Part shown: positions 1 through 64,000 of the stretch, piece after piece
Layout of the letters: every line of letters starts with the position of its first letter
How positions within the stretch are numbered: position 1 is the stretch's first letter
NCBI GenBank assembly: GCA_963746075.1
Contig: CAVUZY010000007.1
Coordinates: forward strand, 50,451 to 114,450
Origin: an uncultured Chloroflexia bacterium
GTDB taxonomy: Bacteria > Chloroflexota > Limnocylindria > Limnocylindrales > CSP1-4
Direction: 5' to 3'
Length of the DNA: 64,000 nucleotides
Position numbers and translations under genes: made by a program
Notes under the pieces: generated by a model
Told to the model about the DNA's origin: nothing
Database searches by the model: none
Seen by the model: only the letters and a program-made list of their open reading frames with translations

Positions 1-1103
1 ACGACCAGGGCCTGCCTGCGCTCCGGCTCGCCCTCCACGACTGGACGATCGCATGGGATCGGCGGACGGGTGGCGCGTGGCTCGCCGGCCGGGCGCTCGA
101 CGGGGACGCCGATCGCCTCACCCGGCGGCTCGCGGAGGTCCGCCGGCGAATCCGGCCAGGTCGCCTGGCGCGGGCCGCCGCGCTGTCTTCCGCGGGTGAG
201 CCGGCGGCCGACGAGATCGCCTTCACGTCGTCTCTCAACCGGGCGGCGTACGAGGCGGGCGTCGAGGCCATCCGTGAGCGGATCGCCCGAGGGGATCTGT
301 ATCAGGCCAACCTGACCCGCCGCCTGGCCGCACCGTTCGACGGCGACCCGTGGCCGCTCTACCGCCGCCTCCGGACCGGCGATCCGTCGCTGTTCTCGGC
401 GTACGTCGACCTGGGCGGCGGCGCGCCGGGCCATGAGTCCGTCCTCGGCAACGCACCGGCCCGGCCGCGAGCCATCCTGTCGGCGTCGCCCGAGCCGTTC
501 CTCGCCATCTCGCCGCGCGGGGTCGTGTCGACCGATCCGATCAAGGGCACCCGGCCGCGCGGCCGGACCCGTCTGGAGGATCGCGCCCTCGCCCGCGAGC
601 TCCTCACGTCGGGCAAGGACCGGGCGGAGAACGTGATGATCGTCGACGTCCTGCGCAACGACCTCGGCCGGGTCTGCATCCCGGGCACGGTCCGCGTGCC
701 GCGTCTGTGCCGCCTGGAGCGAACCGCGGCCGTCCAGCATCTCGTGTCGACGGTCACGGGCCGGCTGGCGCCCGGCCGCGACCCGTTCGACCTGCTCCGA
801 GCGTCGTTCCCGGGCGGCTCGATCACGGGGGCGCCGAAGATCCGGGCGATGGAGATCCTGCGCGAGCTCGAGCCGACCCGGCGCGGGCCGTACACCGGGG
901 CGCTCGGCTGGATCGGACCGGATGGCGCGATGGCGACCTCGATCCTGATCCGAACGCTCGTCGCCGATGGGACCCGGCTGACGCTCCACGTCGGCGGCGG
1001 GATCACGTACCAGAGCGAGCCCGCGGCCGAGTGGGACGAGACGGTCGCCAAGGCGCGCGGACCGCTCACGGCGATCGGCGGGCGAGAGGTCGGGAGCGAG
1101 TGA
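1..1103 (+). CDS. pabB: Aminodeoxychorismate synthase component I / anthranilate synthase component I family (5' partial, one frameshift near 190)
   Basis: Translation gives RERIARGDLYQANLTRR, SASPEPFL, TDPIKGTRPRG, KDRAENVMIVDVLRNDLGRV and SFPGGSITGAPKIRAMEI (chorismate-binding domain). Confidence 0.85.
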   Translation, partial: DQGLPALRLALHDWTIAWDRRTGGAWLAGRALDGDADRLTRRLAEVRRRIRPGRLARAAALSSAGEPAADEIAFTSSLNRAAYEAGVEAIRERIARGDLYQANLTRRLAAPFDGDPWPLYRRLRTGDPSLFSAYVDLGGGAPGHESVLGNAPARPRAILSASPEPFLAISPRGVVSTDPIKGTRPRGRTRLEDRALARELLTSGKDRAENVMIVDVLRNDLGRVCIPGTVRVPRLCRLERTAAVQHLVSTVTGRLAPGRDPFDLLRASFPGGSITGAPKIRAMEILRELEPTRRGPYTGALGWIGPDGAMATSILIRTLVADGTRLTLHVGGGITYQSEPAAEWDETVAKARGPLTAIGGREVGSE

Positions 1104-2006
1104 CCGGTCCTTCGGCGACGCCGGGACACATCTGGGTCGATGGCCGGATCGAGCCGGCCGCGACGCCCGTCCTGACGGCGTTCGATCGTGGCTTCCAGCT
1201 CGGCGACGGCGTCTTCGAGACGCTTCGCGCCCGGGCCGGCCGCCCGACGGAGCTGGCCGAGCACGTGGCGCGGATGCGGCGGTCGGCGGCGGGGCTCGCG
1301 ATCGACCTTCCGGACGACCTCGAGCGGCGCCTGGCCGCCGCGATCGACGACCTGCTGGTCGTGCGACGGCCTCGGCGGGCCGGACGGCGACGCCAGTGTC
1401 CGGATCACCGTCTCGCGCGGGCCGTTCTTCGGGCGCGGCCTCCTGCCTCCCGAGGAGCACCCGAGCCCGACGATCGTCGTCCAGGCCTGGCCAGTGCCGC
1501 CCGCGCCGGCCTCGCACCTCGAGATCGGGCTGCACCTGATTCCCAGCAGCGTCCGGCGCGACCCCGAGAACCCGCTGAACGCCCTCAAGACGACGTCGCG
1601 GGCCGACTACGTCTACGCCCGGGTCGAGGCGCGGACGGCCGGCGCCGACGACGCCCTCTTCCTCACGATCGACGGCTACCTGTCCGAGGCGACGTCGGCC
1701 AACCTGTTTCTCGTCCGGGACGACGAGCTTTCCACGCCGGCCCTCGCCTGCGCGATCCTGCCCGGCACGACGCGCGACTGGATCCTGCGCTGGGGGACGT
1801 CCGTCGGGCTCACGACCGCGGAAGGCCTGCTGACGACGCGCGACCTGCACGAGGCCGACGAGGCGTTCCTGTCAAGCTCCGTGGCCGGGATCCTGCCGGT
1901 CACCCGCTTCGCCGGCGAGCCGATCGGACGTGGGCGGCCGGGCCCGTGGACCCTCCGGGCCCGGGCCGATCGCGACGCGTTCATCCGCGGCGACGCTGCC
2001 CCGTGA
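1100..2006 (+). CDS. Class IV PLP aminotransferase / aminodeoxychorismate lyase (PabC-like), frameshift near 1360
   Basis: GTG at 1100 overlaps the pabB stop. Motifs DRGFQLGDGVFETLR, LKTTSRADY, EATSANLF and ILPGTTR are split over two frames. Confidence 0.85.
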
Positions 2007-2377
2007 CCCGCGACGAGCTCATCAGCCGCACGCGCCAGCTCGTCGAGGAGGGCGACCGGCTCCAGGCACAGCCGACCCTGCGCGGCCTCCAGACGTGGCT
2101 CCAGCTCAGCGACGACCTGCTCGTCCGGGCCTGGGGCTCGATGGACCGCTACCACCTCGCCTGGCTGATGGTCGGCAAGCCGAAGCAGATCGTCCGCGGC
2201 CGGCCGCTGACGCCGGACGAAGAGGCGGCCTACGTGCGCGAGGTCGCCGAGGCGAAGACGTCGGCGCTGCGGATGAGCCTCGATGCCGTCGACCGCCAGG
2301 GCATGCCGTTCGTCGGCGAGGAGGAAGGGATGGCACCCGGCCAGGGCATGGGCTCGGTGCCGGGCGAGCCCCGATGA
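2003..2377 (+). CDS. Hypothetical protein (124 aa, predicted helical)
   Basis: GTGA start/stop overlap with the upstream gene; natural composition MTRDELISRTRQLVEEGDRL...; GC3-rich codons. Confidence 0.7.
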   Translation: MTRDELISRTRQLVEEGDRLQAQPTLRGLQTWLQLSDDLLVRAWGSMDRYHLAWLMVGKPKQIVRGRPLTPDEEAAYVREVAEAKTSALRMSLDAVDRQGMPFVGEEEGMAPGQGMGSVPGEPR

Positions 2378-2408
2378 TCGCGGCAGGCACAGTCCGCGGC
2401 ACGCGACG

Positions 2409-3716
2409 GTGACCGCGGCAGACGCCGTCGTCGCCGTCGGCGGCCAGCGCCGCGTCCCTGTCCCCGACCGGGTCGCGGAGGACTACCTCCTCCTGGCCCT
2501 TCGTCTGGACCAGCACATCCCCGGGCTCGTCGACGGCTACTTCGGCCCGGCCGAGCTCAAGGCGCGGGCCGACATCGAGGAGCTTCGCCCGCCCGCCCGG
2601 CTCATCGACGACGCCGGCCGCCTCCTGGAGCGGATCGCGAGCGAGATCGCGGAGCCCGACCGGCGCGGCTGGCTGACCGCCCAGGTCGTCGCCCTCCGGA
2701 CCCAGGCCGAGGCGCGCGCCGGGATGGCGCTTCCCTATCTCGAGCACGTCGAGCGCTGCTTCCAGCTCGCACCGATCCGGCGCGACGAGGCCGTGTTCGA
2801 CGCGGCGGCCGCCAAGATCGACGAGCTCCTTCCCGGCCCGGGCCTGATCGCGGACCGACTCCAGGCCTGGGACGAGCGATTCACGATCCCGCGCGACCGC
2901 CTGGCGGACATCCTGGAGTGGCTCGTGGCGCGCTTCCGAGCCCGGGCCGCGACGTTGTTCCGGGTACCAGACGGCGATGATCTCCGGATCCGGATGGTCA
3001 CCCACCAGCCGTGGACCGGCTACAACTGGTACGACGGCGGCCGCCGTTCGCGGTTCGACCTGAACACAGACCTCCCGTCGCGCGCCGCCGAGTTGATCCA
3101 CGTGGCCGCCCACGAGACGTACCCCGGCCACCATCTGGAGCACGTCACCAAGGAAGCCGAGCTCGTCGATCGGCTCCACCGGATGGAGTCGAGCATCCTT
3201 CTGATCAACACGCCGGAGTGCCTGATCAGCGAGGGGCTGGCCGACCTCGGCCACCGGTTCGCCTCACCACCGGACGACGAAGCCGGCCTCCTGGTCGAGC
3301 TCTACGAGCGGGCCGGTCTGCCCGTCGCCGCGGATCCGGTTGCCGCCCGGGAAGCCGCGGCGACCACGGTCGCTCTGGCCGCGCCGCGCCGCACGATGAG
3401 CGAGAGCCGGGTGAACGCCGCGCTGCTCCGTCACGCGGACGGCGCCGGGCACGACGACGTCCTGGCCTGGCTTCAGCGGGTCGGACGGTTCGCGCCGGCC
3501 ACCGCCGCCAAGCGGCTCGAGTTCATCGAGCATCCCCTGTGGCGAACCTACGTCTTCGTGTACCACGAGGGCGAAGCCCTTCTCCGGCGCTGGCTCGAGG
3601 CCGTGCCGGAGGCCAATCGGGCGCCCCGGTTCGGGCGCCTCCTCCGCGAGCAGCTGACCCCGAGCGCGATCGCCGCGGAGCTGGACGGACCGGGAACCGT
3701 CAGGGCGTCTTCTTGA
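2409..3716 (+). CDS. DUF885-like putative zinc metallopeptidase
   Basis: HVAAHETYPGHHLEH and a downstream EGLA resemble the DUF885 HExxPGHH...EGxA motif. Confidence 0.6.
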   Translation: MTAADAVVAVGGQRRVPVPDRVAEDYLLLALRLDQHIPGLVDGYFGPAELKARADIEELRPPARLIDDAGRLLERIASEIAEPDRRGWLTAQVVALRTQAEARAGMALPYLEHVERCFQLAPIRRDEAVFDAAAAKIDELLPGPGLIADRLQAWDERFTIPRDRLADILEWLVARFRARAATLFRVPDGDDLRIRMVTHQPWTGYNWYDGGRRSRFDLNTDLPSRAAELIHVAAHETYPGHHLEHVTKEAELVDRLHRMESSILLINTPECLISEGLADLGHRFASPPDDEAGLLVELYERAGLPVAADPVAAREAAATTVALAAPRRTMSESRVNAALLRHADGAGHDDVLAWLQRVGRFAPATAAKRLEFIEHPLWRTYVFVYHEGEALLRRWLEAVPEANRAPRFGRLLREQLTPSAIAAELDGPGTVRASS

Positions 3717-4146
3717 TGCTCGTCGTCATGGCCGCGTCGTCGATGCGATACGCGTAGCACGTCACGTCGCGATCCCCGTCGTTCCAGTCCTGGTCGCGCG
3801 GGTAGAACGCCCCGAAGTCGAGGTTGCCCGAGCTGGCGGCCGTCTCACCGACATACGAGACGAAGACCGGCGCGCAGGCGGACGTCAGGTAGTCGATCAG
3901 CTGCGCCTCGGTCAGCGGCGGCGTGCCCTTGGCCGCCGGGTGGGTCACCAGCACGAACACCTCGCCGGTGTGGGCCTCGGTGCACGGATGGTGCTGAACG
4001 TCCTTGATGTCGACGTTGGCCGTCGGCACATCGAAGCAGTCGCCGACCGCGAGGTCCGCGGCGCTGCTCGAAAGTCGGTCCCGGAAGATGAAGGCGCCGA
4101 GCGCAATGACGGCGATGATTCCGATCCTGAAGATCCAGCCACGCAT
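3700..4146 (-). CDS. Septum formation family protein (N-terminal TM/signal, Cys-containing extracellular domain)
   Basis: GDCFDVP...HHPCTEAHTGEV...C...WNDGDRDVTCY pattern. Confidence 0.75.
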   Translation of the reverse strand: MRGWIFRIGIIAVIALGAFIFRDRLSSSAADLAVGDCFDVPTANVDIKDVQHHPCTEAHTGEVFVLVTHPAAKGTPPLTEAQLIDYLTSACAPVFVSYVGETAASSGNLDFGAFYPRDQDWNDGDRDVTCYAYRIDDAAMTTSIKKTP

Positions 4147-4240
4147 GTCCACTCCCCTTCGCTTCGCCGGACGGATGCGAGGTGGGCTCCGGCGCGCCCA
4201 TCCTACGAAACCACGCGACCGTGCGCGGTGCGTTTGTCGA

Positions 4241-4759
4241 TCAGCGTGGGGCGCCGCGGTGGATGAAGACGATTCGGTCCTCGCCCTCGGCCTCGTAATC
4301 GGGGTACGCCGGCGTTCCGTGGATATTCTGGGTTCCCGGGCCGTCGTCGAGCCGAAAGCCCACCGCCCGGAAGAAGGCGACCGCGATCGGCTCGCCGGGC
4401 CACGCCAGCGCCGTCACGGTCGTGCTCCCCGCATCGGCCGCATCCGCCAGGAACGAGCCGATCAGCGCCCGCCCGATCCCGCGCCGGCGGTGGCTGGGAT
4501 GGACGCCGACGAGATGAAGGATCGCTTCGCCCCGACGATCCTGGCTCCGATAGCCGATGAGGAAGCCGATCGGCTGTCCGGTGCCGTCTTCCGCCAGCCA
4601 CGAGGTGGAGGCGACGTGGCGGAACCAGGCCCGCACGACGAGGTGACGGACCCGCCGGCCGCCGAACCAGTCGTCCACGACCTTGACGACGCGGGCCTGG
4701 TCGGCCTCGGTCGGGCGCCGGACGAGGAGCTCGGCGCCGTCATCGTGCCGCGCCGTCAC
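4241..4759 (-). CDS. GNAT family N-acetyltransferase
   Basis: VGVHPSHRRRGIGRAL acetyl-CoA motif A; AVAFFRAVGF. Confidence 0.85.
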   Translation of the reverse strand: MTARHDDGAELLVRRPTEADQARVVKVVDDWFGGRRVRHLVVRAWFRHVASTSWLAEDGTGQPIGFLIGYRSQDRRGEAILHLVGVHPSHRRRGIGRALIGSFLADAADAGSTTVTALAWPGEPIAVAFFRAVGFRLDDGPGTQNIHGTPAYPDYEAEGEDRIVFIHRGAPR

Positions 4760-5199
4760 CGCGACGCCGCTGCCGCGAGCCCGCCCCCGCCGAGCAGGCA
4801 CAGGACGACCACCACCGGCCCGTGGACCTCGAGGAGGTAGGTGATCGGGTCCAGGACGCCGCCCTCGAGGCGGCCGAACAGCCACACGCCGAGCAGGCCG
4901 ACGACGACCACGGCGAGGCCGACGGCGGCCGCCCGACCCGGCGGTGAGACCAGGCGGCCGGTCAGCCAGCCCAGGACGAAGCTCAGGATGACGAGGCCGG
5001 CGGTGATCAGCAGGATTCCCCCGAGCACGACGAACGCGACTCCGCCACCGACGATCAGCCCGAGCGGGACGGCGATGGCGTCGAGCCGGGTCGGGCCCTG
5101 GTCCCTGACCGCGGGCGTCGGGGTTGGGCCGTAGCGGTCGCTCGGCGGCCGGTCCAGGCGCGGCGGTCGCTCGCCGGGCTGGTTGACGGGGGTGGTCAC
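4756..5199 (-). CDS. Membrane protein (about 4 TM helices, Pro-rich N-terminus)
   Basis: Several hydrophobic segments; stop overlaps the GNAT start. Confidence 0.65.
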   Translation of the reverse strand: MTTPVNQPGERPPRLDRPPSDRYGPTPTPAVRDQGPTRLDAIAVPLGLIVGGGVAFVVLGGILLITAGLVILSFVLGWLTGRLVSPPGRAAAVGLAVVVVGLLGVWLFGRLEGGVLDPITYLLEVHGPVVVVLCLLGGGGLAAAASR

Positions 5200-5287
5200 C
5201 GGGCCATCGTATCGGCTTCGGTTGCCGGGCCCCCGGCTGCCGCTCTGCGTGCGCACACCGATCCGGCGGCACGCTAGACTGCCGAAC

Positions 5288-5770
5288 GTGAGCCATCCCT
5301 CTCTCGGTCTTCCGCCGAATGACCAGATCTCGGCGCTGCCCGCCGCCGCCGGCCGGGTCGACGCCGCCCGCGAGCGACTGGCCGCGCGCGCCCTCGAGAT
5401 CGCCCTCGACCGAGATCCCACGATGCGCGACCGCCATGACGAGTACGCCATGCGCCGTCTCCTGCGCGATACCGTCGCGCTGGTCGATCGGGTGGTCGAA
5501 TCCATGGCCGCCGACGACACCGAGCCGGCCCGCTCGTTCGCCGAGGCGACGCCGCCGGCCTACCGCCGCCGGAAGGTCCCCATGAACGACCTGATCACGC
5601 TGTGCGAGGCTGTTCGGGCGGCGATCGGCGCGACCCTGGCACGGGGCGACATGAGCATCGTCGATGCGTCGATCGACGCGATGATCGAGCGGTTCAAGTG
5701 GCACGGCCGGATCGCCGGCGACGCTCGCAAGAAGAACCGCCTCCTCCAGGCGATCTACAAGGGCGCCTGA
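5288..5770 (+). CDS. Globin-fold, phycobiliprotein-like hypothetical protein
   Basis: Pattern AAAGRV...RRLLRDTVALVDRV...AADDTEP...YRRRKVP...LITLCEAVR resembles the phycocyanin/allophycocyanin core (recognised by eye). Confidence 0.5.
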   Translation: MSHPSLGLPPNDQISALPAAAGRVDAARERLAARALEIALDRDPTMRDRHDEYAMRRLLRDTVALVDRVVESMAADDTEPARSFAEATPPAYRRRKVPMNDLITLCEAVRAAIGATLARGDMSIVDASIDAMIERFKWHGRIAGDARKKNRLLQAIYKGA

Positions 5771-5773
5771 GCG

Positions 5774-6109
5774 ATGACGATCAAGTGGGTCCAGGTCGAC
5801 CCGCTCGTCATGAACGGCGAGCCCTTCTGCTACGGCTCACGGCTGACGGTCCGCCAGCTCCTCGAGCTGCGCAGCAACGGGTTCGACCTCGCCCGGCTGA
5901 TGAAGGACCACCCCGAGCTCAAGCGGGTCGGGATCGCGGCGGCCTACACGTACGCCGCTGACCATCGCGACCGCTACGCCGACTTCTTCGAGCCCGACGG
6001 CTCGCTGGCCGGCCCCGGCTACGACGAGGCGGAGGCCGACGGGCTGCCGGAGCAGTACCGTCGGCCGGGGATCGTCATCAAGCCGGCCGCGGCTCCGACC
6101 GGCGGCTGA
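5774..6109 (+). CDS. DUF433 domain protein (antitoxin-like HTH)
   Basis: VDPLVMNGEPFCYGSRLTVRQLLEL...HPEL...IAAAYTYA matches the DUF433 pattern. Confidence 0.8.
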   Translation: MTIKWVQVDPLVMNGEPFCYGSRLTVRQLLELRSNGFDLARLMKDHPELKRVGIAAAYTYAADHRDRYADFFEPDGSLAGPGYDEAEADGLPEQYRRPGIVIKPAAAPTGG

Positions 6110-6119
6110 CCCAGGCGCG

Positions 6120-6302
6120 ATGCCGAACGTCGGACCGTTCGAGATCGCTCTCGTCGTGGTCTACGTCGTGGTCGTCGTCGCGATCATCGCCCTGCCGATC
6201 TTCGTCCTGCGCGAGATGCGCCACCGCGGTCACCAGCTCGACCGGATCGAGCGCCGGCTGAATGACCTCGACGGCCGGGGCGGCCCGCCCGACCCCCGCT
6301 GA
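6120..6302 (+). CDS. Small single-pass membrane protein (60 aa)
   Basis: MPNVGPFEIALVVVYVVVVVAIIALPIFVL followed by a charged tail; fits between neighbouring genes. Confidence 0.6.
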   Translation: MPNVGPFEIALVVVYVVVVVAIIALPIFVLREMRHRGHQLDRIERRLNDLDGRGGPPDPR

Positions 6303-6362
6303 CGGGCTCCCGTGGCGTGCTGCGAGGCGGCCGATTTCGGGCTCGGTGGTAGGATCGAGCGG

Positions 6363-6752
6363 ATGACTGACACGACGACCGACCCGAACGCCGCGCCGGC
6401 TCCGGCCGCACCCGCCGCCGATGCCGCGCCCGAGGTGTTCGACGCCTCCGCCGGCGGCGCCGCCTTCGACCCCCAGCGGCGTGCGACGGAGCTCGCGATT
6501 CTCGACGCGCTGCGGGCCGTCGTCGACCCCGAGATCGGGATGAACGTCGTCGAGCTGGCCCTGATCAAGCAGATCATCCTCGGTCCGGACTCGACCGAGG
6601 TGAAGATGATCCTCACCACGCCGTTCTGTCCGTATGCCGGCTCGATGATCCAGCAGGTCAAGGATCAGGCGGAGTCCGTCGTGGAGCACGAGGTCAAGGT
6701 GACGCTGCTGGCCGAGCGCTGGGACCCGCGCGACGCCGGGCTGATGTGGTGA
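6363..6752 (+). CDS. SufT/DUF59 Fe-S cluster assembly protein
   Basis: ILDALRAVVDPEIGMNVVELALI and MILTTPFCPYA are DUF59 signatures. Confidence 0.85.
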   Translation: MTDTTTDPNAAPAPAAPAADAAPEVFDASAGGAAFDPQRRATELAILDALRAVVDPEIGMNVVELALIKQIILGPDSTEVKMILTTPFCPYAGSMIQQVKDQAESVVEHEVKVTLLAERWDPRDAGLMW

Positions 6753-6777
6753 TCGAGCCGACCCTCGGCTGAGCCCG

Positions 6778-7434
6778 GTGACCGATCCCGACGCCTCCGC
6801 CCCCGTCAATTCCGCCGTCGCGACGCGGCGCGGGGACGACGGCACGACCGGCCTCCTGTTCGGCGGTGAGCGGATCGCCAAGGACGACCTCCGGACCGAT
6901 GCCTACGGCACGATCGACGAGGGTGTCGCGGCGCTCGGGCTGGTCCGGGCGCAGCTTGCCTCGACCCACCCCGGCGGCCTCGAGCTCGCCGTCGGCGACC
7001 TCGCCGCGCTCGTCCTCCGGATCCAGCGCGAGCTGTTCGTCGCAGCCGCCGAGCTCGCAACCCAGCCGGCGGCCTGGGATCGCCAGGTCGACGGCGTCAG
7101 CCGGGTCACCGCAACGATGGTCGACGGGGTGGACGCCCTGCTCCGCGACGCCGAGGCCACGATCGTCATGCCGACGGAGTTCGTCGTTCCCGGCGAGACG
7201 CTCGTCAGCGCGGCGCTGGAGCTGGCCCGGACCATCGTCCGGCGATCCGAACGAAGGGCAGTGACGCTCGGTGCGGAGGGATTGATTCCGGGACCGCATT
7301 TGCTACCGTACCTGAACCGCCTCGCGGATCTGCTCTGGGTTCTCGCACGAGCGGCGGAACAGGCCGAGGCGCGGTCGGCCCCGCCATCACGACCAGATCG
7401 ACGGAAGGCACCCGCCACGAGGAGCGAACGATGA
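6778..7434 (+). CDS. PduO-type cob(I)alamin adenosyltransferase
   Basis: TRRGDDGTTGL, AYGTIDE, IQRELF, ARTIVRRSER and YLNRLADLLWVLAR. Confidence 0.9.
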   Translation: MTDPDASAPVNSAVATRRGDDGTTGLLFGGERIAKDDLRTDAYGTIDEGVAALGLVRAQLASTHPGGLELAVGDLAALVLRIQRELFVAAAELATQPAAWDRQVDGVSRVTATMVDGVDALLRDAEATIVMPTEFVVPGETLVSAALELARTIVRRSERRAVTLGAEGLIPGPHLLPYLNRLADLLWVLARAAEQAEARSAPPSRPDRRKAPATRSER

Positions 7435-8135
7435 GCTTCAACGACCAATACGGCGCAGCGCCGTCCACCCTCGGCGTCCGGCCGTCGACGGAGCTGGCGA
7501 CCAGGTTCCTCAGCCAGTCATTCGGCTGGATGTTCGCCGGGCTCCTCCTGACCGCCGTCATCGCCTTCATCGTCCAGGGCCAGCCATCGATCATCCGGGC
7601 CGTCCGCCCGCTGTGGTTCGTGCTCGTCTTCGGCCAGCTCGGTCTCGGGATCGCGATCCAGGGCCTGATGCCGCGGATGACGGCGACCCTCGGACTCGGC
7701 CTGTTCTTTGTCTTCGCGGCGACGATGGGCATCACCGTCGGCGTGATCGTCTCGCTCTACCGGGTGGAGTCGGTGATCACGTCGTTCGTTGCTGCCTCGG
7801 CGATGTTCGGAGCGGCCGCCGTCTACGGGGCGACGACCAAGCGCAGCCTGACCTCGCTCGGCGGCTTCCTGTTCATGGGCATGATCGGATTGCTCGTGGC
7901 GTCGGTCGTGAACATCTTCCTCGGCAGCAGCCCGCTCGGCTGGGCGATCGCGCTGATCGGCGTGATCGTCTTCACCGTGTACACCGCCTACGACGTCCAG
8001 CGGATCTCGTACGGCGACTACGCGGCGTCGCTCGGCTCGGTCGAGAAGGCGTCGGTCCTCGGTGCGATCCACCTGTACATCAACTTCGTGAACATCTTCC
8101 TGTTCCTGCTCCGGCTGATGGGGTCGCGTCGCTAG
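7431..8135 (+). CDS. Bax inhibitor-1/YccA family membrane protein
   Basis: Seven hydrophobic segments; TAYDVQRI and LYINFVNIFLFLLRL. Confidence 0.9.
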   Translation: MSFNDQYGAAPSTLGVRPSTELATRFLSQSFGWMFAGLLLTAVIAFIVQGQPSIIRAVRPLWFVLVFGQLGLGIAIQGLMPRMTATLGLGLFFVFAATMGITVGVIVSLYRVESVITSFVAASAMFGAAAVYGATTKRSLTSLGGFLFMGMIGLLVASVVNIFLGSSPLGWAIALIGVIVFTVYTAYDVQRISYGDYAASLGSVEKASVLGAIHLYINFVNIFLFLLRLMGSRR

Positions 8136-8158
8136 CGCCCCGGCAGCACGCACGAACG

Positions 8159-8185
8159 ACGGCCCCGTCCAGGACGGGGCCGTTT
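8159..8185 (+). terminator. Intrinsic terminator hairpin after the YccA-family gene
   Basis: acggccccgtcc / ggacggggccgt perfect inverted repeat followed by a short T run. Confidence 0.75.
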
Positions 8186-8243
8186 CGATTCCTGCGGACG
8201 CGTGGGGTCCCGACCGGGGCGCGCTCTGCGCCGGCAGGGAAGC

Positions 8244-8314
8244 TGAGCGCGCCGAGCCGCCCGGACGTTGAGCGCGCCGAGCCGCCCGGGAACTGAGGGC
8301 GCCCGAGGCGCCCG
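8244..8314. repeat. Tandem direct repeat, 25-bp period, 2 exact 21-mers plus 1 degenerate copy
   Basis: tgagcgcgccgagccgcccgg at 8244 and 8269; tgagggcgcccgaggcgcccg at 8294. Confidence 0.8.
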
Positions 8315-8319
8315 AAAGG

Positions 8320-8488
8320 TTGCCAAATATTCGCCCGCGGACTGCTTGGCGCGGATCACGCCCCGAATTCGAGGACAAACGGGCCATCTATGCCTTCGCG
8401 TTAGCCGCAGACGGCAACGTTGCCGCTCGAGGAGCCGCGGACGACTCGAGCATCGAGCCGAAGAGTCCGGGGGCGAATATTCGGCCAA
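8320..8488. repeat. Imperfect palindromic intergenic element (MITE/REP-like candidate)
   Basis: 8323-8353 and the reverse complement of 8454-8484 match at 25/31 positions; the perfect 14-bp palindrome cggcaacgttgccg lies at 8412-8425. Confidence 0.6.
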
Positions 8489-8552
8489 GTTTGGCATGGA
8501 CCGCCGCCACGCCACGGAATGCCTCTCGAGTATTGCGCCAGGCACCGCTTGG

Positions 8553-11500
8553 CTAAACCGCCGGAGCCACGCCTCCGGCGAGCAGCGCCGTCAGCGCCTC
8601 GGGTGGCTGCGGCCGGGCGAACCAGTAGCCCTGGCCGCGGTCGCAGACGAGCTCGCGCAGGCGCTCGAGCTGGCACTCGTTCTCGATCCCCTCGGCGACG
8701 ACCTCGATGCCGAGGCCATGGGCCAGCGCGATGACCGCCTTCACGATCGGCAGGTTCGAGTTGTCGTCGTCGATGCCGGCGACGAAGGAGCGGTCGATCT
8801 TGATCGTGTCGAGTGGCAAGCGCCGGAGGTACGAAAGCGACGAATAGCCGGTCCCGAAGTCGTCGAGCACGAGCCCGACGCCGAGGTCGTGGATCGCGCG
8901 CAGGGCATTGGCGACGTCCTCGCCCTCGTCGAGCAGGACCGACTCGGTGATCTCGAGCTCGAGCCGGTCGGGCGGCAGGCCGGTCGCTGCGAGGATGGCC
9001 TGGATCTCGTCGACGAGCGACGCATTGGCGAACTGCCGGGCCGACAGGTTGACGCTCATCACGAGCGCCGATTCGGGCCGGTCGTCGAGCCACTGACGGG
9101 CCTGGCGGCAAGCGGTCTCGAGGACCCAGCGCCCGATCGCCACGATCAGCCCCGTCTCCTCGGCGACCGGGATGAACGCGAGCGGCGAGATCAGCCCGCG
9201 GGTGGGGTGCTCCCAGCGCACGAGCGCCTCGACCCCGACGATCCGGTCGGTCGCGAGGTCGACGATCGGCTGGTAGTGCAGCCGGAGCTCGTCGCGATCG
9301 AGCGCCCGCCGGAGGTCGTTCTCGATCTCGACCCGATCGAGCGTGGCCGTGCTCATCTCGGGCTCGAAGAGGACATAGCGCGGACCCGGCGATGCTTTCG
9401 CCCGGACCAGGGCGACCTCGGCCTCGCGGAACACGTCGCCCGGGGTGGCCTGACCTGGCCAGGCCATCGCGATGCCCATGCTGGCGTTGACGTACCAGTC
9501 GCGGCCGCCGAGCTCGAACGGTTCGCGCAGCTCGGTCAGGATCCGATCGGCCGTCCGATGGGCCTCGTCGACGCCGACGATCCCGTCGAGGATGACCGCG
9601 AACTCGTCGCCACCGAACCGAGCGACCGTGTCGCCGGGCCGCAGGCAGCGCTGGAGCCGCTGGCCGACCGCCACGAGCAGCGCGTCGCCGACGGCATGGC
9701 CGAGGCTCTCGTTGATCACCTTGAACCGGTCGAGGTCGAGCAGGATCAGGGCGATCGGCGCGGCGTCGCCTGGCCGGGTCCAGGTGAGCGAGTGGGCGAC
9801 GCGATCGCTCAGCAGGTCGCGGTTCGGGAGGCCCGTGATCGGGATCGTACAGGGCGCCGCGCTGGGCCGCCTCGAACAGGTGTGCGTTGTCGAGGGCGAT
9901 CGAGGCCAGCTGAGCGAACCGGCTCAGGGCCGCGATCTCGCGCGTCCCGAACGTCCGCTCGTAGCTGCCCGACGCCAGGCCGATCACGCCGACGACCCGG
10001 CCGCCCGACGTCAGAGGGACGCCGACGACGGCCCCGAACACGAGCGTCGGCATGTCGCCGGCCCGGTTCGACCAGGCGTCGTAGTCGTCGACGGCGACGG
10101 GCCGGCCCTCGCGATAGACGAGGCCCGACAGCCCGCTGTCGACCGGCATCCGGTAGCCGAGGAAGTCGGTGAAGATGCCGATCCCGTGGCGGACGACGAG
10201 CGAGCCGCGGTCCGGTTCGACGAGGTAGATGAACCCGTGCGGCGTGCCGAGCAGGGCGGCGGCCCGGCTGATGATCGTCTCGAGCAGATCCTCGGGGTCG
10301 TGCCGGTTCATCAGCGCGATCGCGGTCTCGTCGAGGGCCGAGAGGTACGGATCGCGGCGGGCCGCCTCGGGATCGTCGGACAGGGTCGCCGGCTTGCTCA
10401 GATAGAGCGACTGGTCGGCGGCGGACACGAGCTCGTCCTTTGTCAGGCCGTCGTCCGGGTAGCAGGCGACGCCGGCCGAGATGCCGACGCGCGGGCCGGT
10501 CGGCGACGGGATGCTCGCGACGCCGCGGCGCAGCCGTTCGACGACCTCGAACGCGTCGATCCGGCTCGCGCCGGGCAGGATCATCGCGAACTCGTCGCCG
10601 CCGTAGCGGTACAGGGCGTCGCTCGCTCGCGTGGCGGCCCGCATCGCGTCGCCGACACCGGCCAGCAGGGCGTCGCCCGCCGGGTGGCCGCATGTGTCGT
10701 TGAAGCCCTTGAACGCGTCGAGGTCGAGCATCAGGAGGGCGAACGGGCTGCCCTCGGCGGCGGCGATCTGCTGGGCCAGCTCGCGCTGGAACGAGCCGTG
10801 GTTGCGGAGGCCGGTCAGGGCGTCGTGCTCTGCCCGGACGGTGATCGCGCCATGGGCCTCGGCGTTCTCGAGGGCGAGCGACGCCTGTCCGGCGAAGAGC
10901 TGGACGAGCTCGAACTCGTACTGGCTGAAGAACGCCTCCTCGCCACCCATCCGGGCGACGTTGAGCGTCCCGACGACGGAACCGCCGACGCGGACCGGGA
11001 CCACGATCATCGCCTCGGGCTCGTACGGCGTGCCCGGAATCTGGACGGAGCGCGGGTCGGCCAGGGCATCGTTGGCGAGCACCCCCTCGCCGTGGGCGAC
11101 GACCCAGCCGCTGATCCCGACCCCGATCGGCCCGGCATAGTCGAGGATCACGTCGGCGAACCGGTCACGGGCGACGACGGCGCGCCGGACGCCCGCCTCG
11201 AAGTCGCAGCGGTAGATCGTCAGGGCGTCGTACGGGACGATCGCCTTGAGCGAGTCTGCGATCATCTCGAGGATGCCCTTGGGGTCGCGGGTCGAGATGA
11301 GCCGCTCGTTGATGTCGAGCAGGCGGCGCTGGCTGGCCAGCTGATGCTCGAGCTCGCGCCGCTGCCGGTCGAGCTCGGCGAGCTGGGTTGCGTTCACGAT
11401 CGCCTGGGCGGCGTACCCGGCGAAGATCGTGAGCGTGGTCTCGTCCTCGTGCTCGAACCGGCTCGATTCGTCGGCCGACAGCACGATCACCCCGTACACG

Positions 11501-12617
11501 TGGTTCTCGAAGCTGATCGGGACGGCGAGGATCGCCTGGATCCGATTCGGTCGCAGGCGCGGGATCGCCCGGGGATCCGATCGCACGTCGTCGACGAGGA
11601 CGGCTTCGTTGTGCTCGGCCGCCCAGCCCGTCACGCCCTCGCCGACCGGGAAGCGGAACTCGTTCCAGTCGGGTTCGGTGCTGCCGAGGAACGTGCCCCG
11701 GAACGCGATCGGCTCGCACATGTTCGTGTCGTGATCGACGCGAGTACACCCGGATCGACTCGTACGTGATCATCCGCTCGCAGCCTTCGACGATCAGCTC
11801 CGCGATCTCGGTCAGGCCCCGCGTCCGGTTCAGGCGGACGGCGAGATCCTGGACCGCCTCGAGGCGGACGGCGAGCGAGCGGACCGAATCGTGGAGGCGG
11901 GCGTTGCCGACCGCGGTTGCCATCTGGTTGGCGAAGCCGGCGGCGAGCGCGGTCTCCTCGTCGGTCCAGGCGTGGACCACGTCCTGGTACAGCACGAGCA
12001 GCCCGACCGGCTCGTCACGGAAGATCATCGGGGCGAAGCACACGCTCCGGATGCCGTTTCGGGCGTAGAGGTCGCGGACCTCCTCGGTCGGGGTATCGGT
12101 GAGTGTGTCGGTGAGGGTCACGACGCGGCCGGTCTGGATCGCATGGAGGCCGGCGGACCCGGCATCGGCGCGGAGCCCCGAGACCCAGTCGAGGACCTCG
12201 TCGGTCAGCCCATGCTGGGCGGCCAGGCTGAACGGAAAGCGACGCGGGGCGTGATAGAGCCAGAGGCCCATCCGGGCGAGGGAGAACAGGTTCATCGCAT
12301 CGGCGACGACGTCGGCGAACAAGCGTCTCGAGGTCGATCTGGCCGCTGACCTCGGCGGCCAGCCGGCCGAGCGCCTCGGCGCCCGCCTTCGGATCGTGGA
12401 GGACCCGCATCCTCGCGCCGTCCGGTCGGCGCCGCGCGAGCCACGCATCGAGGTCGGATCGCCGAACGAGCGGGTCCTCGCGCGGGCCGGCGACCGAGGG
12501 CAGGCGCCCGCTCACGCACCACGCCCGGGCGGTGCCGCGGGTGATGCCCGCAGCGGCGGCGACCTCGCCCAGGGTCAGGAGCGCGTCGTGATCGGGTGGT
12601 TCAAATGCGACGGCCAT
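8553..12617 (-). CDS. Multidomain c-di-GMP enzyme: excisionase-like HTH, 3 GAF, GGDEF, GAF, GGDEF, EAL (frameshifts near 12320, 11740 and 9835)
   Basis: LLTLGEVAAAAGITRGTARAW...RRSDLDAWL (HTH_17-like); four GAF-like repeats; RASDALYRYGGDEF; RPGDTVARFGGDEF; VEALVRW, EITES, LDDFGTGYSS and EGIE. At 9835 one extra C interrupts YDPITG. Confidence 0.85.
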
Positions 12618-12749
12618 TGTGCGGCGGCGGTGACCTCGGTCTGGAGCATGCCGGCGGGCGCGCGAAATCGGACGTGGTCGCGCGGGCCCGCGGCTGTGAC
12701 CAACGGTACGGGCGAGGGACCTCGGCGGGCGATAGCCCAGAGGTACCGC

Positions 12750-13919
12750 CTACTTGATGTCGGCTCCGACCACCGCGTTCCACTTGCCGGTGATCAGGCT
12801 CGTCGCGGCGTTCAGCTGATCGAGCGTCGGGAAGACCGTGCCCTCGGTGTCGAGCACGTTGGCCAGGATCTCCGGCGGGATCGCGCTCCGCTCGGCCAGG
12901 TCGGCGAGCCGGACGGGGTAGCAGTTGGCCTTCAGCCAGATGGCCTGGCCTTCATCGCTGTAGAGGAACTCCATCCACAGCCGCGCGGCGTTCGGGTGAG
13001 GCGCGAACGCGCTGATCGCCTGGACGTAGGCGCCGCCGAGCCGGCCGGACTTCGGCACGCTGACGTCGATGTCGGGGGTCCCGCTCGCGACGTCGCGGTG
13101 AGCGAGGGCGTTGTACGTCCAGCGCATCGTGACCGGGGTCGTGCCGGCGTCGATCGTGGCCGGGGTGGCGATCGTCGGGACGAGGTTGCCGGCCTTCTGG
13201 ACCTTGGCGAAGAAGTCGAGGCCGGGCCGGGCGTTGGCGAGCGATCCGCCGTTGGCGAGCGATGCGGCATAGACGGTCTCGATGGCCTGGGAGGTCACGC
13301 GTGGGTCGCCGGCGAGGGCGAACTCGTTCTTGCGCGACGGTGCGAGCAGGTCGTTCCAGTCGGCCGGCGGGGTCGATCCGGCGGTTCGGTTGGTCTCGAA
13401 CACGAGCACGCCGTAGTAGCCGCCGTACCACGCGCCGGCGGCATCCTTCAGTCCCTTGGGGATCGTGGCCCAGGTCGAGACCTTGTACGGAGCGACGAGC
13501 TTCTCGGTCTTGGCCCGGGCGCCGAACGACATTCCGACGTCGATCACGTCCGGCGCCATCGCCGCGTTCTCGCGGTTGTCCCGGATCGCCGCCAGCTGGT
13601 CGGCGAAGCCCGCGCCAGGGCTCAGCTCGGTGATCGTGATCGCGTAGCGGGCGGCGAAGGTCTCGAGCGCCTCGCCGTAGCCACACCACTCGCGCGACAG
13701 GCCGATCGTCGTGAGGGCGCCTTCCGCTTCGGCTGCGGCGACGAGGTCGGCCAGCGCATCGGGCGATGCCGGAGCGTCGGCCGAAGCGGCGGCACTGGAC
13801 GTCGCCGTCGGAGCGTCCGATGCCGGATCCGGGGTGCGGGTGGCGCTGCCGCAGGCCGAGGCCATCAGCGTCACAGCGAGCATGCCCGCAAGGCCACGGA
13901 CCGTCCGGACGAGGGTCAA
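12750..13919 (-). CDS. ABC transporter substrate-binding lipoprotein (PotD/AfuA-like), paralog 2
   Basis: Lipobox MASAC; APDVIDVG; APHPNAARLWMEFLYSDEGQ. A TTG start at 13919 has GGAG upstream; an ATG at 13883 is the alternative. Confidence 0.8.
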   Translation of the reverse strand: MTLVRTVRGLAGMLAVTLMASACGSATRTPDPASDAPTATSSAAASADAPASPDALADLVAAAEAEGALTTIGLSREWCGYGEALETFAARYAITITELSPGAGFADQLAAIRDNRENAAMAPDVIDVGMSFGARAKTEKLVAPYKVSTWATIPKGLKDAAGAWYGGYYGVLVFETNRTAGSTPPADWNDLLAPSRKNEFALAGDPRVTSQAIETVYAASLANGGSLANARPGLDFFAKVQKAGNLVPTIATPATIDAGTTPVTMRWTYNALAHRDVASGTPDIDVSVPKSGRLGGAYVQAISAFAPHPNAARLWMEFLYSDEGQAIWLKANCYPVRLADLAERSAIPPEILANVLDTEGTVFPTLDQLNAATSLITGKWNAVVGADIK

Positions 13920-14029
13920 GCCCGATCTCCAACTGGGGGTGTCGAATGCCGTCGGCGCGGATGCCGCGCCCGCCAGCTCGTTCACCCATCGTAGCCGCGA
14001 TCGTCGGGCGCGTGTGGCTTCGCCCAGGC

Positions 14030-14770
14030 TCAGTCGGCGGTCGGGACCACGAGGGACTCGATCGACGCGAGGACCACGTCCGCGTCGTCTGACAGCTCGG
14101 ACGTCGTCGCGACGCCGCTCGTCACGCCGATCGCGCGGGCGCCCGCGGCTCGCGCCATATGCAGATCGGCGGGAGTGTCGCCGACCATCGCCAGCCGCTC
14201 GATCGGGACGGCGAGGCGAGCCGCGATTCCCGCGAGCGCGGCCGGATCCGGCTTCGTCGGCCCGTCGTCGTCGCCGCACACGACGTCCTCGACGAGGCCG
14301 GCGATGCCGAGGCCCGCGAGCGTCGCCTCGGTCGGTCGCCGGTCGTCGGTCGTCGCGACCGCGATCCGCCGGCCGGCCGCGCGCAGTGACCCGAGCACGA
14401 GCGGGAGGTCGGCGAGTGGCACGGCCCGCTCCACCGGGTCCGGCTCGAACCAGGCATCGGCGAGGATTCGCCGGGCGGCCGAGACGCTCGGGCACCAGCG
14501 GCGCAGCACGGCGCCGACGAGCTCCTGGAGCTGGCCCATCGTCGCGATCGCGAGGGGACCGCCGGCCAGGATGCGGTTCGCCACCGGGTCGTAGCCGATC
14601 GTCGTGAAGACGTCGCCCGCGACCGGCCGGCGCGTCGCCAGCTCGAGGCGGGCGCCGAGGTCGAGCGCCCAGCCGCTCCACATCGCGTCGAACGAGATCA
14701 GCGTGCCGTCCTTGTCGAACACGACGGCGTCGATCCCGGCGAGGACCGGGTGGAGGGTCGAGCCGGTCAC
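14030..14770 (-). CDS. HAD family hydrolase (phosphatase)
   Basis: VVFDKDGTL motif I, TKPDP, MVGDTPADLHMARAAG. Confidence 0.9.
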   Translation of the reverse strand: MTGSTLHPVLAGIDAVVFDKDGTLISFDAMWSGWALDLGARLELATRRPVAGDVFTTIGYDPVANRILAGGPLAIATMGQLQELVGAVLRRWCPSVSAARRILADAWFEPDPVERAVPLADLPLVLGSLRAAGRRIAVATTDDRRPTEATLAGLGIAGLVEDVVCGDDDGPTKPDPAALAGIAARLAVPIERLAMVGDTPADLHMARAAGARAIGVTSGVATTSELSDDADVVLASIESLVVPTAD

Positions 14771-14799
14771 GGAGTCTCGATCGCTCAGGGCGCGCCTGC

Positions 14800-15904
14800 T
14801 CAGACCTCGGCGATCGCCTGCTCGACCGCGTCGCTGGCGCTCGCCTGGCCGGCGAGGACCAGGGTCGCCTCCGGCGGGAACGAGATCGTGACGGTGTCGT
14901 CGATGCCGGTGGGGGCGAGGGCCGGGTCATTGAACTGGTCGAGCGAGACGGAGATCCCGTCGGCGATCCGGATCCGGGTCCGGACGATCGAGCCGAGGAA
15001 GCTGACGTCCTCGACCTGGCCGGTCAGGCGATTCGAGCCGCCGGCTTCGCCGAGCTCGACGGCCTCGGGCCGGAGCGCGACGGTGACCGGCCGATCGGCG
15101 CCGGTCTCGATCGCTTTCGGGGTCCGGATCGTCTGGCCGCCGACGTTGACCGTGCCCGCCGCGGCGTCCACGACCTTCGCCGGCAGGAGGTTGAGCGTGC
15201 CGACGAATGAGGCGACGAACGGCGTGGCCGGGAAGTTGTAGATCTCGGGCGGCGGGCCGATCTGCTCGACCCGGCCCTCGCTCATGACGACGACCCGGTC
15301 GGACAGCGACATCGCCTCCTCCTGGTCGTGGGTCACGTACACCGTCGTGATCCCGAGCTGGCGCTGGATCGCCCGGATCTCCTTGCGCAACGCGACCCGG
15401 ATCTTGGCGTCGAGCGCCGACAGCGGCTCGTCGAGGAGGAGGACCTCCGGCTCGATCGCGAGGGCCCGGGCGAGGGCGACCCGTTGCTGCTGGCCGCCGG
15501 ACAGCTGGTACGGGTAGCGGCCGCCCTTGTCCGACAGGTGGATCAGCTCGAGGAGCTCGCCGACCCGGGTCTTGATCTCGGCCCGCGGGCGCTTCCGGAC
15601 TCGGAGGCCGAACCCGACGTTGTCGGCCACCGTCATGTTCGGGAAGAGGGCGTATGACTGGAACACCATCCCGACGTTGCGCCGGTTCGGCGGGCGATGG
15701 GTGATGTCCGTGCCGGCGATCGTGATCGTCCCGGCCGTCGGCTGCTCGAAGCCGGCGATCATCCGAAGGGTCGTCGTCTTGCCGCAGCCCGACGGTCCGA
15801 GGAACGAGACGAACTCGCCCTTGCTCGGCGGCGAGGTTGAAGTCCTCGACGGCGTACGTCGTCCCGAATTGCTTCTGGATGCCGGTCAGCTCGAGAAAGG
15901 TCAT
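14800..15904 (-). CDS. ABC transporter ATP-binding protein (PotA/FbpC family, TOBE tail), frameshift near 15820
   Basis: [34 protein letters not shown]. Confidence 0.9.
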
Positions 15905-15924
15905 CGACGGGTTCCCTTCATCGG

Positions 15925-16812
15925 TCAGCGAGCCCCGCCGATCTGGACGCGGGTGCGCGAGCCGCGGCCGATCACCGCGATCGCGATCATCGCCAGCCAG
16001 GTCAGGCCGAAGCTGATCAGCGACACGGCTGCCGGCTCGAAGGCCCGGTTGGCGCCGAGCAGCTGGAGATACGGCCCGAACGCCGGCCGGACGAGGTACG
16101 AGGCGATCGTGTACTCGCCGATGACGATCGCGAGGGTGAGGAACGCCCCCGACAGAAGGGCAACCCGGAGGTTTGGCAGGATGATCCGGACGAGGATCGT
16201 CGGCCAGCCGGCACCCATGCTCTGGGCCGCCTCGGTCAGCGAGCGGATGTCGATCGCACGGAGGCCCGAGTCGACGGCCCGGTACATGTACGGCAGCGAC
16301 AGCACGATGTAGGCGAAGACGAGGAGCGCGCTGCTGCCGAGATCCGAGTTCGTGAGGGGCAGCGGCGGTCGGGCGAATGCCTTGATCAGGCCGAAGACGA
16401 GGACGACGGGCGGGACGACGAACGGCAGGAGGGTGACGAACTCGACGAACGGCCGGAGTCGTGGCGCGCGGAGCCGGACCCAGTAGGCCGTCGGGACGAT
16501 CAGGGCGATGCTCAGGACGACCGTGATCAAGCCGATCACGAACGAGTAGATCAGGCTCGCCAGGAAGCCGTCATCGGCGAACGCGTTCGTGTATGCCGAG
16601 AAGAGGGGCTTCGAGCGCATCGAGACCTCGAAGGTCGCGATCAGCGGCACGATGAAGTAGAGCGCGCCGATGATGAAGATCGACCCATGCCCACGGCGCG
16701 CCCCAGCTCCGCCGCTCGCGGGCGGCGGCCACGGTGACGGAGTCGCGGCGGGCCGCGTTCGGCTCGGGGGTCGCGCCTGGTCGGGGGCCATCTCCGGCCT
16801 GGGCGGCATCAT
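15925..16812 (-). CDS. ABC transporter permease (PotC-like); probable frameshift near 16690, start uncertain
   Basis: TM helices; EAAQSMGAGW EAA loop. Confidence 0.85.
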   Translation of the reverse strand: MMPPRPEMAPDQARPPSRTRPAATPSPWPPPASGGAGARRGHGSIFIIGALYFIVPLIATFEVSMRSKPLFSAYTNAFADDGFLASLIYSFVIGLITVVLSIALIVPTAYWVRLRAPRLRPFVEFVTLLPFVVPPVVLVFGLIKAFARPPLPLTNSDLGSSALLVFAYIVLSLPYMYRAVDSGLRAIDIRSLTEAAQSMGAGWPTILVRIILPNLRVALLSGAFLTLAIVIGEYTIASYLVRPAFGPYLQLLGANRAFEPAAVSLISFGLTWLAMIAIAVIGRGSRTRVQIGGAR

Positions 16813-17715
16813 CGCAGCCACCGCTCCGACCGCCGCTGGAGCCAGGAGTAGGCAAGGATCGAGACGCCCATCACGGCAACCATCCCCATCGCCATCGAGT
16901 AGCCGAGTCCGACGTTGTGGAGGACGTCGCCGCTGATCTGGTTGCCGATCGCGAGGGGCACGAGATTGACCAGTCCGGCCGACAGCTGATAGGCCGTCGC
17001 CTGGGCGCCGAAGGAGTTGCCGAACAGCAGGATCATGCTGCCGAGGATCGTCGGGGTGAGGATCGGCAGGGCGATCCTCCGCCAGTAGTCGAAGCTCGAT
17101 GGCGCCCATGTTCTCGGCGGCTTCGCGCCACTCGCGCTTCAGGCCGTCGATGGCCGGGGCGATGATCAGGACCATGAGCGGGAACTGGAAGTAGAGATAG
17201 ACGATCTCGACCCCGAACTTCGAGAAGAGATTGAAGTCGCCGTCATAGAGCCGGATCCCGATGCTGTTGAGGAGGTCGGTCACCATCCCCTGCGTGCTCA
17301 GGGTGTAGATGAACGCCAGGGCGAGCGGGATACCGGCGAAGTTCGAGGCCACCCCGGAGAACGTCATCAAGGCGCTCCGGAGCACCCCCGGCAGGCGGCC
17401 CAGGATCACCGCCGCGGCCAGGAGGAACCCGAAGATCCCACCGACGATCGCCGTGACGAGGCTGATCTCGATGCTGTTCCGGAAGGCGCTGACGACGAGC
17501 GGCGTCGACAACGCCGCGTAGTTGTCGATGGTGGGGGCGCCGGTCGTGTTGTCCGCGATGCTGCCGAGGGCCAGGAACGAGATCGGCAGCCCGAGGAACA
17601 GCCCGGCAAACAGGAAGAACGGCAGGAGGCCGAGGATCGGTCCCAGGCCGAAGCGACGAGCGGGGCGTGCCGTCGGCACGCCCCGCCCTCCGGGGTCGGT
17701 CGCGATCCCGGTCAT
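16809..17715 (-). CDS. ABC transporter permease (PotB-like), frameshift near 17095
   Basis: TM helices; EWREAAENMGA EAA loop. Confidence 0.85.
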
Positions 17716-17736
17716 CGTTCGTCGCTCAGTGCGGCG

Positions 17737-18873
17737 CTACTTGACGTCCGCCCCGACGACGGTGTCCCACTGCTTGGTGATCAGGTCCTTGGCCTTGGTG
17801 GCCTGGTCCGACGTCGGGTAGACGGCGCCGGTGATGTCGGGGAGCTTGGCGATGAGGTCGCTCGACACGTTCCGCTTCTTCAGGTCCTCGAGGCGGGTCG
17901 TGTGGCAATAGCCCTTCAGCCAGTGGGCCTGGCCCTCGTCGGAGTAGAGGTACTCCATCCAGAGCTTGGCCGCATTGGGATGCGGGGCGTAGGCGCTGAT
18001 CGCCTGGGCGTAGACGCCGAGGAAGCGGCCGGCCTTCGGCACGGTCACGTCGATCGCCGGATTCCCGGCCGCGGTGTCCTTGTGGGACAGCGCGTTGTAG
18101 GCCCAGCGGATCGTGACCGGCGTGACGCCGGTGTCGATCGTGCCCGGCTTGGCGATCGTCGGGACGAAGTTGCCGGCGTCGTTCAGCTTCTTGAAGTAGT
18201 CGAGGCCCGGCTGGGCGTTGTCGAGCGACCCGCCGTTGGCGAGCGCCGCGGCGTAGACCGCGTTGTACGCCTGGCTCGAGGCACGCGGGTCACCGGCAAG
18301 GGCGACCTTGTTCTTGTAGTCGGCGCCGAGGAGGTCAGCCCAGTCGGCCGGGGCCTTCGTGGCGGACGTGTTCGTCTCGAACGTCAGGATGCTGAAGTAG
18401 TCGCCGTACCAGTAGCCGTCCGGGTCCTTGAGCTTGGGATCGATCGAGTCCCAGGTCGCGACCTTGTACGGCTGGATCAGCTTCTCGGCCTTGGCCGGGT
18501 CGCCGAAGGTGATGCCGACGTCGATGACATCCGGCGCCTGCGGGCCCTTGTTGTCCTTGTTCGCCTTGATCGCCTCGATCTCGTCACCCGAGCCGGCGTC
18601 CGGCTTGATCTCGTTGACGGCCAGGCCGTACTTGGCCTTGAAGCCGTCGATCATCGCCCCGTAGTTGCACCAGTCGTGGGGCAGGGCGATGGTCGACAGG
18701 GTGCCCTCGGCCTTGGCGGCGTCGATCAGCGCCTGCGGGGCGCCGCCGGTGCCTCCACCGGTGCCGGTGGACCCGCCCGGCGCGGTGCTGGCGGTGGATG
18801 TGCACGCGCCCAGGACGACGACGAGTCCTGCGACCAGGGCGGTCCATTGCGGAATGCGACGCTTCGTGGTCAA
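17737..18873 (-). CDS. ABC transporter substrate-binding lipoprotein (PotD/AfuA-like), paralog 1
   Basis: TTG start with GGAGGAGG RBS; lipobox VLGAC; APDVIDVG; APHPNAAKLWMEYLYSDEGQ. Confidence 0.88.
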   Translation of the reverse strand: MTTKRRIPQWTALVAGLVVVLGACTSTASTAPGGSTGTGGGTGGAPQALIDAAKAEGTLSTIALPHDWCNYGAMIDGFKAKYGLAVNEIKPDAGSGDEIEAIKANKDNKGPQAPDVIDVGITFGDPAKAEKLIQPYKVATWDSIDPKLKDPDGYWYGDYFSILTFETNTSATKAPADWADLLGADYKNKVALAGDPRASSQAYNAVYAAALANGGSLDNAQPGLDYFKKLNDAGNFVPTIAKPGTIDTGVTPVTIRWAYNALSHKDTAAGNPAIDVTVPKAGRFLGVYAQAISAYAPHPNAAKLWMEYLYSDEGQAHWLKGYCHTTRLEDLKKRNVSSDLIAKLPDITGAVYPTSDQATKAKDLITKQWDTVVGADVK

Positions 18874-19147
18874 GACGTTCCTCCTCCGAGTCCGACGGGA
18901 TCTGTCCGAGCAATCGTTGCCTCGGCGGCGATCAGCCACCGGTCGGTCGCTCGGGTGACGGTTCGACGGCTTCGCGATCCGTCCTCCTGGTTGACGCCGT
19001 CCCCGTAGCCGCGGTCACGATACCGCGCCATCGGCCCGCGTGAGCATCGATTTTCGCAATGCGTTCGGTCGTGCCGATCGGCCCGGCTGCGCTCTCGAGC
19101 CGGCCCCACCTCGGATCGAAAGCGCGGCTCGGCCGCCACCCACGGAA

Positions 19148-19173
19148 ACGGCCGGCGGAAGTCCGCCGGCCGT
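19148..19173 (-). terminator. Intrinsic terminator after the betaine ABC operon
   Basis: acggccggcgg / ccgccggccgt 11-bp perfect stem, followed by TTTCC on the minus strand. Confidence 0.75.
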
Positions 19174-19232
19174 CACTGCATGGCGTCGGGCCGCCGCGTG
19201 GCGACGACCCGCCCGATCAACTGGTCAGCGGA

Positions 19233-20273
19233 TCACGGCATCCACTTCTGCCACGTCGCCGCATTGGCGTCGATCCACTGCTTCGCCGCGTCGAGCTCCT
19301 TCATGCTCTTGTTCGTGATCGCGTCGGCGACCGAGTTCTGGTCGGCGTTCGACCACTGGAAGTTCTTGATGAACGTGGCGGCGTCGCCGGCGGTGTTCAT
19401 CCATTCGGTCCGGACGATCTTGTTCAGGGTGTAGGACGGGTAGTCGCAGGCGACCTTCTTCAGGTCGGCGTCGCAGCCCTCGGTCCAGGCCGGCAGCTTG
19501 ACCTGCACGAGCTCGATCTCGTTCAGCAGCCACTGCGGGTCGTAGAAGTAGCCGATGAGCGGCGTCTGGTTCTTGGTGGCCTCCTGGAAGGCCGTGATGG
19601 ACGCCGCCTCGCTGCCGGAGAACACGACCTTGAAGTTCAGCTTGAGGTTGGCGATCAGCGCCTCGTCGTACTGGACGAACGCCGGGCTGGCGCCGAGGAA
19701 CTGGCCCTTGTCGCCGGACTCGGAGGTCTTGAACAGGTCGGCGTACTTGTTCAGGTTGTTCCAGTCGGTGATGTCGGGGTACTTGTCGACCATCCACTTC
19801 GGGACGTACCAGCCGATGATCCCCTTGACGCCCATCGGACCGGCGTCGACCGCGAGCTTCTCGTCCTGGATGTACTTCTTCTCGAGCTCGGGATGGCCCC
19901 AGTTCTCGAGGATGACGTCGACTTCGCCGGTCTTGAAGCCGACCCACGCGACTTCCTCGGCGAGGGTGCTCGTCTCGACCTTGTAGCCCATCTGCTGGAG
20001 CAGGCACTGGGCGACCGCCACGTTGGCCGCGGCGCCGACCCACTCGTTGACCATCATCTTGACGGCGCCCTTGTCACCGGCACCCTCACACGTCGCGGCG
20101 GCGACGGCGCTCGGAGCGGCGGCGCTGGCGCCGGGCGCGACGCTGGCCGGTGCGCCGGCACTCGCGGCCTGCGTCGGCGCGGTGGTCGCACCCGACGACC
20201 TCGCGCAGCCGGCCAGGACCAGGCTGACCACGGCCACGGCCGCGAACCAGCGTCCCCATCGATTCCGTTGCAT
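19233..20273 (-). CDS. proX: Glycine betaine/choline/proline-betaine ABC transporter substrate-binding lipoprotein
   Basis: Lipobox VLAGC; GEVDVILENW, IGWYVP, GYFYDPQW (OpuAC family). Confidence 0.85.
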   Translation of the reverse strand: MQRNRWGRWFAAVAVVSLVLAGCARSSGATTAPTQAASAGAPASVAPGASAAAPSAVAAATCEGAGDKGAVKMMVNEWVGAAANVAVAQCLLQQMGYKVETSTLAEEVAWVGFKTGEVDVILENWGHPELEKKYIQDEKLAVDAGPMGVKGIIGWYVPKWMVDKYPDITDWNNLNKYADLFKTSESGDKGQFLGASPAFVQYDEALIANLKLNFKVVFSGSEAASITAFQEATKNQTPLIGYFYDPQWLLNEIELVQVKLPAWTEGCDADLKKVACDYPSYTLNKIVRTEWMNTAGDAATFIKNFQWSNADQNSVADAITNKSMKELDAAKQWIDANAATWQKWMP

Positions 20274-20298
20274 GTCTGGCGCTCCTCCTCTTGCCGGC

Positions 20299-22227
20299 TC
20301 AGCCGGCCTTTGCGACGGTGGTCCGGCGACGGGTTCCCGCGCCCTGGGTGATTCGATCCAGCATGATCCCGAGCAGGACGATCGCGACGCCGGCGGCCAG
20401 GCCCTTGCCGAAGTCCTTGCCCTGTGCCAGCCCGGTGATGACGTCGTAGCCTAGCGCGCCCGCGCCGACGAGGCCGCCGATCACGACCATGGCGAGGACG
20501 AGGACGATTCCCTGGTTGGCCGCCAGGAGCAGCGCTCGCATGGACAGCGGGAGGCGGACCTTCCAGAGGAGCTGTCGTTCGGTGGCGCCGGACATCGTGG
20601 CCGCCTCGACCACGGTCTCCGGCACGGATCGGATCCCGGCGTCGACCAGGCGGATGACCGGCGGGACCGCATAGATCACCGCGGCGACGATCGCGGTGAA
20701 CCGGGTCGGCTGGAACAGGGCCAGGGCCGGGATCAGGTACACGAAGGCCGGCAGCGTCTGGGCCGCGTCGAGGAGCGGTCGCAGGATGGCCCGGAGGCGG
20801 TCGCTCCGGGCGGTCAGGATCCCGATCGCGATCCCGATGATCAGCGTCAGCGCCGTCCCGACGAGGACGTTGGCGAGGGTCGCCATCGAGTGTCCCCAGA
20901 GCCCGACGAGGACGATGCCGATGAGGCAGATCCCCGCCGCGATCGAGGCCCGCCGGCCCGACAGGGACCAGGCGATCACCATGACGACGACGACCACGAG
21001 CCACCACGGCGATGACGTCAGGACGCCCTCGAGCGGGTTCAGGACGAGGTTCGTCGCCACGTTCTTGATGACGATCGTGATCCCCGAGAACGTGTCCGTG
21101 AACCAGTTGACCGACTCGTTGACGGCGCCCCGGAACGAGAACTGGATGTCGGTCGGGAAGCGCGTCGCGTCGACCGCGAACGGGGCGAGCAGGCCGCCAA
21201 GGGCGAGGCCGGCCGGACCGATCCAGCCGATCATCCGCTGCCGTCCCGCACGGCGCGTCCTGGTCCGGCCGCGCGGGTCCAGCCAGTCGCCGGCCGCATA
21301 CGTCACCCGATCGAGGATGATCGCCAGGATGACGATCGCGAGACCGGCGTCGAACGCGGCGCCGACGTCGACCTTCGAGACGGCGCTGAGGATCGTCCGG
21401 CCGAGGCCGGGCGCGCCGATGATCGCGGTGATCACGACCATCGAGAGGGCCATCATGATCGTCTGGTTGACGCCGAGGCCGATGGCCCGGCGAGCCAGGG
21501 GCAGCTGGACCTTGGCCAGGACCTGGCGGCTCGTCGAGCCCAGCGAGACCGCGGCCTCGACCGATCCGGGAGGCACGCCCCGGATGCCGAGCGCCGTGAT
21601 CCGGATCGCCGGCGGGATGGCGTAGATGAGGGTCGCGACCACCGAGGACGGCGCCCCGATGAAGAACAGCAGGACCATCGGCGTCAGATAGGCGAACGTC
21701 GGCAGGATCTGCATGACGTCGAGGATCGGGGCGAGGACGGCCGCGACGCGCTGGTTGCGGCCGGCCAGGATTCCGAGCGGGATCCCGATCGCGACGGCCA
21801 GGATCACCGCCGCCAGCATGAGCCCGAGGGTGGCCATGCTCTCGTCCCACAGGCCGAGCACGCCGAGCGACGCGAACCCGGCGATCGTCAGCACCGCCAG
21901 GCGCCAGCCGCCGAACACCAGGGCGAGAGCCGCACCGATCCCGATGATGCCCGGCCAGCCGAGCGACTCGATGGCCAGGTTGAACACGTCGACGAACGAC
22001 CCGATCGCCAGCCGGATCGGCTCGAGGACGGTGCGGTTCTCGTCGACGACGTCGCGGACCCCATTGAGCGTCCGGAACAGCGGCTCGTCGTCGTTGTGAG
22101 GCAGCGTCCACTGGTTCCGGAACAGGAGGTAGGCGAGGGCGGCCGCGCCGAGCAGGACGACCGCCAGCCCCCGTCGACCCGAGCGGGGGTCCCACCGGCT
22201 GCGGGCCGGCAGGCTGATCGCGGTCAC
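20299..22227 (-). CDS. proW: Glycine betaine ABC transporter permease with two fused ProW-type domains
   Basis: Two repeats: [13 protein letters not shown]...EAAVSLG and [13 protein letters not shown]...EAATMSG. Confidence 0.88.
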
Positions 22228-23471
22228 CGTTCGTCGGGTGGGTCGCGCCGTTCGGCCACGGCGTCGGCCAGGTACTGCGTCGTCGCTTCGGTCGGCTTGC
22301 GGATCGGCTCCACGCGCTCCCGCGGCGGCTGGAAGGGCGGGCCGCTCGGATCGGCTGCGGCGGCGGACGGTCCGACGGCCGGATCGGCGCCGCCGATGGC
22401 TTCGAGGATGTGGGCACGGTCGACCACGCCGACGAGCTGGCCGTCGTCGACGACCCGGATCGGCTTCTCGGAGGCTGCCGCGGCGTGGATCACGGTCCGG
22501 ATCACGGCGGTCGACGGGAAGACCGGGCCGTCAACCGGATCGTCGGGGGTCGCCGGGCGCATGACCCAGCGGAGGGTCAGGACGTGCGCCTTCGGGATGT
22601 CGCGGACGAAGTCCTCGACGTACGCGTCGGCCGGCCTGGCAACGAGCTCCTCCGGCCGCCCGATCTGGACCACCTTCCCGCCGCGCATGATCATCACGTG
22701 GTCGCCGAGCTTGAGCGCCTCGGCGAGGTCGTGGGTGATGAACACCATCGTCTTCTTCAGGTCGCGGTGGAGCCGGATCACCTCGCTCTGCATGTCGCGC
22801 CGGATCAGCGGGTCGAGGGCGCTGAACGGCTCGTCGAGGAGCATCACCTCGGGATCGCCGGCGAGGGCCCGGGCCAGGCCGACCCGCTGCTGCTGGCCGC
22901 CCGACAGCTGGTCGGGGTAGCGGTCGGCCATCCCGTCGAGGCCGACGAGGCCGAGCATCTCCTCCGCCCGGGCCAGGCGGGTCACCTTGGGCTCGCCGCG
23001 CAGCTCCAGCCCGAACGCGATGTTCTCGAGCACCCGCCGATGGGGGAGCAGCCCGAAGTTCTGGAAGACCATCGAGAACCGCCGCCGGCGGAGCTCCCGA
23101 AGTCGCTCCTGGCTGGCGTTCCGGATGTCCTCGCCGTCGAGGTCGATCGCCCCGAAGGTCGGCTCGATCAGGCGGGTCAGGCAGCGGACGAGGGTCGACT
23201 TGCCGGAGCCCGACAGGCCCATCACGACGAAGACCTCACCGGGCCGGACGTCGAACGAGACGTCGCCGACGGCCATCGTCCCGCCGTGCTTCTGGACGGC
23301 CGCCTCGATCGCGTCGGCGCCGGGGACCTCCTTCGAGCTGGCCGCGAGGCGGCTCTCCGCCGGGCCGAAGATTTTCCAGAGGTTGCGGACGGCGATCGTG
23401 GCGCGACCGCCCGGATCCGGGCTCCCGGGGTCGGTGACACGCGGGGTGACGGGCTCGGCAACGCTGGTCAC
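22224..23471 (-). CDS. proV: Glycine betaine ABC transporter ATP-binding protein
   Basis: [53 protein letters not shown]. Confidence 0.9.
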
Positions 23472-23674
23472 GCAGCCTCCTCAGATGCGGGACGACGACG
23501 GCGACGCGTGCGGGGACGGTACACCACGCGCGGGTCGGCGGAACAGCCCTCGCCCGCGCCCGACCGGGCGGTACCATGGGCGCCCCCGGGATCCCCAGCG
23601 GCGATGCCGTCGCTTCCGGCTCGGGCGTGAGGGTGCGACCGCGCGCGTGGCGCGCGCAGGGTGGAGAGGCGAGC

Positions 23675-26196
23675 ATGAGTTCGGTTCCGGCGCAGGCACG
23701 CGTCGTCATCATCGGCGCCGGCATCGTGGGCAACAGCATGGCCTTCCACCTCGCCGATCAGGGCTGGCGGGACATGGTGCTCATCGAGAAGGGCATGCTG
23801 CCGAACCCCGGCGGCTCGACCGGCCACGCCTCGAACTTCATCTTCCTCACCGACCACAGCAAGGAGATGACGGCCCTCACCGTCGAGAGCGCCCGGCAGT
23901 ACCGCGAGCTCGGCGTCTTCGACGAGACCGGTGGCATCGAGGTCGCCCGGACGCCGGAGCGGATGGAGGAGCTCAAGCGGCGGATGGCGTCGTCGACGTC
24001 GTGGGGCATCGAGGGGACCCGCCTGCTCACCCCGGCCGAGGTCAAGGCGATGGTCCCGTTCATCGACGAGACGGTCATCCTCGGCGGCTTCTACTCGCCG
24101 GGCGTCGGGATCGTCGACTCGCTCCAGGCCGGGACGCTGATGCGCCAGAAGGCCCAGGAGATGGGGGCGCTGACGGTCGCCGCGAGCGTCGAGGTCACGG
24201 GGATCGACGTCGAGGACGGTCGCGTCCGGCGCGTCCACACCGACGCCGGCTCGATCGAGGCGGAGGTCGTCGTCATCGCCTGCGGCGTGTGGAGCCCGCG
24301 GATCGCGCGGATGGCCGGGGCGTCGATCCCGCTGACCCCGGCGGTCCACCAGATGATCGACATCGGTCCGGTCCCGATGTTCCAGGACACGACCCGCGAG
24401 GTCGGCTATCCGATCGTCCGCGACATGGACACGAACATGTACGAGCGGCAGCACGGGACCGGCTTCGAGATCGGCTCGTACGCCCACCGCGCGATCCTCA
24501 TGGACGCCGACGACATCCCGTCGATCGCCGCGTCCGCGCTGTCGCCGACGATGCTGCCGTTCACCCAGGAGGACTTCGATCCGCAGCTCGAGGACTCGCT
24601 CGAGCTCTTCCCGGCGATCGTCGGCGACGAGTCGGTCGGGGTGAAGCTGGCGATCAACGGCCTCCTGTCGCTGACGCCCGACGGCAACCCGATCATCGGC
24701 GAGACGCCCGAGGTCAAGGGTCTGTGGTCGGTCGCCGCCGTCTGGATCAAGGAGGCGCCGGGGATCGCCAAGACCGTCGCCGAGTGGATGACGAACGGCG
24801 AGCCGGAGATCGATCCACACGGCTCGGACATCGCCCGCTTCTACGACCACCACAAGACGGCCCAGCACATCGCGGCGCGAACGACCGAGGGCTACAACAA
24901 GACGTACGGGATCGTCCACCCGATGGAGCAGTGGGCCTCCAACCGGCCGATCCGCGTCTCCCCGGCGTACGATCGCCAGGTCGCGCTCGGCGCGGTGTTC
25001 TTCGAGGCGGCGGGCTGGGAGCGCCCGTTCTGGTACGAGTCGAACAAGCCCCTGCTCGACGAGTACGGCGAGCGGGTCATGCCGCGCGCCGCCGAGTGGG
25101 AGTCGCGCTGGTGGTCGCCGATCATCAACGCCGAGCACCTCGCGATGCGCGACCGGGCCGGGATGGTCGACCTGTCGGCCTTCGTGATCTTCGACGTCAG
25201 CGGGCCCGGCGCGTGCGCTTACCTCGAGCGGCTGTCCGTCAACAAGGTCGACGTCGCGCCCGGGCGGACGGTCTATACGCCGCTTCTCAACGGGGCCGGC
25301 GGGATCCTGGCCGACCTCACGATCATGCGTCTCGCCCAGGACCGCTTCCGGGTCGTGACCGGCGGCGGGATGGGCATGCGCGACAAGAAGCTGTTCACCG
25401 ACCAGCTGCCCGGCGACGGGTCGGCCCAGCTCCACGACGCGACGAACCAGTGGACGACGATCGGGCTGTGGGGCCCGCGCGCCCGCGATGTCCTCGCGGC
25501 GGTGACCGAGGCCGACGTCAGCCACGCCGGTTTCCCGTTCCTGACGTCGCACGACGGTCGACATCGACGGCGTCCGGACGCTGGCGTCGCGGATCAGCTA
25601 CGTCGGCGAGCTCGGCTGGGAGATCTACGTCCCGATCGAGCAGGGCCGCCGGGTCTGGGACGCGCTCTGGGAGGCCGGCCGTCCGCACGGGATGGCGCCG
25701 GTCGGGATCGGGACGTACGCGGTGACGGCCCGCCTGGAGAAGGGCTACCGGGCCCACGGCGCCGAGCTCGAGCTCGACTTCGACCTGGTCGAGGCCGGCA
25801 TGGCCCGGCCGACCGTCAAGGACGCCGACTTCATCGGCAAGGCGGCCTACCTCCGGCAGCCGCGCGGAGTCACCGGCGGCGATCCTGTGCACGCTGACCG
25901 TGGACGACCCGACGTCCAAGTCGGGCGTCAAGCGCTACATGCTGGGCCGCGAGCCGATCCTGACCCGCGACGGCGGGCGGATCGTCGACGCCAAGGGCCG
26001 CGGCTCGTACGTGACGAGCGCCGGCTCCGGCCCGTCGGTCGGGAAGCACCTGCTGATGGCGTACCTGCCGCCGAGCGAGGCCGTCGAGGGCAATCAGCTG
26101 CTCGTCGAGTACTTCGGCGAGCGCTACCCGGTGACCGTCGCCGTGGCCGGCGCGACGCCGCTCTTCGATCCCGAGAACGCCCGGATCCGGTCCTGA
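23675..26196 (+). CDS. GcvT-family FAD-dependent oxidoreductase (dimethylglycine/sarcosine dehydrogenase-like), frameshifts near 25550 and 25860
   Basis: IIGAGIVG FAD motif, GGSTGHA, GWERPFW, folate-binding GCV_T region, RLEKGYR, and C-terminal GYVTSA-like and FDPENAR. Confidence 0.9.
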
Positions 26197-26203
26197 TCTC
26201 GGC

Positions 26204-26980
26204 GTGAACATCCTCGTCTGCGTCAAGCGCGTCCCGGCGACCGGCGGCCGGATCGTCCTGACCGCCGACGGGTCGGACATCGACGTCCGCTACCTCGGGT
26301 TCACCGTCAGCCCGCACGAGGAGTGCGCCGTCGAGGAGGCGGTCCGGATCGTCGAGGCGGGCGGCGGCTCGAGCGTCGTCCTGACGCTCGGCCCAGCGGC
26401 CGCGGAGGAGCAGCTCCGCGACGCGATGGCGATCGGGATCGACCGGGCGATCCTGCTCGAGACCGACGGCCGGCGACTGGGACCCCGTCGCGACCGCCGA
26501 CGCGATCGTCGAGGCGATCCGGGCGCAGGAGGCGGCCGGAACGCCCATTCGACCTGATCCTGTTCGGCAATGAATCCGCCGACAGCGGCGGGTTCCAGGT
26601 CGGCATCCGGGTCGCCGCGCTGCTCGACCGGCCGTGCGTGACGGGCATCAAGGCGATCCAGCCCGGCGACGGCCGGCTCGTCGCGCGGCGCGAGGCGCCG
26701 GCCGGCGGCTGGGAGACGTTCGAGCTCCCGCTGCCCGCGGTCGTCTCGGTCAAGGAGGGGATCAACCTGCCGCGCTACCCGTCGATCCCGGGTCGGCTGC
26801 GGGCGAAGAAGAAGGAGATCGACCGGTCGACGCCGGCGTGGCGCTCGGGCGGCCTCGGAGAAGATCGTCCTGCGCCTGCCGAAGGAGGAGATCACCGCCG
26901 CCGAGGTGATCGGTCGCGGCGCGGACGCGGCGCCGGCCGTCGTCGACCTGCTCGCCCGGATCGGCGTGCTGGACCGATGA
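26204..26980 (+). CDS. etfB: Electron transfer flavoprotein beta subunit (two frameshifts)
   Basis: MNILVCVKRVP, DLILFGNESADSGGFQVG, LPAVVSVKEGINLPRYPS. Confidence 0.88.
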
Positions 26981-27977
26981 GCGCGCCCGTCCTCGCCCTC
27001 GTGACGATCACGGCCGGCGTCCCCGAGCGGGCCTCGCTCGAGGCGCTCGGTCTCGCCCGCCGGCTGGCGCGCCGAGACCGGTGCGACGCTCGAGGCCGTC
27101 CTCGTGCCGGACGGGTCAGGCGTCGCGCCCGCGGCGGCCGGCCTCGCCGGGCTCGGGATCGCGACGGCGATCGTCGTCGAGCACGCGGTCCTGACGGCCG
27201 ACCATCCCGACGGCTGGGCGGCCGCGATCGCCCAGATCGTCGAGGCGCGCACGCCCGCGGCCGTCGTCGGCGCCGGGACGGAGCGCGGCAACGAGGTCCT
27301 CGCCCGCGTCGCCGCCCGGCTGGCCTGCCGCTGGCCGCCAACTGCGTCGTCGGTCGAACCGGGCGAGCCGGTACCGGATCACCCGCCAGCGCTGGGCCGG
27401 CAGCCTCCTCGAGGAATGCTGGCTCGACGCCCCGATCCGGCTGCTGACGGTCGCCCCGAACGCGGTCCCGGCCGGCGAGCCCGACGGCGGCCGCCGCGCC
27501 GGCCGTCGAGACCGTCGCGGTGACCCTGTCCGAGCGCGACCTCGGCCTGTCGCGTCACGAGCCGCGAAGCGTCCGAGAAGGGCGGGATCTCGCTCGCCGA
27601 CGCGAAGGTCGTCGTCGGCGGCGGGCGAGGCGTCGGCAGCACCGAAGGGTTCGGCGACCTCGAGGAGCTGGCCGGGCTGCTCGGCGGCGCGGTCGGCGGC
27701 TCGCGGGTCGTGACGAGCGCCGGCTGGCGGCCGCACGCCGACCAGATCGGCCAGACGGGCCTGCGGATCGCGCCCGACCTGTACATCGCGTGCGGCATCA
27801 GCGGCGCGATCCAGCACATCGTCGGCTGCAAGGCGGCGAAGCGTCATCCTCGCGATCAACACCGATCCGGACGCGCCGATCATGGCCGTCGCCGACTACG
27901 CGGTGATCGGCGACCTGCACACGGTCGTCCCGGCGATCTCGGCCGAGATCCGGCGGCGGCGCGAAGCCCGCGCCTGA
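26977..27977 (+). CDS. etfA: Electron transfer flavoprotein alpha subunit (several frameshifts)
   Basis: [58 protein letters not shown]. Confidence 0.85.
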
Positions 27978-28043
27978 ACCCGGCATGCGCTCCGTCCGCG
28001 ATCGGCCATCCGCCGCGCGTCCGCTCTGCCCGCGTCGACGGAC

Positions 28044-29736
28044 ATGACCGAGCGCGCCTGGGACTACGTGATCGTCGGCGGCGGAAGCGCGGGCAGCGCC
28101 CTGGCAAACCGCCTCAGTGCCGATCCCGCGTACCCGCGTCCTGGTCCTCGAGGCCGGCCGCCCGGACTGGCGGTTCGACGTCTTCATCCACATGCCGTCG
28201 GCGCTGAGCTTCCCGATCGGCAGCCGGTTCTACGACTGGAAGTACGAGACCGAGCCGGAGCCGTTCATGGACGGCCGCCGGGTCTACCACGCCCGGGGCA
28301 AGGTCCTCGGCGGCTCGTCGAGCATCAACGGGATGATCTTCCAGCGCGGCAACCCGCTGGATTACGAGCGCTGGGCGGCCGATCCCGGGATGGAGACGTG
28401 GGACTACGCCCACTGCCTGCCGTACTTCAAGCGGATGGAGGACTGCACCGCGGCCGCGGCCGACGATCCGTGGCGCGGTCATGGCGGCCCGCTCGGCCTC
28501 GAGCGCGGGCCGGCGACGAGCCCGCTCTTCCAGGCCTGGTTCGAGGCCGCCCAGCAGGCCGGCTACCCGCTGACGAGCGACGTCAACGGCTACCGCCAGG
28601 AAGGTGTCGCGGCCTTCGACCGGAACATCCGGCGCGGACGCCGGATGAGCGCCGCCCGGGCGTACCTGCCGCGACCGGTCCGGCGCCGGAAGAACCTGTC
28701 CGTCCGGACCTCGACGCTCGTGACGAAGATCCACTTCGAAGGCCGGCGGGCGGTCGGCGTGGAGATCGAGCGGCACGGGGGAGGGACGGAGACGATCCGG
28801 GCCGGCGAGATCATCCTGGCCGGCGGCGCCTTCAACACGCCCCAGCTCCTCCAGCTCAGCGGGGTCGGGGCGGCCGCGGACCTCGCCCCGCTCGGCATCC
28901 CGGTGGTCGCCGACCTGCCGGGCGTCGGCGAGCACCTCCAGGACCATCTCGAGGTCTACATCCAGTACGGCTCGAGCCAGCCCGTGTCGATGCAGCCGGC
29001 CGCGACGCAGCTCTGGCGCCGGCCGTTCATCGGCGCCCAGTGGCTCTTCCTCCGGACCGGTCCGGGGGCCACGAACCACTTCGAGGCCGGCGGCTTCGTC
29101 CGCTCGAACGACGACGTCGCCTACCCGAACCTGATGTTCCACTTCCTGCCGCTCGCGATCCGCTACGACGGCACGCCGCGCCCCGAGCGATCATGGCTAC
29201 CAGGTCCACGTCGGGCCGATGTACTCGGATGCGCGGGGTACGGTGAAGGTCACCTCGACCGATCCCCATGTCCATCCGGCGATCCGGTTCAACTACCTCT
29301 CGACCGCCCAGGACCGGCGGGAGTGGGTGGAGGCGGTCCGCACGGCGCGGCGGATCCTGACCCAGCCGGCGTTCGCGCCGTATTCGACCGGCGAGCTGTC
29401 ACCCGGGCGCGGGCGTCGAGACGGACGAGGAGATCCTCGGCTGGGTCGCGAAGGATTCCGAGACGGCGCTCCATCCGTCGTGCACGGCGCGGATGGGCGT
29501 CGATCGCCGCCTCGGTGGTCGACCCGCTGACGATGCAGGTCCACGGCGTCGAGGGCCTGCGAGCGGTCGACGCGAGCGTCATGCCCTACGTCACCAACGG
29601 CAACATCTACGCCCCGGTGATGATGCTGGCGGAGAAGGCGGCCGACCTGATCGCCGGCAACACGCCGCTGCCGCCGGAGCCGATCCCGTTCTATCGCCAC
29701 GGGAGCTCGCCGCTCGAGGATCCGTCGCGGGGCTGA
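28044..29736 (+). CDS. betA: Choline dehydrogenase (GMC oxidoreductase), about four frameshifts
   Basis: [73 protein letters not shown]. Confidence 0.85.
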
Positions 29737-29766
29737 CGCCGTTGGAGCCGGCGATCCGTGGTGAGG

Positions 29767-30519
29767 CTACGCCTCGGGCGACGCCGGCTTCGCCGCTGCG
29801 GGATCGCGCAGCCCGCGAAGCAGGATGCTCACGAGGTCCTCGGCGGCTTGCGCGTCGGGCGCGACGCCGGAGGTCAGGAGCCGCATCAGCATCGTGCCCT
29901 GGACGATGTCCGACACGAGGCCCGGGTCGATGTCGGTCCGCAGGCCGGCGGCCGCCGCGCGCTCGGCGTACTCGCGGGCGATGTTGCCGTGGTTCGGGGT
30001 CACTCGCTCAACGAGGGTGCGGGCGGCAGCCGGGCCGCGGAGCGCTTCGCTCACGAACAGCGGCAGGAACCGCTGGAACGCCGGCTCGCTGAGGACGGCC
30101 GCGGCCCACGCGGCGCCGGTCGCGATGTCGCGCACGATGTCGCCGGACAGGGGGAACGGCTCGCGGCCCTTGACCTGGGCGAGGGCGGCCGCGATCAGGG
30201 CCTCGCGCGTCGGGTAGCGGCGGTACACGGTCGCGCGAGCCACGCGTGAGCGAGACACGACCGCGCTCATCGTCAGGCCGGCGAGCCCGACCTCGGACAG
30301 GAGCGCCATGGCTGCGTCGAGAATGGCCCGATCGGCGGTGCCACTGCGCGGCCGGCCGATCCGGCGCGGGACCACCGGGACGGGAACGACGTGCGGACGG
30401 TGGGCCGTCGCCTCGCCCTGGCCGTTCGTCCCGCCGCGCGGGCTGCCGCCCGCTGGACGGGACTTCCGGGCGGTCGTGGTGCTCGCGGTTGACGTGCGGA
30501 CGGTTTGCGGTGTCGACAC
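29767..30519 (-). CDS. TetR/AcrR family transcriptional regulator
   Basis: [20 protein letters not shown]...[14 protein letters not shown]. Confidence 0.9.
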
Positions 30520-30538
30520 CCGACGACCATACCATCCA

Positions 30539-30564
30539 TTTGATACTAGACAGGGTGTATCAAA
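30539..30564. promoter_or_regulatory. Putative TetR operator (inverted repeat)
   Basis: TTTGATAC-N10-GTATCAAA perfect 8-bp arms 20 nt upstream of the tetR start. Confidence 0.7.
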
Positions 30565-30668
30565 ACGTACCGGTGCGGGCACGCCGGACCTTCGTCAGTC
30601 GGCCCCGCCCCGGGCACGATCCGGCTGCCGCGGGCGACGAGCCGCGAACGGACGAGCCAGGCGGTTCA

Positions 30669-31422
30669 TCAGCCGGCCTGACGGAGGCGGCGCGACAGTC
30701 GGGCCGCGGATTCCACGAGCAGCTCGGCGATCCGCGTCTCGCTGCCCGGGCTGGGGAAGCGGTAGGCGGGTCCGTGGACGTGGATCGCAGCGACGATTTC
30801 GCCGCTCGAGTCGGCGATCGCCGGCCGCGACCGACGCGATCCCGTCCGCGTACTCGCCGTTCGTCCAGGCATGCCCGTCGAGCTGGATCCGCTGGAGGCG
30901 TGCCCGGAGCTCGTCCGCGTCGGTCATCGTGCGGGCCGTGAACCGCTCGAGCGGCCGGCCCAGGTACGCCTCGATCCGGTCGCGCGGCCGGAGGGCGAGG
31001 ACCGCCAGGCCGGACGACACCGCGTGGAGCGGAATCCGCGATCCGGTCCAGTCGCGAACCCCGACCGGCTGGTCGCTGTCGACCTGCTCGACGTAGTGGA
31101 TAGCGTCGCCTTCCGGGATCGACAGGCCGGCCGCCTCGCCGATCGCCGCCGCGAGCTCGGCCAGCTGCGGCCGGGCAATGGCGACGAGGCCGCGGGCCGC
31201 GGCGAGGCCGGTGGCGAGGCTCTCGATCCGCGGCCCGAGCCGGTAGCGCGTCTCGCCGGGCAGCTGCTCGACGGCGCCTTCGCGGGCGAGCGACGCGAGC
31301 ATCCGGGCGGCGGTCGACTTGGGCAGGTCGACCCGATCGGCGACCTCGGTGACCCCGATGGGGCCGTCGGTCAACGCTCCGAGCACCGCGAACGCTCGCT
31401 CGATCGACTGGACTCTGGACAC
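30669..31422 (-). CDS. IclR family transcriptional regulator, frameshift near 30830
   Basis: VQSIERAFAVL...LPKSTAARMLASL...YRLG, LHAVSSG, GIASVAA. Confidence 0.9.
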
Positions 31423-31454
31423 GCGACTCCCCGTGGACTAGATTCGGCTCCTGC

Positions 31455-31489
31455 GTTCCATCATACGGCACCGTTCCACGATGTGGAAC
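31455..31489. promoter_or_regulatory. Putative IclR operator pair in the divergent iclR/corrinoid-operon promoter
   Basis: Perfect palindrome GTTCCAC-GAT-GTGGAAC at 31473-31489 and a degenerate copy GTTCCATCATACGGCAC at 31455-31471. Confidence 0.7.
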
Positions 31490-31560
31490 CCCCGACGTGA
31501 GATGATGGCGGTCCTCGGTCGGCGGGCGGAGCGCGAGCCGACGGTCAGGGAGCATCACGC

Positions 31561-32254
31561 GTGGCCGACTACGAAGAGATCGACCTTTCGGCGCTGAGCG
31601 ACGACGAGCTCGTCGAGCAGATGCACAACGACCTGTACGACGGCATGCGCGACGAGATCGTCGAGGGCACGAATCATCCTGCTCGGACGCGGCTTCAGCG
31701 CGACGAAGGTGCTGGACGACGCGCTGGTCGCGGGCATGAAGATCGTCGGCATCGACTTCCGCGACGGGATCCTGTTCGTCCCCGAGGTCCTCCTCGCCGC
31801 CAACGCGATGAAGGCCGGGATGGAGATCCTGCGGCCGCTCCTCGCCGAGACCGGCGCCGAGCCGGTCGGCAAGGTCGTCATCGGGACCGTCAAGGGCGAC
31901 ATCCACGACATCGGCAAGAACCTGGTCGGGATGATGCTCGAGGGGGCCGGCTTCGAGGTCGTCGACCTCGGGATCAACACCGACGCCGAGAAGTTCATCG
32001 CCGCGCTCGAGCTCCACAAGCCCGACATCCTCGGGATGAGCGCCCTCCTCACGACGACGATGCCGTACATGAAGGTCGTCATCCAGACCCTCAAGGACCG
32101 CGGGATGCGCGATGACTACATCGTCCTCGTCGGCGGCGCGCCGCTCAACGAGGAGTTCGGGCTGGCCGTCGGCGCCGACGCCTACTGCCGCGATGCCGGC
32201 GTCGCCGCCGAGACGGCCCGTCGCCTGATCGACGAGCGCCGTGCCGCCGCCTAA
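31561..32254 (+). CDS. Methyltransferase cognate corrinoid protein (MttC/MtgC-like), frameshift near 31680
   Basis: FVPEVLLAANAMKAG cap domain; GTVKGDIHDIGKNLV (DxHxxG), SALLTTT, VGGAP. Confidence 0.92.
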
Positions 32255-32374
32255 GCCGTCGCCCGGTCGAAGCGCCCGTGGTCCCAGCCGTGGACCAAGC
32301 GACGTCCGAGGCGGGGCGACACCGATCCCGGGGCGGCCGCCGCCGGTCGCGACGCGTCCGGCGGCCGGACGCAC

Positions 32375-33106
32375 GTGACGTCCGATCCAGCGATCCGAGT
32401 CAGCCGGTGCCGGCTCCGATCGTCGCCTGGTCCGTCGGGCGCGACCGCGATCGAGCCGGCGAACGCCGCCCGCGCCCTCGTGATCGGCTGCGGCGCGCTC
32501 GCCCGCGAGCTCCTCGAGGTGACCGACCCAGGTGCCGGGCCTCGACGTCGCCTGCCTGTCGCCCGACCTCCACAACCGCCCCGACGGGATCCCCGGCGCG
32601 GTCCGCGACCGGATCGCGACGGCCCGCCGCGACGGCTACGAGCAGATCTTCATCGCCTACGCCGACTGCGGGACGGGCGGCCTGCTCGAGCCGGTGCTGG
32701 CCGAGGCCGGCGTCGAGCGCCTGCCGGGCGCCCACTGCTACGAGGTCTTCGCCGGGTCGGCCGAGTTCGCCGCGCTGGCCGACGCCGAGCCGGGCACGTT
32801 CTGGCTGACCGACTTCCTCGCCCGCAACTTCGAGCGGCTCGTCATCCGCGGGCTCGGGATCGATCGTCATCCGGAGCTCCAGGCGACGTACTTCGCCCAC
32901 TACACCCGGGTCGTGTTCCTGTCCCAGACCGAGGACCCGGACCTGCTCGTGCTGGCCGCGCCGGGCCGCCGAGCGGCTCGGGCCTCGCGTTCGAGCATCG
33001 CCCGACGACCGTCGCCAACCTGGCCGCCCCGATCCTTGCCTTCGCCGCGCGCGCCGGCGCCACGATCGCGCCGAACCGACGGTCCGCGCCGCGTGGGGCC
33101 CACTGA
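32375..33106 (+). CDS. DUF1638 domain protein (two frameshifts)
   Basis: IGCGALARE, LHNRPD, YADCGTGG, GAHCYE, TFWLTDFLARNFE. Confidence 0.85.
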   Translation: MTSDPAIRVSRCRLRSSPGPSGATAIEPANAARALVIGCGALARELLEVTDPGAGPRRRLPVARPPQPPRRDPRRGPRPDRDGPPRRLRADLHRLRRLRDGRPARAGAGRGRRRAPAGRPLLRGLRRVGRVRRAGRRRAGHVLADRLPRPQLRAARHPRARDRSSSGAPGDVLRPLHPGRVPVPDRGPGPARAGRAGPPSGSGLAFEHRPTTVANLAAPILAFAARAGATIAPNRRSAPRGAH

Positions 33107-33558
33107 TGGCGTCCCTGACCGTCATCTGGTGGCGCGACATCCCGGCCCAGGTCCTCGCCCGCGAGGGGCGTCGGGCGAGCAAGGTCCAGCTCCATCCGCG
33201 CTTCCAGGTCGCGATCGACAAGGCCGCCAGCCGGGCCGGCAAGCGCACCTACAACGAGTACATCGAGGAGTGGCGCAAGGTCGCCCGCGCCTGCGGCGAC
33301 GACCTCGAGTCGGAGGTCAACGCCGAGGTCGAGCGGCTCGAGACGGAGTACGACAAGCACCGCCTCGCCGAGCTGATCCAGACCGGCGGCGTCGCCGGCG
33401 GCCCGATCTTCGCGCCGGCCCAGGACGAGACCCAGCGCGGCCCGCGCGAGGCCAACGCGGCCCATCCCGCGTCGGCGCCGGTCGATGGCGCCGCCTCGGC
33501 CCCGGTCGATGGCGCCGCCGAGCCCGCCGCCGCCCCCGCCGAGAGAGATCCTGCGTGA
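33106..33558 (+). CDS. 'Virulence factor' domain protein (PF13769-like), methyltransferase-cluster accessory
   Basis: VIWWRDIPAQV...LHPRFQVAIDKAA...YIEEWRK; low-complexity tail. Confidence 0.75.
   Translation: MASLTVIWWRDIPAQVLAREGRRASKVQLHPRFQVAIDKAASRAGKRTYNEYIEEWRKVARACGDDLESEVNAEVERLETEYDKHRLAELIQTGGVAGGPIFAPAQDETQRGPREANAAHPASAPVDGAASAPVDGAAEPAAAPAERDPA
33469..33516 (+). repeat. In-frame 24-bp tandem repeat encoding ASAPVDGA x2
   Basis: gcgtcggcgccggtcgatggcgcc followed by gcctcggccccggtcgatggcgcc. Confidence 0.8.
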
Positions 33559-34506
33559 CCTGGACCGTCGTCGGATCCGCCACCCGGGAGGTCGTCATCG
33601 GCGACGACCGGCCGTTCGTCGTCATCGGCGAGCGGATCAACCCGACCGGCCGGAAGCTCCTCGCCGAGGAGATGAAGAACGGCGACTTCAGCCGGGTCGA
33701 GCGCGACGTCATCGCCCAGGTCGAGGCCGGCGCCCACATGCTCGACGTCAACGCCGGGATCCCGCTCGCCGACGAGCCGGCGATCCTGGCGAAGACGATC
33801 CAGCTCGTCCAGTCGCTGACGGACCTGCCGCTGTCGATCGACTCATCGATCGTCGAGGCGCTCGAGGCCGGCCTCGCCGTCTACCAGGGCAAGGCCCTCG
33901 TCAACAGCGTCACCGGCGAGGACGAGCGGCTCGAGCGGGTCCTGCCGCTGGTGAAGAAGTACGGCGCGGCCGTCGTCGCGATCAGCAACGACGAGACCGG
34001 CATCAGCGAGGACCCGGACGTCCGGTTCGCGGTCGCGAAGCTGATCGTCGAGCGGGCGCTGCGACCACGGCATCCCGCGCGAGGACGTCATCGTCGACCC
34101 GCTGCTGATGCCGATCGGGGCGATGCCGACGGCCGGCCGCCAGGTGTTCCGGATCCTCGGCCGGCTGCGCGACGAGCTCCAGGTCAACTCGACGTGCGGC
34201 GCGAGCAACGTCAGCTTCGGCCTGCCGAACCGCGAGGGGATCAACGGCGCGTTCCTGGCGATGGCGATCGCGTCGGGCCTGACGTCGGCGATCACGAACC
34301 CGATCGCGGAGGGGGTCCGCAACGCGGTCATGGCCGCCGACGTGCTCCAGGGCAACGACCAGGACGCTGCCCGCTGGATCCGGACGCATCGGGTCGGTCC
34401 GGCCGACGGCGACGTCGGCGGGCGCCGGATCAACCGGCGCCGATCCGGCGGCGAGCCGCCGCAGCGGATCGCCGGAACCGAGGCCGCCGCCACGGCCGGC
34501 GGCTGA
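33555..34506 (+). CDS. Pterin-binding methyltetrahydrofolate:corrinoid methyltransferase (MtqA/AcsE-like), frameshift near 34060
   Basis: VIGERINPTGRK, LDVNAG, LSIDSS, ALVNSVTGE, VIVDPL, CGASNVSFGLPNR. Confidence 0.9.
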
Positions 34507-34524
34507 CCTCGCGAAGGCGCCGCG

Positions 34525-36573
34525 ATGGCCGTCGAGCCGCTCGTCATCTTCACGCCGTCCGGCCGGCGCGGCCGGTTCGAGACGGGGACGACCGTCCTCG
34601 ACGCCGCCCGCCGGCTCGGCGTCGACATCGACTCGGTCTGCGGCGGCCGCGGGATCTGCGGCCGCTGCCAGGTCGAGCAGAGCGTCGGCGAGTTCGCCAA
34701 GCACGGGATCACGTCGCGCGCCGGACCACCTCACCCCGTTCGGCCCGGTCGAGGTCGAGTATCGCGAGCGCAAGGGCCTCGCCCAGGAGCGGCGGCTCGG
34801 CTGCGTCGCCCACGTCCAGGGCGACGTCGTCATCGACGTCCCGCCGGAGAGCCAGGTCTACCGCCAGGTCGTCCGCAAGGGCCTCGACGTCCGCGACTTC
34901 CACCTCGATCCCGTCGTCCGGCTCCACTACGTCGAGGTCGAGCCGCCCGAGCTGGCCTCGCCGTCGGGCGACCTCCATCCGCCTGCTGGAGTCGCTGGCC
35001 CGCGAGTGGGATCTCCACGACCTCGAGGCCGACCTCCACGTCATCCGGGCGCTCCAGCCGGCGCTCGAGGCGGGCAAGTACGGCGTGACCGTCGCGGTCC
35101 ACGGCCGGCAAGACGATCACCGCCGTCTGGCCCGGGCTCCACGACCAGGTCTACGGCGTCGCGATCGACATCGGCTCGACGACGATCGCCGGCCACCTCG
35201 CGAACCTCGCCGACGGGGCGGTGCTCGCCAGCGCCGGCGTGATGAACCCGCAGATCCGGTTCGGCGAGGACCTGATGAGCCGGGTCAGGTACGCGATGAT
35301 GAACGACGCCGGGGCGGGCGAGATGACCGCGGCCGTGCGCCAGGCGCTCAACGGCCTCCTCGCCCAGCTCGCGAACCGCGGCGGGATCAAGCGCGACGCG
35401 ATCCTCGAGCTGGCGATGGTCGGCAACCCGATCATGCACCACCTCCTGCTCGGCATCGACCCGATCCCGCTCGGGTCGGCGCCGTTCGCGCTGGCCACGG
35501 ACCGGGCGCTCACGATCCGGGCCGACGAGCTGGACCTGCTCACCCATCCCGGCGCCCGGGTCTACGTCCTGCCGTGCATCGCGGGTCACGTCGGCGCCGA
35601 CACGGCCGGCGTGATCCTGGCCGAGGCGCCTCACGAGTCCGAGGTCGTCGAGCTCGTCGTCGACGTCGGCACGAACGCCGAGATCGTGCTCGGCAACAAG
35701 CACTACCTGCTCGCCGCCTCGTCGCCGACCGGGCCGGCCTTCGAGGGCGCCCAGATCTCGTGCGGCCAGCGCGCCGCGCCCGGCGCGATCGAGCGCGTCC
35801 GGATCGACCGGGCGACGCTGGAGCCGCGCTTCCGGGTGATCGGCTCCGAGCTCTGGTCGGACGATCCGGGCTTCGCCGCGGCGACCGCCGAGACCGGCAT
35901 CACCGGCATCTGCGGCTCCGGGATCGTCGAGGTCATCGCCGAGCTGTTCCTGGCCGGCGTGATCACCCCCGACGGGATCGTCGACGGCGCGCTCGCCGCC
36001 CGGACGCCGCGGATCGTCCCGGAGGGGCGGACGTTCAGCTACGTCGTCCACGACGGCGGCGACGGGCGCCTCCGGATCACCGTCACCCAGAACGACGTCC
36101 GGGCGATCCAGCTCGCAAAGGCCGCCCTGTACGCGGGCGTGCGGCTGCTGATGGATCACGCCGGGATCGACGCCGTCGACGAGGTCCGGCTCGCCGGCGC
36201 GTTCGGCAGCCAGATCGACCCGTTCCACGCGATGGTCCTCGGGCTCATCCCGGACGCGCCGCTCGACCACGTCAAGGGCGCGGGCAACGCCGCCGGCACG
36301 GGCGCCCTGATCGCCCTGCTGAGCGCGGCCGCCCGGACCGAGATCGAGGGCGTCGTGCGGCGGGTCGAGAAGATCGAGACCGCGGTCGAGCCGCGCTTCC
36401 AGGAGCATTTCGTCGAGGCGATGGCCTTCCCCCACCGGACGGCGCCGTCGACCCACCTGTCGCAGGTCACGGAGCTGCCGCAGCGCGGCGCCGGGCCGGC
36501 GGGTGGGGCACGGCCCGACGGCGGCGGACGGCGACGACGGGTGGTGGCATCCGCCGCGAAGGAGGACCGATGA
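34525..36573 (+). CDS. ASKHA/DUF4445 ATP-dependent corrinoid reductive activator (RACE/RamA-like) with N-terminal 2Fe-2S domain; about three frameshifts
   Basis: CGGRGICGRC, IDIGSTT, NPQIRFGEDLMSR, VDVGTNAE, SPTGPAFEG, GICGSG, QLAKAA, LAGAFG, GNAAGTGA. Confidence 0.9.
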
Positions 36574-38118
36574 CCGTCGATGAGTCCCCCGCCAGCGGAC
36601 CGGCGGTCGCGCCGGCCGGCAGGCCGCCCGCGCCCGGACCCACATCGCCCGCGAGCCGTTCCTGACCCGCGCTCTCGAGCCGTTCGAGGTCCTCAACGAG
36701 GAGGGCCTGTCGCTCATCGAGCAGAACGCCGACACGATCCTCGAGGAGGTCGGGCTCGAGTTCCGCGGCGACGCGGACGCCCTCCGCCTGTTCCGCGACG
36801 CCGGCGCGGACGTCCAGGGCGAGCGCGTCCGCTTCCCGCGCGGGATGGCCCGCCAGATCGTCCAGGCGACCGCCCCGCGCCAGTTCACCCAGGTCGCCCG
36901 CAACCCCGACAACAACGTCGAGATCGGCGGCCGCCACACGGTCCTCGCCCCGAACTACGGCTCGCCGTTCGTCCGCGACCTCGACAACGGCCGGCGCTAC
37001 GGCACGATCGAGGACTTCCGCAACTTCGTGAAGCTGGCCTACCTCAGCCCGCACCTCCACCACAGCGGCGGGACCGTCTGCGAGCCGGTCGACGTGCCGG
37101 TCAACAAGCGCCACCTCGACATGGTCTATTCGCACATCCGCTACAGCGACAAGCCGTTCATGGGCTCGGTCACCGCTCCGGAGCGGGCGCGCGACACGGT
37201 CGAGATGGCCCGGATCCTGTTCGGCGCCGAGTTCCTCGAGACGAACATCGCGGTCGCTCTCGCTGATCAACGCGAACTCGCCCGCTCGTGTGGGACGCGA
37301 CGATGCTCGGCGCCGCGCGGGCCTACGCCGAGGCCAACCAGGCAACGCTGCTCACGCCGTTCATCCTGGCCGGCGCGATGTCGCCGGTCACCGTCGCCGG
37401 CGACCGCGGCCCAGACGCTGGCCGAGGCGCTCGGCGGGATGGCGTTCGTCCAGCTGATCCGGCCGGGCGCGCCGGTCGTGCTCGGGAGCTTCGCGTCGTC
37501 GATGTCGATGCAGTCGGGCGCGCCGACGTTCGGGACGCCCGAGCCGGCGCTCGTCCTGTACGTCATGGCGTCGCTGGCCCGCCGGCTCGGCGTCCCGTTC
37601 CGCTCCGGCGGCAACCTCTGCGCCTCGAAGATCGCCGACGCGCAGGCCGCCTACGAGTCGGCCGCGACGCTTCGGCCCGACGATCCTCGGCGGCGTCAAC
37701 TTCGTCCTCCACGCCGCGGGCTGGCTGGAAGGCGGCCTCGCGGTCGGCTACGAGAAGTTCATCCTCGACGCCGACCAGTGCGGCATGGCCGCGGTCTTCG
37801 TCAAGGGCGTCGACCTGTCCGAGAACGGCCAGGCGCTCGACGCGATCGTGTCGAACACGCCCGGCCAGCACTACCTCGGCACCGCCCACACGCTGGCCAA
37901 CTTCGAGAACGCGTTCTACCGCTCCGAGATGGCCGACAACAACAGCTTCGAGCAGTGGCAGGAGGACGGCTCGCTCGACGCCGCCCAGCGGGCCAACGGG
38001 ATCTGGAAGCGGATGCTCCGCGAGTACGAGGCGCCGCCGCTCGACGAAGGGATCGACGAGGCGCTCAACGAGTTCATCGACGAAGCGCAAGGCGTCGATG
38101 CCGGACTCCGAGGTCTAG
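36570..38118 (+). CDS. mttB: Trimethylamine methyltransferase (MttB) superfamily, non-pyrrolysine; probable glycine betaine:corrinoid methyltransferase (MtgB-like); about four frameshifts
   Basis: FTQVARNP, VCEPVDVP, TPFILAGAMSPVT, GAPTFGTPE, PFRSGGNLCASKIADAQAAYES, LHAAGWLEGGL, YEKFILD. Confidence 0.9.
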
Positions 38119-38128
38119 GCCGGCGGTC

Positions 38129-39008
38129 ATGCTGTTCCGTCGTCGCTCGTCTCTGGCACCGCCCGCGCGGGACGCGCTGGCGCACGTCCTCCGGTCTCCG
38201 ACCTTCGAGCTCGTGCCGCTGAAGAACGCCCTGGACCAGGCGGCGTTCCTGCCGGCGGGAGCCACGGTCTCGGTCACGGCCTCGCCGGCCAAGGGGATCG
38301 AGGCGACGATCGCCCTGTGCGAGCAGCTCCAGGGCCGTGGGTTCCGGGCGGTGCCCCACCTCTCGGCCCGGATGGTCCGCGACCGCGCACCACCTGGCCG
38401 ATCTCATCGCGTGGCTCGAGGGCGCCGGCGTCGACCGGGCGTTCGTCGTCGGCGGCGACGCCAAGGAGCCCGGCGACTACCCGGACGGCCTGTCGCTGCT
38501 CCGCGACATGGCCGAGATCGGGCATCCGCTGTCCGAGATCGGAATCCCGTGCTATCCGCAGGGCCATGCGTTCATCGCCGACGGGCCGCTGCTCGAGGCG
38601 CTCAACGCGAAGGCGGCGTTCGCGAGCTACATGACGACCCAGCTTTGCTTCGACCCGGGGGCGATCGCGACGTGGATCGCGGCGCGCCGAGCCGAGGGGC
38701 TGGAGCTGCCGATCCACGTCGGCGTGCCCGGCGTCGCCGAGCCGCACAAGCTCCTGGCGATCAGCGCCCGGATCGGCGTCGCCGACACGCACCGGTTCCT
38801 GACGAAGAACCTGCGGTTCGTCGCGCGGCTCGTCCGCTCCGGCGGCTTCTACCGGCCCGATGCGCTGCTGGAAGGGCTCGCCCCGCACCTCACCGATCCG
38901 ACGGCCGGCATCGTCGACCTCCACATGTACACGTTCAACGCGGTCGACACGTTCGAGGCCTGGCGGCGGTCCTACCTCGCGAACCTGCTGCGGGCCGTCC
39001 CCGCCTGA
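38129..39008 (+). CDS. Methylenetetrahydrofolate reductase (short MetF-like), frameshift near 38385
   Basis: VSVTASPAKG, VPHLSARMV, FVVGGD, CYPQGH, TQLCFD, GLHMYTFN-like HMYTFN. Confidence 0.85.
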
Positions 39009-39082
39009 GACCTGCTCGTCCGCCGCCCCGCGCTTGCTCATTCGGGCTCGCTCGGGCACGATGCGCGGACAACTGAAGACGA

Positions 39083-39185
39083 CTTATCCAGAGTGGCGGA
39101 GGGACCGGCCCGTTGAAGCCACGACAACCTACCGGCGTCGCGCCGGCAAGGTGCCAATTCCGGGCAGGTTCTCCTGCACGATAAG
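39083..39185 (+). ncRNA. SAM-I (S-box) riboswitch aptamer
   Basis: CTTATCCAGAG...GGAGGGACCGGCCC...GAAGCC...CAACC...GGTGCCAATTCC...GCAG...CTGC..GATAAG; P1 CTTATC/GATAAG; located upstream of yitJ-metH. Confidence 0.95.
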
Positions 39186-39198
39186 GGACCGCTCCTCG

Positions 39199-39229
39199 GA
39201 CCCTTCCGGCAGGAAGGGTCTTCTCGTTT
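39199..39229 (+). terminator. Riboswitch expression-platform terminator
   Basis: gacccttcc-ggca-ggaagggtc stem followed by ttctcgttt. Confidence 0.8.
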
Positions 39230-39331
39230 CCGGTCTCGATCGCCCGATCCACCGGCCGCGCGGCGCTGACGCCGGGCGACATCGAGGAGCGAGATCTTGC
39301 CGAGCGAATCCCTCGGGACGCTGAACGCCTG

Positions 39332-41293
39332 ATGACCGACGCCTCGGCCGGCCTGCCGCGGCCCCGCTTCCGCGCCCGCCTGGCGGCTCGGCCGCTCCTG
39401 GTCGACGGCGGCATGGGCACGCTCCTGTTCAGCCGCGGCGTGCCCCAGCGAGCCTGTCTCGAGGAGCTCGTCGTGCGTCAGCCGGAGCTGGTCGGCGCCG
39501 CGCATCGCGAGTACCTGGCGGCCGGGGCAGAGCTCATCGAGACCCTGTCGTTCGGCGCCAACCGACATCGACTCGCGGCCTGGGGCCTCGAAGGCAACGT
39601 CGGCGACCTCAATCGGCGGGCGGCCCGCCTGGCCCGCGAGGCCCGCGAGGTGAGCGGGCGCGAGGCGCTGGTCGGCGGATCCGTCGGACCGCTCGGATCG
39701 CCGGCGCGCGGGATGCCGGCGATGTCGGAGGCCATGATCCGGGCGGTCTTCCGGGAGCAGATCGACGCGCTTCTCGAGGGTGGCAGCGACCTGATCGTCC
39801 TCGAGACGTTCTCGGACCTCCGTCAGCTTGTCCTCGCGGTCGACGAGGCCCGTCTGGCATCGGACGTGCCGGTTGTCGCCTCCCTCACGTTCGGGGAGGA
39901 GCTGCGGCTTGCCGACGGCAGCAGCGCGACGGACGCCGCCGATGCCCTCGCGGCGGCCGGGGCGGACGCGATCGGGGTCAATTGCGGAGCGGGGCCGGTC
40001 GCCTGCCTCGACGCGCTCGAAGCCATGGGCGCGCCGGCCGCCGACGCCCCGGCCCGCTCGATCATGCCGAACGCCGGCCTGCCGCAGCGGCTCGATGGCC
40101 GCTTCGTCTACGCCGCCAGCCCGGCCTACTTCGGGACGGTGACGCCGCGCTTCCTGGCCGCCGGGGCGGGGATCGTCGGTGGCTGCTGCGGGACGACCCC
40201 GGAGCACATCGCCGCGATGCGAAGCGCGCTGGATGCGCTCGCCGCGGCCGGTGCAACGATCGACGATCCGGCGAGCGTCCAGAACCCGGCGACAGCGGTG
40301 GCCGAAGGTCGATCCGGGCCATCGCTGGTCGAACGGCTGTCCGTCGGTGCCGGCGACGACGCGCCGCCGCCGACCCGGCTCGCCGAGCTCCTTGCGGCGA
40401 GCCGCTTCGTCGATCTCCGTCGAGATCGACCCGCCCCGGAGCATCCGGATCGACCGCACGATCGAAGCCGCCCGGCTGCTGCGTGACGCGGGCGTGGACG
40501 TCGTCAACGTGTCGGACTCGGCGATGGCGCGCGTCCGGATGAGTGCGCTGTCGGTCGCCTTCGCGATCCAGCACGACCTCGACCTCGAGTGCCTGGTCCA
40601 CTGCACCACGCGTGACCGGAACCTGATGGCGCTCGAGTCGGAGCTGCTCGGGGCACATGCGCTCGGCGTCCGGAACATCATCGCCCTGACCGGCGATCCG
40701 CCACGGATCGGCGACTACCCGACGGGGACCGGGGTCTGGGATGTCGATTCGATCGGCCTGATCGAGATTCTCGGCCGGCTGAACCGGGCCGAGGATCCGT
40801 CCGGCTCGTCGATCGGCCAGCGCGCCGGCTTCACGATCGCCTGCGCCCTCGATTCGACGGCCGCCGACGCCGCGACCGAATGGGACCGGCTCGAGCGCAA
40901 GCTCGCCGCCGGCGCCCACCTGATCATGACCCAGCCGCTGTACTCGATCGAGCAGGTCGAGGCCATGCTGGAGGAGGCCCACCGGCGGTTCGGCCCGGCC
41001 GGCTTCCCCGTCCCGCTCCTGCTCGGCGTGCTTCCCCTGGTCTCGACGCGCCACGCCGAGTTCCTCCACAACGAGGTCCCCGGCATCACGATCCCCGACG
41101 AGTCGCGGGCTGCGATGCGGGCGGCCGGCGAGCGCGGATCGGAGGTCGGGATCGAGATGGCCGATCGCCTCCTCGCGGCCACGGAGGGCGAGGTTGCCGG
41201 GACCTACGTCATGCCGAGCTTCGGGCGGTACGAGCAATGCGCCGAGCTCGTCCGCCGGATCCGGGCGCGGCATCCGGCCGTGGCGGTCGCGTC

Positions 41294-41297
<4 letters not shown>
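39332..41297 (+). CDS. yitJ: Bifunctional homocysteine S-methyltransferase / methylenetetrahydrofolate reductase, frameshift near 40410
   Basis: [33 protein letters not shown]; then [30 protein letters not shown]. Confidence 0.9.
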
Positions 41298-45131
<3,834 letters not shown>

Positions 45132-45149
45132 GCGGCTATCCTCGGCGCC

Positions 45150-46433
45150 ATGACCAAGGTTGACCGTGCCGCCCTGTCCGTCTTCGAGGCTCCCGATCCG
45201 GAGGCCGCCGACAGCGCCCCGCCCGGAAGCGCCGACCTGCTCGCCGCCGCCGAGGCGATCCACGTCGACGTCGTCGCCATCCGGCGTCGCATCCATCGGT
45301 GGCCAGAGATCGGGCTCGACCTGCCGAAGACCCAGGCGGTCGTTCTCGAGGAGCTGACGAAGCTGGGCATCGAGGGCCGGAAGGGCGCCGCGCTGAGCTC
45401 GGTCGTGGCGGTCGTCACCGGCGCCCGGCCGGGCCCGACCATCCTCCTCCGGGCCGACATGGATGCCCTCCCGCTCCGCGAGGACACAGGGCTTGACTTC
45501 GCCTCGGAGACCGATGGCGCGATGCACGCCTGCGGCCACGACACCCACGTGGCGATGCTGCTCGGTGCGGCGCGCCTGCTCCAGGAACGCCGCGGGGACC
45601 TGCCGGGCAACGTGATCCTGATGTTCCAGCCCGGGGAGGAAGGGCTCGGCGGGGCAAAGACGATGATTGAGGAAGGGCTGCTGGACGCGGCGACCGCCGT
45701 CGGTGGCGCCCGTCCGACCGGCGCGCTCGCCCTCCACATCTCGACGAGCTACGGCACTGGCGAGGTTCACGTCCGGCCCGGACCCGAGATGGCCGCAACC
45801 GACGTCATCCGGATCACCGTCCGAGGTCGCGGCGGTCACGCGTCCGAGCCGCATCTCGCCCTGGACCCGGTGGTCGTCGCGGCCGAGATCGTGCTCGCCC
45901 TCCAGGCCATGGTCACCCGCCGGATCAACGTCTTCGACCCGGCCGTCGTCACGATCGCCCAGATCACCGCCGGGACGACGAACAACATCATTCCCGAGTC
46001 GGTGTTCCTGTTCGGGACGATCCGGTCGGTCTCGGAGGCAACTCGGGCGGAGGTCCGGGCCGGCGTCCGGCGGGTCGCGGAGGGGATCGCCGCCGCCCAC
46101 GACGCGATCGCCGAGGTCGACCTCGAGCCGGGCTACCCGATCACCATCAACGACCCGGCGTTCACCGCGTTCGTCATGGACACGGCGCGTGGGCTGGTCG
46201 GCGACGATGCGGTGGTCGAGATGCCGGCCCCGATCATGGGCGCCGAGGACTTCTCGTACGTCACCCAGCAGGTGCCCGGCGCGCTGGCGTTCCTCGGTGG
46301 GCGGCCGGCGAGCGACGATCCGGTGACCGGGCCGCACAACCACTCGAACCTCGTCGTGTTCGACGAGACGGCGATGACCGTCGGGGTCGCGCTGTACACG
46401 GCGGTCGCGATCCGCCACCTGACACGAGGCTGA
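45150..46433 (+). CDS. M20 family amidohydrolase (hippurate hydrolase-like)
   Basis: LRADMDAL, MHACGHDTH, FQPGEEG, GAEDF. Confidence 0.92.
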   Translation: MTKVDRAALSVFEAPDPEAADSAPPGSADLLAAAEAIHVDVVAIRRRIHRWPEIGLDLPKTQAVVLEELTKLGIEGRKGAALSSVVAVVTGARPGPTILLRADMDALPLREDTGLDFASETDGAMHACGHDTHVAMLLGAARLLQERRGDLPGNVILMFQPGEEGLGGAKTMIEEGLLDAATAVGGARPTGALALHISTSYGTGEVHVRPGPEMAATDVIRITVRGRGGHASEPHLALDPVVVAAEIVLALQAMVTRRINVFDPAVVTIAQITAGTTNNIIPESVFLFGTIRSVSEATRAEVRAGVRRVAEGIAAAHDAIAEVDLEPGYPITINDPAFTAFVMDTARGLVGDDAVVEMPAPIMGAEDFSYVTQQVPGALAFLGGRPASDDPVTGPHNHSNLVVFDETAMTVGVALYTAVAIRHLTRG

Positions 46434-46437
46434 CCGA

Positions 46438-46635
46438 ATGACGGACGACCAGAATCCGCAGGCGCCGGTCCGGCCGCGGTGCCCGGTCTGCGGCAACGAT
46501 GCGTTCCGGCGCGAGAAGGGCAAGATCGATTCGGAATGGGGCGTTACGGCCCACAAGGTCGACATGCTCATCTGCGAGCGATGCGGCAACGTGCTGCTGT
46601 TCTACGAGGGCAACACGATCTTCGACTTCGACTGA
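46438..46635 (+). CDS. Small zinc-ribbon protein (CPxCG...CxxCG, 65 aa)
   Basis: CPVCG and CERCG; stop overlaps the next ATG (TGATG). Confidence 0.75.
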   Translation: MTDDQNPQAPVRPRCPVCGNDAFRREKGKIDSEWGVTAHKVDMLICERCGNVLLFYEGNTIFDFD

Positions 46636-47105
46636 TGGCCGATGGGGCCTTGGGGCTCGACGCAGCATCCGTCCGGGCTCGCCTGGCTGCGTTCACGGCC
46701 GCGCTCGCGGCGGCTGCCCGGGCCGCGCCCCCGGATCCGCCCGCAGCGGGCGAGTGGACGCCGAGGGAGATCGTTCGCCACTTGATCGCGGTCGAGGAGG
46801 AGGTCTGGCACCCCCGCCTCGGTCAGCTCCGCACCGAGGAGCATCCACGCTGGCGTTGGGTGGAGCCGGGTCAATGGCTCGGCGCCCCGGGCGCCGATCT
46901 CGACGCGGTGCTCGCTGCGCACGCCGCCGTCCGCGCACGAACGCTGTCGATCCTCGACGAGCTCGGCGCTACCGGCTGGACGCGCCGCGGCACGCACGAC
47001 ACGTTCGGCGAGCTCGATGTCGCCGGCCTCATGACGGTCGCCGCCGACCACGACGACGAGCACCTCGCGAGCCTCCGGACGCCTCAGGTGAACAGGGCCG
47101 AGTAG
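46635..47105 (+). CDS. DinB/YfiT superfamily protein
   Basis: [26 protein letters not shown]. Confidence 0.8.
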
Positions 47106-48104
47106 CCGTTCAGCGCCGGCTGGCCACCCAGGTGGGCGAACAGCACGGTGGAGCTTCGGTCGATCTCGCCGCGCCCCACGAGGTCGATCAGCCCGGCCAT
47201 CGACTTGCCCTCGTAAACCGGGTCGGTCACGACCCCCTCGAGCCGTCCGACGAGCCGCATCGCGTCGAGCGTCGTAGCATCCGGGATGCCGTAGATGCCG
47301 GCGTGGTAGCGCTCGTCGAGCTCGATCTCGTCGTCGCGAAGGTCTCGCTCCAGCCCGATCAACGCCGCCGTCGCGCGGGCGATCCGGCCCACCTGGTCGC
47401 GTGTCTCAGCCGGCTTGGCCGAGGCGTCGATCCCGAGGACGCGGCGCGGGCGGCCACCCGCCTCCTCGAGCGCGGCGAAGCCGGCGATCATCCCGGCCTG
47501 GGTGCTGCCGGTGACCGAGCACACGATGATCGTGTCGAAGAAGACGCCGAGCGCCTGTTCCTGCGTCGGCGACCTCGGACGCCCAGTTCGCGTAGCCGAG
47601 CCCGCCGAGCGGGTGGTCGGAGGCACCGGCGGGGATCGCGTACGGCCGGCCGCCGGCCGCCTGGACGTCGCGCAGCGCCTGCTCCCAGCTCTCCTTGAAG
47701 CCGATCCCGAAGCCGGCCTTGACGAGCCGGACGTCGGCGCCGACCAGGCGGCTGATGAGGATGTTGCCGACCCGGTCGTACACGGCGTCGGGCCAGTCCA
47801 CCCAGCTCTCCTGGACGAGGACGCAGCCGAGCCCGAGATGGGCGGCCACGCCGGCGACCTGGCGGGTGTGGTTGGACTGGACGCCGCCGATCGAGACGAG
47901 CGTGTCGCAGCCGGTCGCGATCGCGTCAGCGGCGAGGTACTCGAGCTTGCGCGTCTTGTTGCCACCGAACGCAATCCCCGAGCTCACGTCGTCGCGCTTC
48001 GCCCAGACCTCGGCACCGCCGAGATGGCGCGTCAGCCGGTCGAGGCGGTGGACGGGCGACGGGCCGAACAGGAGCGGGACGCGGTCGAAGTCGTGAATTG
48101 GCAT
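47084..48104 (-). CDS. acdS: 1-aminocyclopropane-1-carboxylate deaminase, frameshift near 47570
   Basis: [58 protein letters not shown]. Confidence 0.9.
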
Positions 48105-48150
48105 CGGGCTCCTCGACGATGAGCTGGGCGTTGATTGTGGCGCGTGACGA

Positions 48151-49020
48151 TCAGGCCGAGGCGCCCGAGTAGCTCTTGAGTCCGAACCGGAAGAACCAGC
48201 GCGTCACGAGGAACAGGACGAGCGCGAACACGGCGGCGATCGTGAAGGTCTCGATCGTCAGCCGCGACGTCAGGGCCTCGGCGGGGACGGTGACCGCGAA
48301 CGCGATCGGAACGAGGAACGTCAGGCTGATCCGGAGCCAGCCCGGGTAGATCGTCACCGGCCAGCGCCCGGACTGGTACAGACCCTCGAAGAGCTCGTGG
48401 ATCTCGTCCATCCGGATCACCCAGAACGCGCAGGTCGTCACGAGGAGCCAGAAGCAGTAGATCATCACCGCGCCGAGGAGCAGCGTTGCGGCGAACAGCA
48501 GCCCGGCCCCGAGCCCGATATTCGACTGGACCTGGGCGACGGCGACCGCGAGGACGATGCCGCCGACGAGGACGTCGACGCTCTGCCAGATCCGGAACTC
48601 GCGGACGCTGATCATCACCTGGGCGTCCTCCGGCTTGGTCAGGGTGAAGTCGAGCGTCCCCTGCCGGATGTCGGTCATCAGCCGCTCCATGTTCGGCTGG
48701 ATCGCCGTGCCGATGACGCCGGCCATCAGGACGTGGACGCCCATCACCGCGAGCAGCTCGGACTGGCTCCAGCCGCCCAGATTCGTCGTCTGCCCGAAGA
48801 CCAAACCGAGGACCGCCAGCCCCGTCGCGACGGCGAGCGCCGACTGGAACAGCTGCACGGCGAGGTTCGCCCGGTACTGGAGCTCGTTCAACGCGCCGAC
48901 CCGGAAGAACAGGGCGAACAGCCGGAGCGGCCGGATCGGATCGCGCCGGTCGTCGAACCGGGTCATCCCGTCGCGATCGGTCGCCTCCTGGCCGGCCGCC
49001 GCCGGATCGCGCCCCGTCAT
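48151..49020 (-). CDS. ABC-2 family (DUF990) exporter permease
   Basis: [24 protein letters not shown]. Confidence 0.85.
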
Positions 49021-49868
49021 CCGCCGACCGCCGAGAACCGCCGGACGGCCAGCCGCCAGGCGAGAGACACGAGCACCGCGCTGATCGCGATCCACAGAAC
49101 CTGCATCGCGAGCCCGCCGGCGAGCTGGTCAGCGGGCAGCTTTCCGATCAGCGCCTCGATCGGGAAGCTGAACGTCCACTGGAACGGAAGAAAGGCCGAG
49201 AGCTGCTGCGCCCAGTCCGGCATCAGCGACATCGGCACGAGGCGGCCTGACAGGAGCAGCTCGGCGGTGAAGAAGATGTCGAAGACCGGCCCAACCCGCG
49301 TCGTCCAGAACGTCACGAGCCCGAGCAGCCAGAGGAGCATCGAGCGCAGGACGTAGGCGCCCCAGATCGCGACGAGGAACACGAGGATCTCGAGCGGGCC
49401 GGTGTCGAACGTCGGCTGGAAGATGAGCGACAGGAAGACCGCGATCGGCAGCCACAGGATGATCACGACCGCCTTCCAGCCGGCGAGCCCGGCCAGGTCG
49501 GCGTGGATCGGATGGACCGGCCGGAGGAGCATCCCGGATAGCTCTCCGCCGCGGACGCGCTCCTCCCAGGCCCACGGCGTCAGGGCGATGTTCATGTTCC
49601 GGACGAGCGTCCAGACGATGTAGTAGGCGGCGAACTCGCCGGGCGTAAAACCGCCGACCGACCCGCCCTGCTGAACCGCCACCGTCGACCAGACGACCAG
49701 GTAGATCACGGGCTCCGTGACCATCCCGATCATGTAGAAGTAGTTCGAGACGCGGTACTGGATCTGGCTCGCGATCGCGACCCGCATCTGGGTCAGGTAG
49801 AGGTTGATCCAGGCGCGGATGGATGCGACGGGGCCGCGTCCGGTCGTCGGCGCGGTGGTCGAGGTCAT
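49017..49868 (-). CDS. ABC-2 family (DUF990) exporter permease
   Basis: IQYRVS, GELSGMLLRPVHP, LSGRLVPMSLMP. Confidence 0.85.
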   Translation of the reverse strand: MTSTTAPTTGRGPVASIRAWINLYLTQMRVAIASQIQYRVSNYFYMIGMVTEPVIYLVVWSTVAVQQGGSVGGFTPGEFAAYYIVWTLVRNMNIALTPWAWEERVRGGELSGMLLRPVHPIHADLAGLAGWKAVVIILWLPIAVFLSLIFQPTFDTGPLEILVFLVAIWGAYVLRSMLLWLLGLVTFWTTRVGPVFDIFFTAELLLSGRLVPMSLMPDWAQQLSAFLPFQWTFSFPIEALIGKLPADQLAGGLAMQVLWIAISAVLVSLAWRLAVRRFSAVGG

Positions 49869-50887
49869 CGCGCCGCGGCCTCCGCCCCCGCCCCGGCCGT
49901 CTCGCGCTCGTCGCGAGCGTCCGCGAAGACCCGCTCGATCACGTCCTCGATCGGCGGATCCTCGATCGTCAGGTCGGCCACCGGCAGGTCGCGCAGGAGG
50001 CGGGTCGTCACCTCGGGCGCGTCCGCCCGCGAGACGCGCAGGACGACCCGGCCGTCGTCGGTCGACAGGACCTCGCCATAGGCCGACAGGTCGGCCAACC
50101 CGTCCGTGAGCGTGACCCCGATCGTCTTCGTCGAGTCGAACCGGGTGGACAGGTCGGCCAGGGCGCCGTCGAACAGGATCCGGCCGTGGTGGATGACGAC
50201 GACGCGCCGGCACAGGGCCTGGACGTCGGCCATGTAGTGGCTCGTCAGCAGGACCGTCGCGCCGTAGCGCCGGTTGTACTCGGCGACGAACGTCCGGATC
50301 CGCTTCTGCATCGTGACGTCGAGCCCGAGCGTCGGCTCGTCGAGGAACAGGACCTGCGGTCGATGGAGGAGCGCCCCGACGAACTCCATCTTCATCCGCT
50401 CGCCGAGCGACAGGTTGCGGACGGGCTTGGTGACGAGCTCGCCGAGGTCGAGCAGCTCGATGAACTCGTCTCGGGTCTGGCGGAACGCGACCGGCTCCAG
50501 CCGATAGATCGCCCGGATCAGCTCGAAGGAATCGACCGCCGGGAGGTCCCACTGGAGCTGGTTGCGGTTGCCCATGACCATCGTGATCCGGCGCAGGAAG
50601 TCGGCCTGGCGGCGCGACGGGACGTGGCCCAGCACCGTTGCCTCGCCGCTCGTCGGATAGAGCAGCCCGCTGAGCATCTTCAGGGTCGTGGTCTTGCCGG
50701 CGCCGTTCGGTCCGAGGAAGCCGACGACCTCGCCGGGCTCGATCTCGAAGCCGATCCCGTCGACCGCGTGGACCTCGCGATGCTCGCGCCGGAACAGGCT
50801 CCGGGCGGCCGCCGCCAGCCCGGCCTCGCGGACGGGGACGCGGAACGTCTTGCGCAGAACCGCGACGCGGATCGCGGGTTCGGGCAT
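49865..50887 (-). CDS. ABC exporter ATP-binding protein
   Basis: GPNGAGKTT, LSLGERMK, FLDEPTLGLD. Confidence 0.92.
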   Translation of the reverse strand: MPEPAIRVAVLRKTFRVPVREAGLAAAARSLFRREHREVHAVDGIGFEIEPGEVVGFLGPNGAGKTTTLKMLSGLLYPTSGEATVLGHVPSRRQADFLRRITMVMGNRNQLQWDLPAVDSFELIRAIYRLEPVAFRQTRDEFIELLDLGELVTKPVRNLSLGERMKMEFVGALLHRPQVLFLDEPTLGLDVTMQKRIRTFVAEYNRRYGATVLLTSHYMADVQALCRRVVVIHHGRILFDGALADLSTRFDSTKTIGVTLTDGLADLSAYGEVLSTDDGRVVLRVSRADAPEVTTRLLRDLPVADLTIEDPPIEDVIERVFADARDERETAGAGAEAAAR

Positions 50888-50971
50888 GGGCAGGCACCTC
50901 GTGGGCTCGGGGATCGGTACTGTAGCGCGCCGAGCGTGGGCGTCGGCGATACTCGGCGTCGAGGAGGGCGC

Positions 50972-51439
50972 ATGAATCAGACCGAACGTGCCGCGCTGAT
51001 CGATCGCTACCGGACCGGCATGGCCGACGTCGAGGACGCGCTGGCCGGGATCACCGACGCCGAGCTGGATCGTGAGCCGGCCGACCCCGAGTCGTGGACC
51101 GCCCGTCAGGTCGCCCACCACCTGGCGGACAGCGAGGCGACGGCCTACGTCCGGCTGCGCCGCCTCGTCGCCGAGGACGATCCGCAGATCGACGGTTACG
51201 ACGAGCCGGAATGGGCGCGCCGCCTCCACTACGACCGGCCGATCGCGCCATCGGTCGCGGTCCTGGCGGCCGTCCGGGCGGCGAGCCTGCAGCTGCTCGA
51301 GACGCTCACGACCGAGGAGTGGGAGCGCGCAGGGACGCACAGCGATTCCGGCGCCTACACGGTCGACAACTGGCTTGGAATCTACGCCGACCACTCGCAC
51401 GACCACGCCGCCCAGATTCGGGCCGCCCGGGCGCGCTGA
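50972..51439 (+). CDS. DinB/YfiT family protein
   Basis: GAGGAGG RBS; WTARQVAHHLADSE, GYDEPEWA, YADHSHDH. Confidence 0.85.
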   Translation: MNQTERAALIDRYRTGMADVEDALAGITDAELDREPADPESWTARQVAHHLADSEATAYVRLRRLVAEDDPQIDGYDEPEWARRLHYDRPIAPSVAVLAAVRAASLQLLETLTTEEWERAGTHSDSGAYTVDNWLGIYADHSHDHAAQIRAARAR

Positions 51440-51493
51440 CCTCAATGTCTTCGCCCGGGCCCTCGTCGATCGACTGGCCCTGACGCGGGGGAC

Positions 51494-51527
51494 TTGACAG
51501 ACGGGATATACAACCATATGGTTGTAT
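51494..51527 (+). promoter_or_regulatory. Sigma70-type promoter overlapped by a perfect 20-bp ArsR operator
   Basis: TTGACA (51494-51499), 17-nt spacer, TATGGT (51517-51522); palindrome ATACAACCAT-ATGGTTGTAT at 51508-51527. Confidence 0.85.
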
Positions 51528-51529
51528 GA

Positions 51530-51877
51530 ATGCAGGTGATGCCACTCCAGCCAGCCGCCATCGACCGGGTCCTCGGGGCCCTGGCCGATGGCACGCGCCG
51601 GGACATCCTCCGACGCGCGATGACCGGCCGGGAGGGCATCGCCGAGCTGGCGACCCACTACCCGATGAGCTTCGCGGCCGTGCAGAAGCACGTCGCGATC
51701 CTCGAAGGGGCCGGCCTGGTGACGAAGTCCCGGACCGGCCGCCGGAAGGTGGTCCAGACCAGGGTCGACGGGCTCGCCATCGCGCGTCGCCTGCTCGACC
51801 AGTACGAGGAGCTCTGGCGCGGTCGTGTCGACCGCATGACCAGTCTCATCAGCGACGAAGAGGAGATCGACGCATGA
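51530..51877 (+). CDS. ArsR/SmtB family transcriptional regulator
   Basis: ALADGTRRDIL, MSFAAVQKHVAILEGAGLV. Confidence 0.9.
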   Translation: MQVMPLQPAAIDRVLGALADGTRRDILRRAMTGREGIAELATHYPMSFAAVQKHVAILEGAGLVTKSRTGRRKVVQTRVDGLAIARRLLDQYEELWRGRVDRMTSLISDEEEIDA

Positions 51878-52383
51878 CTGTCACCGCGATCGAGAAGGAT
51901 CCGCAGAAGCTCACCATGACCGTGATCGCCGAGTTCGAGGCGTCGCCCGAGCGCGTCTGGCAGCTCTGGGCCGACCCGCGCCAGCTCGAGCGCTGGTGGG
52001 GCCCGCCGGAGTACCCGGCCACGTTCACCCGTCACGACCTGACGCCCGGCGCCCGGGTCGAGTACCACATGACCGGGCCGGAGGGCGACACGCCGAAGGG
52101 CTACTGGACCATCCTCGAGGTCGAGCCGCCGCATCACCTCCGTGCGGAAGACGGCTTTGCCAACGAGGACGGCTCGAACAACGACGAGATGCCCGGCCCG
52201 GGCGGCATGGACATCCGGATCGAGTCGATCGGCGACGGGCGCACCCGGATGTCGATCGAGAACACCTTCCCGGACACCCAGGCGATGGAGGCGCTCCTCG
52301 CGATGGGCCAGGAAGAAGGCATGCGAGACGCGGTCGGCCAGATCGATGCCATCCTCGCGGAGGACACCGTCGGCGCGCGCTAG
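51874..52383 (+). CDS. SRPBCC/AHSA1 domain protein
   Basis: FEASPERVWQLWADP..LERWWGP, DLTPGA. Confidence 0.9.
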   Translation: MTVTAIEKDPQKLTMTVIAEFEASPERVWQLWADPRQLERWWGPPEYPATFTRHDLTPGARVEYHMTGPEGDTPKGYWTILEVEPPHHLRAEDGFANEDGSNNDEMPGPGGMDIRIESIGDGRTRMSIENTFPDTQAMEALLAMGQEEGMRDAVGQIDAILAEDTVGAR

Positions 52384-52469
52384 CGCCGCGACCCGCCGCG
52401 CCAATCAATCGCGCCGGCTCGACGCTTCACGGCGCCGGCCGGCGCATCCGAACCTTCCGGGAGATCCAG

Positions 52470-53348
52470 ATGCCCACCGCGACCCGCGAGCTGACGACCA
52501 CGACCCTCGAAGTCCCCGGCGCGACCCTCACCTACGACGTCCGCCCCGGCACCGCGGCCGACGCGCCTGCGCTCTTCCTGATCGGCTCCCCGATGGGCGC
52601 CGGTGGATTCCCGACGCTCGCGAGCCTCGTTCCTGACCGAACGGTCGTCACCTACGATCCGCGCGGCGGCGAGCGAAGCACCGCGCATGACCCGGCGCCC
52701 CCGATCACGCCGCAGGTCCAGGCCGATGACGTCCACGCGATCATCGAGGAGCTCGGCGGCGGACCCGTCGACATGTTCGCCAGCAGCGGCGGCGCGATCG
52801 TGGCCCTCGCCCTCGTGGCGAAGTACCCAGACGACCTCCGGACCCTCGTGGCCCACGAGCCGCCGCTCGCCTCGCTGACCCCGGATCGCGAGCACGCGCT
52901 CGGCGTGAACCGCGCGATCAACGCGACGTACGAGCGAAGCGGCTGGGGCGCCGGCATGGCCCACTTCATCCAGGTCGTGAGCCACAGGGGCCTGTTCACC
53001 GCTGAGGACGTCGCGGCGCCGCCGCCCGATCCGGCGATGTTCGGGATGCCTTCGGAAGATGACGGCAACCGGACCGACCTCATGCTCCGCCACAGCGTCC
53101 TGTACCTGACGAGCTTCGAACCCGATTTCGCCGCGCTGAAGGCCGCGCCGACCCGGATCGTCATCGCCGTCGGCGAGAAGTCCGACGGCGAGCTCGCCCA
53201 TCGTGGCGGCGAGGCGACTGCCGAGCGACTGGGCACGCCGGTGACGGTGTTTCCGGGCGACCACGGCGGGTTCCTCGGCGGCGAGTACGGCCAGTCGGGC
53301 GAGCCCGGGCCGTTCGCGGCGAAGCTGCGCGAGGTGCTGGCGGGCTGA
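52470..53348 (+). CDS. Alpha/beta hydrolase
   Basis: VTYDPRG, ASSGGA nucleophile elbow, AHEPP, PGDHGGF. Confidence 0.88.
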   Translation: MPTATRELTTTTLEVPGATLTYDVRPGTAADAPALFLIGSPMGAGGFPTLASLVPDRTVVTYDPRGGERSTAHDPAPPITPQVQADDVHAIIEELGGGPVDMFASSGGAIVALALVAKYPDDLRTLVAHEPPLASLTPDREHALGVNRAINATYERSGWGAGMAHFIQVVSHRGLFTAEDVAAPPPDPAMFGMPSEDDGNRTDLMLRHSVLYLTSFEPDFAALKAAPTRIVIAVGEKSDGELAHRGGEATAERLGTPVTVFPGDHGGFLGGEYGQSGEPGPFAAKLREVLAG

Positions 53349-53383
53349 GGCCGGCGCGGCATCGTCGCCGGCCGCGCCGCGGA

Positions 53384-53527
53384 TTGCCATACGCCAGCCA
53401 GGGAGGCACTCACGAGCCGCGAAGCCTGACTCGGCACGACGTTAGCGCTCGACGGCTAACTCTCGACCATCCGGGGTGTCCAGACCGCCCGTCGGCCTGC
53501 CGAATGCGCGCCAGAGTGGCGCATGGC
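53384..53527. repeat. Second palindromic intergenic element (11-bp terminal inverted repeats, central hairpin)
   Basis: gccatacgcca (53386-53396) versus the reverse complement of 53517-53527 (gccatgcgcca), 10/11; gttagc-gctcgacg-gctaac at 53441-53460. Confidence 0.5.
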
Positions 53528-54239
53528 TCAGTCCGGAGCGGCCACTCCAGCAAACGCGGCCATCGACGGGAAGGTCGCATCCGGGCGCGCGTCTGCCGGC
53601 GGCGTCGCGCCACCGCCCGGGCGGTCATGGCGGCGATCGATCCAGACCGAGCGGAAGCCCAGGCGCTGCGCCGGGGCGTGGTCATGGAACAGGCTCTGGG
53701 CGACGTGCAGGATCCGCTCCTGGCCGACGCCATCCGCGCCGAGCCGAGCGACGAGCGCCGCGAAGTTCCGTTCATCCGGCTTGTACGAGCCGACCTGCTG
53801 GGCCGTCACGATCCAGTCGAACGCGACGCCGAGCCGGTCGTTCGAGGCGGCGAAGAGGTCGTCGTCGCAGTTCGTCAGGACGCCGAGCCGGAACCGCGTT
53901 TTCAGGCGGACGAGCGCGTCGTGCGAATCGGGGAATGCCGGCCAGTCCGCGACGGAGCCCCCGAGACGCGCGACGTCGTCCGGCGACGGCGTTCGCGCCG
54001 TGTGCCCGCGCGACGACCGCCATCGCCTCACCCGCGATCTCCCGGTAGCGCCGATACGGCCCGTCCTCGAGCGCCGCCTCGGCATTGGCGTACTCGTCGA
54101 GGAGCAGCTCGCCGTCCACCGCGGCCGTGGCCGGGACCACGGACCGGAGCGCGCCGAGGATCCCGGCCTCCCAGTCGATCAGGGTCCCGTAGCAGTCGAA
54201 GGTCAGCGCGTCGAACGCGCCGTAGTCGAGCTCGGCCAT
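53528..54239 (-). CDS. HAD family hydrolase (haloacid dehalogenase type II-like), frameshift near 54000
   Basis: LTFDCYGTLIDWE, LTNCD, SYKPD, HVAQSLFHD. Confidence 0.88.
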
Positions 54240-55619
54240 CTAGCCCTTCGCGCCGCCCGTGAAGTTCCACGACGCGAGATGCAGGCTCGGAACCAGGTAC
54301 ACCGAGTCCCAGCCGGCCAGCGACAGCGCCCGATCGGCCGAGATGCCGCGGACGGCACCCGGCCCGAGCGCTTCCAGGAACGACTGGGTGAACCGCAGAT
54401 TCGTGACCGGTCGCACGACCCGTCCGTCCTCGATCAGCCACACCCCGTTGCGGGTCAGCCCGGTGACCACCTGGGTGCGTGGATCGAGGATCCGGGTGTA
54501 CCAGAAATCGGTGACGAGGACGCCGCGCTCGACGCCGCCGATCAGGTCGTCGGTCGTCCGCTCGCCGGCACCGAGGATGAGGTTCGCGCCGAGCGCGCCC
54601 CACTCCGCGCCGCCCTCTACGGCGTGGCCGGTGCTCTCGACGCCGGCGACCTTGGCCGTCCGCCGGGTCTGGAGGAGTCCACTCGTGACGCCGTCCCGCA
54701 CCAGATCGAGCGGTCGCTTCGGCGTGCCCTCGATGTCGAACGGGATGCCGAGCGTGCCGGCGTCCGTGACGTCGTCGCGGAGCGAGATCGACCGGTCGAA
54801 CTGGGGCTCGCCCACGCGCGCGAACGAGCGCCCCTCCTCGACCGCCTTGCCGTTGAACCCGGCCACGAGCAGGAACGACAGGATGTTGGCGACGCAGTCG
54901 GGCTCGAGGACGACCTCGTAGCGGCCGGGCTCGAGATCCGTCGGGTCGCTCGCCGTCCTGGCTTTCTTGGCGGCCCGATCGCCGACGGCGCGGCCGTCGA
55001 GGTCGCCGATCCGGACCGACGCGCGGCGGCTCGACCCGTCGGCGGTTGGGGTTCGTGCGATCCCATCGATCTCGGCGGCCGTCCCACGCCCGCTCAACCG
55101 TTGCCCGGCGCTGTTCGCGAAGCCGAGCCGGACGGTCGTCGTCGAGCAGAACCCGGCGGTCTCGAGACCGCCGGCGGCATCGACGAACGCGCGGACCCGG
55201 CGAGCCCGCTCGTCCGGCGTCGCGGACGCCGTCGCCTCGTCGTAGTGGTCGACCGCCGGCGCTTCGGCACGCGGCGCGAGTCCGGGCCAGTTCGGGTCCG
55301 CCGGACGCACGCGAGCCGCCTCGAGGACGTTGTCGATCGCCCGCCCGAGGCTCTCGTCGTCGGCCGGGCCGTCGACCGAGGTCGAGGCGTTGCGACCGTC
55401 GAGCGCGACGCGAATCACGACGTGGTTCAGATCCGACGCGACGTTCTGGTGGATGAAGCTGGTGGCGAAGCGGGTCAGCGCCTCGGTGCCCTGGCGGACG
55501 GTGACCTCGGTCTCCGCGTCGGCCGCCCGGGATCGGACCAGCCCGACGACGCGGTCGGCGAGCTCGAGGGCGGCGGTCGTGTCGCTGGTGCGGTCGAGCG
55601 CGCGATCGGTGGTCGTCAT
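54240..55619 (-). CDS. TldE/PmbA family protein
   Basis: ALTRFA, PFDIEGTP, TGLTRNG, LRFTQS; paired with tldD. Confidence 0.88.
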   Translation of the reverse strand: MTTTDRALDRTSDTTAALELADRVVGLVRSRAADAETEVTVRQGTEALTRFATSFIHQNVASDLNHVVIRVALDGRNASTSVDGPADDESLGRAIDNVLEAARVRPADPNWPGLAPRAEAPAVDHYDEATASATPDERARRVRAFVDAAGGLETAGFCSTTTVRLGFANSAGQRLSGRGTAAEIDGIARTPTADGSSRRASVRIGDLDGRAVGDRAAKKARTASDPTDLEPGRYEVVLEPDCVANILSFLLVAGFNGKAVEEGRSFARVGEPQFDRSISLRDDVTDAGTLGIPFDIEGTPKRPLDLVRDGVTSGLLQTRRTAKVAGVESTGHAVEGGAEWGALGANLILGAGERTTDDLIGGVERGVLVTDFWYTRILDPRTQVVTGLTRNGVWLIEDGRVVRPVTNLRFTQSFLEALGPGAVRGISADRALSLAGWDSVYLVPSLHLASWNFTGGAKG

Positions 55620-55623
55620 CTCG

Positions 55624-64000: not shown

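Follow-up and report, generated by a model that had tools for sequence, protein, structure and literature searches.

A predicted two-module cyclic di-GMP turnover protein with an accessory BldC-like head in Limnocylindria

Results

The gene and its orthologues

The DNA analyzed here, referred to as the window, is a stretch of 64,000 nucleotides from an uncultured Chloroflexia bacterium (GCA_963746075.1, CAVUZY010000007.1:50451-114450). On its minus strand, at 8553..12617, lies one intact chromosomal gene of a soil bacterium belonging to the Limnocylindria (Chloroflexota). All observations taken together are best explained by an intact gene whose breaks are assembly artefacts and whose product is a soluble two-module c-di-GMP turnover protein with an accessory DNA-binding head, a reading in which we have good though not complete confidence. 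Limnocylindria are abundant uncultured bacteria of soil and freshwater, and we know of no signalling protein that has been studied in them. A literature search retrieved no paper linking Limnocylindria and c-di-GMP.

The gene extends from an ATG at 12617 to a stop codon at 8553-8555 and encodes 1353 amino acids after three spurious bases are skipped. Along the gene, the reading frame steps from 0 to 1 to 2 and back to 0, each step corresponding to one skipped window base. The surplus bases are located on the minus strand at 12320..12324 (FS1, junction ..QIDLETL/FADVV..), 11741..11741 (FS2, ..IRVYS/VDHDT..), and 9840..9840 (FS3, ..GALYDP/ITGLPNR..), and deletion of 12320, 11741, and 9840 gives exactly the 1353-residue read-through. 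For FS2, a short-read contig from run X3 (151 nt, 11640-11791, no mismatches) lacks base 11741. For FS3, base 9840 is missing from two contigs, one of run X6 (151 nt, no mismatches) and one of run X7 (155 nt). Around FS1, at 12262-12348, the same-study runs X1-X4, X6, X7, and X26 give no coverage, and the support there comes from relatives and orthologues: three near relatives, each represented by a short-read contig from a different study, are one base short at 12321-12324. The orthologous locus L014 is one base short at 12321 and likewise at FS2 and FS3. When the coding sequence was aligned with this intact locus (90% identical), exactly three unpaired surplus bases remained in the window. 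One low-depth contig of run X6 is also a base short at 8785, a position at which two other runs support the window sequence; therefore, single depth-2 contigs are not error-free.

The family alignment revealed the same picture. At least 112 clusters of intact, full-length, single-ORF orthologues with 58-95% identity were found, several of them exactly 1353 residues long, and one of them, P0001 (95% identity, 1353 residues), is colinear with the read-through. The three junctions are free of gaps in the alignment, and the orthologues are colinear across all of them. Whole-genome matches without internal stops were obtained in genomes of the same genus and the same family. The locus has conserved neighbours, namely Bax1-I, Cob_adeno_trans, and FeS_assembly_P. 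We conclude that the architecture constitutes a syntenic orthologue family within one family of Limnocylindria. Its description as uncommon in the initial annotation does not hold in the sense of a one-off, given the number of intact orthologue clusters at a syntenic locus, some of which JGI already annotates as 'diguanylate cyclase/excisionase family DNA binding protein'. Our literature search found no paper on an HTH fused to GGDEF, with or without intervening GAF or PAS domains, on HTH-GAF or MerR-GGDEF proteins, or on an excisionase-type HTH together with GGDEF and EAL. The matches for 'tandem GGDEF' concerned GGDEF-EAL tandems.

Since the short-read contigs, at FS2 and FS3 from the same population, lack the extra bases and intact orthologues are colinear, we conclude that each of the three frame changes reflects one base wrongly inserted in this assembly. 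The assembly, which was probably made from long reads, comprises 7 contigs, yet the genome is rated 76% 'complete'. That the insertions exist in the organism and mark a decaying gene is extremely improbable. The window sequence as given is indeed broken at three places, and FS1 is without any same-population read. However, two of the three bases are missing from short-read contigs that otherwise match the window exactly. Every one of the changes is a +1 insertion, and without them the protein matches the length of P0001 perfectly and keeps every motif. The single ORF proposed initially is borne out by otherwise identical contigs at 11741 and 9840, near relatives at FS1, and colinear single-ORF orthologues. 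The gene should be called as one ORF of 1353 residues, with the breaks treated as assembly errors and not as biology.

Domain architecture

Pfam profiles gave the order HTH_17, three GAF domains, GGDEF, GAF, GGDEF, and EAL for the read-through, which agrees with the order and the motifs (RASD..GGDEF, RPGD..GGDEF, EAL, DDFGTG, EGIE) noted before; all coordinates below refer to the minus strand. The HTH_17 domain, a BldC/MerR/Xis-type winged helix, covers residues 13-64 (12426..12581; 32.7 bits, cut-off 27). It is followed by a linker at residues 65-94 (12336..12425) that is predicted to be disordered, with an AF2 pLDDT below 50 at residues 68-82, and whose length varies widely among orthologues. 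Four GAF matches (PF01590/PF13185) score above the cut-off: GAF1 at residues 95-236 (11909..12335, spanning FS1), GAF2 at 266-406 (11398..11821, spanning FS2), GAF3 at 443-583 (10867..11289), and GAF4 at 772-909 (9889..10302). Compared with solved GAF structures, they gave weak matches (best E 6e-7), none pointing to a ligand. GGDEF1 occupies residues 595-742 (10390..10833), with a RASD I-site at 663-666 and the GGDEF motif at 672-676. GGDEF2 occupies residues 921-1075 (9390..9855, spanning FS3), with a RPGD I-site at 992-995 and the GGDEF motif at 1001-1005. Together, the two stretches reach 267.8 bits for PF00990, GGDEF1 alone contributing 135.8 bits (cut-off 23.8). The EAL domain at residues 1099-1335 (8610..9320) scores 274.9 bits for PF00563 (cut-off 31.3) and displays the full catalytic set, comprising the EAL Glu, the Asn, the EITES Glu, the DDFGTGYSSL loop 6, the KID Lys, the EGIE Glu, and the Gln. 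A hydropathy scan of the protein revealed no transmembrane segments.

Catalytic residues

Both cyclase domains carry the expected signatures: LDLDAFKGFND and GHPAGD in GGDEF1, LDLDRFKVINE and GHAVGD in GGDEF2, and in each a GGDEF motif preceded at a distance of five residues by an RxxD I-site. These residues are under strong constraint. The GGDEF motif is kept in 111 of 112 orthologues for GGDEF1 and in 109 of 112 for GGDEF2, the metal-binding Asp and the guanine-contacting Asn/Asp in 109-112 of 112 for both domains, and the GHxxGD and LDLDxFKxxN(D/E) motifs are nearly invariant. The R..D pair of I-site 2 is present in all 112 orthologues, and that of I-site 1 is kept among the variants listed. 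Each EAL motif is retained in at least 108 of 112, conservative variants (EITET, GQGF, KIDRTF) included. The phosphate-binding Lys equivalent to PleD K442 occurs in both GGDEF domains. The position four residues further on, which we take to be the equivalent of the phosphate-contacting Arg446 of PleD, differs: in GGDEF1, after the ..AK.. helix, it is Leu in the window protein and in P0001 and Arg in most orthologues, whereas in GGDEF2 the Arg sits at +6 instead of +4 throughout the family. The claim that both GGDEF domains are intact stands for the motifs and the RxxD sites and needs qualification at the Arg446 equivalent. Judged by these residues, one GGDEF domain, or both, might be able to bind nucleotide yet fall short of full cyclase activity.

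A protein with net phosphodiesterase activity, in which one or both GGDEF domains mainly sense nucleotide for the EAL domain (GTP at the A-site or c-di-GMP at the I-site) and are not cyclases, appears unlikely. Several GGDEF-EAL hybrids do use their GGDEF as a nucleotide-sensing regulatory domain, and a fully canonical EAL next to a Leu in GGDEF1 and a displaced Arg in GGDEF2 would fit such a role. However, the conservation of the GGDEF motif, the metal Asp, the guanine contacts, and RxxD in 109-112 of 112 orthologues exceeds what regulatory GGDEF domains usually show. Moreover, MorA, the closest solved tandem, is reported to be bifunctional, and so are, in vitro, the GAF-GGDEF-EAL proteins MSDGC-1 and Rv1354c (PMC2994820). 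By its sequence, the protein probably both makes and breaks c-di-GMP.

Two modules in one chain

Two paralogues in the same genome resemble the two parts of the protein. Identity to paralogue L004 (HTH_17-GAF3-GGDEF) is 37% over residues 78-742, and to paralogue L003 (TM-GAF-GGDEF-EAL) 43% over residues 835-1348. Between the two GGDEF domains it is just 34%, on which ground we rejected a recent tandem duplication. Because of this divergence, and because each GGDEF has its own GAF with a short helical linker and is nearest to a different stand-alone paralogue, the protein seems to have arisen by fusion of two types of module, HTH-GAF3-GGDEF and GAF-GGDEF-EAL.

The initial annotation had proposed an intramolecular pseudo-dimeric enzyme, whose active site for two GTP molecules would lie between GGDEF1 and GGDEF2 of a single chain. 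We consider this very unlikely. In nearly every orthologue, both domains retain GGDEF and the motifs for GTP and metal, and the approximately 180 residues between them, consisting of GAF4 and a partly flexible linker, would sterically permit contact. However, the same low identity and separate kinship that suggest a two-module fusion speak against such a pairing, and a short continuous helix with DxLTGL at its end connects each GGDEF to the GAF preceding it. In solved enzymes, a GAF-helix-GGDEF joint of this kind is characteristic of domains that pair between the two chains of a parallel homodimer. No result points to contact between GGDEF1 and GGDEF2. The pseudo-dimer is therefore unsupported, and we favour the fusion of two modules.

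The DNA-binding head

The head was modelled confidently as a BldC/MerR/Xis-type winged helix with the topology beta-alpha-alpha-beta-beta-alpha; the AF2 model has a pLDDT of ~90 at residues 11-60. This model, which was run on the head, agrees with the proposed N-terminal excisionase/HTH_17-like domain. A Foldseek search returned BldC-DNA complexes as the best matches (TM 0.82-0.87, rmsd 1.2-1.3 A), the seven BldC chains together ranging over TM 0.79-0.87 (normalised to BldC), followed by SoxR, NmlR, Xis, RacA, and RdfS; BrlR was also among the matches. A profile search of the PDB matched 6amk and 6ama at E 0.001, while a single-sequence PDB search was too weak to be informative (6ama E 0.36, best match E 0.12). 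As for PF12728 elsewhere, paralogue L004 scores 37.6 bits and orthologue L005 20.9 bits, which is below the cut-off of 27.

Of the 113 family sequences, made up of 112 orthologues and the read-through, 35 lack the head by clean in-frame loss, and its presence and absence require nine parsimony changes on the tree versus 30 expected from shuffling. The HTH has thus been lost about nine times within the family, and it is an accessory, dispensable add-on and not the functional core. Because many orthologues have lost the head, the enzyme core would work without it. A separate HTH gene is ruled out, as orthologues have the HTH in the same ORF and HTH-less forms retain the MAVAY.. start.

Upstream of the gene, at 12702..12747 on the minus strand, we found a conserved element consisting of GGTACC-NN-TGGGCTATCGC (12729-12747), an 18-nt gap, and CGTACCGTT (12702-12710). 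Within the latter block, TACCGT fits a TANNNT -10 motif, and the element looks like a promoter. It occurs once in the window and precedes 15 orthologous loci, HTH-bearing and HTH-less alike; at L015, L016, L017, L019, and L020, one block or both deviate from the strict patterns. The element had no Rfam match at E<=1, and in RNAalifold (-8 kcal/mol) the covariation term was positive and lent no support to an RNA fold. An RNA was rejected on these grounds, and we read the element as acting at the DNA level, as either promoter or operator. An operator for the protein itself was rejected as well, since HTH-less orthologues also possess the element. Within the genes' own upstream regions, no 8-mer was present in at least five of nine HTH-bearing loci and missing from all five HTH-less ones, and the HTH-bearing loci shared no direct repeats.

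The combination of a DNA-binding domain with a competent c-di-GMP enzyme, as in trigger enzymes of the PdeL type, is present here at the level of sequence and fold. The initial annotation had suggested an enzyme that may be tethered to DNA, or a transcription factor that makes and reads its own c-di-GMP. The protein could act as a regulator whose output is mainly transcriptional, with the I-sites and the EAL, by binding or turning over c-di-GMP, controlling oligomerization and thereby DNA binding by the BldC-like head. We regard this as possible but doubtful. The confident BldC/MerR-type model of the head argues for it, as does the precedent of PdeL, an active c-di-GMP enzyme that carries an HTH (PMC5052742); BrlR, a MerR-type protein solved with bound c-di-GMP, is among the fold matches. 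On the other hand, the enzyme core has remained strongly constrained through repeated losses of the HTH, no 8-mer or direct repeat is common to the HTH-bearing loci and missing from the HTH-less ones, and the sole conserved upstream element occurs whether or not the HTH is present. Another role for the head, which we consider improbable and put forward with even more reserve, is that it may load the enzyme head-to-tail on chromosomal repeats, so that c-di-GMP would be turned over locally at promoters or DNA occupancy would toggle between cyclase and phosphodiesterase. If this were true, the HTH-less orthologues would represent the 'untethered' form of the same enzyme, and the protein would be a DNA-templated local source and sink of c-di-GMP joined to a transcription factor, which goes beyond PdeL. 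We retain the reading of the head as an accessory to a c-di-GMP turnover protein.

Discussion

Proposed working of the protein

We propose that the soluble 1353-residue protein, an HTH-GAF x3-GGDEF module fused to a GAF-GGDEF-EAL module, would form a parallel homodimer via its GAF domains and helical linkers, as argued from analogy to solved GAF/PAS-GGDEF enzymes. Each GAF set would gate the GGDEF that follows, and like domains would pair across the dimer to produce c-di-GMP. The RxxD I-sites would subject both cyclase domains to product inhibition, and the MorA-like EAL domain would hydrolyse c-di-GMP. Ligands of the GAF domains may switch the net output between synthesis and breakdown. The winged-helix head on its floppy linker would be accessory: it may position the enzyme on DNA or titrate it there, or provide a further, PdeL-like transcriptional output.

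Comparison with known systems

The GGDEF2-EAL part (residues 920-1353) aligns end to end with MorA of Pseudomonas aeruginosa (PDB 4rnh, E 1.9e-115; also 4rnf), with every signature motif of the GGDEF and EAL domains in common. MorA sits in the membrane and senses through PAS domains, whereas the window protein is predicted to be soluble and has GAF sensors, an extra GGDEF module, and an HTH. The closest solved structures for GGDEF1 are the diguanylate cyclase 9t28 and WspR (3i5b); PleD (1w25) was also matched. GGDEF1 aligns with WspR and PleD over its whole length, including the RxxD five residues before GGDEF, but these proteins are controlled by receiver domains, and GGDEF1 of the window protein has Leu at the position equivalent to Arg446. 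By domain order, the GAF4-GGDEF2-EAL module can be likened to MSDGC-1 of M. smegmatis and Rv1354c (MtbDGC), which are, unlike the window protein, ~620 residues long, with a single GGDEF and without an HTH (PMC2994820).

Cph2 likewise combines several GAF domains, two GGDEFs, and one EAL in one chain with two sensor-output modules. Its GAF domains are, however, bilin photosensors, its first GGDEF is degenerate (HGDGF), its domain order is different, and it lacks an HTH; in the window protein, both GGDEF motifs are canonical. The head is best matched, by profile and by fold, by BldC of Streptomyces (6ama, 6amk) at 28-31% identity. BldC multimerises on direct repeats. It is a stand-alone protein of ~70 residues, whereas the head described here is tethered to an enzyme body of 1290 residues. 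E. coli PdeL (YahA), with an N-terminal HTH on an active c-di-GMP enzyme domain, is a precedent for DNA-bound enzymes (PMC5052742), but has a LuxR-type HTH, an EAL domain only, and a known self-operator. The window protein has a BldC/MerR-type HTH as well as cyclase and GAF domains, and no operator was found in its own upstream region.

Since each part, and with PdeL also the idea of an HTH-enzyme, is already known, no new category is opened. Its sequence identifies the protein as a predicted variant of the known GAF-regulated bifunctional c-di-GMP enzymes. One conserved syntenic chain combines four sensors with a phosphodiesterase domain and two cyclase domains, all three of the canonical type. 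Its close orthologues with and without the BldC-type head offer a natural experiment on what a c-di-GMP enzyme could gain from a DNA tether.

Reading frame and frame changes

In a region of ~70% G+C, we traced the gene (8553-12617, minus strand) from its ATG at 12617, which has a GAGGT about 16 nt upstream, through three further frame pieces that end with the stop codon TAG (8553-8555). The reading frame shifts from 0 to 1 to 2 to 0, and exactly one window base is skipped per step. The frame changes, all on the minus strand, lie at 12320-12324 (FS1, between QIDLETL and FADVV), 11741 (FS2, between IRVYS and VDHDT), and 9840 (FS3, between GALYDP and ITGLPNR). Deletion of bases 12320, 11741, and 9840 yields a protein of 1353 aa. 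According to Pfam, this read-through comprises an N-terminal HTH_17 domain (the head; residues 13-64, 32.7 bits at a cut-off of 27), GAF1 (95-236), GAF2 (266-406), GAF3 (443-583), GGDEF1 (595-742), GAF4 (772-909), GGDEF2 (921-1075), and EAL (1099-1335). Frame tracing and Pfam analysis bore out the coordinates, domain order, and motifs of the initial annotation. A hydropathy scan revealed no transmembrane segment.

Sequence comparisons identify the three frame changes as assembly errors. The source genome comprises 3.55 Mb in 7 contigs with a completeness score of only 76%, a pattern typical of long-read assemblies with residual indels. For comparison we used short, low-depth, window-identical contigs from public soil-metagenome runs of one study. 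Base 11741 was absent from one contig of run X3 (151 nt, 0 mismatches to the window), and base 9840 from two contigs of different samples, X6 (0 mismatches) and X7. The runs of this study do not cover FS1. There, three further studies each supplied a 151-nt contig with 93-95% identity to the window, and every one of these contigs lacked one base at 12321-12324. Alignment of the coding region with an intact orthologous locus (L014, 90% identical) left exactly three unpaired extra bases, at FS1-FS3. Single low-depth contigs are fallible, because a depth-2 X6 contig lacks base 8785 in the EAL domain, on which the window, X2, and X3 agree; this gap reflects either noise or a strain whose copy is broken. 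The argument for an artefact is carried by the agreement among independent samples and orthologues. Two non-coding differences, base 8366 (absent from an X3 contig) and base 12724 (absent from L014), are consistent with further insertion errors of the assembly.

A conserved orthologue family

A protein search with the read-through returned at least 120 clusters among the matches listed, all with E = 0 and 58-95% identity, including at least 112 full-length orthologues (1290-1460 aa). One cluster, P0001, shares 95% identity with the read-through and has its exact length, 1353 aa. The source records use the names "Candidatus Limnocylindrales bacterium" and [quoted passage not shown]. An alignment of 112 orthologues contained no gap or insertion at the three junctions, and the junction peptides DLETLFADVV, IRVY[RS]VDH, and ALYDPITGLPNR are among its best-conserved stretches. 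Among 151 genomes of the class, full-length, stop-free matches came from the window's own genus and from several genera of its family, and other families held partial relatives only. In some genera of the family (G080, G107, G113, G038, and G074), the match was split within one long open frame (~1500 aa); this variant carries an additional inserted segment of ~130 residues between GAF4 and GGDEF2.

In every orthologous locus examined, the next gene downstream is a convergent Bax inhibitor-1/YccA-family gene (window 7431-8135, plus strand). Cob_adeno_trans and FeS_assembly_P genes usually come after it, and the gene on the upstream side is not constant. Tandem GGDEFs or excisionase-HTH fusions had initially been considered uncommon, but the gene proved to be a conserved, syntenic orthologue with at least 112 full-length clusters rather than a one-off.

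Upstream of the gene we found a two-block element (12702-12747, minus strand), consisting of GGTAC-N3-TGGGCTATCGC and, after ~17-20 nt, (C)GTAC(C/G)GT, a sequence compatible with a TANNNT -10 motif. All 15 orthologous loci that we examined have the element ~75-130 nt ahead of the start codon (L005 about 1390-1435; equivalent places in L006-L009 and L014-L021), five of them in slightly variant form. The intergenic DNA outside it is unalignable. The element gave no Rfam match and no covariation support, and is probably a promoter, which may include an activator site. Genome-wide, block 1 has one exact copy and three two-mismatch copies, versus none for the reversed control. One two-mismatch copy, GGTACTTCTGGGGCATCGC (G000:C3:114221-114239; L011 1822-1840, minus strand), is found in the same genome 20 nt before the ATG start of a membrane GGDEF and HD-GYP-like gene. 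It may hint that c-di-GMP genes share a regulatory site, or its position may be due to chance.

Catalytic residues and origin of the tandem cyclases

The GGDEF motif is conserved in 111 of 112 orthologues for GGDEF1 and in 109 for GGDEF2. The first RxxD reads R..D in every listed variant, the second (RP[GSA]D) is present in 112/112, and GHxxGD and LDLDxFKxxN(D/E) are nearly invariant. Each element of the EAL set (EAL, N, EITE[ST], DDFGTGYSSL, KID, EGIE, GQG) is retained in at least 108 of the 112, counting conservative variants. This conservation comes with two caveats. At the position equivalent to PleD Arg446, GGDEF1 has Leu in the window species and P0001 and Arg in most orthologues; in GGDEF2, Arg lies two residues further on, family-wide. 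GGDEF1 aligns with WspR and PleD, and GGDEF2-EAL can be aligned along its full length with the MorA tandem (4rnh, E 1.9e-115). The GAF domains matched solved GAF structures only weakly, with no ligand indicated.

The genome encodes about 16 GGDEF domains in total. An intact paralogue of 1019 aa (G000:C7:335457-338516; L004 1282-4341, minus strand) contains HTH_17/MerR_1, ~200 aa, three GAF domains, and GGDEF, and is 37% identical to residues 78-742. Because this paralogue sits in the same genome, the HTH-GAF-GGDEF design has been used more than once in the lineage. A second paralogue, an 854-aa GAF-GGDEF-EAL membrane protein, is 43% identical to residues 835-1348. GGDEF1 and GGDEF2 share only 34% identity, and each is joined to its own upstream GAF by a short unbroken helix ending in DxLTGL. 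On the simplest reading, the gene would have arisen long ago when a cyclase module fused to a bifunctional GAF-GGDEF-EAL module.

The putative DNA-binding head and its loss

A profile of the first 100 residues matched PDB 6amk and 6ama (E 0.001), RppC, and mycobacteriophage Xis. AlphaFold2, run with the orthologue alignment, predicted a beta-alpha-alpha-beta-beta-alpha winged helix for residues 11-60 (pLDDT ~90), followed by a disordered stretch (residues 68-82, pLDDT <50). The closest Foldseek match was BldC in DNA complexes, with 28-31% identity, TM scores of 0.79-0.87 (seven chains, normalised to BldC), and a best rmsd of 1.2-1.3 A; MerR-family heads (SoxR, NmlR), excisionases, RacA, and c-di-GMP-bound BrlR came next. 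This head is probably a DNA-binding domain.

Linker length between head and GAF1 varies widely within the family. Across its 113 sequences, counting the read-through with the 112 orthologues, the HTH is present in 78 and absent from 35. The latter, which include P0025, P0028, P0048, P0065, P0083, and P0108-P0120 and loci L007, L008, L009, L018, and L019, keep the MAVAY.. start and continue directly with the conserved pre-GAF helix, a clean in-frame loss of about residues 12-65. The trait changes nine times on the enzyme-core tree, compared with a mean of 30 for shuffled labels; therefore, loss of the head is recurrent. It has also occurred within the window's own genus (L007). The head is dispensable, and the orthologues that naturally carry or lack it form a series that offers the most useful handle.

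Proposed working and known systems

Judged from solved GAF/PAS-GGDEF enzymes, the most likely form of the protein would be a parallel homodimer, with GGDEF1 paired to GGDEF1' and GGDEF2 to GGDEF2'. Ligands bound by the GAF sets would shift the helical register and thereby gate each cyclase. Cyclase output would be limited by c-di-GMP at the RxxD sites, and hydrolysis of c-di-GMP would fall to the EAL domain. We infer this mechanism as a whole, from dimer through gating to turnover. The initial annotation had instead proposed an intramolecular GGDEF pseudo-dimer, which is unlikely; nothing points to such pairing, and the module history counts against it. Its other idea, a transcription factor that would synthesise its own c-di-GMP and respond to it, is a minority possibility, made weaker by the recurrent loss of the head. 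A self-operator would be the simplest form of regulation through the HTH; in 14 orthologous upstream regions, a search for one found no 8-mer or direct repeat common to HTH-bearing loci yet absent from HTH-less ones.

A literature search for this HTH-GAF-GGDEF-EAL combination found no paper, and in the Limnocylindria lineage it is uncharacterised. All of its parts are known, as is the general idea of an HTH joined to a c-di-GMP enzyme. Mycobacterial GAF-GGDEF-EAL proteins perform both reactions in vitro (PMC2994820), Cph2 illustrates that two sensor-output modules of opposite activity are possible in one chain (PMC10124867), and PdeL that an HTH-bearing c-di-GMP enzyme can act as a "trigger" regulator (PMC5052742).

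Follow-up and report, generated by a model that had tools for sequence, protein, structure and literature searches.

A Limnocylindrales gene cluster probably encoding a version of the aerobic cobalamin-dependent glycine betaine demethylase MtgBCD

Described betaine demethylases and the Limnocylindrales locus

Anaerobes are the classical source of corrinoid methyltransferases. In Desulfitobacterium hafniense, the three components MtgB (DSY3156; PDB 2QNE, 9YCE), MtgC and MtgA transfer a methyl group from betaine via a corrinoid to tetrahydrofolate (THF). Betaine is bound in this MtgB by Y97, R312, H348 and F356, and the exchange F356L raises the Km about 800-fold (PMC13080624). An aerobic MtgB/MtgC/MtgD system with a RamA-like activator, DUF1638 and MetF2 was described by Mausz et al. 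(PNAS 2025; PMC12478193). In Ruegeria pomeroyi, Phaeobacter inhibens and Sinorhizobium meliloti, this MtgBCD(E) is a glycine betaine demethylase and split methionine synthase; knock-outs of mtgC and mtgD abolish growth on betaine, an S. meliloti cluster gene has been assigned to betaine, and genes for later demethylation and C1 oxidation are often co-located with MtgBCD (PMC12478193). A knock-out of P. inhibens mtgB1 has also been reported (bioRxiv 10.64898/2025.12.19.695462). Genes for mttB/mtgB in Limnocylindria MAGs have been listed previously, under anaerobic methylotrophy (PMC11264602).

The window analysed here, a stretch of 64,000 nucleotides, derives from Candidatus Limnocylindrales, in agreement with the probable Chloroflexota lineage given in a first-pass annotation. 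Profile searches of the window recovered every component which that annotation had listed for 20 kb, at 19233 to 39008 (Table 1): importer, BetA, dimethylglycine dehydrogenase/oxidase homolog, EtfBA, TetR and IclR regulators, corrinoid protein, pterin methyltransferase, ASKHA/RACo activator, non-Pyl MttB and MTHFR-like protein. Two further operon components, DUF1638 and a PF13769 protein, lie in the same segment. We consider the cluster to be probably the counterpart, in Limnocylindrales (Chloroflexota), of the aerobic cobalamin-dependent glycine betaine demethylase MtgBCD, together with feeder and follow-up enzymes. It had been put forward as the best candidate for an undescribed system, but MtgBCD of aerobes is already described with the same parts (PMC12478193), and what the locus adds to this known system is a new lineage. 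The mttB/mtgB genes of Limnocylindria, too, had already been listed (PMC11264602).

With aerobic MtgBCD the locus shares a PF06253 MtgB, MtgC, MtgD, a RamA-like ASKHA activator and DUF1638, to which a putative MetF2 in the corresponding position may be added. Similar operons had been noted for Alphaproteobacteria, and the S. meliloti and Paracoccus clusters have the same gene set, including PF13769, with MttB proteins 65-67% identical to that of the window. As in the described system, a genome has a single core for several MttB paralogs, and later demethylation genes are nearby. In contrast to the marine proteobacterial hosts, the host here is a soil or freshwater Chloroflexota. Further differences are the arrangement as one tight operon joined directly to dimethylglycine dehydrogenase-EtfBA-BetA and the OpuAC importer, the adjacent complete metH and yitJ behind a SAM riboswitch, and the lack of cobQ, which was found in none of 21 searched genomes of the genus, so that the pathway would depend on imported corrinoid.

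The D. hafniense system resembles the locus in its three-component route, in the MttB-superfamily TIM barrel with equivalents of Y97, R312 and H348, and in a corrinoid protein, for which MtgC models are the best NCBIfam matches. It differs in that MtgB identity is 42%, F356 is replaced by Gly and the corrinoid protein, at 206 bits, falls short of the MtgC cut-offs (370 bits); moreover, the host here is an aerobe, and DUF1638 and PF13769 are extra parts.

Table 1. Features of the locus, with positions in the window, supporting matches and state in the deposited sequence
Feature	Position	Strand	Evidence and state
ProX/OpuAC-type substrate-binding protein, betaine/choline ABC importer	19233-20273	-	346 aa, intact; Pfam OpuAC E=2.5e-38
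ProW-type fused double permease	20299-22227	-	642 aa, intact; BPD_transp_1 in two stretches
ProV-type ABC ATPase	22224-23471	-	415 aa, intact; ABC_tran E=2.4e-35
Dimethylglycine dehydrogenase/oxidase homolog (DAO-FAO_M-GCV_T-GCV_T_C)	23675-26196	+	Pfam; insertions near 25550 and 25860; 3 frame pieces
EtfB	26204-26980	+	Pfam ETF on separate frames; tblastn with G015 EtfB; at least 3 frame pieces
EtfA	26977-27977	+	ETF and ETF_alpha (E=1.5e-31) on separate frames; tblastn; at least 3 frame pieces
Choline dehydrogenase BetA (GMC oxidoreductase)	28026-29736	+	GMC_oxred_N, GMC_oxred_C; insertions near 28129, 29179, 29405 and 29504; 5 frame pieces
TetR-family regulator	29767-30582	-	TetR_N, TetR_C_11; start uncertain
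IclR-family regulator	30670-31422	-	HTH_IclR, IclR_C; one insertion near 30820; at least 2 frame pieces
Tandem 18-nt repeat with palindrome GTTCCAC-N3-GTGGAAC	31454-31489		repeat search
MtgC-type corrinoid protein	31561-32254	+	Pfam B12-binding_2 (B12 cap), B12-binding; one insertion near 31674; at least 2 frame pieces
DUF1638 protein	about 32400-33109	+	PF07796 E=7.9e-21; start approximate; several frame breaks
PF13769 "virulence factor" family small protein	33106-33558	+	150 aa, intact; Pfam E=2e-19
MtgD-type methyl-THF:corrinoid methyltransferase	33555-34506	+	Pterin_bind on two frames; insertion near 34061; at least 2 frame pieces
RamA-like/RACo reductive activator	34525-36573	+	RACo_linker, Raco_middle, RACo_C_ter (E=1.8e-87); at least 2 frame pieces
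MtgB-type non-Pyl MttB-superfamily methyltransferase	36570-38118	+	PF06253; at least 4 frame pieces
MetF2-like divergent MTHFR	38129-39008	+	weak Pfam MTHFR match, E=0.0016; insertion near 38390; at least 2 frame pieces
SAM-I riboswitch	39081-39187	+	Rfam RF00162, 68.2 bits vs gathering score 44.4
yitJ-like bifunctional homocysteine methyltransferase/MTHFR	39329-41297	+	G015 ortholog PRK08645, 647.5 vs 453 bits; frame break
metH, full-length	41294-45131	+	tblastn pieces; frame break

Frame breaks in the deposited sequence

The gene set had been described as a near-complete choline/betaine demethylation system joined to oxidative enzymes, which stands as far as gene content is concerned; the frame-broken state of the assembly had not been flagged. 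As assembled, most of the genes are not open reading frames, and at least 12 are interrupted because of about 35 one-base insertions relative to the same-genus ortholog. One-base changes relative to the same-genus genome G015 comprised 35 insertions vs 7 deletions, and a four-genome alignment contained 25 window-only insertions vs 1 window-only deletion. The insertions were absent in three related genomes. Fifteen of the 16 genes compared lacked in-frame stops, the exception being one stop in the EtfA alignment, and dN/dS ranged from 0.03 to 0.40. No large deletions were seen at the locus. After each break, protein identity to orthologs was 75-97%, except for EtfA (61%) and the IclR tail (53%). 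Across the genome, a 7-contig assembly with an estimated completeness of 76%, 482 frame switches were detected in a patchy pattern, 86% of them of the insertion type, and metH and cox1 were also frame-broken.

Interruption of this many genes would be expected of a decaying pseudogene cluster with real frameshifts and a lost pathway. Such decay is highly unlikely, as the breaks are nearly all one-base insertions with a single nonsense codon and no large deletions, ortholog identity mostly persists past them, the insertion bias is genome-wide and patchy and includes metH and cox1, and related genomes carry intact genes. We therefore read the frame breaks, on comparative evidence, as assembly errors and not as decay, because almost all are +1 changes absent from relatives, with virtually no nonsense codons and the same patchy bias elsewhere in the genome. 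This reading leaves the system most likely intact in the organism.

The MtgB-type methyltransferase and its corrinoid core

The mttB start overlaps the stop of the activator gene (ATGA). Four MttB frame pieces, with no stop codons inside them, cover positions 1-494 of the PF06253 profile and carry the motifs NYGSPF, PFRSGG and LHAAGW; the ortholog is a continuous protein of 513 aa. A Pyl-type trimethylamine methyltransferase (TIGR02369) was ruled out by a score of 235.9 bits vs a cut-off of 525 and by the lack of an in-frame UAG; Pyl MttB of Methanosarcina barkeri (7XCL) belongs to the same superfamily, PF06253, but matched at E=4e-26. The best solved relative was 4YYC (E=1e-211). Identity was 64.6% to the S. 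meliloti cluster gene, 67.4% to the Paracoccus cluster gene and 42.5% to the characterised MtgB DSY3156. In a comparison that covered these two cluster genes and DSY3156, the window protein shared a clade with the cluster genes, and DSY3156 fell apart from them.

Three residues of the betaine-binding tetrad Y97/R312/H348/F356 have equivalents in the window MttB. The fourth position is Gly in the window protein, in G015 and in 4YYC, with a Trp four residues upstream, so the full D. hafniense-type tetrad is not present. This Gly would fit an MttB acting on a carboxylate-bearing quaternary amine other than glycine betaine (proline betaine, carnitine, gamma-butyrobetaine or another), with BetA and the dimethylglycine dehydrogenase serving a parallel route, as would the known differences in specificity among MttB-superfamily paralogs, four of which are encoded in this genome. 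We consider a different substrate unlikely, however. The other three residues are kept, the operon adjoins an OpuAC importer, BetA and a dimethylglycine oxidase/dehydrogenase homolog in a linkage that recurs across phyla, and the protein is orthologous to the S. meliloti gene assigned to betaine (PMC12478193). Furthermore, proline-betaine-type substrates would be better matched by the paralog at C7:250946-252449, since it adjoins MR/MLE racemase and Sox-like genes.

The stand-alone corrinoid protein has a DIHDIG motif matching DxHxxG, is 97% identical to its G015 counterpart and, MetH aside, is encoded once in the genome. The G015 ortholog of MtgD, likewise a stand-alone protein, passes PRK07535 (351.6 bits vs a cut-off of 259). 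Both members of the reactivation pair, the RamA-like ferredoxin/ASKHA protein and DUF1638, are present. The former, a single-copy gene with about three frame breaks in its N-terminal third, has the RACo layout of a 2Fe-2S ferredoxin N-terminus (CGGRGICGRC motif) followed by linker, middle and ASKHA domains. DUF1638 has Cys and His residues that are invariant in 43 homologs, and its predicted fold is confident and without a solved neighbour. The PF13769 protein is kept in the operon across phyla. Downstream, the MetF2-like protein (288 aa in relatives) is divergent, its G015 ortholog matching TIGR00676 weakly (36.7 vs a cut-off of 293.7 bits), while its gene position mirrors that of metF2 in R. 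pomeroyi.

The MtgC/MtgD/RACo/DUF1638 set is the sole one in a genome with four MttB paralogs, and the three other paralogs, as well as an MtgE/Bmt-like homocysteine module at a distant site (C4:849049-849882; 325.7 bits vs a cut-off of 338), probably draw on it too. This module, and the fact that the operon abuts yitJ-metH, are compatible with a corrinoid core that runs mainly in reverse, in which MtgC, MtgD and an MtgE-type homocysteine module would form a split methionine synthase and betaine demethylation would be secondary. This is quite improbable: a full-length metH is adjacent and, if MetH is complete and includes the C-terminal SAM-dependent reactivation domain, there is less call for reactivation by the MtgC core. 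In addition, MtgE lies outside the operon whereas MttB, MetF2, dimethylglycine dehydrogenase, Etf and BetA lie inside. The SAM-I riboswitch, which heads yitJ-metH, delimits the catabolic operon on its downstream side, and the sister genome L033 has the operon but lacks the yitJ-metH block at the corresponding place.

Oxidative enzymes, proposed pathway and distribution

The importer genes are among those with intact frames. The binding protein weakly matches a choline ABC binding-protein model, and the permease and ATPase are 56% (full length) and 68% identical to their G015 orthologs, respectively. Pieces of the dimethylglycine dehydrogenase homolog share 84-88% identity with the G015 ortholog of 874 aa, whose best solved relative is Arthrobacter globiformis dimethylglycine oxidase (1PJ5; full-length match, E=6e-164), which has the same four domains, including the THF-dependent GCV_T. 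Mitochondrial dimethylglycine dehydrogenase (5L46, 4PAB) also has these domains and matches over the full length at E ~1e-92. The DAO/FAO_M/GCV_T/GCV_T_C architecture and full-length similarity to characterised enzymes place it with the dimethylglycine dehydrogenases/oxidases, dimethylglycine and sarcosine being candidate substrates. The window enzyme is closer in sequence to the bacterial oxidase, yet the accompanying genes for EtfB and EtfA suggest that, as in mitochondria, it is a dehydrogenase linked to ETF. BetA pieces are 76-85% identical to the G015 ortholog, which passes the TIGR01810 equivalog cut-off (804.7 vs 732.1 bits). No betaine aldehyde dehydrogenase was found in the operon. 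As had been stated earlier, neither BHMT nor GbcAB was found in the window by profile searches, nor was any Rieske domain; a Rieske oxygenase elsewhere in the genome scores 215.9 vs a GbcA cut-off of 670.

The earlier proposal of a route from choline via betaine and dimethylglycine to sarcosine, with corrinoid chemistry first and flavin/ETF chemistry next, appears largely right, judging by homology, gene context and the published genetics of the homologous system. Betaine and/or choline would enter through the ProVWX-type importer, as its family suggests, and BetA, given the family membership of its ortholog, would oxidise choline towards betaine. The MtgB-type MttB would then transfer one N-methyl group of betaine to Co(I) of MtgC and release dimethylglycine, a step proposed because of its orthology to the Sinorhizobium/Paracoccus cluster gene, the three of four betaine-binding residues and the gene context. 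MtgD, assigned by family, would pass the methyl group from the corrinoid to THF, and the MetF2-like protein, by weak homology, may oxidise methyl-THF to methylene-THF. Oxidatively formed Co(II) would be re-reduced by RACo and DUF1638, perhaps with PF13769, as published genetics suggest. The dimethylglycine dehydrogenase homolog, by family and adjacency, would convert the next methyl group to methylene-THF and deliver electrons to EtfBA.

For mttB/mtgB genes of Limnocylindria, MAG surveys assume anaerobic methylotrophy, in which case methyl groups would feed an anaerobic C1 or acetogenic metabolism. This fits the classical occurrence of corrinoid methyltransferases in anaerobes and the published classification of mttB/mtgB genes (PMC11264602), but is very improbable here. 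The aerobic respiration gene cox1 is present in the genome, the partners of the core are ETF-linked flavin dehydrogenases and BetA, and the closest characterised system operates in aerobes.

The gene order is conserved in the same-genus genomes G015 and G017. The operon IclR-MtgC-DUF1638-PF13769-MtgD-RACo-MttB-MetF2 was found at about 50 loci, and since the order is kept in dozens of loci of other lineages as well, the co-location is not due to chance. Soil Actinomycetota and Limnocylindrales carry it widely, and in both groups dimethylglycine dehydrogenase-EtfBA, with BetA or lacking it, is often found at its side. One possible, still tentative extension is that these soil lineages possess one corrinoid hub that tolerates oxygen (MtgC, MtgD, RACo, DUF1638 and PF13769), was acquired from Proteobacteria and serves a homocysteine module as well as several MttB paralogs, each for its own quaternary amine, in hosts that lack cobQ and are apparently unable to make cobalamin. 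If so, much of the B12-dependent consumption of betaine, choline and similar osmolytes would be due to Chloroflexota that are abundant in soil, and DUF1638 with PF13769 would be a new component required for Co(I) chemistry to continue in air.

The gene set would be regulated by IclR and, here, also by TetR, for which G015 has no counterpart at the matching place. The IclR gene is divergent from the operon and is kept beside it in most related loci; the tandem 18-nt repeat upstream of mtgC is a candidate IclR operator.

Gene content and frame breaks of the locus

Because the G+C content of the window is 71%, its raw ORF lists consist mostly of spurious frames. Protein families were assigned by searching stop-free frame pieces of the window. 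These searches bore out the component inventory of the first-pass annotation (importer, choline dehydrogenase BetA, flavin dehydrogenase with EtfBA, corrinoid core, MTHFR and two regulators) and added two operon members missing from its list, DUF1638 and PF13769. The BetA ortholog of G015, a same-genus genome with the same locus, scored 804.7 against a cut-off of 732.1. The dimethylglycine dehydrogenase/oxidase (DMGDH) homolog, encoded with EtfBA, has full-length similarity to the dimethylglycine oxidase/dehydrogenase 1PJ5 (E=6e-164). The intact 450-aa ORF that precedes the MttB gene belongs to the activator and is not MttB.

Features of the locus in the window, assigned by family searches of stop-free frame pieces
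Feature	Position	Strand	Remarks
Second ABC importer	12750-18873	-	Two SBP_bac_6 binding proteins, fused permease, ATPase with TOBE_2, and HAD hydrolase; directly upstream of ProXWV
OpuAC binding protein, double permease, ABC ATPase	19233-23471	-	All intact
GMC oxidoreductase
DAO-FAO_M-GCV_T enzyme			Own GCV_T_C end in a different frame
EtfB, EtfA			Both spread across several frames
TetR regulator
IclR regulator			Divergent
Corrinoid protein			Operon proper
DUF1638	32400-33109		Operon proper
PF13769 'virulence factor' protein	33106-33558		Operon proper
Pterin_bind methyltransferase			Operon proper
RACo/ASKHA activator	34525-36573		Operon proper; intact 450-aa ORF at 35221-36573; linker, middle and C-terminal domains detected
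MttB-family gene	36570-38118	+	Split over four frames
MTHFR-like gene	38129-39008
SAM-I riboswitch	39081-39187		Followed by yitJ-type homocysteine methyltransferase/MTHFR and full-length metH
Riboswitch-yitJ-metH block	39081-45131

Third-position G+C indicates that, from approximately 23.6 to 42.6 kb, the plus-strand coding frame shifts every few hundred bases without stop codons. In G015 the same locus consists of clean genes with 4-base ATGA overlaps. Aligned to it, the window carries 35 one-base insertions, each matching a tblastn frame switch, and 7 one-base deletions (4 of them intergenic). An alignment of the window with G015, G017 (same genus) and the sister genome locus L033, spanning 26429-38971, showed 25 one-base insertions and 1 deletion that only the window has, with far fewer in each other genome. 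Of the 16 genes compared, 15 were free of stop codons in the tblastn alignments, the exception being EtfA with one stop. Identity to orthologs after each break was 75-97% in most genes (EtfA, 61%; IclR tail, 53%), and the dN/dS of the genes compared was 0.03-0.40. A decaying pseudogene cluster was rejected as an explanation, since the changes are mostly one-base insertions, the bias is genome-wide and the relatives are intact. Likewise, programmed frameshifting was rejected because the ~35 sites have no common motif and are missing from relatives, the bias again extending across the genome.

A frame-segmentation scan of the whole genome holding the window (3.55 Mb) detected 482 frame switches without a stop, 86% of them of the insertion type. 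Their distribution is patchy: none was found in a 57-kb ribosomal-protein/rpoBC region (C4:880000-937000), where rpoB is intact, and 11 occur in the next 19 kb (C4:937000-956000). The metH and yitJ genes are also frame-broken. The gene for haem-copper oxidase subunit I, cox1, was found in the genome at C7:400451-401796 (minus strand), interrupted by two one-base shifts that leave it in three pieces, and is a further essential gene affected by the same artefact. From this comparative evidence, the frame breaks are almost certainly consensus errors, and the broken genes should be read as putatively intact. The patchy, insertion-type switches fit an unevenly polished long-read consensus, which would also account for a completeness score of 76% despite only 7 contigs. 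Those relatives that carry names are 'MFD' soil MAGs built from long reads, which are nanopore assemblies. For annotation, the locus is a warning that hundreds of one-base insertions can make a functional pathway resemble pseudogenes or escape gene callers.

The second importer could be a candidate for delivery of a phosphorylated or conjugated choline precursor. Its HAD gene and one binding-protein gene are also present at that place in G015, where the match by sequence is to the binding protein only (51% identity).

Relation to aerobic betaine demethylation and the substrate of MttB

An aerobic, cobalamin-dependent route of betaine demethylation was recognised only in 2025 (PMC12478193). Mausz et al. 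(PNAS 2025, PMC12478193) found that aerobic Ruegeria pomeroyi requires the corrinoid protein MtgC and the pterin methyltransferase MtgD to grow on betaine, and that it induces MtgB (PF06253 proteins), DUF1638, the MetF paralog MetF2 and a RamA-like activator. Genes for reactivation, C1 oxidation and later demethylation are co-located in many genomes, and in S. meliloti all parts lie in one cluster (PMC12478193). Furthermore, a later preprint reports a betaine phenotype for an mtgB1 deletion in P. inhibens (bioRxiv 10.64898/2025.12.19.695462). The annotated loci of S. meliloti and Paracoccus methylovorus share with the window an ASKHA protein, a methyl-THF:cobalamin methyltransferase, MTHFR, DUF1638, a cobalamin-binding protein and an MttB-family protein; the 'virulence factor' protein is likewise present in the S. 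meliloti locus. The Limnocylindrales MttB is 64.6% identical to the S. meliloti gene product and 67.4% to that of Paracoccus methylovorus, compared with 42.5% to the characterised D. hafniense MtgB and 26-43% to its own paralogs. NCBIfam holds no MtgB-specific model, and the sole match was to the Pyl-MttB model, below cut-off.

The first-pass annotation had proposed a candidate for an undescribed system in which choline is converted via betaine and dimethylglycine to sarcosine, the first methyl group being removed by corrinoid chemistry. This pathway reading stands in large part; the claim of an undescribed system was overtaken by the 2025 description (PMC12478193), and mttB/mtgB genes had been listed for Limnocylindria before (PMC11264602). 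New here are the lineage, the compact supra-operon of importer, BetA and DMGDH-Etf with the adjacent riboswitch-yitJ-metH block, the arrangement of a single hub with four paralogs in a genus whose searched genomes yielded no cobQ, and, on the technical side, the almost certain artefactual origin of the frame breaks in this assembly.

D. hafniense MtgB binds betaine through cation-pi contacts from Y97 and F356, with R312 and H348 binding the carboxylate (PMC13080624). Only MtgB has the aromatic pair; enzymes for other betaines also retain R312 and, to a lesser degree, H348 (PMC13080624). The window MttB, whose best solved relative is 4YYC (E=1e-211), retains the Tyr (NYGSPF), Arg (PFRSGG) and His (LHAAGW). 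Gly takes the place of F356, as it does in 4YYC, and a Trp is present four residues upstream; the Gly puts the protein outside strict MtgB motif membership. The predicted carboxylate clamp favours a betaine-type substrate and speaks against choline. The genomic context, with an OpuAC importer, BetA and a DMGDH homolog with EtfBA as neighbours, points to glycine betaine. The window has no Rieske protein, in agreement with the earlier statement that it lacks a GbcAB oxygenase; a distant Rieske oxygenase outside the window scored far under the GbcA cut-off.

Lineage and distribution

Close homologs carry the names 'Candidatus Limnocylindrales bacterium', 'Chloroflexi bacterium' and 'uncultured Chloroflexia', which upholds the initial assignment to Chloroflexota. 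Among 301 sampled Chloroflexota genomes, orthologs of at least 76% identity occur only in four genera of the family, and other families have homologs of 40-51% identity. The genes were not found in a sister family of the same order, which has genomes of 1.0-1.4 Mb. Outside Limnocylindrales, the closest relatives in GTDB species genomes come from Actinomycetota (Gaiellales, Acidimicrobiia; 68-76%); Alpha-, Beta- and Gammaproteobacteria and Acidobacteriota come next (66-73%).

Most of the relative loci keep the operon IclR-MtgC-DUF1638-PF13769-MtgD-RACo-MttB-MetF2, and DMGDH-EtfB-EtfA, with or without BetA, adjoins it in many Actinomycetota and Limnocylindrales. The joining of a corrinoid core to oxidative enzymes is thus common and not restricted to the window. 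The reach of the aerobic cobalamin-dependent route would extend beyond marine Proteobacteria and take in Chloroflexota and Actinomycetota that are abundant in soil, in which the core is physically linked to the choline and dimethylglycine steps. A maximum-likelihood tree unites Chloroflexota and Actinomycetota in a 100/100 clade that falls among sequences from Proteobacteria. This pattern fits inter-phylum transfer followed by vertical spread, with a tentative Proteobacteria-basal rooting on two long-branched outgroups only (the D. hafniense MtgB DSY3156 and one paralog). Two loci labelled Verrucomicrobiia (L032) and Sulfotelmatobacter (L045) carry Limnocylindrales-type operon genes (79-86% identity) and were placed within the Limnocylindrales clade, likely due to binning errors in those MAGs and not transfer.

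The riboswitch-yitJ-metH block follows the operon in the genome holding the window, in G015 and G017, and at loci L034 and L075. It is missing at that place in L033, where an M20 peptidase gene lies directly after MetF2. In G017, RACo and MttB form a single 1194-aa open frame (C7, L023/L024; 21668-25252, reverse-complemented join), either a real fusion or a stop codon lost by assembly error.

In Chloroflexota, Actinomycetota and Proteobacteria alike, PF13769 and DUF1638 are conserved members of the operon. DUF1638 was modelled confidently with AlphaFold from 43 homologs (pLDDT 96.4); a Foldseek search of the PDB with this model gave no match with E <0.001 or TM >0.4, and a sequence search of the PDB found nothing. 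Residues invariant among the 43 homologs include C9, H36, D67-C68 and H90-C91. Clean, intact orthologs are now at hand for probing the roles of both proteins.

Candidate corrinoid hub and cobalamin supply

MetH domains aside, tblastn detected one copy each of MtgC, MtgD, RACo, DUF1638 and PF13769 in the genome holding the window. The genome has four MttB paralogs. One paralog (C7:250946-252449; locus L027, C7:248000-261000) has one frame break, and its neighbours are MR/MLE racemase pieces, an aldehyde dehydrogenase, an intact 841-aa second DMGDH-like enzyme, SoxA-like and SoxB-like subunits and an Fe-alcohol dehydrogenase. The locus suggests a candidate proline-betaine or hydroxyproline-betaine type route, which has no corrinoid protein of its own and would borrow the core in the window.

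The cobyric acid synthase gene cobQ was over cut-off in none of the 21 genus genomes searched, even though both MetH and the Mtg system are encoded there. Cobalamin from outside is probably needed by the genus. As cobQ was not found in these genomes, the pathway would link the turnover of osmolytes in soil to vitamin B12 supplied by the community.

MtgC and MtgD, together with the homocysteine module MtgE, also act as a split methionine synthase (PMC12478193). A stand-alone homocysteine S-methyltransferase in the genome holding the window (C4:849049-849882, minus strand; Bmt score of 325.7 against a cut-off of 338 bits) is a candidate MtgE module of such an enzyme alongside the full MetH.
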